Positions 1 through 64,000 of a stretch of DNA of 64,000 bases are shown here, piece by piece (positions within the stretch are counted from its first letter, which is position 1; each line of letters opens with the position of its first letter). Location: sequence record NC_005083.2; one strand, written 5' to 3'. Under the pieces are notes generated by a model. It did no database searches. It was not told where the DNA came from and was given only the letters and a program-made list of their open reading frames with translations. Position numbers and translations under genes: made by a program.

Positions 1-52
1 TTCGTTTTGCACCTTCGACTCAAAACAGCGCGATTACATTCGGTGAGTAAAA

Positions 53-685
53 ATGAAGATCAATAAATTTCAAGTAGACGGCAAGCCATTCTTGATGATT
101 GATGACTTTCTACCTAGTGAAGTTGTTGATGAAATCGAGGACACGTTAAAATCAATCAACGATTGGGATCACGCCGACAACATCTTTGACTTCAATACGA
201 TTGTCAAAGACAAAACCGCGATACTGCAAGGTGACCAATATCGCTTGCGAACTGGTGTGTTAGCTGAACTTGCCGAATCGACGCTCGACCGAATTCTTGA
301 AATACTCGAAACTGAATTCGGATGCAAGTACGATAAAGACGTTCTTCGTAAAATCAACGAATGGGAATATGCGTTTCGTTTCAATACATCGTATTATGAA
401 AAAGTAAACGATGAAATGCTGTTTCATTATGACAGCAAAGGCGTAACATTCATGTATATGCCATGCGACCAGCATGACGACGGTACGTATTTCTTCGCTG
501 ACGGTGATCGTGACAAGCACGTATACACTCTGAAGCATAAGCGCGGGTCAGTTGCGATATTCAATGCAAGTGATATTATGCATTGCAGCGCGAAGCCGTC
601 ACCGCTTGATGACTACCGATACACTATGGTATGGCAGTTTGTATTCCCGTCTCATCTTAAACCAATTAGAGAAGTAATCGCATGA
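53..685 (+). CDS. 2OG-Fe(II) oxygenase superfamily protein
   Basis: HxD (FHYDS), distal His (IMHCS) and R-x-T (YRYT) motifs. Confidence 0.75.
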   Translation: MKINKFQVDGKPFLMIDDFLPSEVVDEIEDTLKSINDWDHADNIFDFNTIVKDKTAILQGDQYRLRTGVLAELAESTLDRILEILETEFGCKYDKDVLRKINEWEYAFRFNTSYYEKVNDEMLFHYDSKGVTFMYMPCDQHDDGTYFFADGDRDKHVYTLKHKRGSVAIFNASDIMHCSAKPSPLDDYRYTMVWQFVFPSHLKPIREVIA

Positions 686-1296
686 AATACGAAAAACTTC
701 AAATCGACGGGTGCGCGTTTGTATTGATTGAAGATCTATTGCCAGAAGATTTGGTTGAAAAACTTGATAAAGCAATGAAGAAAGAACTTGCATGGCAACA
801 CGACGACAACATTTTTAAGTTTTGCCATTACGTTAAAGATCGTTCAGCAACTCTTCAAGGTGATATGTTTGAACTTGCCGATGATCCAGAGTTGACTGAA
901 CTTTCAGAACAGCTACTACAACACGTTTTGGATTTCATCAAAGCTGAGTTCAATCACGAGTTCACGATTGAAGAACTAAAGCCGATATTTTCTCGCGAAC
1001 GAATTCACCGATACAAACCGCATTACTACGACAATGCAAAAGGTAACTTGCTGTATCATAAAGATGCGTGGATGACTATTTTCTACATGCCAGATGCGTA
1101 TGCAGATGAAGGCACTCATTTTTATGCAAATGAAGACCCAGAACAGCTTGTTTACACGCTGAAGCACAAACGTGGTATGATTGCGTTATTCAACGGTGAC
1201 ATTCTACACGCACCAGCTAAGATGTCAGAAACAGACACAAATAGAATTGTGTTGACTATGCAATATCATACTCATATTCAAGACATAATCTCATAG
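682..1296 (+). CDS. 2OG-Fe(II) oxygenase, paralog of 53..685
   Basis: YHKD, ILHAP and NRIVLT motifs; shares TLKHKRG and LQGD with upstream ORF. Confidence 0.75.
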   Translation: MKYEKLQIDGCAFVLIEDLLPEDLVEKLDKAMKKELAWQHDDNIFKFCHYVKDRSATLQGDMFELADDPELTELSEQLLQHVLDFIKAEFNHEFTIEELKPIFSRERIHRYKPHYYDNAKGNLLYHKDAWMTIFYMPDAYADEGTHFYANEDPEQLVYTLKHKRGMIALFNGDILHAPAKMSETDTNRIVLTMQYHTHIQDIIS

Positions 1297-1303
1297 GTGA
1301 AAC

Positions 1304-1831
1304 ATGGACAGTCACAGAGCAGAAATCATCCGTTTGAAACGACGTGTGTCTAAGCTAGAAGAATTGGTGAAAACTCTCATGAATCGTGACGTTACACCCC
1401 GTAACGTTTTCGATGAAGAAGACGAGCACATTTCATTACATCCCGTTGATGACACATTCGATATGTTTCGAATCAAGCGTGAGCTATTGCAAGCAATGTC
1501 TCAACAATCTGTGCGTTATCTCGACATTACGTTCGAGAATTATCCTGACGTAGCACGACACAAAGTGTATCAGAATCATCTAATGCAAGATGTCGGTATG
1601 TCAGATGCCGACCGCAAGAAACTTGCAAAGACTCGTTACATGATTGCCGATGAAATGTCAGTGGGTGATGAGTTCGAATGTCCTGGATGTGGTGAGAAAG
1701 TCATTAAGAAATCTTACCAGCATCGTTTCTGTGGTGTGAAGAAACAAGGTCAGAGCAATTGCAAAGATTTTATAAACAATTGGTTTAACCCAAAGCGTTT
1801 AGAACGCACACTTGAATGGCTTGAAAAATGA
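1304..1831 (+). CDS. hypothetical protein with C-terminal Zn-binding motif
   Basis: CPGC...HRFC...C. Confidence 0.55.
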   Translation: MDSHRAEIIRLKRRVSKLEELVKTLMNRDVTPRNVFDEEDEHISLHPVDDTFDMFRIKRELLQAMSQQSVRYLDITFENYPDVARHKVYQNHLMQDVGMSDADRKKLAKTRYMIADEMSVGDEFECPGCGEKVIKKSYQHRFCGVKKQGQSNCKDFINNWFNPKRLERTLEWLEK

Positions 1832-2076
1832 AGACAAGAATAGTAAGATTCGAAGACGGTACGGGAAAATCACTGTATCGCATACAGTTCAAGAATTGGT
1901 ATTGGCCATTCTGGACATTTTACAAACGAATGAATGATGCAGGAAGTGAAGGCATTGTTGAGTGCGAGACTATTGAAGATGCAATTAAATGTCTTCAATG
2001 CGACGCTCAACGAGAACTTCACCGTCATCGTGAGTTCAAAGAAGTTGTGGGAAGTTATGATGATCAAATCTGTTAA
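1828..2076 (+). CDS. hypothetical protein
   Basis: ATGA overlap with upstream ORF. Confidence 0.6.
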   Translation: MKTRIVRFEDGTGKSLYRIQFKNWYWPFWTFYKRMNDAGSEGIVECETIEDAIKCLQCDAQRELHRHREFKEVVGSYDDQIC

Positions 2077-2410
2077 AGCTTTATTCAGCAAACGCAAATG
2101 GAATGTTGTAGGTCGTTCTGAAAATCTCGATTTATGGACAGTGACTACTCGCAGACCACAAGTGAAATGTCGATTACTATTGAAAGAAGATCAGCACGGG
2201 AATCGTGATTATGAACTTGACATGCTCGACGACTCTCCTGTTAATTACAATAGTTCAATTCGCTATTGCATGATTGACCAAATCATCCCGCGTGAATACA
2301 TTCACAAGTTCTTGAAAGGTTGGTCAGTAGACAAAATCAACCGCATTTACGGGAAGACTGTCTTTACCATTGAGAAAACGCCATACGAGTCTTTCAAAGA
2401 CTGGCGTTAA
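2057..2410 (+). CDS. hypothetical protein
   Basis: start moved to in-frame ATG 2057; ends at terminator. Confidence 0.55.
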   Translation: MMIKSVKALFSKRKWNVVGRSENLDLWTVTTRRPQVKCRLLLKEDQHGNRDYELDMLDDSPVNYNSSIRYCMIDQIIPREYIHKFLKGWSVDKINRIYGKTVFTIEKTPYESFKDWR

Positions 2411-2411
2411 T

Positions 2412-2438
2412 AAAAGCCCCTTAATTGGGGCTTTTTTA
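2412..2438 (+). terminator. intrinsic terminator
   Basis: aagcccc-ttaatt-ggggctt followed by T run. Confidence 0.85.
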
Positions 2439-2466
2439 GGTTTGATGAAAATAATTGAAAAAGTTA

Positions 2467-2495
2467 TTGACGAGTGTTTAGAATTTGCCTAATAT
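2467..2495 (+). promoter_or_regulatory. sigma70-type early promoter
   Basis: TTGACG-17-TAATAT with A-rich upstream element. Confidence 0.75.
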
Positions 2496-2530
2496 GTGTC
2501 TATCGAAACGAAACAACGAAAGAGAAAATT

Positions 2531-2860
2531 ATGACTACAATCACATTTACGAGCGACACTCACTTCGGTCACGCTTCTGTATCATCAAATGATTTAGTGA
2601 CTAAGCTGTTCAAAGAGATTCTTCGCAAGAACAACATTAGTTATCGCAAATTGTACCGCGAGAAACGCACGTCAGCGCATCGTAGCAACATTGACGGTAA
2701 GAGCGTACGATTCGTCGGAGTTCGTCATACAATCGCTGAGAAGACGATAGAGAAGGTTCTACGCGAGTTTAACGCTATCATGCCAGATACTTACGTGGCT
2801 GAGTACAACAAGCCATGGTCTCGTTATGCATGTGCATCATTTCAAATTTTTAAGAAGTAG
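2531..2860 (+). CDS. hypothetical protein with metallophosphoesterase-like N-terminal motif
   Basis: RBS agaga before ATG 2531; FTSDTHFGH only. Confidence 0.55.
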   Translation: MTTITFTSDTHFGHASVSSNDLVTKLFKEILRKNNISYRKLYREKRTSAHRSNIDGKSVRFVGVRHTIAEKTIEKVLREFNAIMPDTYVAEYNKPWSRYACASFQIFKK

Positions 2861-2863
2861 ATT

Positions 2864-3211
2864 ATGATTAAAAAAGACGTTAGTCGCCTCACGGTAGGCG
2901 ACATCAATTACGACACCGATTGGACGAGTACTATCATCTTAGATGAAGGCGTCTACAAACTTTCAGGTGTTCAAAAAGACGGTGAGAAACTGCCTGACTT
3001 TGAGCACGAAGAACTTGAGCACGTGATCGCGGTTGTTAATCAATCAATCGCTGATAGAACAAGCGGATCATTCATGCGACAGTTCAATCGCCACATTGTC
3101 ATTGAATCGACAAACAGCTTGCTGCATGTTCGCTTAGGTTACGGTTCGTATGATAGTAAATCACCAATGCATTACTTGCACGAGATTAAAATCGAGGTTA
3201 AAAATGACTAA
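2864..3211 (+). CDS. hypothetical protein
   Basis: ORF in tightly packed run. Confidence 0.6.
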   Translation: MIKKDVSRLTVGDINYDTDWTSTIILDEGVYKLSGVQKDGEKLPDFEHEELEHVIAVVNQSIADRTSGSFMRQFNRHIVIESTNSLLHVRLGYGSYDSKSPMHYLHEIKIEVKND

Positions 3212-3638
3212 AGGTTGGTCAGATTACGAGCTTGAAGGTCGCTCAAAACAAGAACCTGTTCGACACAAGATGCAAGATTCAGTCGATGAAATGTGTCGTA
3301 TTATGCGAGACGAGCATGATCGTTTCAGCGTCTCAACTCACACGGTTGATTTCGACAATGGGATTGAGTTATGGCGCACCGATATGACTTGCATTTGGAC
3401 TGGTAGAACTACTCAAAAGGTATTCACATGGGAACAAGCAAAACAGCTACGTGATGCATATGACGACGGTATGCAGACTAAGAAGACTAAAGCACAAGAA
3501 GAAATCGAACGCAAATTCTTGCGCAAAAAACAACGTCCTCAAGAGCCAGTAGCTGAGAAAAACAGTGATCGTGGCATTGGCGTTGAAATGGTTGGTATTA
3601 AGAAGTCAGATAAACGCTGGTGGGAGTTTTGGAAATGA
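3204..3638 (+). CDS. hypothetical protein
   Basis: in-frame ATG 3204 with gagg RBS. Confidence 0.6.
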   Translation: MTKGWSDYELEGRSKQEPVRHKMQDSVDEMCRIMRDEHDRFSVSTHTVDFDNGIELWRTDMTCIWTGRTTQKVFTWEQAKQLRDAYDDGMQTKKTKAQEEIERKFLRKKQRPQEPVAEKNSDRGIGVEMVGIKKSDKRWWEFWK

Positions 3639-4099
3639 AATCACAAGAAGAATTTGCACGTCATGCAATGCGCGTAAGAGCAGCAGTTGGCTTGTTTGAT
3701 ACAGACATTAGCTTCCAAGAAGCATTAAACGATGATTTGTCTCATCGTGGTCAGCGTGTCATGTCAGCGTTACCAGACAACATTCAGTTCATGTGGCAGA
3801 AACGCGACGAAATGAACGAAAAGATTTTAGCTGAAATCAGTTGCATCGAAAAGCGCATTGACAAAACGCTATGCGAAATCAACGATCCGTTACATGCAAT
3901 CGGAAAATACGTAGCGAAGAAATCAGGCAAGCCTTTTAAAGGCGGCGAAGATATTGTCAAAGTAACGGGTATTACAAGACACCCTCACGTCGATGGGTAT
4001 GCGTTTACTTACAACTACTCAGAAGAAGACGGTAAATTGGCACAATCATACATTCACACGGCTATGGTAATTATCAACTATTCTAGTTTGAAATTATGA
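3635..4099 (+). CDS. hypothetical protein
   Basis: ATGA overlap, ggag RBS. Confidence 0.6.
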   Translation: MKSQEEFARHAMRVRAAVGLFDTDISFQEALNDDLSHRGQRVMSALPDNIQFMWQKRDEMNEKILAEISCIEKRIDKTLCEINDPLHAIGKYVAKKSGKPFKGGEDIVKVTGITRHPHVDGYAFTYNYSEEDGKLAQSYIHTAMVIINYSSLKL

Positions 4100-4566
4100 T
4101 CATTTATGAAAACGGGATCCCCGTCAAGACTCACGAACATCAACCAGAGAGTAAAACAATGTTAGAAAAAGTAAACGAATTTGTAAAAGCAAAGCCACTT
4201 GTATCACTTGCACTTGCCGTTGCAATCGGTGTAATTGGTACTAAAGTGATTCAATCTGACCCACTTGCTGAAAAACCGCTATTGAAATACCGTGTCGTGT
4301 ACGAATACAACAAAGATTACGGTCGTGATTGTGGTGATTTAGGCGACGGTTACTACTGGTACACGCAAGAACTCAACGAAGGCATCATCTTCGATAACTG
4401 GAAGCCAAGTGGTTGGTGTGCAGAAACTGAATCGGGTGCGCGTGAGTTGGCAGAAAGCGCGATTAAAAAGCGCATCGAGACTGAAAACTCGAAAGCGCGT
4501 GTATATCAAGCATGGGCAACTAAGGAAGACTCGGTACGTTTCGAGCCTCTAAAGGTGACTGAATGA
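4096..4566 (+). CDS. hypothetical membrane-anchored protein
   Basis: hydrophobic stretch LVSLALAVAIGVIG. Confidence 0.6.
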   Translation: MIIYENGIPVKTHEHQPESKTMLEKVNEFVKAKPLVSLALAVAIGVIGTKVIQSDPLAEKPLLKYRVVYEYNKDYGRDCGDLGDGYYWYTQELNEGIIFDNWKPSGWCAETESGARELAESAIKKRIETENSKARVYQAWATKEDSVRFEPLKVTE

Positions 4567-4892
4567 TCTCACTAGGTACATTGATTGCACTGTTCGCAGT
4601 GCATTTCATTGCAGATTTCTTCGTACAAACTGAACATCAAGCAATGAACAAGAGCAAAGACATCTGGCCATTAGCTAGACACTGCCTAACATACGCACTG
4701 TGCTTCTTGCCATTTGGTATCCTGTTCGCAATCGTAACTGGTATACTGCACATGGTTGTCGATTACATGACTTCAAGGATGACAAGCTCACTTTGGGCGA
4801 AAGGTGAAACTCGTAAGTTCTTCCAAGTCATCGGGTTCGATCAGTTCTTACATGCAGTTAGTTTAGTAACGATGTACGTAATTTTGAATTAA
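4563..4892 (+). CDS. DUF3307-family membrane protein
   Basis: HFIADFFVQ, RHC..Y, LHMVVD, GFDQFLH motifs. Confidence 0.8.
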   Translation: MISLGTLIALFAVHFIADFFVQTEHQAMNKSKDIWPLARHCLTYALCFLPFGILFAIVTGILHMVVDYMTSRMTSSLWAKGETRKFFQVIGFDQFLHAVSLVTMYVILN

Positions 4893-4906
4893 TTAAAGAA
4901 AAGTGG

Positions 4907-4935
4907 TTGCTCTATGCAGCCACTTTCTGTATTAT
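4907..4935 (+). promoter_or_regulatory. early promoter with -35 inside a hairpin
   Basis: TTGCTC-17-TATTAT then AGCTACATC; hairpin aaagtggttgc/gcagccacttt. Confidence 0.7.
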
Positions 4936-4974
4936 AGCTACATCAAGTGACGAGTTAAACAAAAAGAGAACATT

Positions 4975-5223
4975 ATGAAAATCAATCTTCGCAAACTTCT
5001 AATGTGGTGGGACGAAAACGAACAAGTTGCTGGCGAGTTCACGAACTTCGTGCTTGAGTATGCAATGAAAGCTGGTAGTGACAACTTCATTTCAGATTAT
5101 GCAACTTATCTTCGTGATTCTGGCAAGTACACTGTGCCAAATCTAGCTGACTTAGAATCTCTTCTTCGTCATGCGGGATTGAAATCCGAGTTTGATGGCC
5201 GCCACACTCGAATCGTTCTATAA
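4975..5223 (+). CDS. hypothetical early protein
   Basis: agagaacattATG leader. Confidence 0.65.
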   Translation: MKINLRKLLMWWDENEQVAGEFTNFVLEYAMKAGSDNFISDYATYLRDSGKYTVPNLADLESLLRHAGLKSEFDGRHTRIVL

Positions 5224-5232
5224 GAGGTCAAT

Positions 5233-5652
5233 ATGTTAAAGAAAATATGGCGAGCATTATTTCCAGACCCTGAATGGAAAGTAGCCGCATACACAGCTCA
5301 GAAGTCGTTCGATGTATCTAGCTCTTGGTGTAATAAAGGGGTTATTAAGTGTCGTGCAGTTATTCTAGTAGACAAGCATGACCGCCGACAAGTTAGAGTA
5401 GTATTCGATGAGTACGATTATGGTCGAGAAATATCAGCGTACAATGAGAACTTAATTCGAAAAATCTTATCGAGTAATAGTCTGGCATTGATTCGAGGCT
5501 CGATGAGTACTAGAAAGTTGAATAGCTATGATGGATTTGATCTGTGCGAACACCACGAAGCATTCTACGATTGGGAAACATTCAAGAATAACTTCATTTA
5601 TGGTGAAGTTGATTTATGCGGGAACTTAATTGAGAAAAGCGAAGCGGAATAG
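5233..5652 (+). CDS. hypothetical protein
   Basis: gagg RBS. Confidence 0.6.
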   Translation: MLKKIWRALFPDPEWKVAAYTAQKSFDVSSSWCNKGVIKCRAVILVDKHDRRQVRVVFDEYDYGREISAYNENLIRKILSSNSLALIRGSMSTRKLNSYDGFDLCEHHEAFYDWETFKNNFIYGEVDLCGNLIEKSEAE

Positions 5653-5732
5653 CCAACTGAGGCGGAAAAATTCCGCATCATCTTAGTAGAATTAGTAGTT
5701 TTAGTGAAGTTAGTAATATTAGGAGTATTAGA
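5638..5732 (+). repeat. hairpin plus TAG-iteron element, copy 1
   Basis: near-identical reverse complement at 59964..60060. Confidence 0.9.
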
Positions 5733-6428
5733 ATGAAAAAGCTCGTACTTGTAGCTGCCGCTGCTGTAGCTCTTGTTGGATGTGGTGATTTGCCACGCCT
5801 GGAAACTAAGACAGACAAGAAATTCACCACGGTTAATGCAGTTGTGAACAAAAAAGAGCGTGAAATGATTAACTACTGGATGGCAGATGCTGACGGTAGT
5901 AACTATCTTTACAACAAGCTTTGGACTGCTCTTGCTACTCGTAACAAATACGGTTCTAATGCTGTGCGTCGTTCAGATGATGAAGTTCCGTTCTGTGATG
6001 TCATTGTAGCTCTTGCTAAATCTGAAGAAGATATTCGAAGCACGTACGAGCGTACATTTAATAATCAGTGGCGAACTCAATACGGCATTAGTCTTAATCA
6101 GCAATGTGGCTATACTCCACCAGAAACACTCGAAGAGCAAGCAGAGCGCGTTGAGAAACTTGAAATGCAAGCTGATTTGAAAAAGCGTGAGCAACAAGCA
6201 CAGAGTATTGAAACGCTTGATGACGTTGCCGACGCGACGACTGAGCTACTTGATCCGCATGAGTACGACTATCTGATCGAATCGGCACGCGAGTGTAATC
6301 GAGCCAAAACCAAATTGCTTGAACTAACGCAAGCAGGCAAACCTTTGACACAAGCTGACGGCTCAGATGCACGTAAGCTAATTATCGAATGCAAAATGCA
6401 TAAACTTGAAGTTGAATTGAATAAGTGA
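5733..6428 (+). CDS. lipoprotein, paralog of 18272..18991
   Basis: lipobox LVGC; EVPFCDVI, CNRAK, KLEVELNK shared with paralog. Confidence 0.75.
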   Translation: MKKLVLVAAAAVALVGCGDLPRLETKTDKKFTTVNAVVNKKEREMINYWMADADGSNYLYNKLWTALATRNKYGSNAVRRSDDEVPFCDVIVALAKSEEDIRSTYERTFNNQWRTQYGISLNQQCGYTPPETLEEQAERVEKLEMQADLKKREQQAQSIETLDDVADATTELLDPHEYDYLIESARECNRAKTKLLELTQAGKPLTQADGSDARKLIIECKMHKLEVELNK

Positions 6429-6434
6429 GAAAAC

Positions 6435-7217
6435 ATGTTGAGAACAAATATTGCGATTGAAGAACTGAAAATCCGAATGCATCCGTTCGATCAAGTTGCG
6501 AACGCAAACAACGACGATAGCTCAGTTCGCGACTGGCGCCAAATCCCTGACGTTGCTAATGACAATATCTTGAAGAACTCGGTTCTACCGTCGTGGGTAA
6601 TTCGAGAGTTTCACTGGCGTGATATTTCATTCAATCAACCATCAATGGGTGATCTGCCCGTTGAGTACAAAACAGAAGCAGGTGAAATCGGTAAATGTCA
6701 ATCGCATTATCTCGGTGAACTTGATGATTGCAAGTTCTGGCGCCCTGATATTGTATCTTTGAATGCTCAATTCATTGATTCAAAAGACGTTGATAAAGCA
6801 CTTGCAGAATTGCAAGCCGTTGATGTGTTTGACGCTTCACAAGGATTCGCTGACGGTCGACCTGACCCGGTTAGTCACAATGAACACGGTATAACCGATG
6901 ATGAGCTTGAAGCTGCAATCGTCGAAGCTGAAATGGCAGCGGCTGTGGATGCTTTAAAAGTTGAGTCGCAATCGTTGTTCGATCCAGATCATGTTTATTA
7001 CATGAATGAAAAGTATTATATTATCGGTGACGATCCGTTTGACGAAAATTACTGCTATGCGTTGAATGCTGCAAAATACCCACAGCGTATTGCAAAATCC
7101 CAACTCGTAACCGATGAGCAATACAAAGAAGCTGAAGTTTTGAAGAATCAGTTCCCGCAGATGTGGACTGCTCAAGATTACGCAAAGCTTGCTAAGTTCA
7201 TTCGCAGCAAAAAGTAG
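6435..7217 (+). CDS. hypothetical protein
   Basis: 260-aa ORF with RBS. Confidence 0.65.
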   Translation: MLRTNIAIEELKIRMHPFDQVANANNDDSSVRDWRQIPDVANDNILKNSVLPSWVIREFHWRDISFNQPSMGDLPVEYKTEAGEIGKCQSHYLGELDDCKFWRPDIVSLNAQFIDSKDVDKALAELQAVDVFDASQGFADGRPDPVSHNEHGITDDELEAAIVEAEMAAAVDALKVESQSLFDPDHVYYMNEKYYIIGDDPFDENYCYALNAAKYPQRIAKSQLVTDEQYKEAEVLKNQFPQMWTAQDYAKLAKFIRSKK

Positions 7218-7246
7218 TTTCCGATGCGGGTTGTTACGACATCCCG

Positions 7247-7254
7247 CATAAATA
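7247..7254 (+). promoter_or_regulatory. T4-type late promoter variant
   Basis: CATAAATA overlapping a hairpin with TACG loop (7224..7249). Confidence 0.65.
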
Positions 7255-7286
7255 GTTCTATATGGACTAACAAGGAAATTACGACA

Positions 7287-7817
7287 ATGCCAACTCCTAC
7301 AACAGGTGCGATTTCAATCGGTACCGTTCGTGATTATTTCAGTAGAACCGGCGCTGCTTCATTGTCTCAGTACTACAGAGGCGGCGGTATTGTTCCTGAT
7401 ATTACTGAAAATGCTCACGTACCAACTTCAGGCGCGATTAGCTTGAATGACTTGCGCGGTGTATATCGCTTGTCAACGTATACGACATCATTTACGACAA
7501 CATACAACACCACTGTATCAACATCGAATACGACTTCGCGTAGTACATCAAGAAGTACAACTAGAAGTACTGCATACAGTACAACTCGCTCGACTGCGTA
7601 TACTACTAGTTGGACAACTAGCCGAACTACGTCGGTGACTAAAGGTTCGTATTCGACATCATACACGACTTCTCGTGCTACATCACGTTCAACATCATAT
7701 AGCACGACACGTTCAACAGCTTATACGTCTACGTGGACAACATCATGGACAACCACGTACAACACAACAGTATCAACATCAAACACAACTTCGCGAAGCA
7801 CGCAAGTTGCAGTTTAA
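7287..7817 (+). CDS. Ser/Thr-rich repeat protein, probable virion surface protein
   Basis: aagga RBS; N-terminal PTTGAIS..SLSQYYRGG..PTSGAISLNDLRG module; about two-thirds S/T in last ~114 aa. Confidence 0.75.
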   Translation: MPTPTTGAISIGTVRDYFSRTGAASLSQYYRGGGIVPDITENAHVPTSGAISLNDLRGVYRLSTYTTSFTTTYNTTVSTSNTTSRSTSRSTTRSTAYSTTRSTAYTTSWTTSRTTSVTKGSYSTSYTTSRATSRSTSYSTTRSTAYTSTWTTSWTTTYNTTVSTSNTTSRSTQVAV

Positions 7818-7829
7818 CAGGGTTAAATT

Positions 7830-8048
7830 ATGAGCTACAATGAAGAACACGAGAACCGAATCAACGAGCTTGAGAACAAGGTTTCAAAGCTTGAGTCGAT
7901 AATTGAAAATCTGGTCGAGTCAATGACTTCGAACAGCGAAGCTATTATCGAACATATTGCATCACTTGAGACCGAGAGGGATTCGATTCTTGCATCATAT
8001 GATGACAAACTTAATGAGATCGTGACCAAATATGAACCCAAGCAATAG
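7830..8048 (+). CDS. small acidic coiled-coil protein
   Basis: heptad-like INELENKVSKLESII. Confidence 0.6.
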   Translation: MSYNEEHENRINELENKVSKLESIIENLVESMTSNSEAIIEHIASLETERDSILASYDDKLNEIVTKYEPKQ

Positions 8049-8886
8049 AGAAATGACTGGGTTCAATAACATTTCTCGCACCGGTAAGTTGAAATTACAA
8101 TCCGATGCAGACAACGTCCGTGCCATGTGTATGGACGTTGTTCGTTTATTGAACTCTAAAAATATACCATCTAACTTCGACATCAATCACAATGACGGTG
8201 GTAACATCGGCGTGCATGAATGGGTGTCACAAATCCGCTTCATTCACTTGAAATACATGAACGTTAATTTCCAAACGAAGATTTTCAAGCATGCCTATCA
8301 TAACACTGAAAACGTCGTTGACTATTTTGACACGTTCAAACATTCTGACAAATATCATCTATCAGCGAAGCCTAGATTTTTAGAATATGAAAACGTCGTA
8401 TTTCTATGTGGATCGAATGTACTTGAATTGGCAATTGACTTTGACAAGATTGATACGCTGGTCGAACATTATCCCGATTTAGTGATCAAACCACACCCGA
8501 TTACGACGCTGTATTACATCAATATGCTTAAAACTCGATATGGATCGAAGCGCGTGCTTTCTCAGAAGATCAGCGGTGTTGATGTTCTTAAATCTGCTAA
8601 ACGTGTTTGGCTACCTTCAACGTCTGAGTTCTGGTTTAGTGCCTTGAACTACGACAAAGAAATCGGGTTTATCTCTAAAGATGGTTTCTGTGGAACGTAC
8701 ACGTCAATCATCAACGCAGTATGGGAATTGCATGAAGAAACCGGTGATCCATTGAAAGATATTGTGAATAAAATTATCTCGTCACCTTACTCAGGTCTGT
8801 ATGGTAGTATGGCAGACTTTGAAGAGCATCACGAGAAATACTGTAATGTGATTCTAGAACTAGGGGGTAATTTCGATAATGTATGA
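8032..8886 (+). CDS. capsule-biosynthesis-like (KpsS/GT-B type) glycosyltransferase candidate
   Basis: LVIKPHP motif followed by SGVDVL..AKRV...STSE pattern. Confidence 0.45.
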   Translation: MNPSNREMTGFNNISRTGKLKLQSDADNVRAMCMDVVRLLNSKNIPSNFDINHNDGGNIGVHEWVSQIRFIHLKYMNVNFQTKIFKHAYHNTENVVDYFDTFKHSDKYHLSAKPRFLEYENVVFLCGSNVLELAIDFDKIDTLVEHYPDLVIKPHPITTLYYINMLKTRYGSKRVLSQKISGVDVLKSAKRVWLPSTSEFWFSALNYDKEIGFISKDGFCGTYTSIINAVWELHEETGDPLKDIVNKIISSPYSGLYGSMADFEEHHEKYCNVILELGGNFDNV

Positions 8887-9511
8887 TTATGTAATTCACA
8901 CTTCGATTAGTGACAAAAGTCAGCTAAACCAACTAGTGATGTTTGTCGGGTCTTTCATCGAGACGCACAAAAAAGGTCGCGTGGTCTGCGTGACTGATCT
9001 TGAACTTGATTTCACGATGCCTCGACTGTCATTTGAGAAAAAACTACCCGAAGAGTACGTTTTCATTTCAGTTGACAATCTATTTTTACAAAAAACATAC
9101 GGCGTTGTTAGCTACATTGACAGTGGTACTTGGCGATGTACTTGGCAAAAGAATGATCATGATGATTTCGTCATTAAAAAGCATGGCGAAAGAAGCGGGT
9201 TGATTCACCCTGATATTGCAATTGCAAATTACAATGTTTCGAGACATGGCGATCTCGACATGTATTACAACGCGCTTCGTTACATTGAGAGCGCAATCAC
9301 GATCAACTGCAAAGACTTTGCCCCTGCTGCTGAGAATAAAATCAACAGCTTTTACACGCTTGTATTTCCATGGGAGATTTATTTTCACGTTATGATCACT
9401 TACCAAGAGTATATTGATTCTGAATACGTTGAGCGAGTTCGCGCTAACTGTCATAAGTTCGCACACTCGGTTTATTACAGAAAATCAGGGTTGTTACGTG
9501 ATGGGTTATGA
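8879..9511 (+). CDS. hypothetical protein, possible GT-A glycosyltransferase
   Basis: N-terminal beta-alpha-beta ending VVCVTD; SYIDS resembles DxD region; weak. Confidence 0.35.
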   Translation: MYDYVIHTSISDKSQLNQLVMFVGSFIETHKKGRVVCVTDLELDFTMPRLSFEKKLPEEYVFISVDNLFLQKTYGVVSYIDSGTWRCTWQKNDHDDFVIKKHGERSGLIHPDIAIANYNVSRHGDLDMYYNALRYIESAITINCKDFAPAAENKINSFYTLVFPWEIYFHVMITYQEYIDSEYVERVRANCHKFAHSVYYRKSGLLRDGL

Positions 9512-10184
9512 TGAGATAATTTTAGTATCTGGTCTTGATAGTTTAGTTCTATATGAATTTCTTGAACGAAAGCCACACCCTGTTTACTTTAAATGGGGTT
9601 TTGCTATCGACGACATTGAAATGGCTGCTTTGCCTGAAGAAACAACTATCATAGAAATGCCAGAGATTTTGCATTTGAAACATGATCCGTATGAGTTCAA
9701 GACACCAAGAAATCCCGATTTAATTGGTCGGAATACGTTGATGTTTAACTCAGTTTTCCATGCATTCAGACCAAACGTAATTTATCGCGGGATGTTGAAA
9801 GGTGATGATTTCTATTACGACGCATCGCCTACGCATTCAGATGAAATCGCAGCTATGTGGTCGAAAATGCTGAATAAAGAGTGTCGAATTGAACAACCGT
9901 TCAAAGACAAAACGAAACGTGACATAATGCAAATGGCGGTCGAATACGGTATTGATGCGAATTCATTACAGCATTGTTACAATCGAGAACACAACTGCGG
10001 TCGATGTAGCAAGTGTGTGGATGCACATGTTAATTCTATGTACACCGACAACCCAGACATCATGTGGCTGAAACGAATAGTTAATGACTCGGGTATGGCA
10101 TCATTGGCTAATCACATGTTTGGTGTTGATACAGTTGACAGAATAAAGGAATTTCTAGATGAATTTGATCGAACAGACTGCTGA
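9501..10184 (+). CDS. QueC-like PP-loop ATPase
   Basis: SGLDS, GRN, TKRDI, CY..CGRCSKC. Confidence 0.8.
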   Translation: MGYDEIILVSGLDSLVLYEFLERKPHPVYFKWGFAIDDIEMAALPEETTIIEMPEILHLKHDPYEFKTPRNPDLIGRNTLMFNSVFHAFRPNVIYRGMLKGDDFYYDASPTHSDEIAAMWSKMLNKECRIEQPFKDKTKRDIMQMAVEYGIDANSLQHCYNREHNCGRCSKCVDAHVNSMYTDNPDIMWLKRIVNDSGMASLANHMFGVDTVDRIKEFLDEFDRTDC

Positions 10185-11052
10185 TAAATTCGAGCATAGT
10201 TACCGAGAAGACGTTCAAGGCGTACAGTGGTATTTCGGTAGTCGAACGCATGATTTTTATCTGTATGGAATAGACTCTCTTATTGATAAAGTCAAAGACT
10301 GTGATTTTATTGAAATCAAGCATGTTCAAGAGGGTACGCTGGTTAAACGAGGCGAAGCTGCGGTCACGGTTACGATTACAGATCATAGTCGTATCGCATA
10401 TGGGAACATGATTGAAACATTGTTGTACAATGAGTTGTGGTATTCGAGCACGGTCGGTACGATTTTACACCGTTGTCTTGATGTGTTGCATGAAAACGGC
10501 TATGACGCTCGTTCAGCATACCCTCAAATCGGACGGGCGAGTTCAACGCCAGAACAGTCAGCTAAAGCAAGGGATGTGTTCGCACGTATATTTTATCAAT
10601 CGTCGAATGAGAAAATACCCGTTGCGATGCACAGTGATATTTTAATCAACGGTGAGGAATATTGCATGGAACATTATAACGGCATCATGATTGATACTTT
10701 CGATAAGCAAGCTTGCATTGACTTGATCAACAAGAAAGACTTTCGAGGGACTGTGATGGTTGACTCTCAGCCAATAATTGAAACAATTGAGAGAGTTCTA
10801 GCTGAAACAAAATGCTTTGTTGCACAAGCTGAAAGTGTTACACTCGATGAGTGGATAGAGATAGTGCGACATTTTAAAGGCAATAAGCGAATTTTCTACG
10901 GGATTGGTAGCTTTGCATTTAGCAATATATCACGAGACACATTTGGTTTGATTTACAAAGTGTGTGCAGTTAAGAAAAACGACAACTGGATCGGAGTTTC
11001 AAAGATGACGACAGGTAAACAAACATCGGCTGGTTATAAGGTTATAGGTTAG
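10159..11052 (+). CDS. divergent, shortened NAMPT/NAPRT-like phosphoribosyltransferase
   Basis: EGTLV, ETLL..LWYSSTV.T, GRASS.E, IDTFD, RDTFG..YK motifs align with 14214..15707. Confidence 0.7.
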   Translation: MNLIEQTADKFEHSYREDVQGVQWYFGSRTHDFYLYGIDSLIDKVKDCDFIEIKHVQEGTLVKRGEAAVTVTITDHSRIAYGNMIETLLYNELWYSSTVGTILHRCLDVLHENGYDARSAYPQIGRASSTPEQSAKARDVFARIFYQSSNEKIPVAMHSDILINGEEYCMEHYNGIMIDTFDKQACIDLINKKDFRGTVMVDSQPIIETIERVLAETKCFVAQAESVTLDEWIEIVRHFKGNKRIFYGIGSFAFSNISRDTFGLIYKVCAVKKNDNWIGVSKMTTGKQTSAGYKVIG

Positions 11053-11054
11053 TT

Positions 11055-12044
11055 ATGAATTATTGTATAGCGCCGTTTACATCGCCGTCTATTACACCAG
11101 ACGGTTTTAAAATTTGCAGCATGCCAGGTCAGAAAGTATACCCTGATATTTCATTCTGGAATAGTGATGAAGTGATCAAGATTCGCGAACAGATTATCGC
11201 TGGTGAAATTCCTGAATCGTGCAAGGCATGTCGTAGTATGCGTGACGGGTTGATTGTGTCAAAAGAAAAACCAACTGATACTCATGTTGACTTGAATTTC
11301 AAAGCTCTTTACATTGCGCGGTCGAACAAGTGTGAATATGCTTGTGAAATGTGCAGTTCATCAATCTCACATAGCTATGACAAGAAATACAATGACGGTA
11401 AGTTGGGGATTATTGAGAATGACTTTGATGTTATTCCGTATCTGCACGAAACACAAGCCGTTGCTATTTCGGGCGGGAACCCTGTCATTGACAAAAAGGT
11501 TGCAGAGATTCTTGAGAATCTAGACCCTGACGTGGTAGAACGTTTCATTATTACTTCAAATGGGACAGTCTTTCCAGACAGATTCTTGAATGCAATTAAG
11601 AGATTGAAATGTGACGCGACTTTGATATTCTCTATGGACGGACCGAAAGAGTTTAATGAAGTGGTTCGATCTGGTGCGAAGCAAGAGAGAATCTATCGCA
11701 CCATTAATCGAGTTCTTGACGAGATTGAAGATTACCCAAACTTGCATGTGGCAATTGAGTATACTTTCACGAATAAGTCAATTCATCACTACGTTGATTT
11801 GTATGATGAAATGCTCTTCGAGATCAACCCGAAGCATTTGAAAAACAACTCAGTTAAAGTGATTGCGAATATGTGTACATACCCGCATCACCTTAGCGTT
11901 ACAACTGTTCCCAAAACCGTCATTGATGACATATTGTTCAATCAGTTGCCGTATTTGAGACAGCAACCCAGCCCATTGTCAAATCAATTCAAACTTGGCT
12001 ATGATAAGTTTTTGACTCAGTATCACAACAGCGTGATTATGTGA
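11055..12044 (+). CDS. radical SAM protein with N-terminal Cys (SPASM/twitch-like) segment
   Basis: CEYACEMC, SGGNP, TSNGT, SMDG. Confidence 0.85.
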   Translation: MNYCIAPFTSPSITPDGFKICSMPGQKVYPDISFWNSDEVIKIREQIIAGEIPESCKACRSMRDGLIVSKEKPTDTHVDLNFKALYIARSNKCEYACEMCSSSISHSYDKKYNDGKLGIIENDFDVIPYLHETQAVAISGGNPVIDKKVAEILENLDPDVVERFIITSNGTVFPDRFLNAIKRLKCDATLIFSMDGPKEFNEVVRSGAKQERIYRTINRVLDEIEDYPNLHVAIEYTFTNKSIHHYVDLYDEMLFEINPKHLKNNSVKVIANMCTYPHHLSVTTVPKTVIDDILFNQLPYLRQQPSPLSNQFKLGYDKFLTQYHNSVIM

Positions 12045-13161
12045 TCAGATCATACGCTTTGATATGTGAGTAAAACTCTGGACACGCAGACGATAAATTA
12101 GTTTTCGTCTTCGTGTCTATTCTTTTGTTAAGAACAAAGAATTCAGGGTTGAATTTACAAACACTGTGTTCCAGAGTAAGACATTCAGCAACGTGCTTAA
12201 ATGGTCTAGCCAAATCCTCACGCCCATCTTTTAAATACGCTTCTTCTTTCACTTTGAATCTTGATAATAGCTGGTCTCGAAATGCAACTGGAATGTTGTA
12301 AATTGAGTATGGATTATCAGGCTCACCGACGACATGCACAGACAAACGTACACGTTTACCATCATAAAGCGAATCAAAATCTGAAACCAATGTTTCAAGA
12401 TGTTCAAGAGTCACGTTTGACACGGTCGCAGTGATAACTACATCAAAGTGTTGCTTGATGACTTCAATGTTTGATTTGACTTTTTTGATGTCTGCAAACA
12501 ATCGAATATAATCTTGGTATTCTCGTAGACCGTCGATTGATACGAACACCGTTGATGCATTAGCTTCTTTAAGCGATTTGATGAGATCTGAGCCATCGGC
12601 TAACACTAGTGATGAGCCATTCGTGAAAATATTCACTGCGGCTTTAATGTCGCCTACGTTGCGAAGAACTTCAGGAGCATTTGACGAGCGGGTAATTTCA
12701 CCGCCTAGAATTGTCAATGACGAAAGTCCTTTGCTGATTGTGTTGATTGTCGTACTCAAATCATTGAATCGAGTACTTGAATCTTCTTCATTGAACAATC
12801 TAGCCTTCAAGTCTGATAATTTGCTGTAGCAGTAACGACAAGCTTGATTACATTCATTACTAGGGAATACTTGTAGCCAGCGAACTGAATCAGCGGGCAT
12901 AATAGGTGAAACTTCAGAATCGTGTTCTGTTAGACGCTGTGGGTCATTATCAGTAATGCACATTTGACATGCCTTTGACAGCTTGCTCATGTCGTGGTTT
13001 AGCATTGCTTCACGATAAGCGACAAGCTTTTCATCATTCCAAGCGTCTGCTAGTGTTTTTTCATCAGTAAACCATTCATAATCAGCCGAACAGCAAAACG
13101 TAATTTGATTGTTTGCTCGTGTGATGAACTGCTTGAACGGCATATAACATAGTGGTTTCAT
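12037..13161 (-). CDS. radical SAM protein
   Basis: CNQACRYC, LGGE, FTNGS, SIDG; N-terminal C..CC..C..C. Confidence 0.85.
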   Translation of the reverse strand: MKPLCYMPFKQFITRANNQITFCCSADYEWFTDEKTLADAWNDEKLVAYREAMLNHDMSKLSKACQMCITDNDPQRLTEHDSEVSPIMPADSVRWLQVFPSNECNQACRYCYSKLSDLKARLFNEEDSSTRFNDLSTTINTISKGLSSLTILGGEITRSSNAPEVLRNVGDIKAAVNIFTNGSSLVLADGSDLIKSLKEANASTVFVSIDGLREYQDYIRLFADIKKVKSNIEVIKQHFDVVITATVSNVTLEHLETLVSDFDSLYDGKRVRLSVHVVGEPDNPYSIYNIPVAFRDQLLSRFKVKEEAYLKDGREDLARPFKHVAECLTLEHSVCKFNPEFFVLNKRIDTKTKTNLSSACPEFYSHIKAYDLIT

Positions 13162-13171
13162 GTTTCTGTCC

Positions 13172-13744
13172 TTAGTTAAAAATGCTACTTGTATATATAG
13201 CAGTCTTCAGGGCATTGAAATGATCGTCAACTCTATTCACGTGTATGCATTCAATGTCAAATCTTTCTTGGATTTCTCGGATGTTGTCTAGCGAGTCGTC
13301 GATGAAGTATTTCACCTCATGCAGTTCACACAGCTTCTCGACATACTTTGCCTTCGAGTCGAAGTACTCAATCGAAATCACCTCACTTATCATCCCTGGG
13401 AATAACGCATTTAGATTATACACGCGATTTGACCATGAAGTTCTACTCATGCTGAACTTGGTTAGTGCAATGATGTTATATCGGTCTGAGAGTTCGCGTA
13501 ACGCATCGTAAGCGTCTTCATATGCGGGTATGTACTTTGCACACTCATGTTCATTGTATGCGCCTATAAGCTTTCCTAGTTGCATGTCACTCACGTTAAT
13601 AAATAAAGAGCGTGCATCGGTATCAGTATTTGAACCGTTGATATTCAAATTATCAAGCATGCCTAATTGCATCATGAAGAATGGCAAGTTGGCTTTCCAG
13701 TTAAGCAAAACCCCGTCTACATCTATGATGATCGTCTTTTTCAT
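13172..13744 (-). CDS. HAD-superfamily phosphatase (T4 gp30.2-like)
   Basis: DVDGVL and FIDD motifs. Confidence 0.75.
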   Translation of the reverse strand: MKKTIIIDVDGVLLNWKANLPFFMMQLGMLDNLNINGSNTDTDARSLFINVSDMQLGKLIGAYNEHECAKYIPAYEDAYDALRELSDRYNIIALTKFSMSRTSWSNRVYNLNALFPGMISEVISIEYFDSKAKYVEKLCELHEVKYFIDDSLDNIREIQERFDIECIHVNRVDDHFNALKTAIYTSSIFN

Positions 13745-13877
13745 TACTACCTCGAAAAAAATTAAAATTTTTCGAAAAAAAGTATTGACACTTAGTTTCG
13801 TTCATGTAATACTTATCTCAACTTAACGAAACAAGTTAAACAAACAAGACAACATTTAATCAAAAAAGGAAATACAC

Positions 13878-14114
13878 ATGAAAAACTTCAAATCAATCGC
13901 AACTGCACTTCTTCTAACTATGACTTTCTCTGCTGGTGCTTTCGCACACGGCTCAGGCGGTACGCTAGGTGGTAACCTTGGCATCGAAATGTGCAAAATC
14001 GGAGCAATCAACTGCGGCTTCCCTAAACAAGAAGTTAAAGTTGAAAAAGAAGCACCAAAAGCTGAAAAGGCTGAGGTGAAAGAAGTTAAGCTGGCAACTG
14101 ATCTGACAGCTTAA
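13878..14114 (+). CDS. small exported protein
   Basis: signal peptide ending AFA; aagga RBS; own promoter at ~13785. Confidence 0.65.
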   Translation: MKNFKSIATALLLTMTFSAGAFAHGSGGTLGGNLGIEMCKIGAINCGFPKQEVKVEKEAPKAEKAEVKEVKLATDLTA

Positions 14115-14117
14115 TTG

Positions 14118-14146
14118 AAATGTGCAGATTCGTCTGCACATTTTGT
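14118..14146 (+). terminator. intrinsic terminator
   Basis: aaatgtgcaga-ttcg-tctgcacatttt. Confidence 0.8.
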
Positions 14147-14213
14147 TTAATAACGACTCATCGAGACATATACTAAAGTCTCACACAATCAAGCATAAAA
14201 TGGGAGCCATACA

Positions 14214-15707
14214 ATGCTAAATCTTAATCAAAATATCGCAATCGCAACTGACAGCTACAAAGTTTCACACTGGTCTCAATTCCCTCGTGGTCTAGAGTAC
14301 AGCCAATATTACGTCGAAAGCCGGGGTGGTAAGTTCGACAAAATTATGGTCGATGGTATGGCATACATGTGTCGTATTCTCGAAAAAGGTGTTTCGATGA
14401 ACGATGTCAAGCGTGCGAAACGTCTGTTCAAAAAGCACTTCGGTTCTGAAGTCTTCAATGACAAGGGTTGGGACATCATCGTTAACGAACTGAAAGGCAA
14501 ACTGCCTATTAAGATTCGTGCGGTCAAAGAAGGTACTGTAGTACCAGTTAAACACCCTATCTTGACGATTGAGAACACAGATCCGCGTTTTGGTTGGCTG
14601 CCTGGCTATCTTGAAACGTTCATCTTGCGTGCTCTTTGGTACCCGACAACTGTAGCAACGATCTCGTTCGAAGTGAAGAAAATCATTCGCCAATTCATGA
14701 AGAAGACGGTTGATGATGAACGCATTGCAGAACAAGAGCCGTTCAAACTTCACGACTTTGGTTCTCGTGGTGTATCAAGTGGCGAATCTGCGGCTATCGG
14801 CGGCTCTGCTCACTTGAAAAACTTCTTGGGTACTGACACTGTAGAAGCACTTGTTGCAGTTGAAGAACTTTACGCTGAAGATGTTGAAGACTTCATTGCA
14901 GGATTCTCAATCCCTGCACGTGAACACTCAACAACTACAATCTACAAAGAAGCTGGTGAAGACCAAGCATTCTTGAACTCTATTGAGCAATGGGGTGCTG
15001 CATTATACGCTTGTGTAATGGACAGCTACGACTACGAAGCAGCAATGAATCGTGTCTCGACTGGTCGCTTCAAAGAGCTAATCATCAGCAAAGGCGGTAC
15101 GTTTGTTGCTCGTCCTGACTCTGGTGTGCCTGTAGATGTAGTAATGAAAGGTCTTGAGATTCTTGGTAAAAACGTTGGTTATACAATCAACAGCAAGGGT
15201 TACAAAGTATTGCACCCTAGCTACCGTATCATTCAAGGTGACGGCGTGAACATCGAAGAAATTCGTCGAATCTTGTCTTACATGGAAAGTAAAGGCTGGT
15301 CGGCAGAAAATATTGCATTCGGTATGGGTGGCGGGTTGCTTCAACAACTTGACCGTGATACTCAACGCTTTGCAATGAAAATGTCAGCGGCAATCATCAA
15401 CGGCGAATACGTTAGCGTGTTCAAAATGCCGAAGACTGATCCGACAAAAGCATCAAAAGCAGGTTTCTTGGATTTGATTGCAGTTGATGCAGACAATCCG
15501 AACCCAGCGGCTCGTGGTTACGTGACGTTCTCTTCTGAAGATTACGACAATCGCGTACACCCGAAAAGCGTGATGCAGACAATCTTCGAAGACGGTGTAA
15601 CAGTTGCCGACTTCTCACTAGAAGAAGCGCGTAAACTGTCTGACGTACAAGCTGATTTCCTGAACGAAGGTGAATGGAAAATCGCGAAAAAGATTCAAAC
15701 TGCGTAA
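14214..15707 (+). CDS. nadV: nicotinamide phosphoribosyltransferase
   Basis: TDSYKVSH, LHDFGSRG, AREHS, RPDSG, IQGDG, FGMGGGLLQ..RDT. Confidence 0.95.
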   Translation: MLNLNQNIAIATDSYKVSHWSQFPRGLEYSQYYVESRGGKFDKIMVDGMAYMCRILEKGVSMNDVKRAKRLFKKHFGSEVFNDKGWDIIVNELKGKLPIKIRAVKEGTVVPVKHPILTIENTDPRFGWLPGYLETFILRALWYPTTVATISFEVKKIIRQFMKKTVDDERIAEQEPFKLHDFGSRGVSSGESAAIGGSAHLKNFLGTDTVEALVAVEELYAEDVEDFIAGFSIPAREHSTTTIYKEAGEDQAFLNSIEQWGAALYACVMDSYDYEAAMNRVSTGRFKELIISKGGTFVARPDSGVPVDVVMKGLEILGKNVGYTINSKGYKVLHPSYRIIQGDGVNIEEIRRILSYMESKGWSAENIAFGMGGGLLQQLDRDTQRFAMKMSAAIINGEYVSVFKMPKTDPTKASKAGFLDLIAVDADNPNPAARGYVTFSSEDYDNRVHPKSVMQTIFEDGVTVADFSLEEARKLSDVQADFLNEGEWKIAKKIQTA

Positions 15708-15739
15708 AATGTGACATTGATCACTAAAAATCGTAAATT

Positions 15740-15774
15740 TAGGGTTGCTTCGGCAGCCCTTTTTTCGTATTATA
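15740..15774 (+). promoter_or_regulatory. terminator hairpin overlapping early promoter
   Basis: agggttgc-ttcg-gcagccct-T run; TTGCTT-17-TATTAT then AGCTACATC. Confidence 0.75.
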
Positions 15775-15814
15775 GCTACATCGAAACGAGATACGAAAAC
15801 AAAGAGAGAACATT

Positions 15815-16141
15815 ATGCAACTAACTACTAACATGACTAAAGCGCAAAAAACTAAAGTTGTTGAAGGTTTCAACTTCGAGCGTGAAACAGGTCAAGGTCA
15901 ATATAAGTTCCGTAACGGTTCTTATGCTATGGAAGGATCAGATGTTGCACGTCGATTCAATCTAATCTCTACTATCGTGACTGGTAAGCCAGCGATTATT
16001 CCTGAAGCGACAGTTGCTGATTTTGACCGCATTGTTCTTATGCAAGCAATGACTGATCAGTTCTTAACAATGAGTTCTGGTAAAGCTTCTCTTGAAGAAT
16101 CTAACGAATTTGGTAAAAAAGTGCTTGCACACTTCGCTTAA
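15815..16141 (+). CDS. hypothetical early protein
   Basis: gagagaacattATG leader. Confidence 0.7.
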   Translation: MQLTTNMTKAQKTKVVEGFNFERETGQGQYKFRNGSYAMEGSDVARRFNLISTIVTGKPAIIPEATVADFDRIVLMQAMTDQFLTMSSGKASLEESNEFGKKVLAHFA

Positions 16142-16182
16142 TTCAATTAGAATACTTACATCAACTGAGAAGAGAGAACATT

Positions 16183-16425
16183 ATGAAAGCAACTATCCCA
16201 CAACTTAAAAAGAAAATCAATTCACTTGCTGACAAATACGGTTACGCTTTTGACAAAAACGCACCGTACTACGTAAATGACGGTCGCATCAAAGCAATCG
16301 AAGCTGCAATCATTACTGTCAAAGAAGACGGTGAAGCGAATCCTACTCGTCGTTATGAGATCAGCGAAAAGCAGCTTGTGTCACTGAACAACTGGGTTCG
16401 TGATTTGAAACACAAATATCTGTGA
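16183..16425 (+). CDS. hypothetical early protein
   Basis: gagagaacattATG leader. Confidence 0.7.
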   Translation: MKATIPQLKKKINSLADKYGYAFDKNAPYYVNDGRIKAIEAAIITVKEDGEANPTRRYEISEKQLVSLNNWVRDLKHKYL

Positions 16426-16431
16426 GGTAGT

Positions 16432-16671
16432 ATGTACGCAATACAAGCAACTAGTCATTTCGTTCAATTCGTTCTAAAGAGCGTGAGCGTAAATGGCTTC
16501 CCGAAATACGTGCCAATGTATACGTTTAATTTGGGAATCATAACAACATTCGCAACTCTTGAAGAATGTCAAAAGTTCATCGACGAGTACGATCCCAACC
16601 CCGACGCATGTCTGCCATGGCGTGCATATAAACTACACGATCTTGAAATCGCTCAACTGGAGACAAAATAA
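16432..16671 (+). CDS. hypothetical protein
   Basis: gagg RBS. Confidence 0.6.
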   Translation: MYAIQATSHFVQFVLKSVSVNGFPKYVPMYTFNLGIITTFATLEECQKFIDEYDPNPDACLPWRAYKLHDLEIAQLETK

Positions 16672-17939
16672 TGGGTTCATTTAACACTACTTGCGCAATC
16701 ACTCGTACACCAATTCAAGAAGGCGGTCTTGCGCGTGTCTTTTTCTTAGAAATGGACGCATTTGCAACAAACTATTACGGTCGTCAAGGTCTGTTTAAGA
16801 ACATCATGATGGGATGTGGTTGCTACCCATGGGATAATTTCAAGATCATCGGTTACCCGCTGCTCGGCAAATATGCAGATTACAACAATTACGAGTTTGA
16901 AGATGCAGATATGGCTAATATGACGCTGGCTGCAATCAACAAACGATACGTACCAAATCGAGTAGCTGAAGGTAAGACGCTTGAAGATTACAATGAATAT
17001 CATGATTACATGGAAATCGACGAGATTTCAGACATGAGTCAGCTTCAAGATATGGAACACAGTGGTTCGCTTCGAGTTAAAGGTGCGCATGGTAATGTAA
17101 CTGCGGTTGTTAAAATGGCAATGCATGAAGAAGTGTACCAAATGATGCTTGAAGGTAACGTGACTGAGGGTTGGGGTGATGATGCGAAGACATATTCATT
17201 TGCCGACGACTTGAAACGTCTCACAGATAAGTATAGTGGTTCAGTATCAGGTTTTGATGCATTAACCGAGCAACAACAGAAGCGAATGAATGACATGCGT
17301 GATGAGCTTTACGCTAAGGCTGACGCGGGCGAAATCAATGAACGCACTGGCGAACCATATACTCGTGAACATGCTGACAAGAGCTTCGAACAAATGGTTG
17401 AATGGCTTGCTGAAGACCGTATTGAGCTTGGCGGCGAACGCGCTGAATGGTTTGCACATCAATCTCATAGCCGAGATATGGCAAATCTTAAAGACAATCA
17501 AGAACTACTTCACAAACTAGCTGAAGCAGTCGTAGGTGCAAAATGGTGTGCTCGATGGATGATGTGTAACAACTACGAATTTGCACCTGTGATGACATGC
17601 GGTCAAGATTACGATACTGCTTCTCATGCGTCGCGTCTTCGTAAGCTTGCTGACATCATCGAATCGAAGAAAAACAAATATCACTACGAAGAGCACGTTG
17701 AACTTGATGTAGTTCGTTCTGAGCGCGTTGAACTGTCTCTAAGTAATCTGAAAGAGCGTTTTGCTGATTGGTACGATGAAGATGAACAAGAATATCAAGA
17801 TCTACTGTCAGCGATTGAAAGTGTAAAAGAACAATCAAGCTTTGTTTACGGTGATGGTTCTATTTTCGATAAATTCATTGAAGAATACGACGTTCTACGT
17901 GATGTTGAAGAAAATACACAAATTCATTTCAAAAAGTAG
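16671..17939 (+). CDS. hypothetical protein (acidic, 422 aa)
   Basis: long ORF starting MGSFNTTCAIT, ggag RBS. Confidence 0.7.
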   Translation: MGSFNTTCAITRTPIQEGGLARVFFLEMDAFATNYYGRQGLFKNIMMGCGCYPWDNFKIIGYPLLGKYADYNNYEFEDADMANMTLAAINKRYVPNRVAEGKTLEDYNEYHDYMEIDEISDMSQLQDMEHSGSLRVKGAHGNVTAVVKMAMHEEVYQMMLEGNVTEGWGDDAKTYSFADDLKRLTDKYSGSVSGFDALTEQQQKRMNDMRDELYAKADAGEINERTGEPYTREHADKSFEQMVEWLAEDRIELGGERAEWFAHQSHSRDMANLKDNQELLHKLAEAVVGAKWCARWMMCNNYEFAPVMTCGQDYDTASHASRLRKLADIIESKKNKYHYEEHVELDVVRSERVELSLSNLKERFADWYDEDEQEYQDLLSAIESVKEQSSFVYGDGSIFDKFIEEYDVLRDVEENTQIHFKK

Positions 17940-17999
17940 TTGACAAGGTGCGTGAGTGGCTGTAATATGTCACTCAACGCCTAACGAGAGAACAATATT

Positions 18000-18260
18000 A
18001 TGAAAGATGAAATTACGCTGCACATTAAGAATCATTGGTTGCACCGTCGCGCATATTTCGTACTTTACAATAAACCGATGAAATTCAGAAAGAAAGCATT
18101 GGCTGAGTGGGAAGAAAAACGCAGTGAATTTTGGTACGTAGTTCAACGACTTAATCCTGAGTTTTTCGCGCAGTGTCCTGAAGGTATGCAACCGTATTTG
18201 TCTTGCGTACCAACCCCGCGCAATGGCGCACAATACTTCTACATCAAATTTGACAAATAA
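18000..18260 (+). CDS. hypothetical early protein
   Basis: TTGACA-17-TAATAT promoter at ~17940. Confidence 0.65.
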   Translation: MKDEITLHIKNHWLHRRAYFVLYNKPMKFRKKALAEWEEKRSEFWYVVQRLNPEFFAQCPEGMQPYLSCVPTPRNGAQYFYIKFDK

Positions 18261-18271
18261 GAGAGAACATC

Positions 18272-18991
18272 ATGAAAAAATTAATCGCAATCGTAGCACT
18301 AGCAGCATCAGTAGCAATGACTGGTTGTACTGACACCATCGACAATTCAGCAACTGATCAGCTAAAAGCAGCCATGCCAGTTCTTTCTCAAACTGAAAAA
18401 GATATGCTGAATGTATTCGCTGCTCCGAACTTCTTGAGCCGTTACGACAACATGTATGCAGAAGTGGTCAAAAATCGCGTACACTTCGGTCAGAAGCCGA
18501 TTCCACGAGCAGATACAGAAGTGCCGTTCTGTGATGTAATCGACGCTGTAATCGCAGCAGAGCGCGAAAACAATCTAACAGAACGTGATTACTCACTGAG
18601 CAATCAATGGAAGATGAAATACGGCATCACACTTCTTGAGCAATGTAATCAATCAGACCGTGCTCGTATTGAAATGCAGATCGCTAAAGCAAAAGCCGAT
18701 GCTGAAGCAGCTAAAGATCGAGTAATCATCGAAGAACAAGAATTCAGCAAGAAAGAAATCAAAGCTGAGAAAATCATCGAAGACACCGTTGTAATCAAAG
18801 ATGATGTGCTACTATCACCTGAACTTGTTCGTGAACTACGTGGCTCAGTTAAAGACTGTAATCGCGCTAAAGTCAAGCTAATGAGTGTAGTTGATGCCGG
18901 TGAGCAGCTAACTACAAAGCACTACGACGAAGTTAAAGGTCTAGTTCTACAGTGTGAAATGTTGAAACTAGAAGTCGAACTCAACAAATAA
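18272..18991 (+). CDS. lipoprotein, paralog of 5733..6428
   Basis: lipobox MTGC; shared EVPFCDVI and KLEVELNK. Confidence 0.75.
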   Translation: MKKLIAIVALAASVAMTGCTDTIDNSATDQLKAAMPVLSQTEKDMLNVFAAPNFLSRYDNMYAEVVKNRVHFGQKPIPRADTEVPFCDVIDAVIAAERENNLTERDYSLSNQWKMKYGITLLEQCNQSDRARIEMQIAKAKADAEAAKDRVIIEEQEFSKKEIKAEKIIEDTVVIKDDVLLSPELVRELRGSVKDCNRAKVKLMSVVDAGEQLTTKHYDEVKGLVLQCEMLKLEVELNK

Positions 18992-19007
18992 CATGACTTG
19001 AATCACA

Positions 19008-19035
19008 TAAAAGCCCCTTAATTGGGGCTTTTTTC
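19008..19035 (+). terminator. intrinsic terminator
   Basis: aagcccc-ttaatt-ggggctt-T run, same core as 2412. Confidence 0.85.
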
Positions 19036-19109
19036 GTTTTAGCGGTTGTATGATGAATGGCAATTGCCTAATATAGCTACATCGAAACGACGAACACAAA
19101 GAGAACATT

Positions 19110-19418
19110 ATGATTATCACAGACTTCCACGCATTTGCACGCAGCGACATCGACTATAACGATAACGAGTACTTTTACATCGTAGCTGAACTACCATGCG
19201 GTTTTCGATTCGCACTTCAGGGAACTAATTTCGGTGATGATGGTGACCGAGCAGAACGTTTCGCAGATAAGATTAATAAAGCGGGGCGTATTGACACAAA
19301 TAATTGGTCAGAGATTGACCCTTGCTATGGGTCTGAAGCTCATCAACGAATCGGTGATTTTCATCTAATGAGCGAAGATGAACTCGAACACGGTAGAAAA
19401 ATGGGTTATTGGTTATAA
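19110..19418 (+). CDS. hypothetical early protein
   Basis: promoter TTGTAT-17-TAATAT-AGCTACATC upstream. Confidence 0.65.
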   Translation: MIITDFHAFARSDIDYNDNEYFYIVAELPCGFRFALQGTNFGDDGDRAERFADKINKAGRIDTNNWSEIDPCYGSEAHQRIGDFHLMSEDELEHGRKMGYWL

Positions 19419-19444
19419 AAAAGGGAGCACTAAGCTCCCTTTCT
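19418..19444. terminator. bidirectional terminator
   Basis: A run-gggagc-acta-agctccc-T run between convergent genes. Confidence 0.75.
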
Positions 19445-20496
19445 CATTTCACCATTTTGATTTGAATCTGATTGTCCATGTAAGCCATTTTCTTTTCAAA
19501 TTCAACATCATATTCTGGTCGATGTTCGTATTCGACTGAAAGCATTTGCTTCAGACAACGGTACAATTCCGACTTGTAATACCCTTCTTTCATTCCCTTC
19601 ATCTGTTCATATTGCTTTTTCATAGCAGCTTTGATTATCTTCGGGTCCATGAATTTGATTGACATTTCTCGCGGTGCTTTTACTGTGCCAAAGTCAACAA
19701 ACACCTGAGCCTTTTCAGCTACTTGAATGAAGTCATAAATCGTGTCATAACTCATTCGACTTAGCGTGTGGTGCATACAAACATGTTTGCTATGTTCTTT
19801 TAGCAACGGTACATTTGCAAGCATCAAGTCGTGGTCGATGTTCTGACGAATGTATTCGTTGCGCTCTTTTCCGCCGTCACATGAAATTGTAAACACTAGA
19901 CGATGTTTGTACTTTTTACATATGGCTAGAATCTTCTTCGCAAGTGGCGTATGCAACACAGTACCATTTGTCAGAATGTAAACTTCCGCATTTGTTTCTT
20001 CCATGACTTCAGTCAGAACTTCGACTGTTCTCTTGTCCATGAACGGTTCGCCGCCGTATAGCACAACAGTTTCAACACCCTTCGGGATACTGAAATCGAG
20101 TTGTGTGTAATCGTAATGGTCGTCAATGTCATACAAGTCCATGTATGTTTTGCTATTCTTGCCATAGCACATTCGACACGCTAGGTTACATTTGTTTGAC
20201 ATCAATATTTGAATTGTTCTAGGATGCTCTTCGAGTGCTTCATATTCGAAGTACTTCTGATCAGACAATTCGCCATAACTCATACATTCTTTGCAGTATT
20301 CTGGTAAAGTGTCATACTCAAACATTTTGGCACGATGTTCATTGATGATGTCACTGTGCCACCAGTCTTCAACGTTCGGGAATGGTTCACTTAGCTGAGA
20401 ACAGCAAATGTGATACCCATCAGGTTTTGCGTCACGTGTATTAAAGGGAGAGCCACAAAGTGGTCTCTTCCCGTCTTTAAATCCGAATTTATCCAT
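19444..20496 (-). CDS. radical SAM protein with N-terminal Cys segment
   Basis: CNLACRMC, YGGEPF, LTNGT, SCDG. Confidence 0.85.
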   Translation of the reverse strand: MDKFGFKDGKRPLCGSPFNTRDAKPDGYHICCSQLSEPFPNVEDWWHSDIINEHRAKMFEYDTLPEYCKECMSYGELSDQKYFEYEALEEHPRTIQILMSNKCNLACRMCYGKNSKTYMDLYDIDDHYDYTQLDFSIPKGVETVVLYGGEPFMDKRTVEVLTEVMEETNAEVYILTNGTVLHTPLAKKILAICKKYKHRLVFTISCDGGKERNEYIRQNIDHDLMLANVPLLKEHSKHVCMHHTLSRMSYDTIYDFIQVAEKAQVFVDFGTVKAPREMSIKFMDPKIIKAAMKKQYEQMKGMKEGYYKSELYRCLKQMLSVEYEHRPEYDVEFEKKMAYMDNQIQIKMVK

Positions 20497-20789
20497 TAAT
20501 CTAGCTCATCAAGAAGTGATTGAAATTCCTCGTCGCGTTCAGCGTCGATTGTACCAGTCATCAACTCTGTTAGAGTCTTCAACGACTTGATCTCTGGTGG
20601 TTGAGGGCGTAGATCTTCGAGAATGTGAATGATTGACTCGGCTGGGAGATCGTGATTTACGATCTCATCTGGCAGGTGGTGTTTGTAAACGCAGTCGTCG
20701 CCCCAATCAATAACTACTGCATGTTCCCATTTGTCGATTTCTAGTATTTTAAAATTTGGTTTCATCATAAGCCCCAGAGTTCTTTCCAA
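20496..20789 (-). CDS. hypothetical protein
   Basis: coupled between glycosyltransferase and radical SAM genes. Confidence 0.55.
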   Translation of the reverse strand: MERTLGLMMKPNFKILEIDKWEHAVVIDWGDDCVYKHHLPDEIVNHDLPAESIIHILEDLRPQPPEIKSLKTLTELMTGTIDAERDEEFQSLLDELD

Positions 20790-21766
20790 TGTGTTTTAGC
20801 ATCTTGTCGATACTTCTCAATGTCAAATTTTTGATATTTCTGTTCGATTGCATCATCAATGACGCGAATCAACGTATCATTGTTTATATCAGCACGAATC
20901 ACTGGGAAAATAAAATCCCTTGTGTAAGGTGCGTCATGCTGAACAATACAAGGTATGTACTGACATGCTTCTAATAACGCATATGGCATAATCTCGATTC
21001 TAGACATATGAAGCAAAACTTTACTTTTCATCATATGTGCCATGACTCGCTCACGCCGCTGACAAGTTTCGACTATACAATCAACACCATTCGGGATTCT
21101 TATTGATTCGGTTGTGAATAGACGAATTTTAAGACCGCTGTATGCAAGCGCGTTTAGCATTTCGGGTATCTGCTTACGTTTGTATGCACCTGACACGATA
21201 ATCACGTCAGACTCTTCAGCAGCGTCAATATCAGCTTGTGATATGGACGGAAGCTCAAAAGGTTCAAATGCAGTCACATGTTTGCCACCGATTACTTCTC
21301 GACCCCATTGTGCAATCCCGTTCGATTGAGCAATGTTAGTGACTAATGACGTTGACATCATGTGTCGCCATTGAGGTAAGTTGTAAATTTGATGAATGTC
21401 CATGTATTCGCGATATGAATCTGGTACTATCAAGTCACCGAAATGATGTTGGTTGTAACAACGGCGCTTCGCTTCGATACATGCGCGGAGTGCTTCATAT
21501 GAATGCGTATAGATAATCGCTTCGCTATCAATCGCGTTGATAACCATTGCGTTTGCCTTGTAGTCTTTATAAGACCGTTTCGTTAAAATGAAGTCACACC
21601 CGAAATCCCATTTACTCACGTGCGGACACGATTCGTCTCCGAGTACAATAACTTTGACATCACAGTTTAGTGATTGCATTAAACGAACGTGATCTTGAAT
21701 GAATGTGTAAATACCGCCGCCAATTCCCAACATAAAGTCAGTTACTACGTAGCGAACTTTTTTCAT
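20765..21766 (-). CDS. GT-B glycosyltransferase (GT4-like)
   Basis: GIGGG near N-terminus; SRIE..P...LEA nucleotide-sugar motif. Confidence 0.75.
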   Translation of the reverse strand: MKKVRYVVTDFMLGIGGGIYTFIQDHVRLMQSLNCDVKVIVLGDESCPHVSKWDFGCDFILTKRSYKDYKANAMVINAIDSEAIIYTHSYEALRACIEAKRRCYNQHHFGDLIVPDSYREYMDIHQIYNLPQWRHMMSTSLVTNIAQSNGIAQWGREVIGGKHVTAFEPFELPSISQADIDAAEESDVIIVSGAYKRKQIPEMLNALAYSGLKIRLFTTESIRIPNGVDCIVETCQRRERVMAHMMKSKVLLHMSRIEIMPYALLEACQYIPCIVQHDAPYTRDFIFPVIRADINNDTLIRVIDDAIEQKYQKFDIEKYRQDAKTHWKELWGL

Positions 21767-21835
21767 AAAAAGTGTTGACTCCTACTGTGTTTGTCTGTAG
21801 ACTAATTGTATCTCAAGCAGAATGGGAATTAAACA

Positions 21836-22042
21836 ATGCGACTATTATCTCAAGACTTAGTTCGCTTGCGTGTAGAAGAGCTACCGTTCGTGAATTTAAG
21901 TGTTGAAACGCAGATCAAAATATGCGATTATCTCAACACTCTAGATGATGAGACTATTTACTCGCTTGAGAAGCATACTGAGACACCGCAAGGTGCAAGA
22001 AAACTATTAAACTTTCTATTAAAGAAGATTGGAGACACATAA
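21836..22042 (+). CDS. hypothetical protein
   Basis: short ORF with RBS. Confidence 0.5.
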   Translation: MRLLSQDLVRLRVEELPFVNLSVETQIKICDYLNTLDDETIYSLEKHTETPQGARKLLNFLLKKIGDT

Positions 22043-22043
22043 T

Positions 22044-22520
22044 ATGGCATATGAATCAGTTTTTAACGGTACAAACCGTTACAAAGTTCTACGTGAAGGT
22101 CGTGAATACATCAACAAAGTTGCACATCGTCATGGCGCAGTTGACAAAGGTATTTACGTCACTATGGACTATCACGTGATTGTTCGCATCATGGATCATT
22201 CGTTCCCTGCACGTGTATTTGAAATCATCGTTGGTCGATTGATCAAAAATCACCAAGACGAGATTTTGAAAATCGCGAATATGCCAGCAGAAGAACGACC
22301 GAAGCACATCAATGTGTACGGCAACAAGCCAGATTCACCGTACATGGTTGGCATTACAATCAACAAAGCGCAAACAGGTAAAGTTTATGTGAACTTGAGA
22401 ACGTGCTATAAAGAACGCAACAGCAAATACCGTCAACGCATCATCGAAGCATACAAGATTCGTGTAAAATCTTCTTCAGAACTTGAAGGCGCAGAAAGTG
22501 AGGTTGATTCAGATCAATAA
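22044..22520 (+). CDS. hypothetical protein
   Basis: ggag RBS before ATG 22044. Confidence 0.6.
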   Translation: MAYESVFNGTNRYKVLREGREYINKVAHRHGAVDKGIYVTMDYHVIVRIMDHSFPARVFEIIVGRLIKNHQDEILKIANMPAEERPKHINVYGNKPDSPYMVGITINKAQTGKVYVNLRTCYKERNSKYRQRIIEAYKIRVKSSSELEGAESEVDSDQ

Positions 22521-22552
22521 ATAGAAAACAATTAACAAACGAGGGAATTTTG

Positions 22553-24778
22553 ATGCTTGTAGTGAAGTCTTCTGGCATTACAGAAGAATTTGAAGAAAGT
22601 AAATTGATGCGCGTACTTAGTGACGCATGTAAGAATACGACAATTGATCCACATCAATTACTTGCCCGCGTGAAAGCTCAACTTAGCGACGGGATGACGA
22701 GCAAAGACATTCAAAAGGCAGCGATCAAAATCGCTGCCGATAGCATTTCAGTAGAAGAGCCAGATTATCAATACGTCGCGGCTCGACTGGCTATGTATGG
22801 TCTTCGCAAAGATGTATATGGTCAATTCGACCCTATTCCATTCAAACAACTCATTGAAAGAAACACTGCAATCGAAGTTTACGATTCCGAGATTCTTGAA
22901 AAATGGTCAGACTCAGAACTAGAATACCTGGAATCTCAAGTCAAGCATGAGCGCGACTTTGATTTTGCGTATGCAGGTGTAATGCAATTCAAAGAAAAAT
23001 ACTTGTGCAAAAACCGTGGTACTGGTGCGATTTACGAAACACCGCAATATGCTTACATGCTCATTGCTATGTGTTTGCACCAAGAAGAGAAATACGACCG
23101 ATTAAAGCACGTTATTGACTTTTATAACGCTGTTTCAACTCAAAAACTTTCGCTACCTACACCGATTATGGCAGGCGTTCGTACCCCGACACGTCAATTT
23201 AGCTCGTGTGTGAAAATCGAATCTGGCGACTCGCTGCGTTCGATCAACAAGGTATCTGAAGCTATCGTTGATTACATTAGTAAACGTGCGGGTATTGGCG
23301 TAAACGGTGGTGCAATTCGAGCAGAGGGTTCGGTTGTACGTGCGGGTGAAATTCGTCACACTGGCGTAATTCCTTTCTGGAAACACTTTCAGACTGCGGT
23401 TAAATCGTGTTCTCAAGGTGGTGTACGTGGCGGTGCTGCGACTCTGACTTACCCGATCTGGCACTTAGAAGTAGAAAAGCTTCTTGTTCTGAAGAACAAC
23501 AAAGGTGTTGAAGAGAACCGTATTCGTCATCTTGACTACAGCGTATCAATTAACCGATTGATGATGCAACGCCTGGTTAATAACGAGTACATCACGCTAT
23601 TCAGCCCCGATGAGCGTCACGGTGCGCTTTACGGTGAGTATCACACAAACCCAGAAGAGTTTGAGCGTCTTTACCTAGAGCTTGAAGCTGATCCGAAAGT
23701 GCGCAAGAAACGCATCAAGGCAACTGAACTATTCAGTATCTTTGGTCAAGAGCGTTCAAGTACGGGTCGTATCTACCCGATCTTCGTAGATAACTTGAAT
23801 GCACAGTCACCGTACATCGAAGCAATCAAGCAATCTAACTTGTGTATGGAAATCGCGCTACCGACGTACCCGCTTGGTACTTCATATGAAGAAATCGCAC
23901 TTTGTACGCTTGCTGCTTACAACTTAGGTGCAATCGAATCGCCGAGTGAATTTGCTCGACTGGCGCCAATCGTTATTCGTGCGCTTGATAATCTACTAGA
24001 TTACCAAGATTATCCAGTAGAAGCCGCTGAAAAAGCAAAATATCGTCGCGCATTGGGTATCGGTATCACTAACTTTGCATATTTCTTGGCAAAGAACTTC
24101 GTTGGATACGACTCATCAGCTAAGTATCTCGTGCATGAATGGATGGAAGCAATGTCTTACTACAACATTCAAGCATCAATGATGTTAGCAAAAGAGCGTG
24201 GCGCGAACAAATGGCATCGTAAGACGCGCTGGGCTAAAGGTCAGTTGCCAATTGACTGGTACAATAAAAATGTTGATAAGCTTGTCAAGCCGAATTATAA
24301 TCTAGACTGGGAAGCACTTCGCGCTGACGTAATTCGTTACGGTATGCGAAATGACACCACTTCAGCTTTCATGCCATGTGAAAGTAGTTCTCAGATTAGC
24401 AACAGCACGAACGGTATTGAGCCACCACGTGGTCTAGTATCGACTAAGCAATCAAAAGATGGCGTTTTCAACCAAGTTGTGCCTGAAGTTGACTTGCTGA
24501 AAGATGAATACGGACTTGCGTGGAAAGTTTGCGAAAAAGATAACTTTGGTTATCTGACGCTAGTTGCAATCATGCAGAAGTTTGTTGATCAAAGCATTTC
24601 AGCGAACCAATATTACGATCCTTCTAAATTCCCAAATGGGAAGATTCCGATGGAACGTATTTTTGAAGAACTAGCGTTCTGTAGCCATTACGGTATCAAG
24701 ACTCTTTATTATTCTAACACTCGTGACGGTGCTGACGGCACTGAAGACGGGGAAGACTGTGACGGTTGCAAAGTTTAA
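22553..24778 (+). CDS. nrdA: class Ia ribonucleotide reductase alpha subunit
   Basis: ATP cone, TPTRQFSSC, SQGGVRGG, QSNLCMEI, C-terminal CDGC. Confidence 0.98.
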   Translation: MLVVKSSGITEEFEESKLMRVLSDACKNTTIDPHQLLARVKAQLSDGMTSKDIQKAAIKIAADSISVEEPDYQYVAARLAMYGLRKDVYGQFDPIPFKQLIERNTAIEVYDSEILEKWSDSELEYLESQVKHERDFDFAYAGVMQFKEKYLCKNRGTGAIYETPQYAYMLIAMCLHQEEKYDRLKHVIDFYNAVSTQKLSLPTPIMAGVRTPTRQFSSCVKIESGDSLRSINKVSEAIVDYISKRAGIGVNGGAIRAEGSVVRAGEIRHTGVIPFWKHFQTAVKSCSQGGVRGGAATLTYPIWHLEVEKLLVLKNNKGVEENRIRHLDYSVSINRLMMQRLVNNEYITLFSPDERHGALYGEYHTNPEEFERLYLELEADPKVRKKRIKATELFSIFGQERSSTGRIYPIFVDNLNAQSPYIEAIKQSNLCMEIALPTYPLGTSYEEIALCTLAAYNLGAIESPSEFARLAPIVIRALDNLLDYQDYPVEAAEKAKYRRALGIGITNFAYFLAKNFVGYDSSAKYLVHEWMEAMSYYNIQASMMLAKERGANKWHRKTRWAKGQLPIDWYNKNVDKLVKPNYNLDWEALRADVIRYGMRNDTTSAFMPCESSSQISNSTNGIEPPRGLVSTKQSKDGVFNQVVPEVDLLKDEYGLAWKVCEKDNFGYLTLVAIMQKFVDQSISANQYYDPSKFPNGKIPMERIFEELAFCSHYGIKTLYYSNTRDGADGTEDGEDCDGCKV

Positions 24779-24787
24779 GGTAGATAC

Positions 24788-25912
24788 ATGTCTAAGACGA
24801 TTTTCAATAAAAATAAGGTTGACCATCTTGGTCAACCTCTTTTCTTGGGCGAAGACCCAAACATTTCACGATTCGAAACGGTGAAACACGGCGTATTCGA
24901 ACAGCTTACTGAAAAACAACTTTCATTCTTCTGGCGACCAGAAGAAGTCGATTTGACTCTTGACTCTCAAGAATTTGATCGAATGCCCGAACACTGGAAA
25001 CACGTGTTCACGCAAAATCTGAAGTATCAATCACTGCTAGACTCAGTGCAGGGTCGTGCGCCTAATATCGCGTTCTTGCCTATCTGTAGTGACAACTCGC
25101 TTGAAAACTGGATCACTACGTGGGACTTCAGTGAAACTATTCACAGTCGCTCTTACACGCACATCATGCGCAACTTGTATTCAAACCCGAGTGCGGTGTT
25201 TGACGAAATTGTTCTTGACAAGTCAATCATGGCACGTGCTGAAGCAGTTACCGAGCATTATGACAAGCTAATTGCCGAAACGCAAAAGCTAAATCAGCTC
25301 AAAACTATGAATCTAGATGAAGCTCACATTCTTATGCAAGAGAGTGCAGTGAAAGAAGCTCTTTATCTGTGTATGCACGCAGTAAATGCTCTTGAAGCTA
25401 TTCGATTCTACGTTTCATTCGCGTGTACGTTCAACTTTGCCGAGCAAGGCATTATGGAAGGTAACGCTAAAGTAATGAAGCTGATTGCTCGTGATGAACA
25501 GCTTCACTTGAAAGGTACACAAGCGTTAATCAGCATCTGGCAGAACTACAAAGACGACCCAGAAATGGCAGAAATTTCGCTTCGCCTTCAACCAGAAGCC
25601 GAAAAGATTTTCATGCAAGTCGTTGATCAAGAGAAAGAATGGGCACATTCTCTGTTCTCACAAGGTACAGTTCCAGGTCTAAACGCTCAAATTCTTTGTG
25701 AATATGTTGAATATCTTGCAGATAGTCGTATGCGTTCAGTTGGTTTGAATAGTCCGTACCCTCGACGTAAACACCCACTTCCATGGATTCGTAAGTGGCT
25801 AAATAGTGATTCAGTACAAGTAGCAGCGCAAGAAGCTGAACTTAGTTCGTACCTTGTTGGTCAGATTGACTCGACAGTACGCCCTGAATTCCTAAAAACG
25901 TTAGAGGTGTAA
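24788..25912 (+). CDS. nrdB: ribonucleotide reductase beta subunit
   Basis: FFWRPEEV, ETIHSRSY, EAIRFYVSF, RDEQLH. Confidence 0.98.
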   Translation: MSKTIFNKNKVDHLGQPLFLGEDPNISRFETVKHGVFEQLTEKQLSFFWRPEEVDLTLDSQEFDRMPEHWKHVFTQNLKYQSLLDSVQGRAPNIAFLPICSDNSLENWITTWDFSETIHSRSYTHIMRNLYSNPSAVFDEIVLDKSIMARAEAVTEHYDKLIAETQKLNQLKTMNLDEAHILMQESAVKEALYLCMHAVNALEAIRFYVSFACTFNFAEQGIMEGNAKVMKLIARDEQLHLKGTQALISIWQNYKDDPEMAEISLRLQPEAEKIFMQVVDQEKEWAHSLFSQGTVPGLNAQILCEYVEYLADSRMRSVGLNSPYPRRKHPLPWIRKWLNSDSVQVAAQEAELSSYLVGQIDSTVRPEFLKTLEV

Positions 25913-25913
25913 T

Positions 25914-26213
25914 TTGGTAGAAATATTTGGTTGGGACGAAAGCGATTTTCGCTGCGTTCCTTGCTTGAAAGCAAAACGACTAGCTGAAACACGCGGCATG
26001 ATCTTTGACTTCATCCCGCTTGCAAAAGAAAAGGTAACAGACGCACACAAACACAATCGCGAAGAACTAGAAAGGCGAATGCATGAAATGGGTAAAGAGC
26101 TAAAGACTCTCCCACAAGTGTTCTTCGACGGTGTTCATGTGGGTGGTTTTGACGACTTCAAGGCTAAGATACATTCCATTGAAGAAGCTCGTTGGGATGC
26201 ACGCATCAAATAA
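25914..26213 (+). CDS. nrdC: glutaredoxin (T4 NrdC-like)
   Basis: FGWD...CVPC, TLPQVF..G..VGGFD; TTG start. Confidence 0.9.
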   Translation: MVEIFGWDESDFRCVPCLKAKRLAETRGMIFDFIPLAKEKVTDAHKHNREELERRMHEMGKELKTLPQVFFDGVHVGGFDDFKAKIHSIEEARWDARIK

Positions 26214-26287
26214 TTAAAGAAAAGGGTTGACAGATGTCAGCCCTTTTTTGTATGCTTCGTTTGCTAAATCGACAAAGAGTGAGAAAT

Positions 26288-26860
26288 ATGAAAAAGCTAA
26301 TGACACTGCTTCTAGCAGTTTGCGCGTTCAATGCATCTGCAAGCAATGTATGTCACGTCAAGTTCAACGGTCAAGAACTATCCGAGAAGCAATGGCACAA
26401 TGTTCGTGCTGTGTTCATCAACGGTTGGTACAATGACTTGAGTTGGTCACTTGCTGCTATCGCTATTGTCGAATCTAGTGCTGGTGAGCAAATGATTAAC
26501 AATCGAACGAAAGATTATGGTTTGATGCAAAACAACATCAAAACTGCGACTGCTCGATTGAAACGTTGGGAGAAAGCAGGTCGAGACTTCGGTCCCTATG
26601 ATCTCAACAATCCAGAAGATGTAAAAACAATATTGCTTACTGACCGTACGGTTTCCGTTCAGCTTGCCATTGAAGAGCTTGAATACTGGAAGAAGATACG
26701 CGGTAAAAACAACTGGCGTGAAATCTATGCGAGTTACAATGGGGGTTTTTACAAAGATAAAACATGGGAAGCGCGTGCTGAAAAGTACTCTGAAAAAATC
26801 GTAATGACTATGCGCAAACTAAAACCTTGCAAAGAGCAACTATTGAGAGGGTTATACTAA
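26288..26860 (+). CDS. SLT-family lytic transglycosylase with signal peptide
   Basis: AIAIVESS, YGLMQ, ASYNGG. Confidence 0.85.
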   Translation: MKKLMTLLLAVCAFNASASNVCHVKFNGQELSEKQWHNVRAVFINGWYNDLSWSLAAIAIVESSAGEQMINNRTKDYGLMQNNIKTATARLKRWEKAGRDFGPYDLNNPEDVKTILLTDRTVSVQLAIEELEYWKKIRGKNNWREIYASYNGGFYKDKTWEARAEKYSEKIVMTMRKLKPCKEQLLRGLY

Positions 26861-27045
26861 TGGGACAGATATTAATTTGGGCAACTGCGTGGGCGATTGT
26901 GATGAACAATCAGTGGATGTTGAAAATCTTTTGTGCGTTTGGTTGGCACACGTGGGAATATACGAAAGGCAGTAAGCGCGTATGTAAGCATTGCCAGAAG
27001 CGTCAAAGCCTAATTCGTGTCGGTAATGACACTGAATGGAAATAA
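26860..27045 (+). CDS. small Cys/His protein (DUF1660-like)
   Basis: CAFGWHTW...CKHC. Confidence 0.55.
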   Translation: MGQILIWATAWAIVMNNQWMLKIFCAFGWHTWEYTKGSKRVCKHCQKRQSLIRVGNDTEWK

Positions 27046-27144
27046 ATTAAAAAAAATGAAAAAAGTGGTTGCGTTGGTCTCAAAAATCATTAATATAGAC
27101 GGTGTTGAAGAGAACAACGCAACTAACTAAAGAGAGAACATTAT

Positions 27145-28149
27145 ATGCAAGCTATCATCACTAACGCACTTTACCGCAACACTGAAATCAACGGCACTTA
27201 CACTCTAATCGAGAAAGTTTGGAATAGCTCAGACGCAGCACCAAAAAATGGTCGTATGAAAATCATGCTTGACGGTGCAGTACGTACTATTCGCGTTAAC
27301 AAAGAAGACGTGCAATACGTTGATGAAGCTGACGCATCACAAACAGCAATCCCTGCACTTGCACCAGTGATTGAAGCTGAAACTGAAGAGCAAATCGCAC
27401 AACGCATCACTGAAGCGTTTGAAGCAATGGACATTTTCACAGTAGGTGCTATCGCTGGTCACGTTAAATCGCTGATTATCTCTGGTGCAGCAGGTGTTGG
27501 TAAGACGTTCACACTTGAGCGCGAACTAAACAAAGCTCAAGATCGCGGTGACATCAACTTCAAGAAAGTTGCTGGTACATGTTCTGGTATCGGTCTGTTC
27601 ACTAAGCTTTGGGAATGTCGCAACCCAGGTGATGTTCTTCTTCTAGATGACGTAGACGTTTTCAAAGACGAAGATCAGCTAAACCTTCTTAAAGCAGCAC
27701 TAGACACTGGTGAAGAGCGTTGGGTTTCTTGGATGAAAGCAAGTTCTTACCTAGAAGAGCAAGGTATCGAACAAGAATTCTTGTTTGAAGGTACAGTAAT
27801 CTTTATCTCAAACAAAGACTTCGACCGCGAACTTGATGCAAACACAAAGTTATCACCGCACTTCAGCGCACTGATTTCACGTAGCATCTACCTTGATCTT
27901 GGTGTTCACACTAAAGAAGAAATCATGGTTCGCATCAAGCAAGTTGTTACAGCAACTACAATGCTCGAAGATCTTGGTCTAAACGGCGAGCAGATTGCTG
28001 AAATGCTAGTGTGGATTGAAAAGCACATGCTTGAACTGCGTACACTATCACTACGCACATGTTTACACATTGCAGACATGATGCTAACATCGCCTACTAA
28101 ATGGGAAATGCTTGCGAAGATGACTATGCTATCTAAGAAGCGTAAATAA
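27145..28149 (+). CDS. AAA+ ATPase
   Basis: GAAGVGKT, LLLDDVD, FISN, ALISR; early leader. Confidence 0.85.
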   Translation: MQAIITNALYRNTEINGTYTLIEKVWNSSDAAPKNGRMKIMLDGAVRTIRVNKEDVQYVDEADASQTAIPALAPVIEAETEEQIAQRITEAFEAMDIFTVGAIAGHVKSLIISGAAGVGKTFTLERELNKAQDRGDINFKKVAGTCSGIGLFTKLWECRNPGDVLLLDDVDVFKDEDQLNLLKAALDTGEERWVSWMKASSYLEEQGIEQEFLFEGTVIFISNKDFDRELDANTKLSPHFSALISRSIYLDLGVHTKEEIMVRIKQVVTATTMLEDLGLNGEQIAEMLVWIEKHMLELRTLSLRTCLHIADMMLTSPTKWEMLAKMTMLSKKRK

Positions 28150-28194
28150 ACTCTTTGAGGGGCTGAAAAGCCCCGTTTTTCATATGAGGGATAT

Positions 28195-29481
28195 ATGCAA
28201 CGTACACTATCAAGTATCGTTAATGACGAAGCGTTAGAATACGCTATGTATACCATCGAGAACCGCGCACTGGCAAACGGGATTGATGGACTTAAACCTG
28301 TTCAGCGATTTGTTCTGTACAACGTGATTAAAGACGCTAGTACATCGTTTGACAAGGTCGCAGCGTTAGGTAGCTCAGTGTCAAAGATTGGTTACAATCA
28401 CGGTGAGACTTCGGCACAAGACGCTCTAGCACTAATGGCAGCAGAATGGCAGAACAATGTCCCGATTGTACAAGGTCGCGGCAACTTCGGTTCTCGAATG
28501 GTTAAAGAGTCGGCTTCTGCTCGTTACGTTTATGCAAAACTGCATGACAATTTTGATCTGTACTTCAAAGACATTCACTTGTCGCCTGAACATAAAGATC
28601 TCGAACACGTACCGCCACAGTTTTATGTGCCTGTACTTCCGATGATTCTCATGAACGGTGTTCAAGGGATTGCGACGGGTTTCGCGTGTAACATTCTACC
28701 CCATGACCCTGAGTGGGTTAAGAAAGCTGTTCTTGAATATCTAGCGGGTAAAGAAATCAGTGAACCAGTTGTTAAGTTCCCTGAGTTTTACGGCAAGATT
28801 GAAAAGCTCGAACATAACAAATATGCTCAGATTGGTACAGTTGAAATTAGCGGTCTGACTGCGGTTGTTACTGAAATCCCGACAGGGTTCGATCACGCGA
28901 AATACATCATTGAACTTGACAAACTCGTTGAGAAAGGTAAAATCAGTAGCTACGTAGACGAGACTAGCGAAACGTTTCAGTTTCGTGTGCGATTCAAACG
29001 TGGCGCGAAGATGACTGAAGAATCTGTAATCAAGACTCTGAAGTTGCAAAGCACATTCACGCAGAACATCAACGTCATCGACGAGAACTATCAAATTCGT
29101 CATTTTGACGACGTGAGAGAACTTGTGAAGTGGTTTGTTGATTTTCGCATGTCGTTCTTACCTAAACGCATTCAAGACTCGACAGAGCGCACAGAGAAGC
29201 GTGCTTCTCTAGCAATTGCAAAAGTTGAGTTTATCAAACGTGTTGTTTCGGGTACAATTATATTATTCGGTAAGAAGCGTGCTGAAGTAGCAGCAGAACT
29301 TAAAGCCGATGAAGCATTTTCTGAGCATGTTACAGAGCTTCTAAATATGTCGGTCGACAAAATGACTGACGATGAGATTGCTCGGCTTGAGAAAGATGCC
29401 ACAGTGGCTCAGAAAGAACTTTCTTACTGGCAGAAAACAACTGCTCAGAAAGAGTTTATCAAAGACATCAAGGCAATATAA
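28195..29481 (+). CDS. 52: DNA topoisomerase II medium subunit gp52
   Basis: DGLKPVQR, YNHGE, GNFGSR, SARYVY. Confidence 0.95.
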   Translation: MQRTLSSIVNDEALEYAMYTIENRALANGIDGLKPVQRFVLYNVIKDASTSFDKVAALGSSVSKIGYNHGETSAQDALALMAAEWQNNVPIVQGRGNFGSRMVKESASARYVYAKLHDNFDLYFKDIHLSPEHKDLEHVPPQFYVPVLPMILMNGVQGIATGFACNILPHDPEWVKKAVLEYLAGKEISEPVVKFPEFYGKIEKLEHNKYAQIGTVEISGLTAVVTEIPTGFDHAKYIIELDKLVEKGKISSYVDETSETFQFRVRFKRGAKMTEESVIKTLKLQSTFTQNINVIDENYQIRHFDDVRELVKWFVDFRMSFLPKRIQDSTERTEKRASLAIAKVEFIKRVVSGTIILFGKKRAEVAAELKADEAFSEHVTELLNMSVDKMTDDEIARLEKDATVAQKELSYWQKTTAQKEFIKDIKAI

Positions 29482-29723
29482 TGAATATTATCGTCGAAAA
29501 CGGCAACATTTTGCCGACTGATCAAGCGACGTTATTTGCTGACGAAGAAGTATTGAGAGTGCCTGGCACTTTCAATCTTACTGACTTGGTTTGTCATCTT
29601 GGTCTTTACAAATCAAAATCACAAGCCAGACAAGCGAATCGTGTCGGTGAAATTCCGACTGGTTACACTGAATTTAAAGGCAATAAGAAAACGCCTTTGT
29701 ACGTCTGGAATCCAACAGAGTAA
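29481..29723 (+). CDS. S4-like RNA-binding domain protein
   Basis: L..LGLYKSKSQARQ resembles TyrRS C-terminal S4 motif. Confidence 0.5.
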   Translation: MNIIVENGNILPTDQATLFADEEVLRVPGTFNLTDLVCHLGLYKSKSQARQANRVGEIPTGYTEFKGNKKTPLYVWNPTE

Positions 29724-29731
29724 GGTAAATT

Positions 29732-30613
29732 ATGCAGGTAAGATGGACAGAAATGTTTTACAGCATTCAAGGCGAAGGGAAATACACTGGTCAAGCTAGT
29801 TTGTTCTTTCGCTTCTGGGGTTGTAACTTAGAATGTCACGGCTTCGGGCAAGAAGATCCGACGAATAAAGATACATGGGTATTAGACTTCAAAGACTACG
29901 ACCCGAAAGCGAACAACGTGACTTCAGTCGAAGATCTGCCTGTATGGACTCGTGGATGTGACTCTTCTTACACGTGGGCTAAAAAGTATGCTCATCTTGC
30001 TTCAAAGTCTGAAGTCGCAGATGTATGCGAAGCAATGCTTGAGAAACTGCCTAATCGAGTTTGGGGAGATATTCATTGGGTAATTACAGGTGGTGAGCCG
30101 ATGATGAATCAAGCTCAAATCATCGAAATGATGAATTACTTCATCAAAATTGACAATTATCCAAAACATGTCACGATTGAAACTAATGGTACGCGAGAAC
30201 TCAAGCCAGAATTTGCAGAGCGTTGGGCGCTAATTCAGTGGAATACGCATCGTAATGTTCACTTGAGTTTCAGCGTGTCGGCTAAGTTGTACAACGTAAC
30301 TGGCGAAGTGCATGAAAAAGCAATCAAGCCAAAAGTTGTCAACCAGTATGCACGCATCGGAGAAGTCTGGCTAAAGCCAGTCGTCGTAGACAAGGAAGCG
30401 TGTTGGGACGAGCTTGATATTGTGATCGCACAGTTCAAAGCAGAACGCAACTTACACAACGTTCCGGTGTATATCATGCCATGTGGCGCTACTCAAGAAG
30501 AGCAAGAGCAAGATGGTTATATGGCGTCAATCGCAGGGAAAGCATTGGCGCGTGGTTACAACGTTTCTGTACGAACTCACGTATGGATTTGGGGTAACGC
30601 GGTGGGCACGTAA
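29732..30613 (+). CDS. queE: 7-carboxy-7-deazaguanine synthase (radical SAM)
   Basis: EMFYSIQGEG, RFWGCNLEC..CDS, TGGEP, IETNGT. Confidence 0.88.
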   Translation: MQVRWTEMFYSIQGEGKYTGQASLFFRFWGCNLECHGFGQEDPTNKDTWVLDFKDYDPKANNVTSVEDLPVWTRGCDSSYTWAKKYAHLASKSEVADVCEAMLEKLPNRVWGDIHWVITGGEPMMNQAQIIEMMNYFIKIDNYPKHVTIETNGTRELKPEFAERWALIQWNTHRNVHLSFSVSAKLYNVTGEVHEKAIKPKVVNQYARIGEVWLKPVVVDKEACWDELDIVIAQFKAERNLHNVPVYIMPCGATQEEQEQDGYMASIAGKALARGYNVSVRTHVWIWGNAVGT

Positions 30614-30648
30614 GTGCCCTTTTATTCCCTTTGAAGTGAGAAATTATT

Positions 30649-30903
30649 ATGATTCTATTTGGTCACGTGGTTGGTACAATCGGTATGATTCTAATCTGTC
30701 TAGCATTCTGGATGGTGACGAGTGAAAAATATAAGCCTACCGATGATAAGTACTTGTGGACTAATATGTCAGGTGCTATACTGCTTACGATTAGCTTGCT
30801 AATCAACTTCAATCTTGGTAGCTTCATGATTGAGCTATTCTGGATTTACATTAGCGGCACCGCGCTATACAAGAACTACAAATTGCGAAAAAACGCTAAA
30901 TAG
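30649..30903 (+). CDS. small multi-TM membrane protein (CBU_0592-like)
   Basis: GTIG, YLWTNMSGAILL, IELFW pattern. Confidence 0.65.
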   Translation: MILFGHVVGTIGMILICLAFWMVTSEKYKPTDDKYLWTNMSGAILLTISLLINFNLGSFMIELFWIYISGTALYKNYKLRKNAK

Positions 30904-30968
30904 TAGTTGATAAGCTTGTCGATTCGTGTATAATCAACTGCGAATCGACAAACAAACTGGAGAATCTA

Positions 30969-31127
30969 ATGTCTAAAAATAAAAAGCCAAGCAATAAGCC
31001 ACAAAACTTCGTTGCAAAGCACATGAATACTTTCAATCATGCTTCAGTTGAAGAAGATAGAAAGAAGAAATCAAAGCGTTTAACTAAGCGCAAAATGAAA
31101 CACAAAGGGAAAGCCTATGATGAATGA
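30969..31127 (+). CDS. small basic phage protein (not in ORF track)
   Basis: MSKNKK..NFVAKHMNTFN..DRKKK..KHK, ggag RBS. Confidence 0.7.
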   Translation: MSKNKKPSNKPQNFVAKHMNTFNHASVEEDRKKKSKRLTKRKMKHKGKAYDE

Positions 31128-31416
31128 TGTTTTAGCTGGTATACCCATGCCGCCTCAGAAACCCAAGTTCATCCCAGAATCTGACGACCATCAATTCTTT
31201 CACGATTGTGCTGGGTTTGATTGGTTCTATCAATTCAGTGATGATCACAGCGTATATCTTCGCGGTGAACGTGAATTGTCTAAGCTAAAGTCGCGAATGA
31301 CAAACGAACGCAGAAATAAAATCTATGAAGCGTGGTGTCAGTATATGTTCAGCGGTCCCAATTTCGGGCTAGAGCAACACCCTGAACCAAAGTGGGAAGA
31401 TTTTAAAGATGCATAA
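31117..31416 (+). CDS. hypothetical protein
   Basis: coupled ORF. Confidence 0.6.
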   Translation: MMNDVLAGIPMPPQKPKFIPESDDHQFFHDCAGFDWFYQFSDDHSVYLRGERELSKLKSRMTNERRNKIYEAWCQYMFSGPNFGLEQHPEPKWEDFKDA

Positions 31417-31678
31417 AGATGTACTCGGCAATGTAATCGAAATGAAAGATATTGTGTTTCGTCTTTCGAAAGAGAGATTATGCGTCGAACCGTGCATCGT
31501 AACCGGGTTTACACAGTACAAAGTGCTGTTAAATGATGGTCTTCAATGCGACCCAAATCGTGTCGTAGTTGTGACCGAACAAATTCAAAATAACGGTATC
31601 GACTTGTGGTCAAACACACTCGAATTCAAATATCGTGAGTATATCATCAAAGGCTATAAACGCCTGCAAAATAAGTGA
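31409..31678 (+). CDS. hypothetical protein
   Basis: coupled ORF. Confidence 0.6.
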   Translation: MHKDVLGNVIEMKDIVFRLSKERLCVEPCIVTGFTQYKVLLNDGLQCDPNRVVVVTEQIQNNGIDLWSNTLEFKYREYIIKGYKRLQNK

Positions 31679-31685
31679 GAAAAAC

Positions 31686-31958
31686 ATGACATTCTTTCAA
31701 AAACTAGTAGCAATCTTCACCAACACTCCTCGTCCAACAGAAGACATTCTGGAAGACATGAATCAGAAAGCGAACGAACTTCGCGCACGTGCTCAATTTG
31801 ACCAAGAACAAATTGAAGCAAACGAAGCTGAAGAGCGTCGCGCACGTGAAGAAGTAGAGCGTCGTGCGCAAGAACTAGCAGCGCGAAATGCCGTTCATGC
31901 GCAGTCTAAAGAGCGTGCAGAACGTGTTGCGAAGCGAGTTGAAGAATTCACTGCGTAA
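31686..31958 (+). CDS. coiled-coil hypothetical protein
   Basis: in-frame ATG 31686 with RBS. Confidence 0.6.
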   Translation: MTFFQKLVAIFTNTPRPTEDILEDMNQKANELRARAQFDQEQIEANEAEERRAREEVERRAQELAARNAVHAQSKERAERVAKRVEEFTA

Positions 31959-32072
31959 TGTTCTAGAAACGTAACATAATCCCTAAAAAGCCCCGTTAAT
32001 GTGCTAATTCAGTAACATTATCACGGGGCTTTTTTGTGTCTGTCATAAATACAAATAAAATGTGAGGATGCA

Positions 32073-33191
32073 ATGAAAAATCTAAAATCTTTTATGGAAG
32101 AACTTCAATCATTGAACGAAGTCTTCATTCGTGGCGGTCGACCACGAAACGGGTCTAAGGTTCTTGCGAACGGCAAGAATATTTGGGTGTGGAATAGCGA
32201 TAGAGAGTTCGAACGTCTAGCGCCATTTATCAATCGTGAACTCGGAACCGACTTTGAAGAAGAGTACGATCTAGACTCTTGGTACGAAGAGGGCGCACAA
32301 GCGGTATACGCGACGATTGAAAACGGCAAGCTAGATATGCAAGGGCAATCATCTTATCGCCCGTCTGTAGCGTCTGACACGCTTCGCAAGACTATTAAAG
32401 CCCTTAACCTGAACGGCGTGACTCGTCGAACGCAATCATTTAACCCTGATTACGATGAAGTTGAGCACGATTTCGAGACCGACCGTCGAGAATTCAACAA
32501 GAAACTGTCTCAGAAGACGTTCTATCACGGTACATCGACTACGTTCATCGAATCAATGTTGAAATTTGGTCTGAAACCGAATCCGAATGAAACGCAATTC
32601 GATAATATTGAACATGCTGATAAAGTCTTTATTACAACAGAACTTGACAAAGCAATGTTCCACGCGACACACTCAGCGAACCGAAACAACTCGTTCCCTG
32701 TGATTATCGAGCTACGTATTCCAGACGAAAGCAAGCTTGTATCTGATTATGACGTTGTAATTGATGTTCTAGGCGCTAATTCAGAAGAAGCATCCGAGCT
32801 TGGGTATGCTGACATCTTCTATCAAATGCCACATTCGCGTGGTGACGGTACGAAGTATCACAGAGACGACATCGAAAGTCGATTTGGTAAACGTCTAGGG
32901 GGATTGAGTACTCGCATCGGTATCTTCGGGTACAAAGGTCGAATCCCTGCAAGTCATTTCAATTTCATCTACGCTGACGGTGACGTGATCGAAGAGTCAA
33001 TGCCAGAAATGTATTGGGAAATGGACGGCGAATTCGACATGGCAGAAATGCGTACTGAATCAGTCAATCACCGTTCGTTCGACTACTGGGATCAATTCAA
33101 ACCCACTAAATTCATTGCTCACTTCGAAGAACTTTGGGATGATCTCAAAGATGAATACGAAGACGAGGAAGAAGACGAAGATTGGGACTAA
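32073..33191 (+). CDS. putative head-packaged protein with ADP-ribosyltransferase-like domain
   Basis: late promoter CATAAATA ~32044; MKNLKSFMEE leader; FYHGT..GLKP..VFIT..PVIIEL. Confidence 0.65.
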   Translation: MKNLKSFMEELQSLNEVFIRGGRPRNGSKVLANGKNIWVWNSDREFERLAPFINRELGTDFEEEYDLDSWYEEGAQAVYATIENGKLDMQGQSSYRPSVASDTLRKTIKALNLNGVTRRTQSFNPDYDEVEHDFETDRREFNKKLSQKTFYHGTSTTFIESMLKFGLKPNPNETQFDNIEHADKVFITTELDKAMFHATHSANRNNSFPVIIELRIPDESKLVSDYDVVIDVLGANSEEASELGYADIFYQMPHSRGDGTKYHRDDIESRFGKRLGGLSTRIGIFGYKGRIPASHFNFIYADGDVIEESMPEMYWEMDGEFDMAEMRTESVNHRSFDYWDQFKPTKFIAHFEELWDDLKDEYEDEEEDEDWD

Positions 33192-33232
33192 ATACTAGGG
33201 AGCAATAACGCTCCCTTTTTTAGGACTGAATC

Positions 33233-33718
33233 ATGTATAAATGTAAACATTTCAAAATCCAAGAGCTTGTAACTCCACAAATGCACGCTGCATGGGGTGA
33301 AAGATGTTGGTCACTTTTCGACGACCGTCTATTACGCACGCTAGACGCGCTCAGAGAACGTTTCGGTCCCTGCACCATAAACGATTGGAGTTGGGGCGGA
33401 TCGTTCAAATACAGCGGTTTCAGAGACGAAAACTTCTACGGATCGACACAAAAGTACCTTGATAGCCGTTCTCAGCACAAATACGGTCGTGCAGCCGACT
33501 GCAAATTCAGAAATCACACCGCAGATCAAGTGCGTAAATACATCTTAGAGAACCCAGAAGAATTCCCTTATGTGAAATTCATTGAATGTAGCCCGCTTGC
33601 AAACGGAACATCTATGTCATGGGTTCACATCGACGTACGTAACAGCGAAGATGTTCAATGTTGGTCTCCAAAAGAAGGCTTTATTGATGCTGACGAAGTA
33701 ATCCGCAGAAAACTTTAG
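33233..33718 (+). CDS. peptidase M15 family, probable endolysin
   Basis: SGFR, SQHKYGRAAD, WVHID. Confidence 0.85.
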   Translation: MYKCKHFKIQELVTPQMHAAWGERCWSLFDDRLLRTLDALRERFGPCTINDWSWGGSFKYSGFRDENFYGSTQKYLDSRSQHKYGRAADCKFRNHTADQVRKYILENPEEFPYVKFIECSPLANGTSMSWVHIDVRNSEDVQCWSPKEGFIDADEVIRRKL

Positions 33719-33782
33719 TTTATCTGCCGATACATTGCCGTTACTATAAATCTGTCAAACAACACAACAAAAGGTCTACTAC

Positions 33783-34490
33783 ATGGGCAAAAAGAAGAAC
33801 TCTGAAGAACGCACACTACAACGCATTGAGTTACTGACCTTCAACCAAGAGCAATACGCGGCTGCATTGCAGGAAGAAGTCGGTGAAGACGGCTCAGGTG
33901 CATTTGTATTTGCGATTGGTTCTGCGGGTACAGGTAAGACATGGCTTGCAACGACTCTAGGTGCAGACATGTACTCAGCTTTTGACTACACCGAATTCAT
34001 CATCTTGAAGCCGACGCTTTCATGCGGTGAAGAACTCGGTTACTTACCCGGTACTCTTGAAGAAAAGATGGAACCTTGGATTCAAACAGTAACGCAGCCA
34101 TTGAAAGACCGACTAGGCGCAGATAAATTCAAATGCGACTGGAACAAACGCATTCACGCTGAACCTATTCAATTCGTTCGAGGCAAGACATTCGACAACT
34201 GTTTCATCGTCGTCGATGAAGCTCAGAACTTAACTAAAACTGAAATTCAGACCATCATGACTCGTATCGGCGAGAATACGAAAATGGTTTTCTGCGGCGA
34301 CTTGAAACAAGACGACCATAAGATGATCTATCGTACTGGTCAGAAAGAAATCAGTGGTCTAGCGTGGATGGTAAATGAAATTCGTAATCAGCAACGCTCA
34401 GGCATCGAGATTATTGAGTTCACAAACAAGGACGTAGTTCGTTCTGGTGCTTGTAAGCTTGCTCTTGACATCATCGACAAGGCTCAATAA
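33783..34490 (+). CDS. phoH: PhoH-family ATPase
   Basis: GSAGTGKT, LGYLPG, RGKTFD, DEAQNL, GDLKQ. Confidence 0.93.
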   Translation: MGKKKNSEERTLQRIELLTFNQEQYAAALQEEVGEDGSGAFVFAIGSAGTGKTWLATTLGADMYSAFDYTEFIILKPTLSCGEELGYLPGTLEEKMEPWIQTVTQPLKDRLGADKFKCDWNKRIHAEPIQFVRGKTFDNCFIVVDEAQNLTKTEIQTIMTRIGENTKMVFCGDLKQDDHKMIYRTGQKEISGLAWMVNEIRNQQRSGIEIIEFTNKDVVRSGACKLALDIIDKAQ

Positions 34491-34798
34491 TGGGAAAAAT
34501 GATTGTAAATCAGACTGTGAAAATCACTGATACAGGCAATTTCAATACACTAGTCAAGCACTGGTATTCAGTCGGCGGAACTAACGATTCGGTTGAGCTT
34601 CAATTAGAAGTCGGCGAAATCGTTAACATCAAGTCGTTCCAAGACCCAACAGTTCCTGGTGGCGTGTATTCTCACATCACAAAAACTTCGAAACATTACA
34701 CGAACGTGCTAGGCGTTTTAATTCAAGACCGTAATTCACCGGATTACGACATGAAGAAAGACCGACATAGAATTCAGGTAACTTCGAAACTCAATTAA
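34490..34798 (+). CDS. hypothetical protein
   Basis: coupled to phoH; terminator follows at ~34802. Confidence 0.6.
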   Translation: MGKMIVNQTVKITDTGNFNTLVKHWYSVGGTNDSVELQLEVGEIVNIKSFQDPTVPGGVYSHITKTSKHYTNVLGVLIQDRNSPDYDMKKDRHRIQVTSKLN

Positions 34799-34866
34799 CA
34801 AAGCGCCTCCGGGCGCTTTTTTTGTTTAGAACTCCCTAAACTTACATTAAAATATCTAGACGGGAG

Positions 34867-35088
34867 GTGTCGATGAAAGACAAGCAACAATTGAAAGTTC
34901 GATGTTCTATTCATATCGCAGAACAACTAATGCAGTTACCCGAATTTCGTGACATGTCGGTTACGAAAATCTTCCAAACACTATCTACAGATTATCTCAA
35001 CAAGAGTGCGTTTCAGCACGTCGGGGCGATTAATGGAAAGAGCAGAAATCATCATTCCTACGAAAAGTGTAAGGAATGCGGGGTATGA
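34867..35088 (+). CDS. hypothetical protein, possible small DNA-binding
   Basis: ggagg RBS. Confidence 0.45.
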   Translation: MSMKDKQQLKVRCSIHIAEQLMQLPEFRDMSVTKIFQTLSTDYLNKSAFQHVGAINGKSRNHHSYEKCKECGV

Positions 35089-35764
35089 GTTCGAAGTGAT
35101 CGATACTAGCAAACTCGATCACTATCACGTGCGCTGTGTTACAAACACACTGTACGATAATAGAATCAAAGGGTCAAAACTAGATGGGTTCAGAGCAGAA
35201 ATTACGCTAATGGACGCGGAATCACTAGTTTTTTTAAACTCGATGAATCTATATGCTAACTTCACTGAATCTAACAGAGCAAACAACGGCATGAAGCGTA
35301 TCAAATCGGCAAGATACGACTATCATCATTATTATCAGCAACAAGAAGATTGGTTCAAATCAATATTACGTCAACACAAAATCAAAGTGAAATATCCAAA
35401 CGGAGAGACTCGCGAGAAATTACCGATGTTCTACACGTGCGGATTGCGACTTTCGAACGTTCGACGTTCAGCGGATAAAGCATGTGCAATGCTCGTTCTA
35501 GATGAGAATCAAAAGCCGAAGCTGTATGCATTTGCAATAGGTAAACTTAGGTATGTTGTAGACGCTTATGACAAGACCGCTAACCTAAACTGTCCAGCGC
35601 AGATCGGGAAGAAGACGGTTGACGTTATTGAGTGTTTAGACTATAATGATGAAGACGATTGGAATGATGAAAATGAACTCGAAGAAGTTCACAAAAAGAT
35701 TGTTATTCCAGATGTATCCGATTTAGATAAAGTATTAATGTCGTTAGACGAAGAAGAGTTTTAA
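35033..35764 (+). CDS. hypothetical protein
   Basis: long ORF with acidic tail; start uncertain. Confidence 0.6.
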   Translation: MERAEIIIPTKSVRNAGYEFEVIDTSKLDHYHVRCVTNTLYDNRIKGSKLDGFRAEITLMDAESLVFLNSMNLYANFTESNRANNGMKRIKSARYDYHHYYQQQEDWFKSILRQHKIKVKYPNGETREKLPMFYTCGLRLSNVRRSADKACAMLVLDENQKPKLYAFAIGKLRYVVDAYDKTANLNCPAQIGKKTVDVIECLDYNDEDDWNDENELEEVHKKIVIPDVSDLDKVLMSLDEEEF

Positions 35765-35767
35765 TTT

Positions 35768-36067
35768 ATGAAAGAAGTATCAACAACAACTTACAAAAGC
35801 ACTCCAGAACTGGCTCTTGATATTGCAGCATATGCATCACTGTTAGTCAAGATGGGATATGATGAGTGTGTCACAAATCAGAAACTCTTTGTTGAAATGT
35901 GCAATGAAGCAGGATTTAGAACCACAACGGGCAAAGAATTCACGCAGATGTCTTTTCGACAAATGTTTGCTCGTCTTCCGCAAGGGACTAAGCGCGAAGT
36001 TCGTGAATCGTTCTCGTGGGGTAATGTCCCGCAAGGTGAATCAATTTTAGAAAGCATTTATGTTTAA
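35768..36067 (+). CDS. hypothetical protein
   Basis: coupled ORF. Confidence 0.55.
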   Translation: MKEVSTTTYKSTPELALDIAAYASLLVKMGYDECVTNQKLFVEMCNEAGFRTTTGKEFTQMSFRQMFARLPQGTKREVRESFSWGNVPQGESILESIYV

Positions 36068-36075
36068 GGTAAATT

Positions 36076-36372
36076 ATGAATTTTGGAAATGCACTTGAAT
36101 CTTTAAAAGCCGGTCGAAAAATATCACGCGAAGGTTGGAATGGTAAGGGTATGTTTATCGTTCTTATGCCAGCACTTTACTTGCCGCCTTTTAGCACGCA
36201 AGACACAATGCGAAAAGTCAATGATCGAACTGCAAAACACATCGGCGAAGATACGCCATTAGACAGTCAACCGTATATTGCAATGTTCACGGCTGAACAG
36301 AAATGGCAACCTGGGTGGGTAGCGTCTCAAGCTGATATTTTAGCTGAAGATTGGGTCGTTCACGACGAATAA
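36076..36372 (+). CDS. DUF2829 / Tad2-like anti-defence sponge protein
   Basis: MNFG.AL..LK.G..I.R.GWNGKG...GW.ASQ.DILAEDW. Confidence 0.85.
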   Translation: MNFGNALESLKAGRKISREGWNGKGMFIVLMPALYLPPFSTQDTMRKVNDRTAKHIGEDTPLDSQPYIAMFTAEQKWQPGWVASQADILAEDWVVHDE

Positions 36373-36375
36373 AGA

Positions 36376-36410
36376 AAAGGGAGAGTACAACTGTTACTCT
36401 CCCTTTTTTT
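36376..36410. terminator. bidirectional terminator
   Basis: aaaagggagagta/tactctccctttt. Confidence 0.85.
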
Positions 36411-36412
36411 GG

Positions 36413-36988
36413 TCACTGTACTTTCTTAGTTCGCTTGTCAATCTCTTGAACTTTACTTTCAAGATTGTCAATACGAGTATTAAGCATTTCTCCATCTTTC
36501 CCCGTAAAGCGGTCAGTTGAATCAATGTTAATCAATGTCTCGACTCTGGCTAAATCAGTCTCAATCTTAGAGTAACGTGAATGGGTACCGTCTATCTTAG
36601 TAATAATGGCGTTCTGAGTGTTTTTAATACTCTCCACTGAGTTTACTAGATTTTTGTCGCCCAACTCTGACGCACTCCTCAATGCTCTTACTTCGCTCTC
36701 AAGACTACCATAGTTTACAAGCACTTGATCTTGCTTTTTAACGATAAGAGCTTGCGCTCCTTCTAAGCCAATCAGTTGTTGTGCCTGCGTTGCGTTTGTT
36801 AGTTTGATGTCAGTTATTTCTTGCATGATTTTAGCGTTTTGAGCAACTGCGGTTTTACCTTGTTCTTGGACAACTTGTAATGCTTCTTGCATACTACCGT
36901 AGTTTGTCGCAACGCTCATTGAGGTGATAGCCAGAGGGATAAGAATAGTACCTATAACAGCTAACAAAAATTGCGCCATTTTACTCAT
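36413..36988 (-). CDS. late membrane-anchored coiled-coil protein
   Basis: single N-terminal TM; TATAAATA upstream at ~37036. Confidence 0.6.
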   Translation of the reverse strand: MSKMAQFLLAVIGTILIPLAITSMSVATNYGSMQEALQVVQEQGKTAVAQNAKIMQEITDIKLTNATQAQQLIGLEGAQALIVKKQDQVLVNYGSLESEVRALRSASELGDKNLVNSVESIKNTQNAIITKIDGTHSRYSKIETDLARVETLINIDSTDRFTGKDGEMLNTRIDNLESKVQEIDKRTKKVQ

Positions 36989-37038
36989 AGTATTGGTTCC
37001 TATGTTGGTTTATCTTATTCTCTGACTGTCAGGTGTAT

Positions 37039-40000
37039 TTATAAACGAAGCAACTTCTTCCACCATGGGCGTTTAAGCTCTTGTACTTCGTTCTGAAGCG
37101 TGTCTACTTTTTCATTAAGCTCTTTAATAGCTTCAATCAAAAGACCGTTCATATTGCCGTACGCGACTGATAGAATACGATCTTCGTCGTCACTTTCCAT
37201 CACTGCTTCTGGCAGTACTTTTTCCACTTCTTGCGCAATCACACCCGTTTCACGAATATATTCGTCGGAATCGAATGAACTACGCTTGTCATATGTATAC
37301 CCGTTTAATTCACCTACTTTATTGAGTGCATTGTCAATAAGCTTGATGTTTTTCTTCAAACGTCGGTCCGAGTACGCTGTCACGTTACCCGGCGCAGTGA
37401 AGTTACCAGTTGAATACTGGAATGACCATTGCTTAGTCGTTGAGCTATTCAGCGACGAAACGATCTGAGCCGTATGCGCTCCTGAAGAACTCAAAATTGC
37501 ACCGAATGAGTGCTGATAACGACCACCCGAGTGGTTAATATCACCTTTCATAAAAGCATGATATTCACTAGTACCCGAACTTGATTTGTAGTGATAAAAT
37601 GGGGCTTGTGACGTGTAATGCGAAGCATACGAATAAGATGCCGCAGATCCGTAAGCCGTCATCCTACCCGTAGACAACAATGCACTTTGAACTGTTACAT
37701 CAGTAAAGTCATTCCCATAGTTGACAATCAAGTTTGACGTTGTACCTACTAATGCTCGCTTATCACGAATCTTGAAATCTTGACCGCCATTTGAGCTAAT
37801 CAAAGAAGACCCGAGATAGGTTGCTGTGGTAGCAGTCGTAGCCGATGTCGCCGTCGTAGCGTTGCCACTCAGAGAACCCACGAATGTCGGCGCTGTTACA
37901 CTATGCGCAAACACCGCAGTTCCGTTTTCGTTCAATCTGAAATCATCAGATGCACTACCGTTGTATCTAAACGCCATGACACCGTTTTGATGGTCAAGCT
38001 GCCAGTAGTTATCGCTGTACGTACTGTCCATCAAGTTCAACTGAACGTTTGTGTGTCGAATCGTCAACTGTCCATTGATCGTATCCCCTGCTTTGCTAAC
38101 CGCACCAATTTCAGCCAATGACCATGCAACGTTAGCAGATCCGTTTACTGATTTGCCAGTATTACCGATTGTCAATGTACGAGCATTAGCCCATGTCGTT
38201 GCTGTACTTGCATTCCCACTCAGTGGGCCTACAAAGCTACCACTCATAGTCCCACCGATAACTGATATATTACCAGACGAATTGCAGTCTAGGCGAATGT
38301 CATAATCAGCCGTGCTATTAGTCGTGTGGAAATCAATATATCTCGCAACTTCAAGCACACCAGCAGATGTAACTTTTGCTAGGTATTTGTTAACAATCCC
38401 TGCGAATGTTTGAGTTGTCGAGAACTCGGAATTTTGTGCAAATCGAGCATCGGATTCAGATTCAGTGTAGTACCGACCATCGTGAGTATGAGAGTCATTT
38501 GCCACAGTAACTGTCATTGTCGCATTTGAGCTACCGTCAAACGAAACTGCGCCACTTACATCGCCGTTTAGCGTCAGCGTACGAGCAGTAGTCCATTTGT
38601 CAGCATTTGGATGATAACCGTCATGAAACACATTGTTGCTTCCGTATTTCAAAACCCCATCAACTGAAGACAATACCCCGTCAATACCCCAGAAATTTGA
38701 GTGATAGTTGCCGCCCGTATTGACAAACTCATGGTAAACTTCAACAGTATAGTTCGATGTGTGCCATGTCGAAACAGCAGGATCGCCATCTACATCAATG
38801 AAGAAATTGATTCTATTACTACTTGCCGCAGATTGAGTAGTATTAACAACCGTCCATGCACCGTTGATATTAGTGAATGTCGCGCTAGATGCCGAGTCAG
38901 TAGTTCCAGTGCCCGTAATTACAGCTCGTACACGGATAGAACCTTGCGTAATCGCAGCCCCATTTTGGTCTAACAACTTAGCAGGAGCATTGATGTTTAC
39001 TGCATAGTCTCGGCGATACTTGTACATCCCTCCGTAGAAATCACCCGTGATCTCTTTAGCTGTCCATGTTACATTACTCGTACCATCTACTGACTTACCA
39101 GTGTTACCGATTGTCAACGTCCTTGCAGTTGTCCATTTATCAGCATTCGGGTGATAAGCATCGTGAAACACACGTTGGTTTACTTTCGCGAAAATCTCAC
39201 CTTCAACTTCAAGACCAGCAGGTGATGCAATTGAGCCATTATCACGAATGATCAATGCTTGACCGTTGCCACCAGCCGTGTTAATATCACCGTCAGTGAT
39301 CTCGTGAATCAACTCAAGGTTTTGACCAGCACTTGTAATCCAGTTGATGCCTGAATTGTTGTTTGCGTAATCAGTTTCATTGAAACTCAAACGCCCGCCA
39401 GCTTTGCTAATTGCAACGTTACCAGTGAACGTATCGCCAGCCACGTTAGCAAAACGAGCATCAGATTCTGTTTCAGTGTAGTAACGACCATCATGCGTGT
39501 GTGAATCGTTCGCTACAGTCGCTGTAACGGTCACAGTTGCGTTAGCCGACCCATCAATCGTCATAGACGCAGAACCGCTTACATCGCCCGTTAGAGTCGT
39601 TGTGAGCGTGCGTGCAGTTGTCCACTTATCAGCATTTGGATGATAACCGTCGTGAAACACATTGTTATCTTTGTACTTGATCGCAGTTGTATTAACAACA
39701 AACCCACTTGCAGTCGCTGAACCGACTTGCAACGTACCATCAGTACGAACTAGAGACGAGCCGAAGTATACCCCAGTTGTAAATGCGGCTTGGTCATTGA
39801 TTCTCAACCATGAATCAAATCCGCGAAATGCAGTTTTCGCGTTGATGTCAATGTTCTCAATGCCGAAGTTTGCTGCCGTTGCATCAATACGAAATCGAGT
39901 TGTCGCTGTATCATTTTCACGTAAACTAAAATTACCACCATCGTTGATCAGATACCAACGCTTTGTACCGTCATTATCTTGAAGCAACAGACGCGGAGAA

Positions 40001-40296
40001 CCACCTCGAATCTCAATTTCATTCGCCGTATTTGTCAGTTTACCCGTCATCGTATCGCCGATCTTTTGAACGTAGCCACCGCCCGCAATCGGGGCAAATC
40101 GAGCATCAGATTCAGCTTTTGTAAATGCAGAAGTCGTCCCACCGTTACCTAGTTCGCCTGGCAGTGGTGTGTCGTGTTCTGTGTAAATTTTGTAGCCTTG
40201 GTAGCGGATAGTCTCGCCTTGCGGGTCAAAGCGAAGATTTCCTCCGTGCCAGACTATATTACCACCAATTGCGGTAGTTGATCTTAGTTCTGCCAT
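37039..40296 (-). CDS. long tail fibre distal subunit with peptidase S74 chaperone
   Basis: ADKWTTARTL repeats; SDRRLK..GVIAQEV..YGNM; late promoter CATAAATA ~40326. Confidence 0.88.
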   Translation of the reverse strand: MAELRSTTAIGGNIVWHGGNLRFDPQGETIRYQGYKIYTEHDTPLPGELGNGGTTSAFTKAESDARFAPIAGGGYVQKIGDTMTGKLTNTANEIEIRGGSPRLLLQDNDGTKRWYLINDGGNFSLRENDTATTRFRIDATAANFGIENIDINAKTAFRGFDSWLRINDQAAFTTGVYFGSSLVRTDGTLQVGSATASGFVVNTTAIKYKDNNVFHDGYHPNADKWTTARTLTTTLTGDVSGSASMTIDGSANATVTVTATVANDSHTHDGRYYTETESDARFANVAGDTFTGNVAISKAGGRLSFNETDYANNNSGINWITSAGQNLELIHEITDGDINTAGGNGQALIIRDNGSIASPAGLEVEGEIFAKVNQRVFHDAYHPNADKWTTARTLTIGNTGKSVDGTSNVTWTAKEITGDFYGGMYKYRRDYAVNINAPAKLLDQNGAAITQGSIRVRAVITGTGTTDSASSATFTNINGAWTVVNTTQSAASSNRINFFIDVDGDPAVSTWHTSNYTVEVYHEFVNTGGNYHSNFWGIDGVLSSVDGVLKYGSNNVFHDGYHPNADKWTTARTLTLNGDVSGAVSFDGSSNATMTVTVANDSHTHDGRYYTESESDARFAQNSEFSTTQTFAGIVNKYLAKVTSAGVLEVARYIDFHTTNSTADYDIRLDCNSSGNISVIGGTMSGSFVGPLSGNASTATTWANARTLTIGNTGKSVNGSANVAWSLAEIGAVSKAGDTINGQLTIRHTNVQLNLMDSTYSDNYWQLDHQNGVMAFRYNGSASDDFRLNENGTAVFAHSVTAPTFVGSLSGNATTATSATTATTATYLGSSLISSNGGQDFKIRDKRALVGTTSNLIVNYGNDFTDVTVQSALLSTGRMTAYGSAASYSYASHYTSQAPFYHYKSSSGTSEYHAFMKGDINHSGGRYQHSFGAILSSSGAHTAQIVSSLNSSTTKQWSFQYSTGNFTAPGNVTAYSDRRLKKNIKLIDNALNKVGELNGYTYDKRSSFDSDEYIRETGVIAQEVEKVLPEAVMESDDEDRILSVAYGNMNGLLIEAIKELNEKVDTLQNEVQELKRPWWKKLLRL

Positions 40297-40367
40297 GTTA
40301 TTCTCTCATTGAGTACGTTTATCATGTATTTATGAAGATACAAAAAAAGCTCCCGAAGGAGCTTTTA

Positions 40368-43300
40368 TTAACTTAGTAGTGCTTCTAGTCTAGCGATTCG
40401 TTCTTCAAGAGCTTCGCGTTTGCGCTTCTCTTCTTTGATACCCTCGATCAATAGACCAACCATATTTCCGTATGCAACTGCATAGTGACCATCAGCATCG
40501 CCACCGGATTCAACAACAGCTTCTGGTAGAACTTCAAGAACTTCTTGAGCAATTACACCAGTTTGTCGCGGACATTCAACGTCTGTACGATCATATGTGT
40601 AACCATTCAGACGGTCAATCTTCTCAAGCGGATTTGTGATTCGCTCAACGTTAGTCTTGACTCGCGCATCCGAGTATGCTGTAATATTACCAGCAGATTG
40701 AATGCTTTGATAGTAGTAGAAACCACTTGTCGCATCAGTTGAGTTATGAATCCATGATGTATTACGAGCTCCGAAATGCCATGTCTTACCGTTATCAGAA
40801 CGGAAAAGCCAGCTACCTTCGTTCGATGAGTTCTGCATGTATCGTGTAGTATCGCCACCCAATGCAATGACGTTCTTAACCATCAGGTTACCGCCAGTCG
40901 TCAAAGACATTGCCCCATCAGTCGCTGCGTCACCCTCATCACGCCACAAGAATCCACGATCCGTATCGTTGTTCATTGTGAACGTCATTGCGTAGTCATT
41001 CAACCAACCAAAGGATTGTCCGCTTGCCATGCCGATTGTATATGAACCACTAGACCACACTCGAATCTTATCATAAGAAGAAACACCAGTTGAGATCAAT
41101 GTCCCATTGACTGTGAAGCTTCCATCAGAATGAGTATGATTGTGTGAATCATTCGCAACCGCAACAGATAATGTAACGTTTGCGCTACCGTCGATTGAAG
41201 CAGAACCACTTACATCGCCGTTCAGAGTCAGAGTACGAGCCGTAGTCCACTTATCTGCCAACGGGTGATAAGATGAGTTGTAGTTCGCACGCCATCCCGG
41301 TGAATAGCTAGACCCATTATCAATGTAGATGAATTCTTGTCTAGTTGTCGCACCAGAAGCAGTTGTCGGTGTAATAACTTTGATTGTGCAGTTTGTAGTT
41401 GAAGTACCATGAACTTCAATCACAGAACCCGCAGTCCCAAACACACCAAAACCAGTGTCTACCGTCACCTGAGCAGCATATGACCAACTACCACGACATG
41501 TCCAATACCAAGTTGAGAACGCGCCTTGTGCAGACAGCAATGAAATAAATTCAGCAGTCGTTACTCGATTATTTGTCCCAAATGAAATTTGACCTGCACC
41601 GTTAGTGCCTGTAACCTCTTGAGGAGACCATGATACGTTAGCTGTACCGTTTACAGACTTGCCAGTTTTCCCGATTGTCAACGTACGAGCAGTTGTCCAC
41701 TTCGTCGCTTGTGTAGCTGAAGTCGCAGATGTTGCAGTCGTAGCGTTACCACTCAATGCCCCGATGAATGTCGGTGCTGTGATATTCACAGTCGATGTAA
41801 TTGAAGTACTCTTAACTGAAAATTGTTTATTGTCAGCTAGTATACCACCGACGCCAAGAACAACCTCGCCTGCCGTGTTTGAGTTGTGCAAATACACCGC
41901 AGTGCGGTTACCAATCAATCCAAATTTATCAACTTTAACCGTTTCAGATGCAGGAGCCGTATTGCCAGCAGAGTCAGTGATGATCAATGATGAACTCATC
42001 GTATCACCAGTTTTCTGTACGTAGCCGCCGCCCGCAATAGGTGCGAATCTCGCGTCTGCTTCAGTCTCGGTGTAGTATCGACCATCGTGCGTATGTGAGT
42101 CATTAGCAACCACAACAGACAAGGTAACGTTTGAGCTACCGTCGATTGAAGCAGAACCACTTACATCGCCGTTCAGAGTCAATGTTCTTGCAGTTGTCCA
42201 CTTATCAGCCAATGGGTGATATTCATCATCGAAGATCTTCATCCACGCTGAACTAACACCAGACTCTCGACGCTTCCACCATAGGCGATTACTATTCTGA
42301 CCCATAGCAAGAGTCATTGCATAACCGTTACCGTTGTTGTGCTCAGTATGAACACCCCACATCCAACCAGTTTCTTCAGCAGGCTTACCCGTGATTGAGC
42401 TATTTACATCAATGAAACCGCTTCGTTGGTAATCATCAATGTCACCGGAAGATAGCTGCATCGAGCCGATTTTGCCGCCAGATGTTCCACCAAAACCGTA
42501 AACCACGTTACTTGACTGAGCTTGTGTAGTAGGTACATTCAAGTAACCAGTCATCGTATCGCCAGTCGCGTTTACGAAACGAGCATCAGATTCTGCTTCG
42601 GTGTAGTAACGACCATCGTGAGTATGAGAGTCGTCAGCAACTGTAACTGCGAGTGAAATATTCGAGCTACCATCAAACGAAACTGATCCACTAACATCAC
42701 CAGATAACGTCAACGTTCTTGCAGTTGTCCACTTATCAGCTTCTGGGTGGTAGTCGGTGTGGTACATATAAACCCAGTCTTCCCACACGTCTGCGTATCT
42801 CGTACGAAGTGCAATTGTACCTGAGTTGCCGCTTATACCATATGGGTAAGCAACTTGAGTCGCGTTAGTAGTCGAACCATATGTCATTGTCTGAGCATAC
42901 CAGTAACCAGTAAACCCAGAAGGTCGATTTAAACCTTGTGATAACTTGTTGTAAAAGCCACCTCGATAAAGAGTATCCCAGTCAACTGTGGTATCAACAC
43001 CCGATAGAGTACGCCCCGTCGCGATATATTCAGGGTTACTTGCGCTCAGACCAACTTCAGCGTATGTTGTATGATTTGGAACAACTGTATTGATAGTGAC
43101 GTTTGAACTACCGTCAATTGAAACTGAACCAGTTACTTCGCCTGATAGAGTAAGCGTTCTTGCAGTCGTCCATTTATCGGCATTTGGGTGATAGTTGTCT
43201 GCAAAAATTCGCTGCGTTGTGTTTAGATAACCAATACCGTTGATAACAACGTTGTTGTTTGATCTAGAACCGTACATGACAACCGATTCAGAATTCGATT

Positions 43301-43643
43301 CACGTCTGATAATCTGCCATTGATTGACATCGCCATCATAGTGATAACGAACCCCGTGATTTCCGTTGTCCTCAGTCAAGTATAGACTTGCATCGGTGTT
43401 TGCAGTACTGCTCAAGTGCAATTGCGCAGTCGATTTGGCGATTTGCAAATCGCCACTCATGACATCACCAGCACGTTTAACAACAGACTCGGTTAAATCT
43501 GTATGAGGGTCTGGCTTGTCATTTTCTGTATAAAGTTTGTAGCCATTGTAAAGTACTGTTTCTCCTTGCGGATCGAAACGCAAATTACCGCCATGCCAAA
43601 CTATGTTACCGCCAATCGCGGTTGTTGAACGTAATTCTGCCAT
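40368..43643 (-). CDS. second long tail fibre subunit with peptidase S74 chaperone
   Basis: same N-terminus MAELRSTTAIGGNIVWHGGNLRFDPQGET; SDARVK..GVIAQEV. Confidence 0.88.
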   Translation of the reverse strand: MAELRSTTAIGGNIVWHGGNLRFDPQGETVLYNGYKLYTENDKPDPHTDLTESVVKRAGDVMSGDLQIAKSTAQLHLSSTANTDASLYLTEDNGNHGVRYHYDGDVNQWQIIRRESNSESVVMYGSRSNNNVVINGIGYLNTTQRIFADNYHPNADKWTTARTLTLSGEVTGSVSIDGSSNVTINTVVPNHTTYAEVGLSASNPEYIATGRTLSGVDTTVDWDTLYRGGFYNKLSQGLNRPSGFTGYWYAQTMTYGSTTNATQVAYPYGISGNSGTIALRTRYADVWEDWVYMYHTDYHPEADKWTTARTLTLSGDVSGSVSFDGSSNISLAVTVADDSHTHDGRYYTEAESDARFVNATGDTMTGYLNVPTTQAQSSNVVYGFGGTSGGKIGSMQLSSGDIDDYQRSGFIDVNSSITGKPAEETGWMWGVHTEHNNGNGYAMTLAMGQNSNRLWWKRRESGVSSAWMKIFDDEYHPLADKWTTARTLTLNGDVSGSASIDGSSNVTLSVVVANDSHTHDGRYYTETEADARFAPIAGGGYVQKTGDTMSSSLIITDSAGNTAPASETVKVDKFGLIGNRTAVYLHNSNTAGEVVLGVGGILADNKQFSVKSTSITSTVNITAPTFIGALSGNATTATSATSATQATKWTTARTLTIGKTGKSVNGTANVSWSPQEVTGTNGAGQISFGTNNRVTTAEFISLLSAQGAFSTWYWTCRGSWSYAAQVTVDTGFGVFGTAGSVIEVHGTSTTNCTIKVITPTTASGATTRQEFIYIDNGSSYSPGWRANYNSSYHPLADKWTTARTLTLNGDVSGSASIDGSANVTLSVAVANDSHNHTHSDGSFTVNGTLISTGVSSYDKIRVWSSGSYTIGMASGQSFGWLNDYAMTFTMNNDTDRGFLWRDEGDAATDGAMSLTTGGNLMVKNVIALGGDTTRYMQNSSNEGSWLFRSDNGKTWHFGARNTSWIHNSTDATSGFYYYQSIQSAGNITAYSDARVKTNVERITNPLEKIDRLNGYTYDRTDVECPRQTGVIAQEVLEVLPEAVVESGGDADGHYAVAYGNMVGLLIEGIKEEKRKREALEERIARLEALLS

Positions 43644-43707
43644 TAGTTTCATTCCATTTATTGAAATTTTTCATATGACAGTATTTATTATGCCGTAAAA
43701 AAGGGCG

Positions 43708-44232
43708 CTATTTGCGCCCTTTACGATTTGCCTTATTTGCTTTTCTTTTTGCTCTACGCAACTCTTTGCGTTTTGCGATTTTGTCTGCACGTCTAACTGC
43801 ATCATAATCCGCAGCACACGACGCAGCAAACGCATCAGGCTTGAAAACGGGTTCTTGGCCCACGTATCCCAAGATAGTGCCCTTAGCTTCGTTATACGCA
43901 ACGTGTGAACGATGGGATGGGTCTGGGTTGATGTCAACGTGAACTTCAAACCCACGAGTACCACACATTGGCTTAACACGCAGAGCAGTTTCACCTGCTT
44001 TATAGACTTCATTCATCAAACGACTACGAATACCATCTTTACACGACATGTACGCTGGTTCAGTTTCGATAGATTTGAATACTTGAGCGCCTTTGCTACC
44101 CTCAAGGTGAATGATGATTACAGTAGCGTAACTAATCATATCACTCTTACGCTTGCTATCACACCCAACATAAATCGTACTGTTCGGATGACTGTTATTG
44201 ATAGCTGTTTCAATTGCTTCCCAATCGAACAT
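43708..44232 (-). CDS. RNase H-like protein (DUF458/YkuK family)
   Basis: IYVGCDS, RLMNEV, EVHVDIN, KPDAFAASCAAD. Confidence 0.8.
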   Translation of the reverse strand: MFDWEAIETAINNSHPNSTIYVGCDSKRKSDMISYATVIIIHLEGSKGAQVFKSIETEPAYMSCKDGIRSRLMNEVYKAGETALRVKPMCGTRGFEVHVDINPDPSHRSHVAYNEAKGTILGYVGQEPVFKPDAFAASCAADYDAVRRADKIAKRKELRRAKRKANKANRKGRK

Positions 44233-44282
44233 TTTCACCTCTGTACAAAAAAGGGCAGCACAATGCCGCCCTTATCACTTAT

Positions 44283-45719
44283 TTAAAAGCTGTAGCGTTC
44301 AACGCCTACAGTTTTCAGCATGATCTTGACTGGCTCAAGCTCACCACCCAACAGTGAAGTCAGGATAGATGGGCTACAACCCGATACCAGTGCAGTACCC
44401 GCTTCGCCAGCTTTAACCGGAACGTTGCCAAGACGACCACGAATGTTCCAGAAGACTAGTTGTGGCATTTCATAGCCAGCACGTGCGTACATAGCTTTGA
44501 TTGCGTCGAAGTTTGCACGTTCGCCACGACCGTACCAGCCACCACCAGTATTTGCTTGGTCGAATTCCATGTCGCTCATGATAAGCAACTTAGTCGGCAT
44601 TTCTTCTTGTGAAAGATTTGCACGTTTCGCACGTTCTAACAGAACGTTGAAGCACTTACCGATGTTTGTGCTCATGTCTTCGCCTGATCGATTCATGTTG
44701 TCAAGACGCTCTTTTAGTGAGCTACCGCGTAACTGGTGGAAGTGCGGATCGCTTGAGAACGAAATGAACTGATCTTTGAAGATGCCTTCATTGCGTTCAG
44801 CAACATAGATGCCAAGAGACATTGCAACTTGCTTACAAGTCACACCTGAACGATCTGCACCTGCGTTGATTGGCGTGCTCATAGAGCCAGACACGTCAAC
44901 AACTGGGATGATGCGCTCATCAGAGCCTTCCATGTAGTTCGGCAGGGCTTTCCATTGCTCGTTCGCTACAGACGCATTACCATGACTAACGCTCTTAACG
45001 ACATCATATGGGAACAAGGCACCAGCGTTGATCTTCGCTTCACCTTTTTGAAGCGACTCGATGTAGCTTGTGTAACGAACAGAAGCGTTACGACCGAATG
45101 CTTTTTGATAACGAGCAGACGCTACAGATGGCAACTTACCGAAGTCGATTGCATCCCATTCTTGCGCACACATCTTCTGTTCAACAGTGTCAGACAAAAG
45201 TGCTAGAATCTTACGCCACTGCTTCGCAGTTACACCAAGAGACTTGATTGTGCGCTTGAACACATGACCGTTTTTGCTGTTCTCGCGTGGGAACCACTTC
45301 GCAGCGAGACCGTTCTTGTCGTTTACAATCGCATTTGACCACAGTGTGATCGCGTCTTTTTCAAGTCTTGTGCCGAAAGCAGAAATCAAGTCGTCGAAGC
45401 GACCTAGTTCTGGAATTTTCGACATTACAGCACGAGCTACGTCAGGCTGCTCATTACAAAGCTTAGTGAATAGAGTACGGAAAGTACCACGTTCACCCGC
45501 ACCACCGCGAACATCACGAGACCACAAAAGAATGCGTGTCGCTAGTTCTGGGTTTTCTGCAAACGCACGACCGAACAGTGTTTTAGACTGATCGTTACCA
45601 CGCATAGCAGCAATACCGAAGAACAAGTTTAGACACTCGTTACCTGAAGTGCTGTGAGTAACTGCACCGTTTGCTGTACGTGAATCGTTTGATTGCATAG
45701 CGTTCATAAATGCTGACAT
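44283..45719 (-). CDS. DUF2828-family TROVE-like plus vWA protein (Ro60-like)
   Basis: RDVRGGAGER, GRFDDL, AAKWFPRE, VDVSGSM, SDMEFD, LVFWN. Confidence 0.85.
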   Translation of the reverse strand: MSAFMNAMQSNDSRTANGAVTHSTSGNECLNLFFGIAAMRGNDQSKTLFGRAFAENPELATRILLWSRDVRGGAGERGTFRTLFTKLCNEQPDVARAVMSKIPELGRFDDLISAFGTRLEKDAITLWSNAIVNDKNGLAAKWFPRENSKNGHVFKRTIKSLGVTAKQWRKILALLSDTVEQKMCAQEWDAIDFGKLPSVASARYQKAFGRNASVRYTSYIESLQKGEAKINAGALFPYDVVKSVSHGNASVANEQWKALPNYMEGSDERIIPVVDVSGSMSTPINAGADRSGVTCKQVAMSLGIYVAERNEGIFKDQFISFSSDPHFHQLRGSSLKERLDNMNRSGEDMSTNIGKCFNVLLERAKRANLSQEEMPTKLLIMSDMEFDQANTGGGWYGRGERANFDAIKAMYARAGYEMPQLVFWNIRGRLGNVPVKAGEAGTALVSGCSPSILTSLLGGELEPVKIMLKTVGVERYSF

Positions 45720-45754
45720 TGTTTATTCCTCATATTAAATTGCTGTAAAATGTC
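45715..45754 (-). promoter_or_regulatory. CAGCAA-motif hairpin sequestering RBS and start codon
   Basis: gacatt-tta-cagcaa...gagga...aATGtc on minus strand. Confidence 0.7.
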
Positions 45755-45810
45755 GTTTTGATGTGATGATTATACACGGATTTGAACCCGTGTAAACACT
45801 TTTTTCAATT

Positions 45811-46125
45811 TTATCGAAAATTCATTCGAGTTAGATTCGTACCGTTTTCGTGAATCTCAACTAGCACGCGACCGCCCGTTTCATAAGACGTTCGGATAGA
45901 ACGATAACCATGCTCTTCGAAGAATGTACGAATAATAGTCGCACCACGCTTGTCTTTATCAGCAGCGTGAATGGGCACTTTTACGATGATAGGGAAACTA
46001 GACCCCGACTCAACTGCGTGCATGAATTCTTTCTCACATTCGCTCGTGTAATGCTCGGTAAGAATTCGTTTTTCTTCTGCTTCACGAGCGTGAATTTGTT
46101 GTTTGAGATCATTATGATTAATCAT
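45811..46125 (-). CDS. hypothetical protein
   Basis: coupled ORF. Confidence 0.55.
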   Translation of the reverse strand: MINHNDLKQQIHAREAEEKRILTEHYTSECEKEFMHAVESGSSFPIIVKVPIHAADKDKRGATIIRTFFEEHGYRSIRTSYETGGRVLVEIHENGTNLTRMNFR

Positions 46126-46457
46126 TGAAACCCCGCTTGTTTGTTTTCTCGAATTGTCAATTTGACAAAAGAATATGAGTAATCTCTCATATCACGCGGA
46201 TCTCCAGAGTAATGTCCGAACTGTGCATCGAAGTTATGAAAACCCTCGCGTCGCATGACGCCTTTGATGAGAGACATCATTTCATCACAACATTCATTGC
46301 GGTCAACATTCACCTGAATCGTGATTGGAAACTGAAACCCAGCAACGCCCCCGATTTTACGTTCGATTGCTTTGCGCATTTCAACTACGAAGAGTTCTTC
46401 ACGAGTTGAGCGATTCTGTTTGACTTTTTGAATTAATGTATCGTATAAATTACCCAT
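46122..46457 (-). CDS. hypothetical protein
   Basis: start moved to ATG 46457 (agga RBS). Confidence 0.55.
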   Translation of the reverse strand: MGNLYDTLIQKVKQNRSTREELFVVEMRKAIERKIGGVAGFQFPITIQVNVDRNECCDEMMSLIKGVMRREGFHNFDAQFGHYSGDPRDMRDYSYSFVKLTIRENKQAGFQ

Positions 46458-46824
46458 CAATATATTCCTTAATCGGCTTAGAAAAGTGACGAATACAAGA
46501 ACTGTCAAGTCGTTTACGACCATCACCATCTATATCAGGTAGTGTGTATTCGTCATTAAACGGCTGACCGCTTTCTTTCGCAATCTCATAGGCATCGGCT
46601 CGATTGAAGTATTCACCACAATAGTTGATAAACCCCTGACCGCGATCCCCGAGTTCGTTTCGATGTTCATATGTACAACCTAGTTCTTTCAATAACTTAA
46701 AGACTGATTGCATGTTTCGACCGAAATGGCAGCTATCAGCAACAACAATGTCGCGCACTTCACCGTTCGGTAGTGTCACTCGAATTGCATTAGCAGCAGA
46801 CGATATTACATTGACGTGCGACAT
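46450..46824 (-). CDS. conserved phage hypothetical protein
   Basis: QGFIN..GEYFNR..A..IAKESGQ motif. Confidence 0.65.
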   Translation of the reverse strand: MSHVNVISSAANAIRVTLPNGEVRDIVVADSCHFGRNMQSVFKLLKELGCTYEHRNELGDRGQGFINYCGEYFNRADAYEIAKESGQPFNDEYTLPDIDGDGRKRLDSSCIRHFSKPIKEYIDG

Positions 46825-47162
46825 GTATCGTACCTCATAAAAATTGAACCAACGCGCTTATACTGACCAGAGTGAGAAAGCAACAGAGCCATTTTACTAT
46901 GACCAACGGGATTGCTTGTCACTAGAACAACAGTGCGCGGAAAATTACGATGATCAATCGCATGAGAGAGAATATCATACCCCTCTCTACCAACATCATC
47001 ACCTAGGTCATTGTCCATGAATAGAGTGATGTCAGTTAGATTTGTGTGCTTGACGAAATTCATACCGTCTTCGAATGTACGAAGAACTAGCTTTTCATCG
47101 TCGCGTACGTAATCTGACGTGAACTTATTAATGTCACGCAGATCATCAATCATAACGTACAT
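46806..47162 (-). CDS. cyclic-phosphate-processing receiver (cREC)-like domain
   Basis: IDDLR..RTFED..MDNDLG..GYDIL. Confidence 0.7.
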   Translation of the reverse strand: MYVMIDDLRDINKFTSDYVRDDEKLVLRTFEDGMNFVKHTNLTDITLFMDNDLGDDVGREGYDILSHAIDHRNFPRTVVLVTSNPVGHSKMALLLSHSGQYKRVGSIFMRYDTCRTSM

Positions 47163-47224
47163 AATATTTCTCTTTCGTTAGTGTTGATAAATACATCATA
47201 CAGGTTCAACAAACGGAAGTCAAC

Positions 47225-47596
47225 ATGAACGACGAAAAAATTATTTCTTTTGATGAATATCTAAATGAAGGGTGGTTTGAAAGGCAATGGGCTAGATATA
47301 AGGCAGGTGAAGATGCACGCAGCATAAAGAAACTAGCTAAGATGCATACCAAGATTCTGCACATCGAACAGAAAGCAAAGCAAAACAAATACCGATACGA
47401 AGCCGTACGGTTCAACTACGAACACATCAAAATGAATGTGCTCGATGCCAAGAAGCTAATTAACAAGCTGCGATACAAAAAAGGGATTAGTCAAGAGCTA
47501 GTTCAGGCAATGGATAAACTAGACATTGAACTTGATAGACTCAACGACTTTGCCGTTGAGGGATTGCATGAGCTAATGATTCAACATAAGCTATAA
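47225..47596 (+). CDS. putative internal head protein
   Basis: GATAAATA upstream; leader SFDEYLNE. Confidence 0.55.
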   Translation: MNDEKIISFDEYLNEGWFERQWARYKAGEDARSIKKLAKMHTKILHIEQKAKQNKYRYEAVRFNYEHIKMNVLDAKKLINKLRYKKGISQELVQAMDKLDIELDRLNDFAVEGLHELMIQHKL

Positions 47597-47627
47597 AAGA
47601 AAAGCCCCGTTTTTGGGGCTTTTTTGT

Positions 47628-47840
47628 TTAATGTGAGTGGCGTAACTTCTTTTCGATCATTCGATCTACAATCGTGGAGTACATAAGATGCTCTTTGTAG
47701 TATTTCTCATCAACTCGGTTGCACTGGAATTGTCGAAAATCTTTGCGTAAGCGGGCAATGAATTTATTAAGTGCTTTGCGCACTTTGCAAACTTCAGACA
47801 GTTCCATGCTTTTTAGTGTATCTTCAGAAAGTATTTCCAT
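47628..47840 (-). CDS. hypothetical protein
   Basis: gagg RBS. Confidence 0.55.
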   Translation of the reverse strand: MEILSEDTLKSMELSEVCKVRKALNKFIARLRKDFRQFQCNRVDEKYYKEHLMYSTIVDRMIEKKLRHSH

Positions 47841-47869
47841 GATTGTTCACCTCTTAGTTAATAGAATAC

Positions 47870-47914
47870 GGGAGACACGGGAATCGAACCCATTGCCTTG
47901 ACCACATATCTCCC
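47870..47914 (-). ncRNA. minimal tRNA-like remnant (acceptor plus T arm, no anticodon arm)
   Basis: gggagat/gtctccc stem; gggTTCGAttccc. Confidence 0.5.
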
Positions 47915-47938
47915 ACTGAGAGTTACGCCAATCTGAGG

Positions 47939-48169
47939 TTAGTGTGCTAGACGCATCAAACGGCGCATACGTTCGCGTTCAGATAAATCTTCCAAATTTT
48001 CTTGTTTCACCTCTTTGATTTCTTCTTCGGGTTCTTCAGCTTCCTTTTTGATTTTTTCAGCATCGGGACCGATGTTTTTCCAAAGCGAAGCATTTCGCCA
48101 GTTATCGTTAAAACCATTACCTAAACCGCGCCCTTCACGCGCATGAGATTTTTGATGAATGTTTTTCAT
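47939..48169 (-). CDS. hypothetical charged protein
   Basis: coupled ORF. Confidence 0.55.
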   Translation of the reverse strand: MKNIHQKSHAREGRGLGNGFNDNWRNASLWKNIGPDAEKIKKEAEEPEEEIKEVKQENLEDLSERERMRRLMRLAH

Positions 48170-48375
48170 TATTCGTTAGATTTCTTTGTTACTTGTCTTG
48201 CTACGCCAACAGCAGCAGCACCAGCAGCTACTTTAGCACCTGTTTTTGCCGCCTTACCGGCTTTTTTAGCGCCCGACTTGATACGATCTTTTACAGAACG
48301 TTTCTTTTTCTTTTTGTCTTCTGGGCGCGACTCTTCGATTTCTGACATGAATTTGTCAAAGGTTTTCTCACTCAT
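48169..48375 (-). CDS. small basic putative internal head protein
   Basis: CTAAATA upstream; TFDKFMSE leader; Lys/Ala-rich. Confidence 0.55.
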   Translation of the reverse strand: MSEKTFDKFMSEIEESRPEDKKKKKRSVKDRIKSGAKKAGKAAKTGAKVAAGAAAVGVARQVTKKSNE

Positions 48376-48412
48376 GACCTATCTCCAGTTAATTGAGTTC
48401 ATTTGTATTTAG

Positions 48413-48817
48413 TCATGAGAAAATGTGTTTTCGGCTCAACTGCACATCAAATTCATTTTCGAAGCGACAGCGTTCAGTCCCGTAAAGTACATCATCAAGC
48501 GTGAATCGTTTTCGCTTTCGTGTGTGAAGGTTCATATAACGCTCTAGAGCAGTGTCTGAGTCGAATTCAATACGTTCACAACGTCTTTGTTCGGATGTCT
48601 GTGAATAATCGCTTACAGTGCGATACAGAAACAATCCGCGTACCACTACTGCGTTAAGTGTATTTGAACTTTTGATTGTCACGCCGTCAATATTTTCATA
48701 ACGACTCAAGGTAAAGATTATCTCTGAGTCTGGCATTTCAGCGACGCGCTTCATTTTGGATATTGATGTTCGTTTGTTTGATTTGTACATAGTTATCACC
48801 TCATAATGACTGTACAT
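48413..48817 (-). CDS. hypothetical protein
   Basis: ORF; start uncertain (gagg RBS before a later ATG). Confidence 0.55.
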   Translation of the reverse strand: MYSHYEVITMYKSNKRTSISKMKRVAEMPDSEIIFTLSRYENIDGVTIKSSNTLNAVVVRGLFLYRTVSDYSQTSEQRRCERIEFDSDTALERYMNLHTRKRKRFTLDDVLYGTERCRFENEFDVQLSRKHIFS

Positions 48818-48878
48818 GATTTATCATGCGCTATAAACAAAAAAACCTGCTCAAGGCAGGTTCTAATGTGCAATACAC

Positions 48879-49125
48879 AGACATTCGAGAATTGTTTTAT
48901 CGTCTTTCCTTAAATCTCAATTGACTATCTCGATGTTTCTCATCAAGAGAATACCCATGATTCGGCATGAGACCTATTTCGTTTAACAGTACGAACACCG
49001 TCTTAATGGTCATTTCCTACCACGAGAATGCGACAGGCTCACGTCATCACTGAGAAAGCAGCTAGTGCGCCTCATTACTATTAAAGTTTGCTTCTTTGAT
49101 TAGTAATAGTTGCTGTACAATGTCT
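48879..49125 (-). ncRNA. CAGCAA-motif structured RNA (~250 nt)
   Basis: agacatt/aatgtct closing stem; gta-cagcaa; attacta/tagtaat. Confidence 0.6.
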
Positions 49126-49136
49126 TATTGCGAATT

Positions 49137-49225
49137 TGGCGGAGATACTGGGAATCGAACCCAGAGAACGCTATTAACGTCCGACACCTTAGCAGGGTGC
49201 TGTCATACCTTTAGACCATATCTCC
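49137..49225 (-). tRNA. tRNA-Ser(GCT)
   Basis: cloverleaf, long variable arm, CCA. Confidence 0.92.
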
Positions 49226-49230
49226 GTAGA

Positions 49231-49410
49231 TCATTTCTTACCACGCTCTGCTTTGCTAATCTCGACAGCAGCGATTTGCGCGTTGGCTTCTTTCTCAGTG
49301 TCATGAGTACCAAGTACTCGACCTTTAGATGAAAGAGCAACCCATTTGTCGCCACGCTTCTCGACTTTCTCAACAAGCTTGTGATATTCATCAAATGTTT
49401 TAAGTTTCAT
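49231..49410 (-). CDS. 59-aa putative internal head protein (not in ORF track)
   Basis: TATAAATA ~49436; gaggg RBS; MKLKTFDEYHKLVE..GDKW..LGTHDTEKEANAQIAAVEISK. Confidence 0.75.
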   Translation of the reverse strand: MKLKTFDEYHKLVEKVEKRGDKWVALSSKGRVLGTHDTEKEANAQIAAVEISKAERGKK

Positions 49411-49665
49411 GTGTCATCCCTCAGTTAGTTTATTGTATTTATAACTGAACGACTTTTAAACAGTGGCATGCTGCTCCCATGCTCAGACACATATTTGCTC
49501 TTAATGCAGGCGTGTGCCACGCGCAGCGCAGATCCCATTCGATAATTTAATGACCAGCGGGACTCTTAGCAGGTCTACACATAGCCTTTCAGCTATATCT
49601 TCTTTTAAGACCATAGTGTCGTACGGTCTAATCACTCTCTTTCGATTCGCGTTGCTAAGTGAATT

Positions 49666-49742
49666 TGGTGCCCAACCCGAGATTCGAACTCGGATCATCT
49701 AGTGTTTGAAACTAGCGCCTCTGCCAATTGGACTAGTTGGGC
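49666..49742 (-). tRNA. tRNA-Leu(CAA), short variable loop
   Basis: ctagt-ttCAAac-actag, ACCA. Confidence 0.9.
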
Positions 49743-49858
49743 TTGAATAAGCTGCCGCAACTCTTTAATCCCTAACGCCTGTCAGCTTTCGCTCGGCTGA
49801 GACCGTTTTTCAACGGCGGTAGTCTAGCTTCGTGTAGAACGCGGCTTATGCTAGAGTT

Positions 49859-49935
49859 TGGTACGCACGGGCGGATTCGAACCGCCATCCCTGAGATTTT
49901 AAGCCTCATGCCTCTGCCAATTGGACCACGTGCGC
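49859..49935 (-). tRNA. tRNA-Leu(TAA), short variable loop
   Basis: tgagg-ctTAAaa-tctca. Confidence 0.9.
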
Positions 49936-49937
49936 AG

Positions 49938-50011
49938 TGGAGCCCGAACAGAGAATCGAACTCTGACCGCGGGATTTGCAATCCCTCATACTTCCATTAT
50001 ACGATTCGGGC
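49938..50011 (-). tRNA. tRNA-Cys(GCA)
   Basis: ttGCAaa loop, TCCA. Confidence 0.9.
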
Positions 50012-50114
50012 AATTTGTTAGTGCATTGCATGGACTACTGGCGATCTTAATGGGTATCTCAAGCATTCAGAATTCCCATGCGCTACTACAATGCTTTTTT
50101 CGCTAAATGCACTT

Positions 50115-50192
50115 TGGGGTGACAGACGGGGATCGAACCCGCATCTTCCGGAATCACAACCCGGGGGTATTTCCACTTCACCCACTGCCACA
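50115..50192 (-). tRNA. tRNA-His(GTG)
   Basis: ccggg-ttGTGat-tccgg, CCCA. Confidence 0.88.
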
Positions 50193-50245
50193 CCAAAGTA
50201 CACTTTGGGATGTTTACGACATCAAACGAATGCGCTCCCTGTGCA

Positions 50246-50485
50246 TTAATCAGTTTTCTTTAAGTAGATACTATCAGGCGATAGCTCTCTCGTAAACATA
50301 TTTTTGAAATAAATTTCGATGTCATCAGAAGTTGTTGAAGACTCAATTTCAAGAGCACGTTCTAAAATCTTACCGCGTTTATAACCAGCGCGCCAACAGT
50401 CAAACATAAGTCTGTCCATGCGTTTCAGTTTTTCAATTTGGTTTTGATTTACGTATTCGTGAGTTTCAAGTAATACAGGCGTCAT
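50246..50485 (-). CDS. hypothetical protein
   Basis: gaga RBS, between tRNAs. Confidence 0.5.
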   Translation of the reverse strand: MTPVLLETHEYVNQNQIEKLKRMDRLMFDCWRAGYKRGKILERALEIESSTTSDDIEIYFKNMFTRELSPDSIYLKKTD

Positions 50486-50508
50486 AATTTATTTCTCATC
50501 ATAAAGAA

Positions 50509-50582
50509 TGGTAGTCCCTAGTGGAATCGAGCCACTTCTTTCTCTGTGTAAAAGAGACGTACTGCCATTATACTAAGGGACC
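50509..50582 (-). tRNA. tRNA-Val(TAC)
   Basis: tctct-ttTACac-agaga. Confidence 0.9.
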
Positions 50583-50587
50583 AAAAT

Positions 50588-50661
50588 TGGAGCGGGTACA
50601 CGGACTCGAACCGAGACGAACGACTTGGAAGGACGTCATGCTACCATTACATCATACCCGC
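50588..50661 (-). tRNA. tRNA-Gly(TCC)
   Basis: ctTCCaa loop. Confidence 0.9.
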
Positions 50662-50848
50662 ATTGTTAATCTGAAGCGTCGAACAAATCACGTATTGCAC
50701 GCAGATTCGTAAGCTCTACAGTAAGTGTTCTTATAAAGAACGGGTTGGTCTCTTTCGCGAGACGATTTTCAACACAGCGAATCTTATCGCGTATGTTGCC
50801 CTTGCTTAGTGTAAAGTAGTCATGCTTCTTATCCTCTTTGCTTGAATT

Positions 50849-50924
50849 TGGTGGAGACACCGATACTCGAAATCGGATCTAATGGCTTATGAGACCATTG
50901 CTCTACCACTTGAGCTACATCTCC
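50849..50924 (-). tRNA. tRNA-Met/Ile2(CAT)
   Basis: atggt-ctCATaa-gccat. Confidence 0.88.
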
Positions 50925-51154
50925 AAAATCAGTAATTAACTCATTTAATCGCACACGGGCTGACACCATATATTCATGGTCTGAGCGAGGAACCACATAG
51001 TGGGTACTATTACCTCATCTTAGTTTTGATTGTTTTACATGACGATAACTAGAAACGTTCATAATAATGCCACGCGATACTTCCTGTATCACGGCTAACT
51101 GAGTTAGCATATCGTGCCTTGCGGCTGTAGTGTCGTTTCCGACGAATTAAGTAC

Positions 51155-51367
51155 AGACAATACCGAAGTGTTTTTTCGTCTTTGACATGAATCGGAGTTG
51201 ACTATCTTGTTATTCACAACAAGCAAATATCGTCTGTTTCAGCGACGCGCCTATCTGACTATTTCTAGACAGAGAGAATCTTTCCTTTCAAGCTGCACCG
51301 AAGCACCGCCCAGGTTAAGATCATTACCATTTTAAGTAAGATTTTAATTTGTTGCTGTATATTGTCT
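51155..51367 (-). ncRNA. CAGCAA-motif structured RNA (~210 nt)
   Basis: agacaat/attgtct closing stem; ata-cagcaa. Confidence 0.6.
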
Positions 51368-51428
51368 CTCAAACCATGCTCGTGATATGCCGAAGCAAGT
51401 ATCATTCGGCGCATGATAGAGCTTAATT

Positions 51429-51504
51429 TGGCATCCCCAGAGGGATTCGAACCCACAACCCACGACTTAGAAGGTCGTTGCTCTTCCAATTGAGCTATGA
51501 GGAC
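51429..51504 (-). tRNA. tRNA-Arg(TCT)
   Basis: acgac-ctTCTaa-gtcgt. Confidence 0.92.
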
Positions 51505-51580
51505 GTTGAAAGTATTCGATCCATGAGCTATTGCGCAGACGATGGTAGTAAAGAGACTCTGCACTCATGTGATCGAAATT

Positions 51581-51655
51581 TGGTGGACACGCAGGGAGTC
51601 GAACCCTATCTTCCTCATTGCAAGTGAGGCGCTTTCCCAATTAAGCTAACGGCCC
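51581..51655 (-). tRNA. tRNA-Ala(TGC)
   Basis: cctca-ctTGCaa-tgagg. Confidence 0.9.
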
Positions 51656-51666
51656 AATGTTCGTTT

Positions 51667-51876
51667 TTACAACTGTGTGATTGAGATATGATCCCAGCCG
51701 TATAAACCTTCAAGTTCTTCAATAGGCTCACAAACAATGTCAGAAATATATTCAGCAACTTTTGCTTCAATTTCTTCATCAGATAGCTTTTCATCAATTG
51801 CAAAAGCATCTTCATTATTGTTGCCACCGAAATAGCCACCAATGTCATATTCACACCATACTGAAATATAGTTCAT
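51667..51876 (-). CDS. acidic hypothetical protein
   Basis: gaga RBS before ATG 51876. Confidence 0.55.
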   Translation of the reverse strand: MNYISVWCEYDIGGYFGGNNNEDAFAIDEKLSDEEIEAKVAEYISDIVCEPIEELEGLYGWDHISITQL

Positions 51877-51900
51877 GTTATTCTCACAGTTGTTTGAAAA

Positions 51901-51976
51901 TGGTGCCCTGACACGGATTTGAACCGCGAACCTGCTCATTACAAGTGAGCTGCACTGCCAATTGTGCTATCAGGGC
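51901..51976 (-). tRNA. tRNA-Thr(TGT)
   Basis: gctca-ctTGTaa-tgagc. Confidence 0.92.
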
Positions 51977-51982
51977 GTTACT

Positions 51983-52095
51983 GAGTGTTATTACTTGCGT
52001 CGTCCAGACCAGAGATACCAACTCTGAAAGGGAATCGAACCCCAAACATTTCTTTTCGTAAGAAGAATATTAGTAATTGTTTGCTGAAAACACTC
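51983..52095 (-). ncRNA. CAGCAA-motif RNA enclosing a T-arm
   Basis: gagtgtt/aacactc; tt-cagcaa; attact/agtaat; gggTTCGAttccc. Confidence 0.65.
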
Positions 52096-52104
52096 TTCGG
52101 TATT

Positions 52105-52178
52105 TGGCAGGGGATAACGGATTCGAACCGGTACTGCGTGAGTCAAAGTCACGTATGCTGCCTTTACATCAATCCCCT
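52105..52178 (-). tRNA. tRNA-Gln(TTG)
   Basis: cgtga-ctTTGac-tcacg. Confidence 0.92.
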
Positions 52179-52197
52179 ATTATTCTTAAATTATCTT

Positions 52198-52273
52198 TGG
52201 CGGAACCGACGGGTTTCGAACCCGCTACCTTCTCCGTGACAGGGAGACATGCAACCACTTACACCTCGGCTCC
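52198..52273 (-). tRNA. tRNA-Asp(GTC)
   Basis: tctcc-ctGTCac-ggaga. Confidence 0.92.
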
Positions 52274-52495
52274 CCAAAGACAACTTAACGTTGCTTTGTG
52301 CTCGTGCAAACCAAACACTAGCTGAACGACTTCTTGATTTCTTAGTTGTACTACACATTCCCTCGCTAAAGGGCGTCATCGTTCTTGTTTTTAACAAATG
52401 CTATGAAAGTGAGATCTTGCTATGCAGGAGGTTTCAAATCTCTGCACACAAGCAGACATCGCAACCAACGCTCTCAAACATTGTCATGGTCAAAC

Positions 52496-52571
52496 TGGCG
52501 CCTTATGTTGGACTCGAACCAACGACTCTCTGGTTAACAGCCAGACACTCTACCGACTGAGTTAATAAGGC
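52496..52571 (-). tRNA. tRNA-Asn(GTT)
   Basis: tctgg-ctGTTaa-ccaga. Confidence 0.92.
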
Positions 52572-52577
52572 AAAATA

Positions 52578-52652
52578 TGGCGGGCGTGGAGAATTTCGAA
52601 ATCTCGACCTGACGGTTAACAGCCGTCTGCTCTGCCTCTGAGCTACACACCC
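52578..52652 (-). tRNA. tRNA-Asn(GTT), second copy
   Basis: gacgg-ctGTTaa-ccgtc. Confidence 0.92.
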
Positions 52653-52664
52653 TTTAAATTAAAC

Positions 52665-52722
52665 AGCAATCCTTTTCTCTTTTTCCAAATAAAAGTTTTG
52701 TATTGTTTGCTGAAAGATTGCT
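52665..52722 (-). ncRNA. short CAGCAA-motif RNA
   Basis: agcaatc/gattgct; ttt-cagcaa. Confidence 0.6.
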
Positions 52723-52730
52723 TAATTCTG

Positions 52731-52925
52731 TTACGACGTAAACTGCTCGACTTTACAAGAGTCAACATCGTCAAACTTTTCGATTCGTTTAGCTAACATT
52801 TTAGCCTTTCGCTCAATCGAGCGATCTTCGTAACCGAATTCAGATTTGTTATTGTCACAAGCTAATGCGCTCGACTTGACAACAGTCGAATCATTCATTA
52901 CCATCACTAGTCTGTACATAAACAC
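52731..52925 (-). CDS. hypothetical protein
   Basis: gagg RBS. Confidence 0.5.
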   Translation of the reverse strand: MFMYRLVMVMNDSTVVKSSALACDNNKSEFGYEDRSIERKAKMLAKRIEKFDDVDSCKVEQFTS

Positions 52926-52935
52926 CTCTGATAAT

Positions 52936-53009
52936 TGGCAGGGACATAGAGATTCGAACTCTAACGAACGGGTTTGGAATCCGTCATGCTGCCGTTACAT
53001 CATGTCCCT
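52936..53009 (-). tRNA. tRNA-Trp(CCA)
   Basis: ttCCAaa loop. Confidence 0.88.
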
Positions 53010-53015
53010 AAAATT

Positions 53016-53089
53016 TGGTAGCCCCAGACAGACTCGAACTGTCAACGTGCGATTATCGGTCGCGTGTTTTACCGTTAAACTATGGAGCT
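53016..53089 (-). tRNA. tRNA-Ile(GAT)
   Basis: gcga-ccGATaa-tcgc. Confidence 0.88.
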
Positions 53090-53153
53090 AAAGTGAGCAC
53101 ATTTCAGTGCTCGTGTTAATCGGTTAAGTGACTAAACTTCCCGGTTAACTAAT

Positions 53154-53252
53154 TGGCGGAAGACTAGGGATTCGAACCCTAACATCACCTCCCGGTGACC
53201 GACGGTTTTCAAGACCGTTGCCGCTACCCAGAATCTTTCGGCTAAGCCTTCC
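53154..53252 (-). tRNA. tRNA-Ser(TGA)
   Basis: acggt-ctTGAaa-accgt, long variable arm. Confidence 0.88.
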
Positions 53253-53259
53253 ATTAATT

Positions 53260-53334
53260 TGGTAGCGAGTGCCAGAATCGAACTGACCTAAACTAGCTTA
53301 TGAGACTAGTGAGTTCACCAGAACTCTAACTCGC
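53260..53334 (-). tRNA. tRNA-Met(CAT)
   Basis: ctagt-ctCATaa-gctag. Confidence 0.85.
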
Positions 53335-53437
53335 AATTATTCAACAGCTTGCGTTCTTTGGTCTGTTTATCGCTGTCTGAACTGAGTTCGCCGAGCGATC
53401 AATAGATTAAGTTGAATTGCAGTATGCAAGCTAAATT

Positions 53438-53523
53438 TGGTGGAGCGTAGAGGAATCGAACCTCTCTTCCCATTACGGGACACGGATTTACAGTCCGCTG
53501 CCGCACCTTGCGGCTTACGCTCC
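53438..53523 (-). tRNA. tRNA-Tyr(GTA)
   Basis: gcgga-ctGTAaa-tccgt, long variable arm. Confidence 0.92.
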
Positions 53524-53529
53524 AGAATT

Positions 53530-53603
53530 TGGTACTCGATACGGGAGTCGAACCCGTCCTACTTCCTTGAAAGGGAAGTGACCTACCGATAGTCGAATCG
53601 AGC
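53530..53603 (-). tRNA. tRNA-Glu(TTC)
   Basis: cttcc-ctTTCaa-ggaag. Confidence 0.92.
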
Positions 53604-53666
53604 ATTAAATTGTATATTGATTTGCAAGCTAATCAACTCGCAAAGCGATACACAATGTATCTAATT

Positions 53667-53743
53667 TGGTACGCCGCCCTGGACTCGAACCAGACACCTG
53701 AGAGTTAAAAGCTCCCTGCTCTTCCATGATGAGCTACCGACGC
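53667..53743 (-). tRNA. tRNA-Lys(TTT)
   Basis: gggag-ctTTTaa-ctctc. Confidence 0.92.
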
Positions 53744-53754
53744 ATTATAAAATC

Positions 53755-53829
53755 TGGTGGGTCGCAAGAGATTCGAACTCTCACCGTTCTGGTTAAAAGC
53801 CAGATGTACTACCGTTATACGAACGACCC
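53755..53829 (-). tRNA. tRNA-Lys(TTT), second copy
   Basis: tctgg-ctTTTaa-ccaga. Confidence 0.92.
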
Positions 53830-53835
53830 AGAATG

Positions 53836-53910
53836 TGGTGCACCCCCTCGGAATCGAACCGAGCACTGCGGGACTTCAATCCGCCGCTTTTCCTGATAAG
53901 CTAAGGGTGC
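53836..53910 (-). tRNA. tRNA-Phe(GAA)
   Basis: ttGAA loop; imperfect top pair of anticodon stem. Confidence 0.85.
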
Positions 53911-53911
53911 A

Positions 53912-53989
53912 TGGTACGCAAGAAGAGATTCGAACTCTTAACTTCTGGTTTCTAAGACCAGTGCCTCTGCCAGATTGGGCTACTTGCGC
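53912..53989 (-). tRNA. tRNA-Leu(TAG), short variable loop
   Basis: ctggt-ctTAGaa-accag. Confidence 0.9.
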
Positions 53990-54024
53990 ATTGTTTGTTT
54001 TTGAACGTTACTTCGTTCTTCTTC

Positions 54025-54146
54025 ATTGTACATGATGTTTATATCGTTGTAAACATCTTTTTTGAAAAACTTTTCATTAACTTTTGAATGATATTTCGCT
54101 TTTCTCTATTGTACATGATGTTTATATCGTTGTAAACATCTTTTTA
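54025..54146 (-). promoter_or_regulatory. duplicated 39-bp early-type promoter
   Basis: identical repeats 54025..54063 and 54108..54146; GTTTAC(A)..TACAAT on minus strand. Confidence 0.8.
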
Positions 54147-54300
54147 AATTTATTTTGAAGAACTTAACGTTTTCATTTTTCTATGTGTTAATCTTAACAC
54201 TCGCTCAAGACATCTTAAACACTAATTTGTGAAAAAGTTCGTTAAATTCTATCATCACGACAGTACTTAACGAGATACGGTCCTAAGCGTATCAAATTAA

Positions 54301-54428
54301 TTCAGAATGGTGAGACTTGAACTCACTTCGAGTAATAGCGTAAACTAACAGTTGTTGCCAGAGGCTATCAATTATTCTCTACCGAGTATGTTGCAACTCT
54401 GCATTTCCCCATTTCTAGGCATTCTGAA
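54301..54428 (-). ncRNA. tRNA-like RNA with large anticodon-position insert
   Basis: cagaatg/cattctg acceptor; gtgagTTCAAgtctcac T arm; no 7-nt anticodon loop. Confidence 0.6.
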
Positions 54429-54431
54429 ATA

Positions 54432-54507
54432 TGGCACCCCACAGAAGATTCGAACTTCTAACCTGCGCCTTCGTAGGACGCTGCTCTTCCAATTGAGCTA
54501 GTAGGGC
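54432..54507 (-). tRNA. tRNA-Arg(ACG)
   Basis: ctACGaa loop. Confidence 0.92.
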
Positions 54508-54514
54508 ATTAAAC

Positions 54515-54591
54515 TGGTCCGTGACAAGCGATTCGAACGCTTAACTTCTCCGCCCCAAACGGAGTACTCTACCAGATTGAGCTAGTCACGG
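54515..54591 (-). tRNA. tRNA-Pro(TGG)
   Basis: ctccg-ttTGGgg-cggag. Confidence 0.92.
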
Positions 54592-54600
54592 ATTTTAAAT

Positions 54601-54674
54601 TGGTCGGGACGAAGAGACTCGAACTCTTACCACATGCTCCCAAAGCATGAACGCTACCTTTACGCCACGTCCCG
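54601..54674 (-). tRNA. tRNA-Pro(TGG), second copy
   Basis: catgc-ttTGGga-gcatg. Confidence 0.92.
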
Positions 54675-55042
54675 TTTGTTCTTTAACTTTGTTTATCATA
54701 CTCTGCTTTCAAAGTACCTTAAACAAAATTTTTGATTTTCTTTCGCCCATAAAAAAGGACGCTACGTGCGTCCTCAAGTATACTTCTATGTTATACTATT
54801 GGACTACGTTTGTGGAGACCACTCTTGTTTCGCACACGGATTCGCTAGATACACGAATTCTGAGCGCAGAAAATCGCTGCGTAAAATCATATCAGAATGT
54901 GTATTCGAATGTGTCATGGAAACTCTCTAAACGTTAAAATAAAAATGTTTTTGTTTGTATAATAGTACTTATAACACCAAATTTGACGATTTGCGGTATT
55001 TTCGCAGAAAATTGAAAAAAACTTCAACTTTCTGCGATTTTC

Positions 55043-55288
55043 TTATCGACCTAGGTGTTTTCGCTTGTTCATTTCAACGAGGATTTCATCGTTGTAATGA
55101 CGGTTCAGTTCAACATACTTCTTGTGCTGATCTGAAGTCAACTCGTTGGTGTCATTCAGATGTTTCAAGAATCCAAGAGGTTTGCGAAACGACTTGCGAT
55201 ACTCGTTCAGACGCTCGTCAGTTAGATTATGCAGTTGTTTCGGAGTCAGTAACGTTTTATTGATGTCAAAACTCATGTTGTACCTCAC
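55043..55288 (-). CDS. hypothetical protein
   Basis: gagg RBS; start uncertain. Confidence 0.5.
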   Translation of the reverse strand: MRYNMSFDINKTLLTPKQLHNLTDERLNEYRKSFRKPLGFLKHLNDTNELTSDQHKKYVELNRHYNDEILVEMNKRKHLGR

Positions 55289-55300
55289 TTATTATAAAAT

Positions 55301-55416
55301 TGGTAGTCGGGGCTGGATTCGAACCAGCGACCACGTGCTTAACAGGCAATTGAAGGAGTGCTGGAGCGATACTTGTCAGTATCATTCTTCGTGCTCTACC
55401 ACTGAGCTACCCGACT
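55301..55416 (-). ncRNA. tRNA-mimic RNA (GACA hairpin, CAGCAC)
   Basis: acceptor, D arm, T arm, ACCA; gatact-GACA-agtatc-gctc-CAGCAC. Confidence 0.8.
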
Positions 55417-55421
55417 ATGAA

Positions 55422-55943
55422 TTATTTAACTTTGAACTTCAAATTACGCCAGTCAAAGTTTCGTTTGTTCTTTGTGTTGTAGAACGTGCCCCAATCAATA
55501 GCAATCGGACAGTTCTTACTACCTACACGAGCGATAAAGACATCGTGAGTCTCGCTGTAACGCTCTCTAAGCTCTTTTAAACGCTTATCGTAGTTAGCGA
55601 TATACTCTGCACACGCTTTGTTGTAAGCTGCTTTAGAGAAGCGTTCGTCACTCGAAAATACATTACCCAGATAAGGTCGAATAACACGAACTCGTTCTTT
55701 AGACCAACCCATACTAAAGCTGTTTTCAATCTCACCTGAGATTTCACCAGTCTTCTTACATCTAGCAAGAATGACCCAGCAACGTTCACGCCGAAAATCT
55801 TTTCGTACGTACACGTTAACGTGCTTGTCAATGTACTCTTGATAACGAGCGTTATACTCAGCACGCAGTTTATTGCGCACTTCAGGCGACATTGCAGCCC
55901 GTTCTTCTTTCGAAAACGCTTGTGCGAATTTCAATGGTTTCAT
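55422..55943 (-). CDS. hypothetical basic protein
   Basis: gagga RBS before ATG 55943. Confidence 0.6.
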   Translation of the reverse strand: MKPLKFAQAFSKEERAAMSPEVRNKLRAEYNARYQEYIDKHVNVYVRKDFRRERCWVILARCKKTGEISGEIENSFSMGWSKERVRVIRPYLGNVFSSDERFSKAAYNKACAEYIANYDKRLKELRERYSETHDVFIARVGSKNCPIAIDWGTFYNTKNKRNFDWRNLKFKVK

Positions 55944-55956
55944 TATAATTTCCTCT

Positions 55957-56196
55957 TGGCGCCGCTCGTGTGAATCGAACACACGTCAAACACAACACCT
56001 CGTCCACCCAATTAGAGTTTCGAAGTAAGAGCTAATCAGCATTTCGGAGCAGTCGAGCGTTATTTCTACGAGTGAGCTTTCGACAACTCACACGCACTTT
56101 CTACCCGGTCCCAGTGATTCGGTACCAACGCAGGTTGCGAACCTACGTCTGCACTAATGCTGGGAAAACACTGCGTATTGTACACCAGTTAGCGGC
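55957..56196 (-). ncRNA. 240-nt RNA with tRNA-like termini
   Basis: gccgct/agcggc-GCCA; gtgtgTTCGAttcacac; several internal hairpins. Confidence 0.7.
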
Positions 56197-56198
56197 AT

Positions 56199-56429
56199 TT
56201 AAAGATAGCTATCAAAGACAGCATCATCAACTTCTTCAATATTGATGTCAGCGTAACACTCATTCGCAATTGCTTGAATTTCATCTATTGAAACTGTACC
56301 TGCGTACAATACAACAGCGTCGTTCGGAATCACGACATCACACATGTATTTGTTAAACATTGCAGTTCTGAAATCAGAATCAACAGAGTAACCGTGCATT
56401 GATGTGATAACTAGCAATTTATGTGACAT
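56199..56429 (-). CDS. hypothetical protein
   Basis: gagga RBS; own promoter upstream. Confidence 0.6.
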   Translation of the reverse strand: MSHKLLVITSMHGYSVDSDFRTAMFNKYMCDVVIPNDAVVLYAGTVSIDEIQAIANECYADINIEEVDDAVFDSYL

Positions 56430-56508
56430 AATGTTTTCCTCGTGTAGTTGATAATGTGTATACTACACGTTGATGAAACGCCTGTCAACAACTTTTTCAA
56501 ATTATTTT

Positions 56509-56585
56509 TGGTAGCCCCTCTCGGATTCGAACCGAGAACCTGACGATTATGAGTCGTCTGCTACTACCGTTACAGCTAAGGGGCT
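56509..56585 (-). tRNA. tRNA-Met/Ile2(CAT)
   Basis: gacga-ctCATaa-tcgtc. Confidence 0.9.
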
Positions 56586-56952
56586 ATCGTTCTAGAAATC
56601 TACCGACTTTAGCAGCGAAGATGTTTGCTTCTTCTGCAATCAAAGCAGTTGATTTCATTTGATGAAAAGCGTCTTGTTGATGCAGAACATCTAGTTTACC
56701 AGCGCATTTCATCAGTTCTTTTACTGATTGCATAATCTCAATGTTATCAAGCTGACTAGTATCAGGGTGATGATTTAGATTATCTAAGATAGGGAGTACT
56801 TGTTGATAGCAACCCATACCGATGAAGTTTATCATAAGTCTGTACTGCATTTCAACAGCAAATGTACAATATTTTCGAAGATTGCGTTTTACAATCTCAC
56901 AGCGATGCAAGATACAATCAAGTTCGTCATTTATGTCATCAAACTTATTCAT
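56584..56952 (-). CDS. hypothetical protein
   Basis: gagg RBS before ATG 56952. Confidence 0.6.
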   Translation of the reverse strand: MNKFDDINDELDCILHRCEIVKRNLRKYCTFAVEMQYRLMINFIGMGCYQQVLPILDNLNHHPDTSQLDNIEIMQSVKELMKCAGKLDVLHQQDAFHQMKSTALIAEEANIFAAKVGRFLER

Positions 56953-56966
56953 AAAACCTCGAAAAT

Positions 56967-57090
56967 TGGTGGAGAGTGATGGATTTGAACCACCGACCAA
57001 AAGATTTACCTAGTTATTAAGGTTTGCAGCATGAATGCTTGTCAGTATTCTTTAACATTCTTTTGCTCTACCAGACTGAGCTAACTCTCC
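56967..57090 (-). ncRNA. tRNA-mimic RNA (GACA hairpin, CTGCAA)
   Basis: ggagagt/actctcc-ACCA; gaatact-GACA-agcattc-atg-CTGCAA. Confidence 0.8.
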
Positions 57091-57096
57091 ATAATT

Positions 57097-57214
57097 TGAG
57101 GGTGAAGTACAGGACTCGAACCTGCGACCTCCGGCGTGCATGTAAATGCAGAATGAAATCTTATCAGACTTCGTTTTTTGAGCCGGCATTCTAACCAACT
57201 GAACTAACTTCACC
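57097..57214 (-). ncRNA. tRNA-mimic RNA on an Asp-like shell (GATA hairpin, CTGCAT)
   Basis: ggtgaag/cttcacc; ccggc/gccgg; gaagtct-GATA-agatttc-att-CTGCAT. Confidence 0.8.
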
Positions 57215-57326
57215 ATAGTGATCAACAGCCCTCAGAATACCCGCAGTCTACACCCTATAATAAGGGACTATACTGAGTCGTTTAATGAGTCGGATAACTC
57301 AACTGTTAATCAAATTGTTAAAAACA

Positions 57327-57460
57327 TATAGTTGCGGGTGCAGGATTCGAACCTACATCACGATCTTATGAATGATATGCGAAATTGATTGCCGTACAGA
57401 TTCTTATCAGAATCAGTTTTGTGCTACGTGTGCTACCACTTACACCAACCCGCAACTATA
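57327..57460 (-). ncRNA. tRNA-mimic RNA (GATA hairpin, CGGCAA), extended acceptor
   Basis: 13-15 bp terminal stem; gattct-GATA-agaatc-tgta-CGGCAA; aggTTCGAatcct. Confidence 0.8.
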
Positions 57461-57529
57461 TGCTTTCGGGATGCTTACGCAGGTTCTTCTCTACGTAAGC
57501 ACAGATCCTCAATGTATATTTTGCCTTAG

Positions 57530-57718
57530 CTAATCACAACACAACCCAATATCGTGCGCTTTAATTACGGGATTGATGACCCGTTCGCATGTGATTAGCG
57601 TAAAAGTATGATTACGCACCTTTTCTTCTTCAATGTCCAAGGCAAAGAGGACTATGAATACCAGTGCGAGAAGATATACAATCAAATTGCTCACCTCGCT
57701 TAATAAGTGAGAGTACAT
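57530..57718 (-). CDS. small membrane protein
   Basis: hydrophobic LIVYLLALVFIVLFAL. Confidence 0.45.
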   Translation of the reverse strand: MYSHLLSEVSNLIVYLLALVFIVLFALDIEEEKVRNHTFTLITCERVINPVIKAHDIGLCCD

Positions 57719-57845
57719 TGGTCGAGTGTAACGGAATCGAACCGTTCCCACGATCTCCCTATGATATGCGTAAATTGGTTGCTGAATATAATCATGTCTG
57801 ATTACAGTATGCTACGTGTGCTGCCACTACACCAACACTCGACCA
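57719..57845 (-). ncRNA. tRNA-mimic RNA (GACA hairpin, CAGCAA), paralog of 57327
   Basis: taatca-GACA-tgatta-tatt-CAGCAA; aacggTTCGAttccgtt. Confidence 0.8.
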
Positions 57846-57857
57846 ATATACTCTCGA

Positions 57858-58007
57858 TATTTTAAATGTGCGCTACTTGCACGCCGACTGAGCGAATTTT
57901 AACTCAGCTAGTTTTTGTTTGAGACATCGTCCGCTAAGACTATTCTCTGCATGCCAGAACTTATACTGGCTCTATGTATTCATTTCGGCTAACGCACATT
58001 TAAAATA
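57858..58007. ncRNA. structured element closed by a 16-bp perfect stem
   Basis: atattttaaatgtgcg/cgcacatttaaaatat. Confidence 0.5.
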
Positions 58008-58010
58008 TTA

Positions 58011-58114
58011 CTCATCTTCAGAGAAGAGACAGAAACGATGAGTCTAGTCTGTTTAATCAATGTTGTTCATCTTCAAGAAGAGGCGAGAACGATGAACTTA
58101 GCTCGCTTAATCAA
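58011..58114. repeat. two ~50-nt tandem units with crossed covarying stems
   Basis: ctcatc/gatgag plus acaga/tctgt; ttcatc/gatgaa plus gcgag/ctcgc. Confidence 0.75.
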
Positions 58115-58258
58115 CTGTGTTAATCTTATCAGCTTCTCAGCGAAAGTCAACATCTTTTTCAAATATTTCATCGAGTTGAAAGTTTGTTTTCTGTCTCTCG
58201 ACTCGATGAAATACATTCTACATCCTTTTCAGATGAAGTCAACAACTATTTTAACTTT

Positions 58259-58513
58259 TTAAACGGAAATGATAATGCCGCTTTCAGTCTCACCTCGTTC
58301 AAGCGCAGCGTGCTTGATCTGAAGTTGTGATACTGCTTGCTGAAGTTCAATAATAGCTTTGTCATAAAGCTTGTTGTTCTCTTTAAGCAAAGCAATCTGA
58401 TCGGTCTGCATACCAATGATGTACGTTAGTAGAACAACGTTCTCATCAGTCGTCAGCGTTTCAGGCGCTTCATTGTACTTCTTCAGCACCGCTTCGGTAG
58501 ATAGATCAGTCAT
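58259..58513 (-). CDS. coiled-coil hypothetical protein
   Basis: coupled to gp57B. Confidence 0.6.
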   Translation of the reverse strand: MTDLSTEAVLKKYNEAPETLTTDENVVLLTYIIGMQTDQIALLKENNKLYDKAIIELQQAVSQLQIKHAALERGETESGIIISV

Positions 58514-58961
58514 TATTAGCAACCCATTCTAGATCTAATGGTTCGATATATTCATCGACAAGGCGAACCTCTGTATTGATGAACATAGGGGTAATTACGT
58601 CGTCATAAGACAATGTGACGTGCGGAGTATAGTCAGGGTAATCGTGAGTACCACCGATAGAGATAAGGTCTTCGTGACGTTCTACAAGAGCAGGACATGA
58701 CATCTTAGCAACGACCGCGTGTTTACCGTCTTGCGTTTTCCAACAGTCAACTTGTTCAACAGTGGCAACGAAAGTGGTATCTACAACGGGCACATCAATT
58801 TGCTTACGACTATAAAGCACAGTCACGTGGAATTTATCGGGATCTAACGGATTTTTTAGACGAAGCGTTTTTTGCAAGCGAACTAGTTCTTGCTTACTTG
58901 CTTCGTCTAATTTGATACCAACGTAAGTTCCCTGACTCTCAAGGAACTTAGATAGTTTCAT
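58506..58961 (-). CDS. 57B: gp57B, 2H phosphoesterase / RNA-ligase-like
   Basis: HVTVLYS and PHVTLSY 2H motifs; synteny. Confidence 0.88.
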   Translation of the reverse strand: MKLSKFLESQGTYVGIKLDEASKQELVRLQKTLRLKNPLDPDKFHVTVLYSRKQIDVPVVDTTFVATVEQVDCWKTQDGKHAVVAKMSCPALVERHEDLISIGGTHDYPDYTPHVTLSYDDVITPMFINTEVRLVDEYIEPLDLEWVANND

Positions 58962-59227
58962 TATTCAGCTTCTTTCTCTTTTTCGCCGTCGCCTTCTACA
59001 GGGCGTTCAGCTTTACCGGTTAGATAAGCGACTTCATCAACATAGTTCTGTAGAGAACTTGCTTTTTCTTGATCGAAGTCTAGCAGTTGAGCTAGTACAC
59101 CAACGAATTGACCAAATGAATTGCGTTCAGCTTGAAGTGCTTCTTGCAAGTCAAATGTACGAACTTTCAGATCTTTGATTTGCGCGTCTTTCTGTTCGAT
59201 TACTTGTTCTGGAGTTTGTTGTGACAT
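58961..59227 (-). CDS. 57A: gp57A tail fibre chaperone
   Basis: IKDLKVRTFDLQE resembles T4 gp57A; synteny. Confidence 0.75.
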   Translation of the reverse strand: MSQQTPEQVIEQKDAQIKDLKVRTFDLQEALQAERNSFGQFVGVLAQLLDFDQEKASSLQNYVDEVAYLTGKAERPVEGDGEKEKEAE

Positions 59228-59236
59228 TTCTTCACC

Positions 59237-59875
59237 TTAAAATAATTTGTTGATTTGTTCATGTAGTTCTTCAAGAGAACCATTATTGTCTATTTGAATT
59301 GCATCTTTGATAAAACCCAATTCAGTATCGCTAACGTGATTAGATGCAAGCGAACCTTCTCGGTTAACTTGAAGCATCGTGCCACCAAGCTCTTGTACCA
59401 ATTCTAATTCGTTTTGAAAACGAACATCAGTGATTATAAACACCAAATCCGGGTTTTTAAACACTAGCTCATTGTATTTATTACGTGCGTAATTGATCCA
59501 ATGTTGATCATCAAGCGAACGTGCAACGTCAGTGCCAGTCATTTGCAGTAAATCACGAATGCTGAACAGTTTCGTGTGAGGGAGCAACGTGTAGTAGACA
59601 TAATCATAATCAGCGTCTACATTCGCGTACTCACAACAAGTCAAAACAAGTTCAATTGCTTCGTCGAGGGTAAATGTCGGGACTTCTCTATCAAAATTGT
59701 TTTGCCCGTCGATGTCTGCATACTCATAGCCATATTCTTTCAATCCAATGTACAAACCCTCTTTAATCGGGTCTGCAAACTTGTAAATGTAAGCATTATC
59801 ACTATGAATATCTTGAATGGCTTGAGCTACAGTATCTTTGCCTGAGCGTTTTTGTCCATTTATTCCTATTATCAT
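59237..59875 (-). CDS. 1: dNMP kinase gp1
   Basis: GQKRSGKDT, FADPIK, RDLLQ..GTD, DVRFQNE. Confidence 0.92.
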   Translation of the reverse strand: MIIGINGQKRSGKDTVAQAIQDIHSDNAYIYKFADPIKEGLYIGLKEYGYEYADIDGQNNFDREVPTFTLDEAIELVLTCCEYANVDADYDYVYYTLLPHTKLFSIRDLLQMTGTDVARSLDDQHWINYARNKYNELVFKNPDLVFIITDVRFQNELELVQELGGTMLQVNREGSLASNHVSDTELGFIKDAIQIDNNGSLEELHEQINKLF

Positions 59876-59963
59876 AATGAGTTACCAGTCAATAGTGTGT
59901 TTCGTCTCTTGATTATACGACGAAAGTGCTATCTTCTAAACATGCACCAGCCATACTAGTTTC

Positions 59964-60060
59964 TCTAATATTTCTAATATCCCTAACTTCACTAAAACTA
60001 CTAATACTACTAAGATGATGCCCAATTTTTGGGCCTCAAATCCAAACCTGCCGCTTCGCT
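59964..60060 (-). repeat. hairpin plus TAG-iteron element, copy 2
   Basis: reverse complement of 5638..5732 with compensatory stem changes. Confidence 0.9.
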
Positions 60061-60074
60061 CTAGATTCAGATAC

Positions 60075-60100
60075 AAAAAAAGCCCCGATAGGGGCTTATT
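60075..60100 (-). terminator. terminator after gp3
   Basis: aagcccc-tatc-ggggctt-T run on minus strand. Confidence 0.8.
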
Positions 60101-60108
60101 GCTTGTGT

Positions 60109-60642
60109 CTAACCCATATAGGGTGTGATGACTTCTTCTTTGCCATCGACTTTATGGATCATTTCAAAGTATGAGTATTCAAACTCAACATCACACGTTA
60201 CAGTTTCAACATCACCTGCTTCAGTGTAGTTCCATTCAATAGCACTTAGAGACTTTGGAAACGCATTGACAAAGCGATACGTTGCAACAATCTTGTCTTT
60301 GTTATTGTCTAAAACATGAAGCAACATAGTAACTGGAACAATCCCGTCACTTGTACTAGCACCAGTTGGGTTATTCATAGTGATTAACCACTTGTATAAC
60401 TCAGCATAAGTACGCATTTCTTCATCGACCAGAAACTGAATCGACAGGTCATCGTAAGATGTACCAGAACCTGCTACATGGTTGTTAGCTAGTTTGGCAT
60501 ATTTGGGACCTCGTGTAATACTTGCAATTTCCATATTAACACCCGGGATAGTGGCAGTTTGAATCTGCCACTGAAACGTTTGTGTTGCGTTGTTATCTGG
60601 GATGTCGATTCGGAAATTATTCTTCATCGTCAAGTTTTTCAT
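60109..60642 (-). CDS. 3: tail tube terminator gp3
   Basis: IPG, YDDLSIQFLVDEEM..Y.ELYKW, F.NAFP..LS. Confidence 0.85.
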   Translation of the reverse strand: MKNLTMKNNFRIDIPDNNATQTFQWQIQTATIPGVNMEIASITRGPKYAKLANNHVAGSGTSYDDLSIQFLVDEEMRTYAELYKWLITMNNPTGASTSDGIVPVTMLLHVLDNNKDKIVATYRFVNAFPKSLSAIEWNYTEAGDVETVTCDVEFEYSYFEMIHKVDGKEEVITPYMG

Positions 60643-62612
60643 TAGTTCACGTTACCTCTTGTAGACGGAATCTTAGCTTCACCGCTTGTAGTCAATGGAC
60701 GAGTGAAGTTGGTTGTATTTTGCACTGAGCTTACAGCGTTGTTGACGAAGTTCGTCCCAACTTCTTTTGTTTGCTGTGCTGCTCTGTATGCTGCTTCACG
60801 CGCTGCTACAGCTTCTAAGATTACTGAACGCTTAATCTCTTGGAATGGCTTAATCAACCCTTCTTCAATCATACGTTGTCTCTCAGCAGCAACGATAGCG
60901 TCTTCTTGCATTTGCTTCTTCTCAACTTCAGCCGCTAGGAACTTGTCTAGGGATTCAGTTGAACTTGCTAATGACTCGACAGGTCGTTTGATTGCATCGG
61001 CAGCGTTCTTAGCACCGTCTATAACCGCTTGTGCTGTATTCTTAGCACCGTCTACGATCATATCCCCTGCTTTCCCTAGATAGTCAGTTTGATAGCGTGC
61101 ATTGAGTCTGTCCTTGACTTCAGCCTTGCTTGCGTCAATACGCGCTCGGTTGCCTTCGATGTCTGCGCCAGCAATGAACTTCTCCATGCCTTCTGACTTC
61201 AGAAAATCAGGTAGTGCATTTAATGCATTCACGACGAACTCTTTAACGTTTAACATTAGGTCATCTATTGCTAACATAAGAAGTCTGAATGAGTCAGGAA
61301 TTGATAGCCAACTTGCAATGATCTTATTAACCGCATTGACATACATTTGAAACGCACTTCTAACGAAAGAAGTTACTTTCTCGAAGCCAGATACGATTCC
61401 CTCAACTGCGCCTTCTGGTACAGCGTCTTTGATGTTTTCACCAACGATTCCAAACCATTCACCAATCCCTCGAACCATATCCGTGAACCAGTTCGAGATT
61501 ATACTGAATAGCATTGCTCGTTTTTCGGGGTCGCTAAAAATGTTCTTCAGTGCGGCGAAGATTCTGTCTAGCTCTTCTTCGAAGATTTTGTAAATACCAT
61601 AACCTGCAACCATTGCAACTAGAGCCGCTGGGTTTAGCATTATCGCAACCATTCTACCTAGACCTAAGAATAATTGACGAACAACAGTCCACATCCACCC
61701 TTTTATAGTGCCGCTCATATCAGTAGCAAGAGCTTGAACTATATTACCTGTTCCTTTACTAAACTTACCGAACCCTAGAAGAATGTTAGATGCGATTTTA
61801 CCGAGCGTTCCGAATTTCGTTGCAGTCGAAGCAGCCATTGCCATTGATGTACTGAATGTTACCAATTGACCGCCTAACATTACTAACCCAACACCGACAA
61901 GTCTGAATAATTTAGCAATCCAGCCTAGTTTTTCACCAGCAAGGTGATTCGCGATACGTCGCAGATCACTAGCTTGATTGCGCTGAACTTTCATATTCTC
62001 TTTGTAGCGTAGTTGTTCAGTCTTACGATTGCGAGTTTCGGTAACGACTTGATACGCGAAAATTTTCTTGTACAATGCGCTTATAAAGCCCACAGTCAAC
62101 GGAGCGTTGTTACCCGCACCGTTCTGTAGAAAACTGTTTAAATCGTCGGCAGCCGTCTTCTGAAGCCCTATAACGCGCTTCATGTCGTTGACTCTAAAGA
62201 TCAGACGTTCAAACCAACGATTAAAGCCCTCCTGCATACGTGCGAACTGCATTTTTGCAGTTAAGCGCATTTCTTGAATGCCACGATCAATACGAGACAA
62301 ATGTCCTTTAAAGTCAAGAGTAGTCTTGATAATATCCGTTAGTGATATAATCGAAGCACGAACTTTATTGGAAGTTTGCTCAAAGTTTTCGATAACGCGC
62401 TGAAACAGATTCTTTTGCTGCGCCACCGCCTTTTCGTTTGTTTTAAACACCGACTGCATAGTTTCGAGCATAGACGTGGTCGTAATATCAATGTTGTTGA
62501 TATGACGAGCGACACGCTGCATCGTATAAACTTCAGGTCGGTCTTCTTGTTGGAGAATGATATGATCTAATCTTCCGATTATCTCATTCATTTTCTTGTC
62601 GTCAGCCGCCAT
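60642..62612 (-). CDS. baseplate hub / tape-measure protein (gp29-like)
   Basis: 656-aa helical protein with hydrophobic centre, inside baseplate operon. Confidence 0.6.
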   Translation of the reverse strand: MAADDKKMNEIIGRLDHIILQQEDRPEVYTMQRVARHINNIDITTTSMLETMQSVFKTNEKAVAQQKNLFQRVIENFEQTSNKVRASIISLTDIIKTTLDFKGHLSRIDRGIQEMRLTAKMQFARMQEGFNRWFERLIFRVNDMKRVIGLQKTAADDLNSFLQNGAGNNAPLTVGFISALYKKIFAYQVVTETRNRKTEQLRYKENMKVQRNQASDLRRIANHLAGEKLGWIAKLFRLVGVGLVMLGGQLVTFSTSMAMAASTATKFGTLGKIASNILLGFGKFSKGTGNIVQALATDMSGTIKGWMWTVVRQLFLGLGRMVAIMLNPAALVAMVAGYGIYKIFEEELDRIFAALKNIFSDPEKRAMLFSIISNWFTDMVRGIGEWFGIVGENIKDAVPEGAVEGIVSGFEKVTSFVRSAFQMYVNAVNKIIASWLSIPDSFRLLMLAIDDLMLNVKEFVVNALNALPDFLKSEGMEKFIAGADIEGNRARIDASKAEVKDRLNARYQTDYLGKAGDMIVDGAKNTAQAVIDGAKNAADAIKRPVESLASSTESLDKFLAAEVEKKQMQEDAIVAAERQRMIEEGLIKPFQEIKRSVILEAVAAREAAYRAAQQTKEVGTNFVNNAVSSVQNTTNFTRPLTTSGEAKIPSTRGNVN

Positions 62613-62779
62613 TATTGTTGTTCCTTATTCTTTTCTTGAATGTAATGTATAAGCTGTGCGGCATAGATTTCACGCTCGAATAGAACCATCGTTTCTAAGT
62701 CGTGAAGAGAAAAATTGCCATGAGTGATCATGGCAAAGTTTTCCTTGTAATACTCTTCAAGTGAGTATCTACCGAGCAT
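62612..62779 (-). CDS. 51: baseplate hub assembly protein gp51-like (55 aa, not in ORF track)
   Basis: SLEEYYKENFAM..SLHDLE.M..FEREIY; follows gp26. Confidence 0.8.
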   Translation of the reverse strand: MLGRYSLEEYYKENFAMITHGNFSLHDLETMVLFEREIYAAQLIHYIQEKNKEQQ

Positions 62780-63627
62780 TATACGAAAAAATCTTCGATG
62801 CCTCTTAGCGTAACTTTCTCGTGATTACCACACTTAGGACATTTCACGTCAACGTATGTCGTGATGCGTGGAACTGAATCGACGAATGTCTGAACTTTTT
62901 TGAATGCTGCCGTATCAAGTTCGCCCATGATGTTCACAAGCTGCCCTTGCTCTTCAAGTTCTTCTTTGGTGTAAACAGTATCACCAACATGAACTTCTTT
63001 AATTGATTCAACCGCAATATTGAACAGACCTTGTGGTGTATTCGGGTCGTTGTTCTCATACACTCGAATTGTCGGGTGTTGGAGTTTGATAACAACTTTT
63101 GGGTTGACTCGAACTGTATCTTCACCTGTAAATTCAGGCACGAAAGCAGCTTTCAAGTCGATGTTGGTTCTGATACGCTCACCGCATAAGTGCTTCTCAG
63201 GTGCAAACACTGCTTCAATCGCTTCTTCGTTTGATTGATTCATAATCTCGGCAAAAATATCATCAGCAGATTTAGCCAGTTCAGCCTCTTCTTCTTCAGA
63301 AAGCTTTTGAAGTTCTTCTTCGGACTTCGGAGCACAGCAGTTGTATTCTGCTTGAATGTTAGTCACACCGTTACTGTTCATATACATATGCAGAAACAGA
63401 TACTCAGAGTCACCAACCGTCAGGTCATCCATTTTGATGTCAGATACAATGCAGTTTTCAAGACACTGTTCGATTGCGTCAATCTTCTCATCAGATTCAT
63501 TTGCGATAAGCAATGCTTTATGCTCTTTTGCAAGCATTGCACGCAGTTTAATTTCTTCACCAGTTGATGGTAGTTTTACAGTATATTGTGGCGCAGCAAG
63601 TACGCTAATATCAAATGCTTTAGTCAT
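62779..63627 (-). CDS. 26: baseplate hub subunit gp26
   Basis: P.Y.VKLPSTG..IK.RAML.KEHK.L; CPKCG..LRGIEDFF. Confidence 0.88.
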   Translation of the reverse strand: MTKAFDISVLAAPQYTVKLPSTGEEIKLRAMLAKEHKALLIANESDEKIDAIEQCLENCIVSDIKMDDLTVGDSEYLFLHMYMNSNGVTNIQAEYNCCAPKSEEELQKLSEEEEAELAKSADDIFAEIMNQSNEEAIEAVFAPEKHLCGERIRTNIDLKAAFVPEFTGEDTVRVNPKVVIKLQHPTIRVYENNDPNTPQGLFNIAVESIKEVHVGDTVYTKEELEEQGQLVNIMGELDTAAFKKVQTFVDSVPRITTYVDVKCPKCGNHEKVTLRGIEDFFV

Positions 63628-63638
63628 GATGTTTTACC

Positions 63639-64000
63639 TTAGAATAGACCTGAAATGGCTTCAGCGCCTGTATTGAAAAAGCTGTTATATGTTTTCTCGA
63701 AGTTTTGAGTAATACCCAGTTTATCCGAGATTGTGCTTGATAGATCTTCAGTCATGTATGTTGCGCTTTCGTAAACAAACTCGACTTCGAATTCAGCCAC
63801 TGCGTTGTTATTCTCGTATCCTAACTGAACCCCACCTACTCGAATTGGATACGCATTCTTCAAGCTAGTCATCGTAACCATTTCTGCGTTACGATTGTAT
63901 GTGTAAATCTCAATTGTTCGAGCATAGTTCGAGAAGAAACCGACTTGAGCAGAATCATTCGAATAAATCTGCTTAAACCAACCAAGTAACATTTTACGTT
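63639..64000 (-). CDS. tail-tube-fold baseplate protein (gp54/gp48-like), 5' end outside window
   Basis: NAYPI.VG.VQLGYE..EFEVEFVY. Confidence 0.7.
   Translation of the reverse strand, partial: RKMLLGWFKQIYSNDSAQVGFFSNYARTIEIYTYNRNAEMVTMTSLKNAYPIRVGGVQLGYENNNAVAEFEVEFVYESATYMTEDLSSTISDKLGITQNFEKTYNSFFNTGAEAISGLF

Follow-up and report, generated by a model that had tools for sequence, protein, structure and literature searches.

The question raised by this locus is what purpose is served by an element of about 95 bp that occurs twice, on opposite strands, in the window analysed here (64 kb, corresponding to bases 124001-188000 of Vibrio phage KVP40). The original prediction described a duplicated look-alike pair, and both copies were found. 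Their 22-mer core has exactly two occurrences in the window against 0 expected from 100 shuffles. The pair is real, but the word "duplicated" is too small for it, as the two copies belong to a family of six in KVP40, designated c1 to c6.

Copy A, on the plus strand, is family member c3. Its AGCGAAGCGG motif (5638-5647) contains a d(GCGAAGC)-type mini-hairpin core and sits within the final codons of KVP40.0251, the stop codon TAG being at 5650-5652. The hairpin GAGGCGGAA-AAA-TTCCGCATC (5659-5679) has six inner pairs, one G.A mismatch and two outer pairs. It is followed by an array of six TTAG units (5683-5731), without C and with an exact 9-nt period, the units starting at 5683, 5692, 5701, 5710, 5719 and 5728. 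This array ends one base 5' of the ATG (5733) of the lipoprotein-like KVP40.0252, and the GGAG Shine-Dalgarno sequence of this gene is part of unit 5. The promoter scan gave no promoter after the array of copy A. Copy B is family member c4; it is intergenic and lies on the minus strand. It has its AGCGAAGCGG motif at 60051-60060 (read 60060-60051), the compensatory hairpin variant GAGGCCCAA-AAA-TTGGGCATC at 60017-60037, and six TTAG units with a 9-nt period at 59965-60013, starting from 60013 down to 59968. On its upstream side it adjoins an intrinsic terminator (minus strand, 60073-60097; 7-bp GC-rich stem and T run) that ends the late gene 3 transcript. Downstream there is a sigma70/T4-early-type promoter, TTTAGA-17-TATAAT (minus strand, 59912-59940), upstream of gene 1 (dNMP kinase, ATG 59875), and its hexamers are kept in VH7D and 1.081.O. 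The GG/CC to CC/GG swap between the two hairpins keeps the base pairing, as had been noticed originally. The run of TTAG/TAG units is near-identical and C-free in both copies, also as described, and can now be refined to a strict 9-nt period.

Further copies, which the original prediction had proposed to seek in the genome and its relatives, do exist. KVP40 has exactly six, at 35.9, 79.2, 129.7, 184.0, 210.0 and 238.2 kb, and no periodic TTAG array elsewhere in its genome; about 50 related genomes each give matches at five to six places. The family extends over Schizotequatrovirus and to nt-1 of the genus Mylasvirus. The six sites were individually checked in KVP40, VH7D and 1.081.O, and the same six are occupied in all of them, still in synteny in 1.081.O, a divergent relative; in nt-1 the uvsY site was checked and its copy (c6) is present. 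Between KVP40 and 1.081.O the identity of the core is 70-86%, that of the flanks, including coding DNA, 45-67%. Copies within one genome are more alike than orthologues (0.87 vs 0.82), and c4 of 1.081.O shows a tandem duplication. Four of the six lie in conserved core regions (nrdH-24-55, 3/1, 12/wac and 35/uvsY), and all six KVP40 copies run with the local genes. Their density is one per 41 kb and their spacing is more even than chance (P 0.003-0.006), a statistic that amounts to effectively one observation because the copies are syntenic. No earlier description of the module was found in the literature.

The module is non-coding and spans about 95-120 bp, in the order GCGAAGCG motif, 9-bp hairpin with an AAA loop and TTAG array; a conserved ORF within it was not found. 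The phage and island copies inspected have arrays of five to eight units, repeated every 9 nt exactly, and the sense strand of the array has no C. Most copies contain the GCGAAGC core, which is missing at c1 and KVP40 c2. None of the aligned phage copies departs from the TTAG phase, the TCATCTTAGT junction or the hairpin; drift is seen at the positions between them. The compensatory swap is seen in three of 25 aligned copies and represents one event or a few related ones. Across these 25 copies 84% of hairpin cells pair, compared with 80% in shuffles; pairing survives the double compensatory change as well as wobble pairs. The single strand of the array is unstructured on folding. The arrays scored for duplex stability, c1-c5, all fall in the least stable 0.02-0.12% of 54-bp windows, and the 15 deepest stability minima include five of the six arrays. 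Low stability would be expected of any AT- and TpA-rich sequence, and other regions of KVP40 are equally unstable. With Rfam 15, only tRNAs reach the gathering score in the window, and the best match around copy B, which covers the terminator, scores 23 bits where 50 are needed. The fold z-scores of copies A and B (-0.8 to -1.6) are unremarkable, and stronger values appear only where the folded stretch takes in the neighbouring terminator. A scan for sigma70 promoters (-35/-10 hexamers 16-18 nt apart, with 9 or more of the 12 positions matching) found none inside copies A and B on either strand.

Most copies have an intrinsic terminator on one side and a T4-early-type promoter on the other. 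Intrinsic terminators are located upstream of c1, c4, c5 and c6, with none before c2 and c3, and the gap between terminator and promoter is filled by the element of about 100 bp. Early-type promoters follow c1, c2, c4, c5 and c6 at 0-27 nt; they are of the GTTTAC/TATAAT type, with hexamers conserved across genomes and drifting spacers. At c1 and c6 the array directly abuts the -35 hexamer, a junction kept despite changes in unit number, and in four genomes c6 adjoins the -35 of the uvsY promoter. No promoter follows c3 in any genome examined, and at c5 of 1.081.O a late promoter alone follows. The ORFs upstream of c2 and c3 run into the element, which therefore supplies their last codons and stop codon; at c3 and VH7D c2, K-S-E-A codons come from GCGAAGCG. 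The possibility raised at the outset that the element is only an mRNA leader does not apply to the family, since four of the six copies are found in mostly untranscribed DNA, with a terminator on one side and a promoter on the other.

PLE-like, phage-parasitic islands in Vibrio chromosomes also carry the element, at 94-95% identity. It is located in an ORF-less, iteron-bearing region of 1.15 kb, where a duplicated unit of about 150 bp flanks it. The island iterons co-vary with a putative initiator, TATAAATA late-promoter boxes precede the island operons, and the gp45 clamp homologue encoded by one island variant shares 44% identity with KVP40 gp45. In the island copies the array is kept and the hairpin decayed, which weakens the role of the hairpin in an origin model. 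The island array apparently ends at an ATG and gives the Shine-Dalgarno sequence; the short ORFs that follow are not conserved as protein, and no scan-positive promoter follows these copies. The variant L033 lacks the element, which others carry, so it is not essential for an island.

Taken together, the repeat array, unwinding element and hairpins suggest a DNA-level cis site, plausibly the candidate replication origins or replisome entry sites of the phage, to which, as the best explanation, we assign a probability of about 0.36 from sequence comparison. The proposal of replication origins agrees with the six conserved positions, their even spacing, the easy melting, the copy at uvsY and the capture by islands. 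It is weakened by the adjacency to promoters, which a transcriptional role explains equally well; with five of the six copies directly upstream of early-type promoters, such a role covers much of the same data. The fact that the islands hold their own iterons and putative initiator also counts against it. In an origin, the C-free TTAG array could serve both as a tandem binding array for a phage or host protein and as an unwinding element, melted by negative supercoiling with the aid of the adjoining early promoter. The 9-bp hairpin and the GCGAAGC mini-hairpin might then extrude from the sense strand and keep the region open or form a junction-like structure, providing an entry point for a helicase loader, helicase-primase or clamp loader. 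The upstream terminator would screen the site against read-through transcription.

It is useful to compare the element with the known origins of T4 and with the promoter-early stem-loop (PeSL) cassettes of T4-type phages (Arbiol 2010; Comeau 2014, PMC4122927, including nt-1/KVP40). T4 has at least five origins in 169 kb, oriA, C, E, F and G, with no common motif (Kreuzer and Brister 2010, PMC3016281), so a motif common to KVP40 origins would depart from T4. They require a nearby promoter, and oriF is the uvsY promoter region (PMC3016281). The KVP40 sites are similarly dispersed, at similar density and with promoter and candidate AT-rich unwinding element, and c6 adjoins the uvsY promoter, the position of oriF. 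In oriF and oriG, however, the DNA unwinding element is downstream of a MotA-dependent promoter (PMC3016281). The KVP40 element does not have this R-loop layout: its easily melted array is upstream of the promoter, and KVP40 has AsiA but no recognisable MotA and no known middle-mode activator. T4 oriE has direct repeats at even intervals together with an early promoter (PMC3016281); these repeats lie inside gene 5, are 12 nt long and recur every 24 bp, mirror the repeat of the protein itself and resemble the TTAG array neither in sequence nor in period. A PeSL consists of a terminator stem-loop, an AT-rich stretch, an early sigma70-type promoter (TTGYVH-N17-TAWWAT in nt-1/KVP40), a Shine-Dalgarno sequence and ATG (PMC4122927). 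The likeness is that of a multi-copy intergenic composite that runs with the genes and has a proposed role in recombination, and exactly such a terminator-promoter gap holds four of the six elements. However, PeSLs are numerous, short, indel-associated and concentrated in hyperplastic regions; what defines them is the terminator stem (A3-4G3-loop-C3T3-4 in nt-1), and their description includes no periodic array (PMC4122927). KVP40 has in addition a conserved module of about 95-110 bp with GCGAAGCG, a second hairpin and the 9-nt TTAG array. Its distribution is not the many-copy, hyperplastic, indel-adjacent one of PeSLs: there are exactly six arrays, four in the conserved core, at positions fixed across genera. 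At c3 the module occurs without a promoter.

With iteron-type origins (plasmids, lambdoid phages, V. cholerae PLE) the element shares tandem short repeats beside or forming an easily melted region, and its array exceeds the at least three tandem direct repeats by which such origins are recognised. The V. cholerae satellite PLE has an iteron/RepA origin, and the island copies adjoin true iterons. The KVP40 units, however, are contiguous and of 9 bp, while iterons are usually 17-22 bp with helical-phase spacing; the phage copies are dispersed over six loci instead of one, and no initiator gene is found next to them. Hairpins acting as DNA signals are also familiar: d(GCGAAGC) forms an extra-stable DNA mini-hairpin, and hairpins are required at the complementary-strand origins of G4 and phiX174 and at the promoters of the N4 virion RNA polymerase. 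The second KVP40 hairpin resembles the N4 early promoters in its 3-nt purine loop on a 5-9-bp stem. The KVP40 genome differs from those of G4 and phiX174 in being double-stranded, and the gaps in the GCGAAGC motif and the decay of the island hairpin are unlike such signals. An N4-type hairpin promoter was rejected: the KVP40 annotation tables consulted, which include the flanks of both window copies, list no N4-like virion RNA polymerase, and the longest window ORFs (1085 and 1094 aa) are far below the roughly 3500 aa of the N4 enzyme. The DnaA-trio element reportedly present in bacterial oriC (Richardson 2016) offers another likeness, with strand-specific 5'-TAG/TAA-3' triplets in one register beside a GC-rich cluster and unwinding region; 13 of 16 triplets in the array of copy A, counted from the sequence, have a middle A. 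The period is 9 nt (two trios and a spacer) and not 3 nt, the copies inspected contain no visible DnaA boxes, and we know of no use of DnaA by T4-type phages.

The main rival is a regulatory cassette upstream of promoters, in which the array would be a tandem binding site or bent UP-like region where a transcription factor acts to strengthen, time or insulate a particular class of early or middle promoters, the terminator-element-promoter unit being a long, specialised relative of PeSLs. The near promoters with their conserved hexamers, the array/-35 junction at c1 and c6, the PeSL-like terminators, the co-orientation of every copy with transcription and the missing middle-mode activator all suit this explanation, and a satellite borrowing a regulatory site of its helper is a familiar strategy. 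It is quite possible, although we would not call it probable: the element is found at only six among many early promoters, its distance to the -35 varies and is out of helical phase, c3, 1.081.O c5 and the island copies lack the expected promoter, and the even spacing, the GCGAAGCG motif and a hairpin change that preserves structure rather than sequence are left unexplained. Strict co-orientation would also suit an RNA-level processing site or translational operator, transcribed by read-through or from upstream genes, where the hairpin nucleates and the UAG/UAA-rich tract is bound cooperatively by, for example, RegA, gp32 or Hfq. RB69 RegA selects UAA triplets, the hairpin accommodates compensatory change as well as wobble pairs of the G.U type, and hairpin plus unstructured tract recalls the operator of T4 gene 32. 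The array of c3, and apparently that of the islands, runs up to an ATG and supplies its Shine-Dalgarno sequence. Four of the six copies, however, lie past strong intrinsic terminators and before the promoter of the next gene, which places them outside the main transcripts. Together with the lack of an Rfam match, the ordinary fold z-scores, the absence of a TTAG array at the translation starts of classical RegA targets in KVP40 and the unconserved ORFs behind the island copies, this makes an RNA role improbable.

The greater likeness of copies within a genome raises a different explanation, dispersed homology sites acting as PeSL-like hotspots of module shuffling, or terminase/pac-like entry sites, the island copy serving recombination with the phage or packaging by it. 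The upstream ORFs at c2 and c3 end in the element as if joined there, and the duplications at 1.081.O c4 and around the island element point the same way. Satellites often bear packaging signals of their helper, and in T4 any homology permits plasmid replication and transduction. On the other hand, the positions are fixed although the flanks have diverged to about 50% identity, the copies are mostly outside hyperplastic regions, T4-type packaging has no known need of a pac site, and mere homology needs neither a periodic array nor a structural hairpin. No specific support was found for the packaging sites originally suggested, and a handle of either kind has little chance of being the answer. 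Signs of concerted evolution, variable unit number and the uneven presence in islands could even indicate a dispersed repeat that is selfish or neutral, stays similar only through gene conversion and has no function for the phage. This is very improbable for a repeat that keeps its copy number and location in two genera, whose core is more conserved than coding DNA, whose phase, junction and hairpin stay invariant amid drift, and which has neither terminal repeats nor target duplications.

Returning to replication origins, a more specific version is that the six copies are evenly spaced, sequence-defined origins that are also entry sites of the sliding clamp, that satellites captured one copy, and that KVP40-like phages are their helper. 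We regard this extension, drawn from the sequences, as rather doubtful. Each origin would be a protein-bound 9-bp TTAG array with a DNA hairpin and the GCGAAGC mini-hairpin, and its orientation would make forks and clamps run with transcription of the local gene-orientation domain. T4-type late transcription requires a clamp loaded in cis by replication, and the satellites would thereby join the replication-late transcription coupling of the helper.

The lack of a shared motif has made even the origins of T4 difficult to investigate. A module that is compact, conserved and present in six copies would offer a directly testable handle if it marks such start sites of replication or, in phages with AsiA but without MotA, a new kind of regulated promoter. 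The sequence of the element also ties KVP40-like phages to PLE-like Vibrio islands without a known helper (PMC9410903). This link opens a second, tractable satellite-helper system in which the helper would be a virulent T4-like phage, and if the six copies are indeed such origins, KVP40-like phages would be the long-sought helper of PLE-like satellites. As these phages are widely considered for phage therapy in aquaculture, satellites that exploit or restrict them would be of practical interest.

The window is identical (100%) to Vibrio phage KVP40 (NC_005083.2 / AY283928.2), and record coordinates are obtained by adding 124000 to window coordinates. The original prediction described an element of about 95 bp present twice in opposite orientation, at window positions 5638-5732 (+), here copy A, and 59964-60060 (-), copy B. 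The sequence AGCGAAGCGG is found at both places, together with a hairpin in which a swap of GG/CC for CC/GG keeps the pairing, and with an almost identical run that contains no C and is rich in TTAG and TAG. Within the window the 22-nt core is found exactly two times versus zero expected, and in each copy TTAG starts every 9 nt, strictly periodically, six times. The starting observation is confirmed and grows into a larger family. The pair is real, but it represents only two members of a family of six.

The six KVP40 copies, c1 to c6, were located by searching the whole genome. They lie at 35.9 kb (c1, before nrdH-24-55), 79.2 kb (c2, before a KVP40.0136-like ORF and the DNA adenine methylase gene), 129.7 kb (c3, copy A, between KVP40.0251 and the lipoprotein-like gene KVP40.0252), 184.0 kb (c4, copy B, between late gene 3 for tail completion and gene 1 for dNMP kinase), 210.0 kb (c5, between gene 12-2 and wac) and 238.2 kb (c6, between gene 35 and uvsY). 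The orientation is that of the local genes in every case, and no periodic TTAG array was found in the KVP40 genome outside these copies. No feature is annotated at the copy B site in AY283928.2. Just downstream of c2 and its promoter there is a conserved ORF of about 175 codons (L004:29577-30103; KVP40 record approximately 79376-79902), which overlaps the start of the DNA adenine methylase gene. It is the former KVP40.0136, a homologue of NVP1081O_148, and is unannotated in RefSeq. At copy A the frame of KVP40.0251 stays open beyond its TAG stop for 27 more codons (window 5650-5735 (+)); this Leu/Val-rich extension crosses the hairpin and the array, and its terminal TGA overlaps the ATG of KVP40.0252. 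It probably results from the TTAGTA repeats and is not a read-through signal.

The relatives of KVP40 carry the element as well. A BLAST search of the 100-bp element against 50,697 phage records matched only KVP40-like Vibrio phages, apart from one weak match in a Staphylococcus phage, and placed it at five to six sites in nearly every complete KVP40-like genome. The copies are syntenic in KVP40, VH7D and 1.081.O, the last being the most divergent member examined, and phage nt-1 (now genus Mylasvirus) has a copy between gp35 and uvsY. In the outgroup, Aeromonas phage phiWae14, the region before uvsY is coding and holds no analogous non-coding element. Zero copies were found in 185,579 species-representative genomes of bacteria and archaea. 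The gap between genes 3 and 1 of 1.081.O (L024:5120-5420) contains a tandem duplication: two full copies lie 164 bp from each other, and a C-to-T change in the second gives a T.G wobble in its hairpin. Elsewhere in 1.081.O (L025:10316-10509), the "CRISPR spacers" that GenBank annotates inside the tail sheath stabiliser gene most likely reflect a 42-bp coding repeat that was called wrongly.

The element has a regular anatomy. Four of the six loci open with an intrinsic terminator, while at c2 and c3 the upstream ORF enters the element, so that GCGAAGCG or the hairpin sequence forms its last codons and stop. KVP40 has the motif GCGAAGCG at c3-c6. In VH7D it occurs at c2-c6, with a rearranged form at c5, and in 1.081.O at c2 and c4-c6, with a degenerate form at c3; c1 is without it. 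The GCGAAGC core is the extra-stable DNA mini-hairpin. After a spacer of 12-15 nt follows the hairpin GAGGCGGAA-AAA-TTCCGTCTC, in which three copies have GCCCAA/TTGGGC instead of GCGGAA/TTCCGC, a T.G wobble occurs in one copy, and stem position 4 is G.T or G-C. In the hairpin alignment 84% of cells pair, and double compensatory change is seen at two pairs, in three sequences. This is a modest signal of preserved structure, arising from one event or a few related ones. The invariant junction TCATCTTAGT leads from the hairpin into five to eight 9-nt units, each beginning with TTAG. The positions between the TTAG starts drift across genomes and are fairly uniform inside one genome; identity of the element is 0.87 within a genome versus 0.82 between orthologues. 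In single-strand folding the hairpin alone folds and the array is unstructured.

The hairpin and array core is 70-86% identical between KVP40 and 1.081.O, compared with 45-67% for the surrounding 900 bp, coding DNA included. A promoter with GTTTAC-like -35 and TATAAT-like -10 hexamers begins 0-27 nt after five of the six KVP40 copies; the hexamers are kept across genomes and the spacers drift. At c1 and c6 the array continues straight into the -35 hexamer, a junction retained in nt-1 despite the loss of one whole unit. At c5 of 1.081.O the late promoter TATAAATA is the only promoter after the element. The c3 array directly adjoins the start codon in all genomes compared, and no promoter follows it in any of them.

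Several known identities were considered. Rfam returned only tRNAs for the whole window at gathering thresholds, and around copy B at permissive thresholds only sub-threshold terminator-like matches. A cluster of about 30 tRNA genes occupies window 49140-57213 on the minus strand; several matches there are unusually long (113-121 nt) and are labelled pseudo-tRNAs in the record, and one match (53441-53524) just passes the tRNA-Sec model at 49.2 bits against a threshold of 47. No sigma70 promoter lies within copies A or B on either strand, and the best antisense candidate by eye, TTCACT-17-TAAGAT, is not conserved in 1.081.O. A coding role was rejected: one array frame is filled with TAG, the other two are open by construction, and there is no conserved start. 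The same lack of conservation holds for a 13-codon ORF downstream of copy B and for short ORFs that follow the island copies described below. An N4-type hairpin promoter was excluded because no virion RNA polymerase gene is found in the KVP40 annotation tables covered. A RegA operator was also rejected, the start regions of KVP40 44, 45, 62, regA, rIIA and rIIB being without a TTAG array. The element is unmentioned in the papers covered on promoter-early stem-loop cassettes (PeSLs), T4 origins, T4 transcription, phi-Grn1/phi-St2, Schizotequatrovirus plasticity and PICMI. Judging by the accessible literature and annotations, it is previously undescribed, and the terminator-promoter gaps holding it may have been counted among the PeSLs of nt-1 and KVP40. 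It can be classed as a phage intergenic composite cassette or an origin-like repeat array.

A copy of the element, 94-95% identical, was also found in chromosomal islands of V. parahaemolyticus, V. alginolyticus and V. cholerae, which were detected via a metagenome scan and strain-level assembly look-ups only. When one island locus was compared with all phages by megablast, the match was the element alone, about 84 bp. The island family is represented by L030:3100-17300 (V. parahaemolyticus, logan SRR15219147_16) and by L026, L028, L031, L032 and L033. The islands encode a large serine recombinase, a small resolvase, an HTH regulator and many unknown genes, with a variable cargo of a PstI-like restriction-modification system, a toxin-antitoxin-like pair, ParA, a VapE-like protein and an AAA ATPase. 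Thoeris genes adjoin the island copy in L028. The element sits in an ORF-less stretch of about 1.15 kb, along with clusters of additional GAA-loop mini-hairpin motifs and at least seven iterons, the latter just upstream of a gene for a protein of 325-386 residues. The iterons are ATACAACTACG in L030 (9745-9880), AAACGTACGCGA/GTGTACGTCA in L031 (3480-3560) and of GATACG type in L033 (3640-3790), and they change between variants in step with the variable part of this protein. Such co-change is expected of a replication initiator, which the protein putatively is. For its 386-residue form the PDB gave no sequence match. A single-sequence fold model was useless (pLDDT 36); an alignment-based model (pLDDT 63) has a twice-repeated N-terminal beta-beta-beta-beta-alpha topology, for which Foldseek returned weak PURA-like matches only. 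Island copies preserve the array nearly letter for letter, and their left hairpin arm has decayed. Most variants carry the element. L033 lacks it and has one copy of a unit of about 150 bp, two copies of which bracket the element in the other islands. Within the island, the element is therefore an accessory insertion.

It is important to consider at which level the element may act. Four of the six copies occupy the gap from a terminator to the following promoter; the element is thus for the most part outside transcribed DNA, and action at the DNA level is favoured. This argues against the possibility, raised with the original prediction, that it is only an mRNA leader, and any other role as RNA is unlikely. 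Our leading reading, at a probability of roughly 0.36, is a DNA-level site: a candidate replication origin, or an entry site for the replisome or clamp. Copy number is conserved, and the copies are evenly spaced, with gaps of 43, 50, 54, 26, 28 and 42 kb; six random points on a circle are equally even in 0.3-0.6% of trials. One copy per 41 kb is close to the density in T4, which has at least 5 origins in 169 kb (PMC3016281). The array is also one of the easiest-melting stretches of the genome: the 54-bp arrays scored (c1-c5) belong to the least stable 0.02-0.12% of duplex windows, and the top 15 duplex-stability minima include five of the six arrays. The structure-preserving hairpins, including the GCGAAGC core, fit an origin as well. 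Transcription from T4-type late promoters depends on a clamp that replication loads in cis, and the presence of the element in the origin-like region of a satellite would make sense for this reason. Promoters adjoin the copies, as T4 origins require, and T4 oriE uses an early promoter together with evenly spaced repeats (PMC3016281). Copy c6 is at the uvsY promoter, the position of T4 oriF (PMC3016281). However, the array is upstream of the promoter, while the T4 DNA unwinding element is downstream; T4 origins have no common motif (PMC3016281); and the island has its own iterons, with one variant living without the element. The "iterons" of T4 oriE, the 12-nt GTTGAAGGTAAT every 24 bp, are inside gene 5 (L035:2603-2770; T4 79.4-79.6 kb), coincide with a 24-nt (eight-codon) repeat of its coding sequence and are unrelated to the array.

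The main rival to an origin or entry site is a specialised regulatory cassette upstream of promoters, a long relative of the PeSL. This tentative alternative accounts for the promoter adjacency and for the fixed junction of array and -35 hexamer at c1 and c6. It leaves unexplained c3, the variable spacing at c2, c4 and c5, the mini-hairpin motif, the even genome-wide distribution and the island copies. A handle for recombination or packaging is as doubtful as a role in RNA, and a neutral repeat is very improbable; all three are less likely than an origin or a promoter cassette.

The architecture of the islands matches that of the PLE-like putative satellites reported by LeGault et al. in non-cholera vibrios, for which the helper phage is unknown (PMC9410903); no link to PICMI satellites was found. 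Exact TATAAATA boxes, the T4-type late promoter consensus, stand before each island operon and are kept between variants. L031 encodes at 7560-8243 (-) a full-length homologue of the gp45 sliding clamp, 44% identical to KVP40 gp45 (E 8e-65) and with a Pfam gp45-slide_C match. As judged from sequence, the boxes and the clamp homologue tie the islands to T4-like phages. The boxes, and the element copy held by most variants, suggest that KVP40-like phages are the helper or trigger of the islands. A clamp made by a satellite could redirect the helper's replication and late transcription, or poison them. The connection of the element with PLE-like Vibrio islands gives a further lead, which is probably new.

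Follow-up and report, generated by a model that had tools for sequence, protein, structure and literature searches.

What kind of protein is encoded by KVP40.0254, a gene labelled "hypothetical" in the record of Vibrio phage KVP40 (NC_005083.2), and what do the genes that follow it do? The window, the whole stretch of 64,000 nucleotides that was analysed, matches this record with 100% identity, window position x being record position x + 124000. The annotated open reading frame spans 7224..7817 (+), and we prefer the ATG at 7287, which gives a corrected coding sequence of 176 amino acids (7287..7817, +). The same start was chosen by the annotators of five near-identical phages (phi-pp2, VH1_2019, V07, PVA8 and PG216), and a ribosome-binding site, read off the sequence as AAGGAAA (7272..7278, +), places AAGGAA 9–14 nt upstream of it. 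The protein matches the profile of PHROG 30374, a family of unknown function, over its full length (E = 6.3e-105); residues 1–176 align to profile positions 22–197, and positions 1–21 of the profile correspond to a mis-annotated upstream extension. Pfam returned no match for 0254, none even at E <= 0.01, and the sole NCBIfam match, the serine-rich NF033849, scored 19.4 bits against a cut-off of 650 and is compositional. Orthologues in phi-pp2, PVA8, PC-Liy1 and 6E35.1a carry the automated label "cell wall mannoprotein" (yeast Tir/Srp1 type), which was rejected because no Pfam family matched at E <= 0.01; the label reflects Ser/Thr content only and is thus a composition artefact.

The neighbourhood of KVP40.0254 consists of hypothetical genes, with 0252 and 0253 directly upstream and no adjoining tail-fibre or neck gene, and a block of QueC-like, NAPRTase-like and radical-SAM genes lies downstream. 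Literature searches retrieved no paper on gene 0254, PHROG 30374 or the YYRGG motif described below, no KVP40 transcriptome, and no virion proteome that includes any protein with the N-terminal module of 0254. Standard gene callers drop 0254 because of its composition, which leaves published virion proteomes unable to reveal it. Trypsin would cut its repeat mostly into peptides of 4–8 residues. A single Schizotequatrovirus virion proteome was found, that of phage 6E351A (PMC12028318), for which the database was re-annotated with three spurious small ORFs, VP6E351A_0311 to 0313, in place of 0254; the protein could not be detected in 6E351A virions because it was absent from the database that was searched (PMC12028318).

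The earlier note had proposed that 0254 is expressed from a late promoter, and the sequence upstream of the gene makes this plausible. The T4-type late-promoter-like motif CATAAATA (7247..7254, +) lies 32 nt upstream of the ATG at 7287, within the arrangement typical of T4-type late genes, in which a TATAAATA-like motif precedes the start codon by about 20–50 nt. The same variant, CATAAATA, also precedes an intact tail-fibre ORF of 1085 aa, at a distance of 30 nt; this is one of the four further YATAAATA sites of the window, all of which are located 21–47 nt upstream of a start codon on the same strand. Orthologues of the KVP40 and QD01 clades keep a late-promoter-like motif upstream, and in the VH7D clade the syntenic gene is preceded by TATAAATA. 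YATAAATA is not enriched in the window (5 sites found, 5.6 expected), so that the support for a promoter comes from placement and conservation, not from the count. Scans for sigma-70 promoters and terminators gave nothing notable at 0254. Just past the stop codon of KVP40.0253 lies a stem-loop, ATGCGGG...CCCGCAT (7224..7250, +), whose 3' arm overlaps the promoter-like motif. The predicted RNA fold of 7212–7262 has a free energy of -15.6 kcal/mol (z = -3.7), a stability equalled by none of 200 shuffles, and the GCGGG/CCCGC stem is conserved in QD01 and VS2 despite a different loop. Because it has no T-run, this stem-loop is not a canonical intrinsic terminator.

The first 61 residues of 0254 (7287..7469, +) form a module with the consensus M-x-LPTSGxISL...EFGG...SLSEYYRGGGxVP...N..VPTSGxISLSxFYG. 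The family signature, about 60 residues with two P-[TS]-[ST]-G-x-I-S-[LI] motifs around [YF]-Y-R-G-G-x-x-V-P, fits 0254, in which PTTGAISIG is found at aa 4–12 and PTSGAISLNDLRG at aa 46–58; the PTSGAISL-type N-terminal module that had been noticed earlier is therefore real. A word-indexed search with the whole protein gave only two hits because of the low-complexity repeat, and homologues of the module were accordingly sought exhaustively with residues 1–66. This search resulted in at least 958 cluster representatives (E <= 1e-3), nearly all of which match at their own residues 1–60. In the alignment, Y30 and G49 are invariant, and M1, G7, F18, R31, G32, G33, P37, N42, P46, T47, S48, I51 and G58 are at least 90% conserved. 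The module has no Pfam, NCBIfam or PDB sequence match (best E for the module profile against the PDB, 0.98), and an AlphaFold2 (AF2) model in which aa 1–61 are confident and compact (pLDDT 92–97) supports a defined fold. It usually heads small proteins, in which its partners are varied surface-type domains, including Gly_rich_2, SBBP propeller, Calx-beta and Ig-like domains, and one relative is annotated as a putative tail-fibre adhesin. The immediate upstream neighbour matches a tail-fibre PHROG in 28 of 45 non-redundant loci, an arrangement also present in the cultured phages RTH11, DLP_6, phiM9, RHph_N34 and ICBM1; KVP40.0254 itself, unlike these 28, does not directly follow a tail-fibre gene. 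Sequence statistics establish both the distribution of the module and its neighbourhood.

The remainder of the protein is a repeat for which the earlier note had described four-residue Ser/Thr units, a block duplicated at both ends, three copies of STTRSTAY, and conservation as protein with divergence at synonymous sites, all of which were borne out. Residues 62–172 are 65% Ser and Thr, 19 of the 35 spacings between the other residues equal four, and the spectral power is 11.4 at period 4, compared with about 1 at other periods. A better formula for the unit is [R/K/Y/W/F]-[S/T/N/G]-T-[S/T/A], position 3 being Thr in 21 of the 22 tetrads. The protein contains two identical copies of the 18-aa block TTTYNTTVSTSNTTSRST, at aa 70–87 and 155–172 (7494..7547 and 7749..7802, +), and STTRSTAY occurs at aa 90, 98 and 139. 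At the DNA level the two copies of TTTYNTTVSTSNTTSRST are identical at 43 of 54 nt, and all 11 differences fall at third codon positions. Independent codon draws would leave 38.6 +/- 3.1 nt identical (p = 0.11), and because the observed value is near this random-codon expectation, the copies are nearly saturated at synonymous sites. Tandem Repeats Finder detected only two short 12-nt arrays in 0254. The rod that we propose below is strongly basic, with 10 Arg and Lys, no acidic residue and a net charge of +10.

The order of the large residues indicates how this repeat is organized. Arm 1 (aa 62–119; 7470..7643, +), a series of [R/Y/W/F]-x-T-x tetrads, leads to a central turn at Lys119-Gly120 (7641..7646, +), which has K-G or G-K at its centre in all orthologues; arm 2 (aa 121–172; 7647..7802, +) is antiparallel and complementary to arm 1 and is followed by the C-terminal tail QVAV (7803..7814, +). 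If the arms are set in hairpin register, every Arg in them opposes a Tyr, Trp or Phe. This register gives nine cross-strand rungs (F69-R170, R85-W154, R89-W150, R93-Y146, Y97-R142, R101-Y138, Y105-R134, W109-R130 and R113-Y126), a number reached by none of 1000 shuffles, and the two copies of TTTYNTTVSTSNTTSRST oppose each other in it (Y73-N166, V77-V162 and N81-Y158). In all nine strongly supported ST-type proteins, which have 5–13 rungs, the turn is the centre of the best ladder register; the observed rung count was reached by 0 of 1000 shuffles in eight of them, and p = 0.001 for the ninth, L074. The register of L063 is also centred on the turn and is marginal (4 rungs, p = 0.037), and in P0003, P0004 and P0006 the shuffle test gave no significant ladder. 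Between lineages, R-Y and Y-R are swapped at equivalent rungs. The register is thus secured at the level of sequence statistics.

The same plan of module, arm of about 55 residues, K-G turn, arm of about 50 residues and short tail is kept in 10 orthologues, among which the identity of the repeat falls below 50%, and 14 close relatives are all 176 aa long with no variation in repeat number. In three orthologues from V. crassostreae phages, a pair of Cys flanks the turn (CGKGVC, CSKGGC and CWSSGKSGSC); these pairs are 1–2 residues off the ladder register and provide no independent check of it. The arms of L017 are about 155 aa long, and P0118 has two ST arms around an 85-aa globular insert. Structure prediction, which the earlier note had suggested, placed beta strands in a single long hairpin (62–73, 79–94 and 101–119 in arm 1; 122–175 in arm 2), in a monomer model whose confidence in the hairpin is low (pLDDT 36–76). 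The input alignment was shallow over the repeat, and orthologues from annotated phage records were left out of it. A Foldseek search with this model found no significant match in the PDB and only orthologues and unnamed module proteins in BFVD. The best PDB candidates, hairpins of MACPF/aerolysin-type pore formers (E > 0.2), were rejected as similar in shape only, because the arms of 0254 have no alternating hydrophobic residues. Most likely, then, 0254 is a stiff beta-hairpin rod of about 20 nm with an arginine–aromatic ladder, not a floppy mucin. Of the flat, Thr-faced beta-solenoid that had been offered as an alternative fold, the flat Thr-rich beta structure comes close, whereas the solenoid is contradicted by both the sequence logic and the AF2 model, which agree on one hairpin. 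The ice binding that had been suggested for it finds no support: beta-solenoid antifreeze proteins have coils of at least 12–15 residues with aligned T-x-T faces, the period here is 4, and there is no structural match.

Three genes follow on the same strand: KVP40.0255 (7830..8048, +), encoding a 72-aa coiled-coil protein with weak matches to coiled-coil families only; KVP40.0256 (8032..8886, +), encoding a 284-aa putative glycosyltransferase that is GT-B-like and resembles ulosonic-acid transferases; and KVP40.0257 (8879..9511, +), encoding 210 aa and having homologues after 0256 elsewhere. The earlier note had raised modification by downstream genes, an idea that gained support from the GT-B-like fold of 0256 and from its co-inheritance with Ser/Thr-hairpin proteins. 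The AF2 model of 0256 has a pLDDT of 85 and a pTM of 0.85. Its best Foldseek match is WbbB, a GT-B Kdo transferase (E = 1e-4, probability 1.0), and some 30 further GT-B enzymes rank behind it; TM scores are about 0.45–0.49, and the weaker matches include SdgB and an accessory-secretion protein complex of pneumococcus. The 0256 family profile, searched against PDB sequences, finds KpsC best, across K-x-H-P...SS-x-G (E = 0.1), and the only Pfam match of 0256, GT52 (E = 6e-4, 19.5 bits against a cut-off of 26.1), covers the same region. Identity to WbbB/KpsC/GT52-type enzymes is about 11%, with sequence matches below family thresholds, and 284 aa is short for a GT-B enzyme. Residues D50, D106-K107-Y108, G127, N129, K153, H155-P156, T158, E199, S250 and G255 of 0256 are invariant; K153-x-H155-P156 and S198-E199, invariant or nearly so in 72 members of a family of about 100 clusters without a Pfam domain, align to the K-V-H-P and SS-x-x-G segments of KpsC. 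The model of 0256 has the GT-B-like fold, with two Rossmann-like domains, and its sequence has the H-P motif and the downstream nucleotide-binding Ser motif expected of the ulosonic-acid type; its sequence score stays below the family level. The modelling supports a GT-B fold, and the assignment comes from remote similarity.

The order hairpin protein, small coiled-coil protein (0255), 0256 and 0257 recurs, and several unrelated phage lineages have inherited 0256 together with Ser/Thr-hairpin proteins. Homologues of 0255, 0256 and 0257 follow the hairpin gene in L017; in L099 the 0255 and 0256 homologues are fused and the 0257 homologue comes next; in L096 the hairpin gene is followed by a 0255 homologue, and L063 and the L074 group have a 0256-like gene behind the ST-module gene. 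The 0257 homologue comes after 0256 in 6E35.1a and the QD01 phages. In L100 and L102, a giant protein with 46–48% Ser and Thr is followed by a small coiled-coil protein and a 0256-like gene, directly upstream of gp13-gp17. The large protein encoded upstream of the 0256-like gene in L101 and L103 is not ST-rich (25% Ser and Thr), which implies that the acceptor of a 0256-type enzyme need not be an ST repeat. No 0256 homologue was found in any of about 40 loci encoding a non-ST module protein. This linkage of the cassette is likewise established statistically. For 0257 there is no family or PDB match; its C-terminus bears a weak likeness to a partner gene of 263–297 aa in marine T4-like phages (hhalign E = 0.004, probability 9%), a family that has no PDB match itself. 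The QueC-like/NAPRTase-like/radical-SAM block downstream was considered as part of the same system and rejected, since most other cassette loci, and the VH7D clade, lack it. Because of this patchy occurrence, and of the lack of orthology among the radical-SAM genes that lie near other ST proteins, the block was retained only within the low-probability alternative of radical-SAM chemistry considered below.

Several other explanations of these data have to be weighed. A Ser/Thr content of 65%, an adjoining glycosyltransferase-like gene and the automated "cell wall mannoprotein" annotations of relatives would all suit a disordered, mucin-like scaffold whose sole role is to carry glycans, the kind of tandem-repeat protein that the earlier note had in mind. 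Mucin-like and serine-rich repeat proteins are disordered and variable in copy number, features that 0254 does not share: its arm lengths are fixed and its central turn is conserved, position 3 of the tetrad is Thr in about 95% of cases, the cross-strand Arg–aromatic pairs covary in numbers that shuffles do not match, the 14 close relatives have one length with no tandem repeat at the DNA level, and the mannoprotein label is compositional. This is a highly improbable reading. A rod could also be an adhesin in its own right, binding carbohydrate, a polyanionic cell envelope or ice, as its regular Tyr/Trp/Arg array, flat hydroxyl face and net charge of +10 would allow, and relatives do have adhesin-type C-terminal domains, one being annotated as a putative tail-fibre adhesin. 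The aromatics are, however, paired with Arg across the strands and look structural; there is neither a beta-solenoid nor a TxT coil of 12–15 residues, no lectin or carbohydrate-binding-module fold matched the 0254 model better than E = 0.9, and ice binding lacks a rationale because the hosts are vibrios of temperate and warm water. We consider this improbable.

The remaining alternatives concern the neighbours of 0254. The hairpin might be an unglycosylated structural rod for which 0255–0257 are dedicated helpers of folding or assembly, as gp57A and gp38 are in T4, or 0256 might glycosylate glycans of the host envelope, another virion protein or DNA; together these possibilities are unlikely while still deserving serious attention. 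In being small and coiled-coil, 0255 resembles gp57A, the fibre chaperone of T4, and long beta-fibres usually need chaperones, but the invariant polar residues of 0256 (D, K, H-P, E and S) and its predicted GT-B fold point to catalysis. A different acceptor is suggested by L101 and L103, where the 0256-like gene adjoins the large proteins that are not ST-rich, and by KVP40 itself, where the cassette abuts the QueC-like/radical-SAM block, a block whose role may be in the chemistry of nucleotides or DNA; DNA is also among the substrates that GT-B enzymes of T4-like phages can modify. Against this, the 0256 family was found only beside ST-type or fibre-like proteins and at none of the roughly 40 loci where the module has another C-terminus, and the cassettes of L074 and L100–L103 have neck and fibre genes around them and no DNA-modification gene in the vicinity. 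It is distinctly improbable that the hairpin is a radical-SAM substrate, subject to RiPP-like cross-linking or side-chain chemistry instead of or besides glycosylation. Two twitch-domain radical-SAM genes, 0260 and 0261, do lie about 3 kb downstream in KVP40, one radical-SAM gene comes right after the cassette in L017, and three are immediately upstream at the P0118 locus, but these proteins share only generic similarity (E = 1e-4 to 1e-5) or none and are not orthologous. Moreover, the cassettes of L074, L063, L099 and L100–L103 have no adjoining radical-SAM gene, 0254 greatly exceeds typical RiPP cores in length and lacks anything resembling a leader, and radical-SAM genes are numerous in large marine phages anyway.

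Our preferred reading, which we regard as evenly poised between right and wrong, is that 0254 is a late-expressed accessory fibre consisting of a module and a beta-hairpin, probably O-glycosylated by 0256; we infer its late timing, virion location, oligomeric state, role as acceptor for 0256 and the identity of the sugar. The module of aa 1–61 would most likely dock 0254 onto a fibre or another part of the virion. Arm 1 would extend for about 58 residues (roughly 20 nm), the chain would reverse at Lys119-Gly120, and arm 2 would return. Within each tetrad [R/K/Y/W/F]-x-T-x, the large residue and the almost invariant Thr would share one face of the hairpin, where Arg opposite Tyr, Trp or Phe of the other arm could form a cation-pi ladder with one rung per four residues, and the other face would present an unbroken strip of Ser, Thr and small polar residues. 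The exposed Ser and Thr of the rod would most likely be O-glycosylated by 0256, which is nearest to transferases of the CMP-Kdo/CMP-sialic-acid type, with the aid of 0255 and 0257; if this takes place before or during assembly, the particle would bear a sugar-coated whisker.

A rod on a fibre-associated module next to a sugar-transferase-like gene makes a fibre-glycosylation system now testable in a tractable laboratory phage, and provides a structural and functional hypothesis for 0254 and about 1000 related clusters labelled hypothetical or "cell wall mannoprotein". A more daring proposal, which we put forward tentatively as a possibility with the balance against it, is that these proteins are an undescribed class of fibre: a single-chain hairpin counted in tetrads, zipped by cation-pi pairs and coated with an acidic ulosonic sugar by a 0255–0257-type cassette. 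If true, T4-like phages of Gram-negative and marine bacteria would gain their first virion-glycosylation system, and the giant versions of 1200–1300 aa, encoded where T4 has its collar whiskers, would form a glycan fuzz at the neck. Confirmation would show that virion glycosylation reaches beyond actinobacteriophages to abundant T4-like phages of the sea, with consequences for adsorption, the stability of particles in seawater and host recognition. The tetrad-coded hairpin rod with its Arg–aromatic ladder would also be a designable architecture.

Known fibre and glycosylation systems each resemble this locus in part. The six-stranded needle at the tip of T4 gp37 is reportedly a trimer with His-coordinated iron. 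Like it, 0254 would send its chain out and back antiparallel, forming a thin rod with a length dictated by the arms, and the insert of P0118 would be a tip-borne domain of the sort that out-and-back fibre domains can carry; the two are not homologous, and the stabilizer in 0254 would be an Arg–aromatic ladder. The gp38 of T2- and S16-like phages is said to be a small modular adhesin of the tail-fibre tip; its gene comes just behind that of the distal tail fibre, its N-terminal part attaches the protein, and its receptor-binding part varies and is often rich in glycine. Many relatives of the 0254 module fit this description, being modular, encoded after a fibre gene and variable at the C-terminus, although no sequence or fold match links gp38 to the module or to 0254, and KVP40.0254 differs in not lying beside a fibre gene and in having an ST hairpin instead of a polyglycine sandwich.

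On the side of the enzyme, the serine-rich repeat proteins of Gram-positive bacteria and the Ser-Asp repeat proteins modified by SdgB have repeats that are modified by dedicated GT-B enzymes, and they are disordered, length-variable at the DNA level, exported and equipped with cell-wall anchors. The pair 0254 and 0256 likewise combines a Ser-rich repeat with a GT-B-like enzyme, SdgB being among the weaker matches of 0256, whereas 0254 is without disorder, DNA-level length variation, or export or anchor features. WbbB (GT99), KpsC (GT107) and the GT52 sialyltransferases are CMP-ulosonic-acid-dependent GT-B-like enzymes with an H-P motif, and they are known to act on glycolipids or polysaccharides, not on proteins. 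They provide the best structural (WbbB), profile (KpsC) and Pfam (GT52) matches of 0256, which at 284 aa is shorter than these enzymes of 330–390 aa. A parallel in genome organization comes from mycobacteriophages, whose glycosyltransferase genes reportedly adjoin a structural gene and whose enzymes are said to O-glycosylate an exposed Ser/Thr-rich segment; the acceptors are reportedly C-terminal extensions of actinobacteriophage capsid and tail-tube proteins, and the particle is described as sugar-coated. KVP40 shares with these phages the pairing of a glycosyltransferase gene, in its case a putative one, with a Ser/Thr-rich acceptor, likewise putative. It differs in that the putative acceptor is a separate hairpin rod, that the system would belong to T4-like phages of Gram-negative marine bacteria, and that 0256, compared with the mycobacteriophage enzymes, resembles ulosonic-acid transferases.

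The window matched NC_005083.2 (Vibrio phage KVP40) at 100% identity, a window position x corresponding to record position x + 124000, and the Ser/Thr-rich gene is KVP40.0254 (NP_899500.1; hereafter 0254), labelled "hypothetical protein" in GenBank. The best-supported account of its product is an accessory fibre with a docking module, a ladder hairpin and a putative glycosyltransferase system. The GenBank start at 7224 adds 21 residues (7224-7286), an extension taken over by PHROG 30374. ATG 7287 is the better start because an AAGGAA ribosome-binding site lies 9-14 nt upstream of it, the longer frame encloses a promoter-like motif (and a stem-loop), and five other annotators of near-identical phages picked it; the resulting product has 176 aa. 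Orthologues in several relatives are labelled "cell wall mannoprotein", an identity without homology, as a Pfam scan of 0254 gave zero matches and the sole NCBIfam match, to a serine-rich model, scored 19 bits where the cut-off is 650. A 96-aa, Val/Tyr/Asp-rich antisense ORF mirroring the repeat (7415-7705, minus strand) was rejected as a gene because the sense strand's codon bias (ACN/AGY/TCN) produces it. In V. crassostreae Schizotequatroviruses (the 6E351A re-annotation, D479 and F86), gene callers skip the orthologue and fill its place with spurious short ORFs on both strands; the missed orthologues are at L002:4001-4534, L014:1001-1510 and L015:1001-1555, and the D479 and F86 records lack an annotated one.

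An exhaustive homology search with residues 1-66 (E <= 1e-3) resulted in 958 cluster representatives, whose lengths run from 73 to 663 aa. Almost all matches fall on residues 1-60 of the matched protein; a few large proteins carry the module internally or at the C-terminus. The consensus is M-x-LPTSGxISL...EFGG...SLSEYYRGGGxVP...N..VPTSGxISLSxFYG, and the PTSGAISL-type motif reported in the earlier note occurs twice in 0254 (aa 4-12 and 46-58). AlphaFold2 (AF2) models the module at pLDDT 92-97, and comparison with Pfam families, PDB sequences and PDB folds gave zero matches. The domains that follow it in relatives, namely glycine-rich domains (PF21722), SBBP beta-propellers and Calx-beta or Ig-like domains, are all of kinds that typically form exposed, binding or decorative parts. 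The genomic context was then examined in 79 IMG/VR loci, whose immediate upstream neighbours were made non-redundant and scanned against PHROGs; 28 of 45 matched tail-fibre families. In many loci, the module gene overlaps the stop codon of a fibre gene that encodes 1000-1900 aa with a terminal S74 chaperone domain, and cultured phages RTH11, DLP_6, phiM9, RHph_N34 and ICBM1 likewise carry the module gene directly after a fibre gene, the RHph_N34 protein being annotated "putative tail fiber adhesin". The module is thus the hallmark of a large family of small proteins that evolve fast and are associated with fibres, and we infer that it docks its protein. In the VH7D/ValKK3 clade, the syntenic VH7D gp152 (L005:5848-6381) has three P-S-G-x-I-S-[LM]-x-D motifs, no YYRGG core and a non-repetitive C-terminal domain with no hairpin; the entire 0255-0263 block is absent from this clade and a PagP-like gene is present.

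All of the sequence features described in the earlier note are present in 0254. Ser and Thr make up 65% of residues 62-172, where a four-residue period is clear, STTRSTAY occurs three times, and an 18-aa block is exactly duplicated (aa 70-87 and 155-172). The block copies are identical at 43 of 54 nt, with 11/11 differences at third codon positions, compared with 38.6 +/- 3.1 expected from random synonymous codon choice (p = 0.11); being no closer than this, either the duplication is old or both copies are independently held to one protein sequence. Tandem Repeats Finder detected almost no repeat in the DNA. The tetrad is better given as [R/K/Y/W/F]-x-T-x, since Thr occupies its third position in 21 of 22 tetrads of KVP40 and, among four other Schizotequatrovirus orthologues, in 19-24 of the 21-25 present.

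The mucin-like disordered scaffold proposed on the basis of these features is contradicted by a fixed two-arm plan, a conserved turn and cross-strand Arg-aromatic covariation, and the alternative of a beta-solenoid is likewise at odds with the data. Ten Schizotequatrovirus orthologues, with repeats drifting to <50% identity, share one plan: module, ~55-residue arm, central turn, ~50-residue arm and short tail. Every turn consists of K-G or G-K, and in V. crassostreae phages two cysteines bracket it, 1-2 residues off the ladder register. With antiparallel pairing about the turn, each Arg is opposite a Tyr, Trp or Phe of the other arm, giving nine such pairs (rungs) in KVP40, from F69-R170 to R113-Y126. 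All registers were searched, and non-S/T residues were shuffled among their positions in 1000 trials. The best register was exactly turn-centred, with 5-13 rungs, in the phages KVP40, V07, QD01, VS2, D479, F86 and 6E35.1a and in two unrelated contigs, L017 and L074; the observed count was reached in 0/1000 shuffles for eight of these nine sequences (L074, p = 0.001). A further contig, L063, was turn-centred and marginal (4 rungs, p = 0.037), and the related protein P0005 has 6 rungs centred on its own P-G-K turn (p = 0.009); the same search and shuffles gave no significant ladder for the distant relatives P0003, P0004 and P0006. Lineages differ in the order within a rung, R-Y or Y-R, which is compensatory covariation. 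The duplicated block is explained by its copies pairing across the hairpin, where they are opposite each other and self-complementary (Y73-N166, V77-V162, N81-Y158). AF2, run on a monomer, independently predicts strands at 62-119 and 122-175, interrupted at 120-121, at a pLDDT of only 36-76. That the repeat region is a hairpin and not a mucin is well supported. In the hairpin model, one face would carry alternating Arg-aromatic and Thr-Thr rows and the other a continuous Ser/Thr/small-polar strip, on a rod ~20 nm long with 10 basic and 0 acidic residues. A rod also fits two variants, P0118, with two Ser/Thr-rich arms around an 85-aa globular tip, and the L017 hairpin, with arms of ~155 residues. 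Three radical-SAM genes in a row and an ORF with an S74 domain (L097:1949-5572) lie directly 5' of P0118.

Homologues of the next three genes, 0255 (a small coiled-coil protein), 0256 (GT-B-like) and 0257, recur beside hairpin proteins in unrelated phages, and this linkage is well supported. The full order is found in L017; in L099, 0255 and 0256 homologues are fused (377 aa, L099:6461-7594) and followed by a 0257 homologue, direct evidence that the coiled-coil and GT-B-like proteins work together. In L096, a 0255 homologue precedes a gene start whose first 32 residues resemble the 0256 N-terminus by eye, with no significant match, and the L063 and L074 groups encode a short Ser/Thr-rich module protein, a 0256-like protein and a 291-aa protein. 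No 0256 homologue was found in ~40 loci encoding module proteins with other C-termini. A profile search (E <= 0.001) resulted in 97 cluster representatives of the 0256 family, none named or with a Pfam domain. All four of their contigs inspected (L100-L103) encode a large protein, a 49-63-aa ORF (coiled-coil-like where translated, in L100 and L101), a 0256-like protein and a 263-297-aa protein, followed by gp13, gp14, gp15, gp16 and gp17; T4 encodes its collar whiskers at the corresponding place. In two of these marine T4-like contigs the large protein has 1169-1287 aa and 46-48% Ser+Thr (L100:892-4755 and L102:1301-4810), with a period-2 Thr pattern and a different N-terminus. Those of L101 and L103 are not Ser/Thr-rich, and the case for a strict pairing of enzyme and substrate is weaker for it; in the main rival account, 0255-0257 would be assembly factors or act on another target.

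The AF2 model of 0256, from an alignment of 72 family members (pLDDT 85, pTM 0.85), points to a probable GT-B enzyme. In a Foldseek search of the PDB, the top match was the beta-Kdo transferase WbbB (E = 1e-4, probability 1.0, TM 0.44-0.49), followed by GT-B enzymes that include LpxB, WaaC, BshA, LanGT2, the protein O-glycosyltransferases SdgB and POFUT1, and UDP-GlcNAc 2-epimerases. The family profile best matched KpsC among PDB sequences, over K-x-H-P and SS-x-x-G (E = 0.1), and the sole Pfam match, below threshold, is GT52 sialyltransferase over the same stretch. These weak but concordant matches to WbbB, KpsC and GT52 suggest a putative CMP-ulosonic-acid-type enzyme. The invariant residues (D50, D106-K107-Y108, N129, K153, H155-P156, T158, E199, S250) have a polar, catalytic character. 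Family and PDB comparisons gave no assignment for 0257 or the 291-aa partner. A second putative glycosyltransferase, KVP40.0274 (20444-21766, minus strand; Glycos_transf_1, PF00534), adjoins the radical-SAM gene 0272. A link of 0254 to nearby radical-SAM genes is possible but loose. In the 0258-0261 stretch (9498-13161), two divergent twitch-domain radical-SAM genes accompany a QueC-like and an NAPRTase-like gene; all score far short of the cut-offs for true QueC, NAPRTase or QueE, the stretch may lie outside the 7-deazaguanine pathway, and a separate QueE-like gene is at about 29732-30613.

The late-promoter motif of the earlier note, CATAAATA, is present at 7247-7254, overlapped by a stable stem-loop (7224-7250, -15.6 kcal/mol, z = -3.7). 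YATAAATA shows no enrichment across the window (5 sites vs 5.6 expected); all four other sites lie 21-47 nt 5' of a same-strand start codon, a placement met by ~3.7% of strand positions, giving a chance of roughly 2e-6. The motif 5' of 0254 is kept in the KVP40 and QD01 clades, and TATAAATA precedes the syntenic gene in VH7D. This placement and conservation make late expression of 0254 well supported as a prediction from sequence. One of the four other sites is a second CATAAATA, 30 nt 5' of an intact 1085-aa tail-fibre ORF (37039-40296, minus strand) that is missing from NC_005083.2, where a 3.4-kb gap separates KVP40.0297 from gp37. The encoded N-terminal sequence is almost the same as in gp37, the C-terminus is an S74-type chaperone, and the ORF's own terminator hairpin precedes the motif. 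The only virion proteome of a relative, 6E351A, is blind to the 0254 orthologue because the re-annotation searched replaces this gene with three spurious small ORFs (PMC12028318). KVP40.0252 (5733-6428) opens with a signal peptide of the lipoprotein type (…LVGC); an apparent virion-proteomics column (Table S8, PMC12028318) gives values of 3 and 23 for the 6E351A orthologue and for a paralogue from the same PHROG, 8733.

We propose that 0254 would be a late-made accessory fibre in which a docking module carries a hairpin rod zipped by the ladder, with a putative glycosyltransferase system of its own encoded alongside; the protein may plausibly be displayed on the virion and glycosylated. Pfam, PHROGs, NCBIfam, the PDB and the searchable literature hold no characterisation of the 0254 family, its N-terminal module or the 0256 family. 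Phage fibres and virion glycosylation are both already known; what appears to be new is the tetrad-coded hairpin with an Arg-aromatic ladder, together with its dedicated gene cassette.

Follow-up and report, generated by a model that had tools for sequence, protein, structure and literature searches.

The eight-gene cassette KVP40.0254–0261 of Vibrio phage KVP40 (NC_005083.2) may make and decorate a small, Thr-rich, fiber-like virion protein, a tentative reading to which, with the second enzyme set included, we assign a probability of about 0.45. A functional link between its S/T repeat protein and its KPHP-motif glycosyltransferase (GT)-like enzyme is well supported by comparison of gene neighborhoods, and the cassette is best taken as three separable units: A (0254–0256), B (0258–0259), and C (0260–0261). 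Part of this layout recurs beside tail-fiber genes in unrelated phages, which points to an unstudied form of phage surface-protein modification.

Gene Layout and Upstream Region

The cassette was analyzed within a 64,000-nucleotide stretch of the KVP40 genome, here called the window, which is 100% identical to NC_005083.2; its coordinates are converted to record coordinates by adding 124000. The open reading frame (ORF) list bears out the gene layout of the initial annotation: seven tightly packed plus-strand genes (7287–7817, 7830–8048, 8032–8886, 8879–9511, 9498–10184, 10159–11052, and 11055–12044), with junctions that include overlaps of 17, 8, 14, and 26 nt and one 2-nt gap, and a second radical SAM gene on the minus strand (12037–13161) that converges on them and overlaps the last by 8 nt. 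The family calls made at that stage hold at the fold or superfamily level, with QueC, NAPRTase, and Radical_SAM Pfam matches above cutoff and GT-B assigned through a fold model; the functional interpretation is supported in part, for the S/T–GT link, and not for a single eight-gene pathway or for SPASM-type enzymes. In KVP40, the cassette lies outside the structural module, surrounded by small, probably early genes and with nadV nearby, a location that counts against a role in the virion.

The S/T gene begins at 7287, as first proposed, and the RefSeq start at 7224 is wrong because the stretch upstream lies in another frame in QD01, VS1, and VS2. A plus-strand stem-loop read directly from the sequence follows gene 0253 at 7224–7254, with 7224–7230 paired with 7243–7249. 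Overlapping it at 7247–7254 is CATAAATA, which has one mismatch to the T4 late-promoter consensus TATAAATA and is also present in QD01 and VS1; the 6E35 and F86 clades have CTAAATAT there. The window contains two exact matches to the consensus, not above chance expectation, and the promoter-like CATAAATA may be taken as a weak hint of late transcription.

A Thr-Rich Repeat Protein Encoded Next to a GT-B-Like Enzyme

KVP40.0254 (7287–7817, plus strand) encodes a 176-aa protein with a conserved N-terminal domain of ~60–62 aa, bearing the double motif PTSGxIS...YYRGGGxVP...PTSGxIS..xG, followed by a repeat of Thr/Ser with Arg/Tyr/Trp. The repeat has a period of 4: the observed/expected ratio of Thr-Thr pairs is 1.6–2.2 at lags 4, 8, and 12 and 0.2–0.6 at lags 2, 6, and 10. 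That the ORF is a real gene follows from its being kept, with in-frame indels, across clades that are only 44–51% identical. A profile HMM of the N-terminal domain retrieves proteins of Stenotrophomonas phage DLP_6, Xanthomonas phage RTH11, Ralstonia phage YL1, and the metagenomic T4-like phage L018 with E-values of 1e-13 to 1e-32; in DLP_6 and RTH11 the domain starts small proteins encoded directly 3′ of giant tail-fiber genes, and in L018 it heads a T-rich protein of 1032 aa. We regard 0254 as probably a fiber protein. Against this, virion proteomics of the relative 6E35.1a did not detect the cassette enzymes, and the S/T protein was undetectable there because its ORF is absent from the annotation used.

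KVP40.0255 (7830–8048, plus strand), a gene overlapping the start of the GT-like gene, encodes a 72-aa acidic coiled-coil protein that gave only coiled-coil noise against Pfam and NCBIfam and that, judged only by size and composition, is probably a fiber-assembly helper comparable to T4 gp57A. KVP40.0256 (8032–8886, plus strand) encodes a 284-aa GT-B-like enzyme with invariant DKYxL, GxN, KPHP, and SE motifs, and its conserved N terminus backs the long start at 8032. Pfam matches are sub-threshold only (GT52, 19.5 bits against a cutoff of 26.1), and a set of 5.8 billion proteins yields just 24 clusters of the family, which carries no Pfam assignment. An AlphaFold2 model (pLDDT 80, pTM 0.80) supports a GT-B fold; its best Foldseek matches are the β-Kdo transferases KpsC, WbbB, and KrkA, with LpxB, SdgB, and WaaC also found (probability 0.9–0.99, TM 0.3–0.43). 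At an E of about 1e-3 and a TM of at most 0.43 the predicted fold match is statistically marginal, and the N-terminal domain is smaller than is usual in GT-B enzymes.

GT-like loci outside the Vibrio clades come from two Caulobacter phages and five metagenomic phage lineages (L015, L017, L018-20, L021-22, and L023), and in them a T/S/Y/R-rich protein is encoded directly upstream of the GT-like gene or is parted from it only by a small coiled-coil gene. Lullwater (gp40-42), Cr30 (gp253-255), and L015 encode a T-rich protein with a GT-like gene, as does L017, where the T-rich ORF is uncalled; the GT-like gene is preceded by a 1032-aa protein with a 0254-type N-terminal domain in L018-20 and by a 1425-aa protein, 39% Thr, in L021-22; and L023 is included by matching gene order alone. 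Four of the metagenomic lineages have a gene at the 0255-equivalent position, encoding a coiled-coil protein of 58–76 aa in L017, L018, and L021 and a 54-aa protein in L023 that is assigned by position. The initial annotation linked the S/T protein to the KPHP GT-like enzyme, and this link is well supported, as the two are adjacent at every other locus examined and are acquired and lost jointly among Vibrio phages. Tail-fiber genes usually adjoin the non-Vibrio loci, and giant fiber genes, Phage_tail_APC, and gp13/14/15 lie in the vicinity, a tail-fiber or neck setting; this position could be coincidence, because accessory genes often accumulate in tail-fiber regions.

The nearest folds to 0256 are lipopolysaccharide (LPS) and capsule enzymes (KpsC, WbbB, LpxB, and WaaC), which would suit remodeling of the host envelope during infection, at the LPS core, Kdo region, or O-antigen, to exclude superinfection or to keep progeny from adhering to debris; the T-rich protein would then be an unrelated neighbor or a secreted envelope protein. 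At the same locus, K566 and K567 encode a lipoprotein, two GT8 enzymes, a GT4-like protein, PagP, and four radical SAM enzymes, and host-recognition clusters of marine T4-like phages hold radical SAM cassettes together with LPS-type glycosyltransferases (PMC7029224). However, envelope remodeling leaves unexplained both why every examined lineage has a T-rich protein ahead of the GT-like gene (in L023 by gene order alone) and why the domain of that protein occurs directly after tail-fiber genes, and no signal peptide or membrane segment was seen when the cassette protein sequences were read by eye. We consider it unlikely.

QueC-Like and Phosphoribosyltransferase-Like Enzymes

KVP40.0257 (8879–9511, plus strand; 210 aa) is found only in the Vibrio phage cassette, where it is 32–39% identical to its counterparts in other clades; it has no match in Pfam, NCBIfam, or PADLOC, and its AlphaFold2 model (pLDDT 51) makes a fold search meaningless. 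KVP40.0258 (9498–10184, plus strand) is a QueC-superfamily PP-loop enzyme nearer to Cap9 than to canonical QueC. It scores 36.6 bits against QueC PF06508 (cutoff 22), 48.8 bits over its full length against the PADLOC CBASS QueC model, and 28.3 bits against TIGR00364, far under the cutoff of 150.3; its sole PDB match is Cap9 (9nto_B, E 1e-5). By the published motif definitions of the QueC family (PMC13082051), it retains SGxDS, GR(N/D), YxD, K140, and the zinc motif C-x6-C-x2-C-x2-C, and has WGF..D..E in place of the canonical deazaguanine-binding YxQxHxxE.

KVP40.0259 (10159–11052, plus strand; 297 aa) is a truncated NAMPT-like type II phosphoribosyltransferase (PRTase) that scores 28.5 bits against NAPRTase PF04095 (cutoff 20.8) and aligns with KVP40 NadV at an hhalign probability of 96%. 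It keeps the catalytic His (H158 of a VAxH motif, aligned to EHS) and GIGS..RDT, its DSxP aligns to RPDSG with loss of the Arg, and its QxES aligns to QGDG. Credible relatives number only four (P0031, P0032, P0034, and P0035) among 1.84 billion representatives. Outside Vibrio phages, the QueC-like/PRTase-like pair is found in only two unrelated phage contigs, L029 and L030, adjoining tail-fiber genes. In L030, the pair is accompanied by a small radical SAM gene, and the preceding protein begins MALRTSG, resembling the anchor family; its score against the anchor-domain HMM is 3 bits, which is not significant.

Both contigs have the pair without a GT-like gene or T-rich protein, as would be expected of a composite island in which only 0254–0256 serve the fiber protein, 0258 and 0259 carry out a small-molecule route of their own, and the radical SAM enzymes do something else. 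For example, 0259 might convert nicotinate and PRPP to NaMN and 0258 might amidate the carboxylate with ATP to give NMN, a route that would feed phage NatV/NadV NAD+ salvage and help against NAD+-depleting defenses. Consistent with this, 0259 is a NAMPT/NAPRT homolog with the catalytic His and ribose-phosphate motifs, PP-loop enzymes of the same superfamily such as LarE act on nicotinic-acid mononucleotide carboxylates (PMC13082051), KVP40 has nadV 1 kb downstream (14214–15707) and D479 has natV about 6 kb upstream, and a short-form homolog is solitary in the bacterial-looking contig L028. However, the L029 and L030 pairs sit inside late tail-gene operons with no NMN adenylyltransferase nearby, phage NadV already handles nicotinamide, and the 0259 family is extremely rare compared with common phage NAD salvage (a NAMPT-like sequence matches 118 phage records). 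Moreover, 0258 scores closest to the protein ligase Cap9 rather than to an amidating synthetase, and 0259 lacks the Arg of RPDSG as well as the nicotinamide-specificity segment of NAMPT. This is a serious rival, although we lean against it.

The QueC Pfam score above cutoff, and the names queC and queE given to these genes by automatic annotation, could alternatively indicate a second 7-deazaguanine-type route to DNA or RNA base modification, in which 0258 would play the part of QueC and a radical SAM enzyme that of QueE, and the PRTase would produce a deazapurine nucleotide. Deazapurine PRTases are known chemistry in the toyocamycin and tubercidin pathways, to which the PRTase step is likened here. 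KVP40 makes CDG and preQ0 elsewhere (PMC8056088; PMC12028318), but it does so with canonical FolE, QueD, QueE, QueC, and DpdA encoded elsewhere in its genome (PMC8056088), and the cassette has neither DpdA nor a TGT. In addition, 0258 lies far under the QueC equivalog cutoff, 0259 is a type II (pyridine) rather than a purine-type type I PRTase, and LC/MS of the relative 6E35.1a reported dPreQ1 as the sole DNA modification, at 15% of dG (PMC12028318). Because the preQ0/DpdA set is separate and complete and the QueC paralog lacks YxQxHxxE, the DNA target that had been offered as an alternative is unlikely, and we give base modification scarcely any weight.

Two Radical SAM Enzymes

KVP40.0260 (11055–12044, plus strand) is a radical SAM enzyme with a CX3CX2C motif and an N-terminal four-Cys auxiliary-cluster domain, and KVP40.0261 (12037–13161, minus strand), converging on it, is a second enzyme of the same type. 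They score 37.8 and 45.4 bits, respectively, against Radical_SAM PF04055 (cutoff 29.5) and 118.6 and 127.9 bits against the N-terminal-twitch model NF033640, both below its cutoff of 170. With 51–55% identity between clades, 0260 is the best-conserved enzyme of the cassette, and it is weakly similar to viperin and MoaA; 0261 is poorly kept, at about 25% identity, and matches the PADLOC pVip model with an E of 3e-12. Their initial description as SPASM-type peptide maturases was wrong by every test run: four Cys lie N-terminal to CX3CX2C in both proteins, and no SPASM domain was detected in either with Pfam or NCBIfam.

A repeat protein beside two radical SAM enzymes with auxiliary clusters nevertheless resembles a RiPP-like system, in which these enzymes would cross-link or epimerize the aromatic/Arg-Thr repeats of 0254 and its N-terminal domain would be a recognition leader; there are weak matches to many peptide maturases, and Tyr, Trp, or Arg occupies a fixed repeat position. 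Such a role is very improbable: all non-Vibrio T-rich loci lack radical SAM genes, 0261 is barely kept between clades, no SPASM domain was detected, viperin and MoaA, both of which have nucleotide substrates, give the best specific similarities, and the 0254 N-terminal domain also occurs on proteins with unrelated C termini and no radical SAM neighbor.

Distribution of the Units and a Proposed Role

In a search of 50,697 phage records, the S/T N-terminal domain and the GT-like, QueC-like, and PRTase-like proteins each matched the identical 35 Vibrio records, and none of the four match lists includes nt-1, CZ01, K566, or K567. As regards the single eight-gene pathway of the initial annotation, units A and B co-occur in 35 Vibrio records, but outside Vibrio phages each occurs separately, the T-rich/GT unit being without QueC-like, PRTase-like, and radical SAM genes in all non-Vibrio loci. 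With the radical SAM genes placed differently in the D479 clade, upstream of the S/T gene, a single pathway is not demonstrated, and adjacency is weak evidence for one because the genus is syntenic and the island is replaced en bloc.

Under our preferred reading, a decorated fiber-like protein, the 0254 N-terminal domain probably docks the protein on the tail-fiber or baseplate apparatus, leaving the period-4 Thr-rich repeat as the exposed portion, and 0255 probably helps assembly. With the HP motif typical of CMP-ulosonic-acid transferases, 0256 most likely O-glycosylates Thr/Ser of the repeat, and its donor could be a host-made nucleotide sugar of the Gram-negative cell such as CMP-Kdo or a CMP-nonulosonic acid. 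In Schizotequatrovirus phages, a second enzyme set would have been added: 0259 would form the N-ribosyl-5′-phosphate of a carboxylated heterocycle, nicotinate-like or 7-carboxy-7-deazaguanine-like, 0258 would adenylate the heterocycle carboxylate and couple it to an amine on the fiber protein or its glycan, and tailoring, of either donor or product, would fall to 0257 and the two radical SAM enzymes. Cap9, the closest characterized relative of 0258, sets a precedent for this ligase chemistry, since it uses ATP to couple a heterocyclic carboxylate to an amine of a protein (PMC13082051).

Comparison with Known Systems

The radical SAM enzymes resemble the NF033640 family, the best-scoring model for both although below its curated cutoff, in the four-Cys domain before CX3CX2C; we know of no member with a known reaction. 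0259 shares its catalytic core, phospho-His, and ribose-phosphate motifs with NAMPT/NAPRT, phage NadV (NARP2), and Namat (NARP1), but it is 297 aa long, against about 470–520 aa for NAMPT/NAPRT, with the NAMPT_N domain and inserts of about 80 residues missing, and it is paired with a QueC-like gene instead of an NMN adenylyltransferase or Adps. Cap9 (type IV CBASS) and QatC, ligases of the QueC family, modify a protein N terminus with 7-carboxy-7-deazaguanine ("deazaguanylation"). Cap9 is nearest to 0258 in sequence, and its PP-loop, RN and YxD motifs, and zinc motif are kept; as with Cap9 and QatC, 0258 is encoded beside a candidate protein substrate with a conserved extreme N terminus. However, 0258 belongs to a phage rather than a defense system, with a type II PRTase as partner and no CD-NTase, QatB, or TGT-like Cap10, and its carboxylate substrate may not be a deazaguanine because the YxQ retained in Cap9 is replaced.

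KpsC, WbbB, and KrkA (GT107/GT99) and other HP-motif CMP-ulosonic-acid transferases are GT-B-like with His-Pro in the C-terminal Rossmann domain, as is 0256, which shows 10–17% identity to its structural matches at a TM-score of ≤0.43 and has no Pfam/CAZy-type family match above threshold; the known enzymes of this group use glycolipid rather than protein acceptors. A protein acceptor has a parallel in SdgA/SdgB, where a GT-B modifies many sites of a short-period Ser-Asp repeat in staphylococcal adhesins, but SdgB, itself among the fold matches, is a bacterial UDP-GlcNAc GT4-type enzyme of ~500 residues, and the repeat chemistry differs. Mycobacteriophage capsids and tail tubes are reportedly glycosylated (Freeman et al. 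2023, [quoted passage not shown]). The KVP40 glycan is putative, and the system differs from the mycobacteriophage one in its Gram-negative hosts, its unclassified HP-motif GT-B, and a predicted target that is neither capsid nor tail tube but a dedicated repeat protein bearing a putative docking domain; as in phage virion O-glycosylation, a phage glycosyltransferase gene adjoins that of its structural target, here a predicted one, with an exposed Ser/Thr-rich segment.

Gene Organization of the Cassette

The 5.9-kb stretch carrying the cassette matches the T4-like Schizotequatrovirus Vibrio phage KVP40 (NC_005083.2) with 100% identity, and window positions are those of the record minus 124000. 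The ORF list bears out the arrangement described initially, seven close-packed plus-strand genes and one gene converging on them, all overlapping or nearly touching. These are KVP40.0254 (7287–7817, +), encoding the S/T repeat protein; KVP40.0255 (7830–8048, +), a small coiled-coil protein; KVP40.0256 (8032–8886, +), the glycosyltransferase (GT)-like protein; KVP40.0257 (8879–9511, +), a protein of the Vibrio cassette; KVP40.0258 (9498–10184, +), QueC-like; KVP40.0259 (10159–11052, +), PRTase-like; and two radical SAM genes, KVP40.0260 (11055–12044, +) and the converging KVP40.0261 (12037–13161, −). The start of 0254 at 7287 was upheld, as codons further upstream are out of frame in phages QD01, VS1, and VS2; the RefSeq start of this gene is too early (window 7224–7286). 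The RefSeq start of 0256 is too late (window 8032–8124), and we place it at 8032 because the N terminus encoded from there is kept across clades. In Vibrio phage genomes of the OZ19xxxx series, the S/T ORF is unannotated and spurious short ORFs are called at its site (6234–6767, 6263–6775, and 6182–6739 in relatives' loci L005, L006, and L007).

The family assignments of the initial annotation stood at superfamily level for QueC, NAPRTase, and Radical_SAM, which exceed their Pfam cut-offs. The GT-like gene gives only a sub-threshold GT52 match, and no SPASM domain is found. The automatic labels "queC/queE" and "cell wall mannoprotein" are artefacts of superfamily similarity or composition.

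On the downstream side, the cassette is flanked by a T4 30.2-like HAD-fold gene (window 13172–13744, −) and nadV (14214–15707, +). In every clade, the 30.2-like gene (52% identity) adjoins the cassette, and in D479 it abuts the PRTase-like gene. On the upstream side, a stem-loop after gene 0253 (window 7224–7254) overlaps CATAAATA, which is one mismatch off the T4 late-promoter consensus, and a related CTAAATAT lies upstream of the S/T gene in clades 6E35 and F86; from these promoter-like sequences the S/T gene may be transcribed late. Exact copies of the T4 late-promoter consensus show no enrichment within the window, and scans for sigma-70 promoter-like and terminator-like signals gave background levels only.

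A Thr-Rich Protein and a GT-Like Enzyme Recur Together in Unrelated Phages

The proposed link between the S/T protein and the GT-like enzyme received the strongest backing of any part of the initial annotation: gene neighborhoods show that the two co-occur repeatedly and independently in phage families that are unrelated. When 5.8 billion proteins were searched with a profile, only 24 clusters of the GT-like family were recovered, none with a Pfam assignment, and homologs are present in Caulobacter phages. In all contexts that were fetched, a Thr/Ser/Tyr/Arg-rich protein is encoded directly upstream of the GT-like gene or with just a small coiled-coil gene between them, by gene order only in the case of L023, a partial metagenomic contig with a 159-aa gene and a 54-aa gene, known by size alone, before the GT-like gene. 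The T7-like Caulobacter phage Lullwater encodes tail fiber gp40, T/S/Y-rich gp41, and GT-like gp42 in succession, and the T4-like Caulobacter phage Cr30 encodes a homologous fiber (gp253), T/Y-rich gp254, and GT-like gp255, followed by neck genes. Among metagenomic T4-like loci, L015 contains a 2173-aa fiber, a T/Y-rich 137-aa protein, the GT-like gene, a tail assembly chaperone, and gp13/14/15, and L018–L020 contain a 1032-aa T-rich protein, a 75-aa coiled coil, the GT-like gene, other GTs, a sulfotransferase, and gp13–15; the 1032-aa protein consists of a 0254-type N-terminal domain and then ~970 residues of T-rich repeats. On a 222-kb metagenomic contig (L017), an uncalled T/S/R-rich ORF with the N-terminal motif precedes a 76-aa coiled coil and the GT-like gene, and in L021–L022, also metagenomic, a 1425-aa protein with 39% Thr precedes a 58-aa coiled coil and the GT-like gene. 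The Thr-rich proteins range from 116 to >1400 residues with up to 39% Thr, and the small coiled-coil protein accompanies the pair in KVP40 and four other lineages. A six-frame compositional scan of the 64-kb window flagged essentially nothing besides the S/T protein. With high credence, gene order and composition point to the T-rich protein and GT-like enzyme being a functional unit tied to the tail-fiber apparatus.

The S/T Repeat Protein Carries a Conserved N-Terminal Domain

The cassette is kept in Schizotequatrovirus clades 6E35, F86, and D479 at a mere 32 to 55% amino acid identity, and in these genomes the S/T ORF occupies the same position, unannotated. Because its indels preserve the reading frame, selection acts on the plus-strand frame. 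An alignment of 0254 from five clades shows a near-invariant N-terminal domain of ~62 residues followed by the repeat, in which Thr occurs at every fourth residue and a set position in between holds Arg, Tyr, or Trp, with Arg returning at intervals of 4 to 8 residues; observed/expected Thr-Thr ratios are 1.6 to 2.2 at lags 4, 8, and 12 and 0.2 to 0.6 at lags 2, 6, and 10. The N-terminal domain, which we call the anchor domain, comprises two copies of a (P)TSGxIS…xG motif around YYRGGGxVP.

The anchor domain was detected by tblastn in 14 non-Vibrio phage records (E 1e-9 to 7e-2), and a profile HMM scored members in loci L009, L010, L011, L017, and L018 at E 1e-13 to 1e-32, with the double motif at the extreme N terminus of the member proteins. 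In Stenotrophomonas phage DLP_6 and Xanthomonas phage RTH11, the domain heads small proteins encoded directly after giant tail-fiber genes, and in Ralstonia phage YL1 it heads a 232-aa Gly-rich protein. The C termini of the DLP_6, RTH11, and YL1 proteins are unrelated, being Ig-like or Gly-rich. A conserved docking module joined to a variable exposed part, as these sequences are read here, is the architecture of a virion-attached protein, and attachment to the fiber or baseplate is predicted on the basis of gene position. RTH11 encodes two anchor-domain paralogs with near-identical Ig-like C termini (locus L011, 6001–6471 and 7020–7502), ~550 bp apart, and the pair comes after a tail-fiber gene of >6.6 kb.

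The GT-Like Enzyme Probably Adopts a GT-B Fold

An AlphaFold2 model of 0256 built from 25 family members has a pLDDT of 80 and a pTM of 0.80. Its top 25 Foldseek matches are nearly all GT-B, with probabilities of 0.9 to 0.99 but E values of ~1e-3 and TM scores of 0.25 to 0.43, and because of these E values and TM scores of at most 0.43, despite the high probabilities, the GT-B fold is graded as probable from the model. The best PDB matches are the retaining β-Kdo transferases KpsC, WbbB, and KrkA, then LpxB, WaaC, and SdgB, the last of which glycosylates Ser-Asp repeats of staphylococcal adhesins. Residues K153, H155, and P156 (a K-P-H-P motif) are invariant in 25 to 28 family members, as is an S-E pair; a His-Pro motif is characteristic of transferases using CMP-activated ulosonic acids. 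No curated GT family threshold was reached by 0256 (PF07922, GT52, 19.5 bits vs. a cut-off of 26.1), NCBIfam gave zero matches, and none of the 24 homologs has a precomputed Pfam assignment. The sugar donor could be a compound common to all Gram-negative hosts, for example CMP-Kdo, and with a host-made donor the minimal triad of 0254 to 0256 could work in phages without adjacent sugar-biosynthesis genes.

The QueC-Like and PRTase-Like Proteins Form a Rare Pair

The complete preQ0/DpdA system of KVP40 is found at other loci, KVP40.0120–0124 and 0284 (PMC8056088; PMC12028318). As true queC, queD, queE, and dpdA are thereby accounted for outside the cassette, 0258 is a paralog; of all the purposes considered for the cassette, DNA modification receives the least credence from us. 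The canonical QueC motifs are SGGxDS, YxQxHxxE, VPxRN, YPDC, and a Cys4 zinc site (PMC13082051). In 0258, we find a SG(L/I)DS PP-loop variant, GR(N/D), and Yx(D/E)(A/S), with only the Lys and the Cys4 zinc site fully intact, and the substrate-facing YxQxHxxE is swapped for WGF..D..E. The protein fails the QueC equivalog model (TIGR00364, 28.3 bits vs. a cut-off of 150.3), and its motifs, this score, and the location of queD and queE outside the cassette set it apart from canonical QueC. Its sole PDB match is Cap9, the type IV CBASS ligase (9nto_B, E 1e-5), and the PADLOC model for Cap9-type QueC (PDLC00911) matches over the full length with 48.8 bits (E 2e-13). As regards deazaguanylation ligases of the Cap9/QatC type, 0258 is closest in sequence to Cap9, and its ATP and zinc sites are intact; the partners of those systems, a CD-NTase with Cap10 or QatA/B/D, are absent from the KVP40 cassette and from two unrelated phage contigs that encode the pair (L029 and L030).

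The neighboring 0259 is a NAMPT homolog shortened to 297 residues (PF04095, 28.5 bits vs. a cut-off of 20.8). Aligned to KVP40 NadV by hhalign (probability 96%), its invariant H158 matches the His of EHS. The catalytic His is retained, along with the DS of RPDSG and the GxGx…RDT ribose-phosphate motif. The full NAMPT/NAPRT architecture is ~470 to 500 aa long with a NAMPT_N domain that 0259 does not have. Its PRPP-binding residue set is incomplete, with another residue in place of the Arg of RPDSG and QxES in place of QGDG, and long segments and several inserts are deleted. Model NF006629 scored 63.5 bits, below its cut-off of 405. In phage phi-pp2, the PRTase-like gene (JN849462.1, 133480–134371) aligns as two separate pieces, a sign of a possible frameshift or sequencing error.

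Among 1.84 billion representatives searched exhaustively with HMMER, there were only four credible relatives of the short or intermediate form of 0259: P0031 (296 aa), P0032 (303 aa, alone on a bacterial-looking contig, L028), P0034 (397 aa, L029), and P0035 (386 aa, L030–L032), the last two on unrelated phage contigs. In L029 and L030, a QueC-like gene of the 0258 subfamily lies directly against the PRTase-like gene or overlaps it, and the pair adjoins tail-fiber genes. The order in L029 is a 675-aa fiber, an uncalled Gly-rich ORF, QueC-like, PRTase-like, a 559-aa protein, and tail tip; that in L030 is a 1211-aa fiber with a Peptidase_S74 domain, a small protein starting MALRTSG, QueC-like, a 288-aa radical SAM protein, PRTase-like, and a second QueC-like protein. 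The pair is thus a unit in its own right. Three lineages have it beside fiber genes, and in one further case a radical SAM gene again accompanies it. Other searches were less productive: a word-based homolog search with 0258 alone returned two near-identical proteins only, and one with its alignment returned Schizotequatrovirus-like contigs only; pattern scans with the PRTase-like alignment retrieved KVP40 itself in IMG/VR and zero in JGI metagenomes; and among isolated phages, nothing is closer to the L029 PRTase-like protein than the Vibrio short forms.

Two small ORFs lie between fiber and QueC-like genes. The uncalled L029 ORF (8476–9294, 272 aa) overlaps the QueC-like start by 4 nt, and its likeness to the Ralstonia YL1 protein was dismissed as compositional only. 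The L030 protein (7130–7561), between the S74 tail-fiber gene and the first QueC-like gene, starts with the N-terminal heptad of the anchor-domain family, a regular expression that matched nothing else in six frames of 14 loci; the protein fell below significance with the anchor-domain HMM, and the heptad is a hint only of kinship.

The main alternative for 0258 and 0259 is an independent nicotinate-to-NMN route for NAD+ salvage. Two points make it plausible: LarE, of the same superfamily as 0258, performs carboxylate activation on a nicotinic-acid mononucleotide derivative, and both nadV and natV are nearby. The pair is extremely rare, however, and in L029 and L030 lies inside tail operons, and we regard this route as unlikely, while giving it serious consideration.

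Radical SAM Genes, 0257, and Neighboring Islands

Both 0260 and 0261 have the CX3CX2C core, visible in their translations (PF04055, 37.8 and 45.4 bits). The suggestion that they are SPASM-type peptide maturases did not survive: neither matches PF13186, and every maturase model gives a score well short of its cut-off. A RiPP-like role for the cassette, in which peptides are cross-linked, has very little weight in our assessment. In both proteins, four Cys stand N-terminal to CX3CX2C, placing the auxiliary cluster at the N terminus, and as the best-scoring model for both is the N-terminal-twitch NF033640 (118.6 and 127.9 bits, below the cut-off of 170), they are probably distant relatives of that family, judging from these scores. 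For 0257, an AlphaFold2 model from four sequences reached a pLDDT of 51 and the fold search gave noise only; a profile comparison with the 246-aa protein after the GT-like gene in L018 found no relationship.

Clade-specific extra genes of ~225 aa with no family match lie inside the cassette (L005, 9148–9819; L006, 5548–6225). The one in 6E35 and F86 separates the QueC-like gene from the PRTase-like gene, and that of D479 stands between the radical SAM genes and the S/T gene. The 223-aa gene of 6E35 and F86 is related to neither the 225-aa D479 gene nor KVP40.0270. A second radical SAM and GT pair is found in KVP40.0272–0274 (window 19444–21766, −), whose counterparts belong to the core gene set of the genus. 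Here, 0272 adds a third radical SAM protein with the N-terminal Cys arrangement (PADLOC pVip model, E 4e-13), 0273 has 97 aa, and 0274 (333 aa) is 22% identical to the GT4-like protein of the K566 form of an island that occupies the cassette locus in Vibrio phages K566 (L012, 4042–16828) and K567. That island encodes a lipobox lipoprotein, four radical SAM proteins (one with an N-terminal SPASM-like match), two GT8, a GT4-like protein, and PagP. Cassettes of radical SAM and glycosyltransferase genes appear to be exchanged at the cassette locus. Remodeling of the envelope by the KVP40 cassette is a further alternative, and one that we judge improbable.

Do All Genes Belong to One Pathway?

The S/T N-terminal domain and the GT-like, QueC-like, and PRTase-like genes were each found in 35 Vibrio records with identical accessions among 50,697 phage records, and phages nt-1, CZ01, K566, and K567 are missing from all four gene lists. 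Phages of the D479 type have both radical SAM genes relocated upstream of the S/T gene, still within the block. Against a single pathway, the genomes sharing the genes are syntenic relatives, K566 and K567 had the whole block replaced at once by another island (PMC12028318), and the units are separable outside the genus. The initial interpretation is therefore supported in part: credence is high for the link of S/T protein and GT-like enzyme and only moderate for 0257 to 0261 acting on the same target.

A Proposed Pathway and Its Implications

The literature search found no functional study of the cassette genes. The region has been called an "anti-defense island" by annotation alone, and the virion proteomics of the same study could not see the S/T ORF, which was absent from the annotation (PMC12028318).

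Our overall reading, to which we assign a probability of roughly 0.45, is that 0254 is a decorated fiber-like virion protein served by a helper, an O-glycosylating enzyme, and a second modification set. In this scheme, 0254 would be a small fiber-like protein of the virion, and 0255 might aid its assembly, by analogy in size and composition only with small coiled-coil fiber chaperones such as T4 gp57A. The Thr repeat of 0254 would be O-glycosylated by 0256. In Schizotequatroviruses, 0259 would additionally make the riboside phosphate of a carboxylated heterocycle, which 0258 would join through its carboxylate to an amine on protein or glycan, and the radical SAM enzymes and 0257 would tailor the group.

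Virion glycosylation by phage-encoded enzymes is known in mycobacteriophages. The T-rich protein family, the 0256 enzyme family, and the QueC-like/NAMPT-like pair are all uncharacterized. If the reading is right, an unrecognized class of Thr-rich, probably glycosylated fiber proteins, each with its own dedicated GT from an unclassified family, is present in many T4-like and T7-like phages of marine and fresh waters, and the coat could alter adsorption, host range, sticking to mucus or particles, and recognition by grazers or immune systems. Current annotation misses these proteins, the ORF being uncalled in ~20 deposited genomes. The QueC-like/NAMPT-like pair would either carry QueC-family protein-ligase chemistry from bacterial defense into phage structural biology or represent a third phage route to NAD+ precursors, and both outcomes are directly testable in KVP40, a long-standing laboratory phage.

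The boldest form of the proposal, which we offer as a long shot, is that Cap9-like 0258 and truncated NAMPT-like 0259 put a protein- or glycan-linked heterocycle riboside phosphate, tailored by the radical SAM enzymes, on the adjacent fiber-associated protein. Were it true, phages would have, in a nucleotide-like group on their own fiber proteins, an equivalent of the "deazaguanylation" discovered recently in bacterial defense, set atop a mucin-like O-glycosylated Thr repeat.
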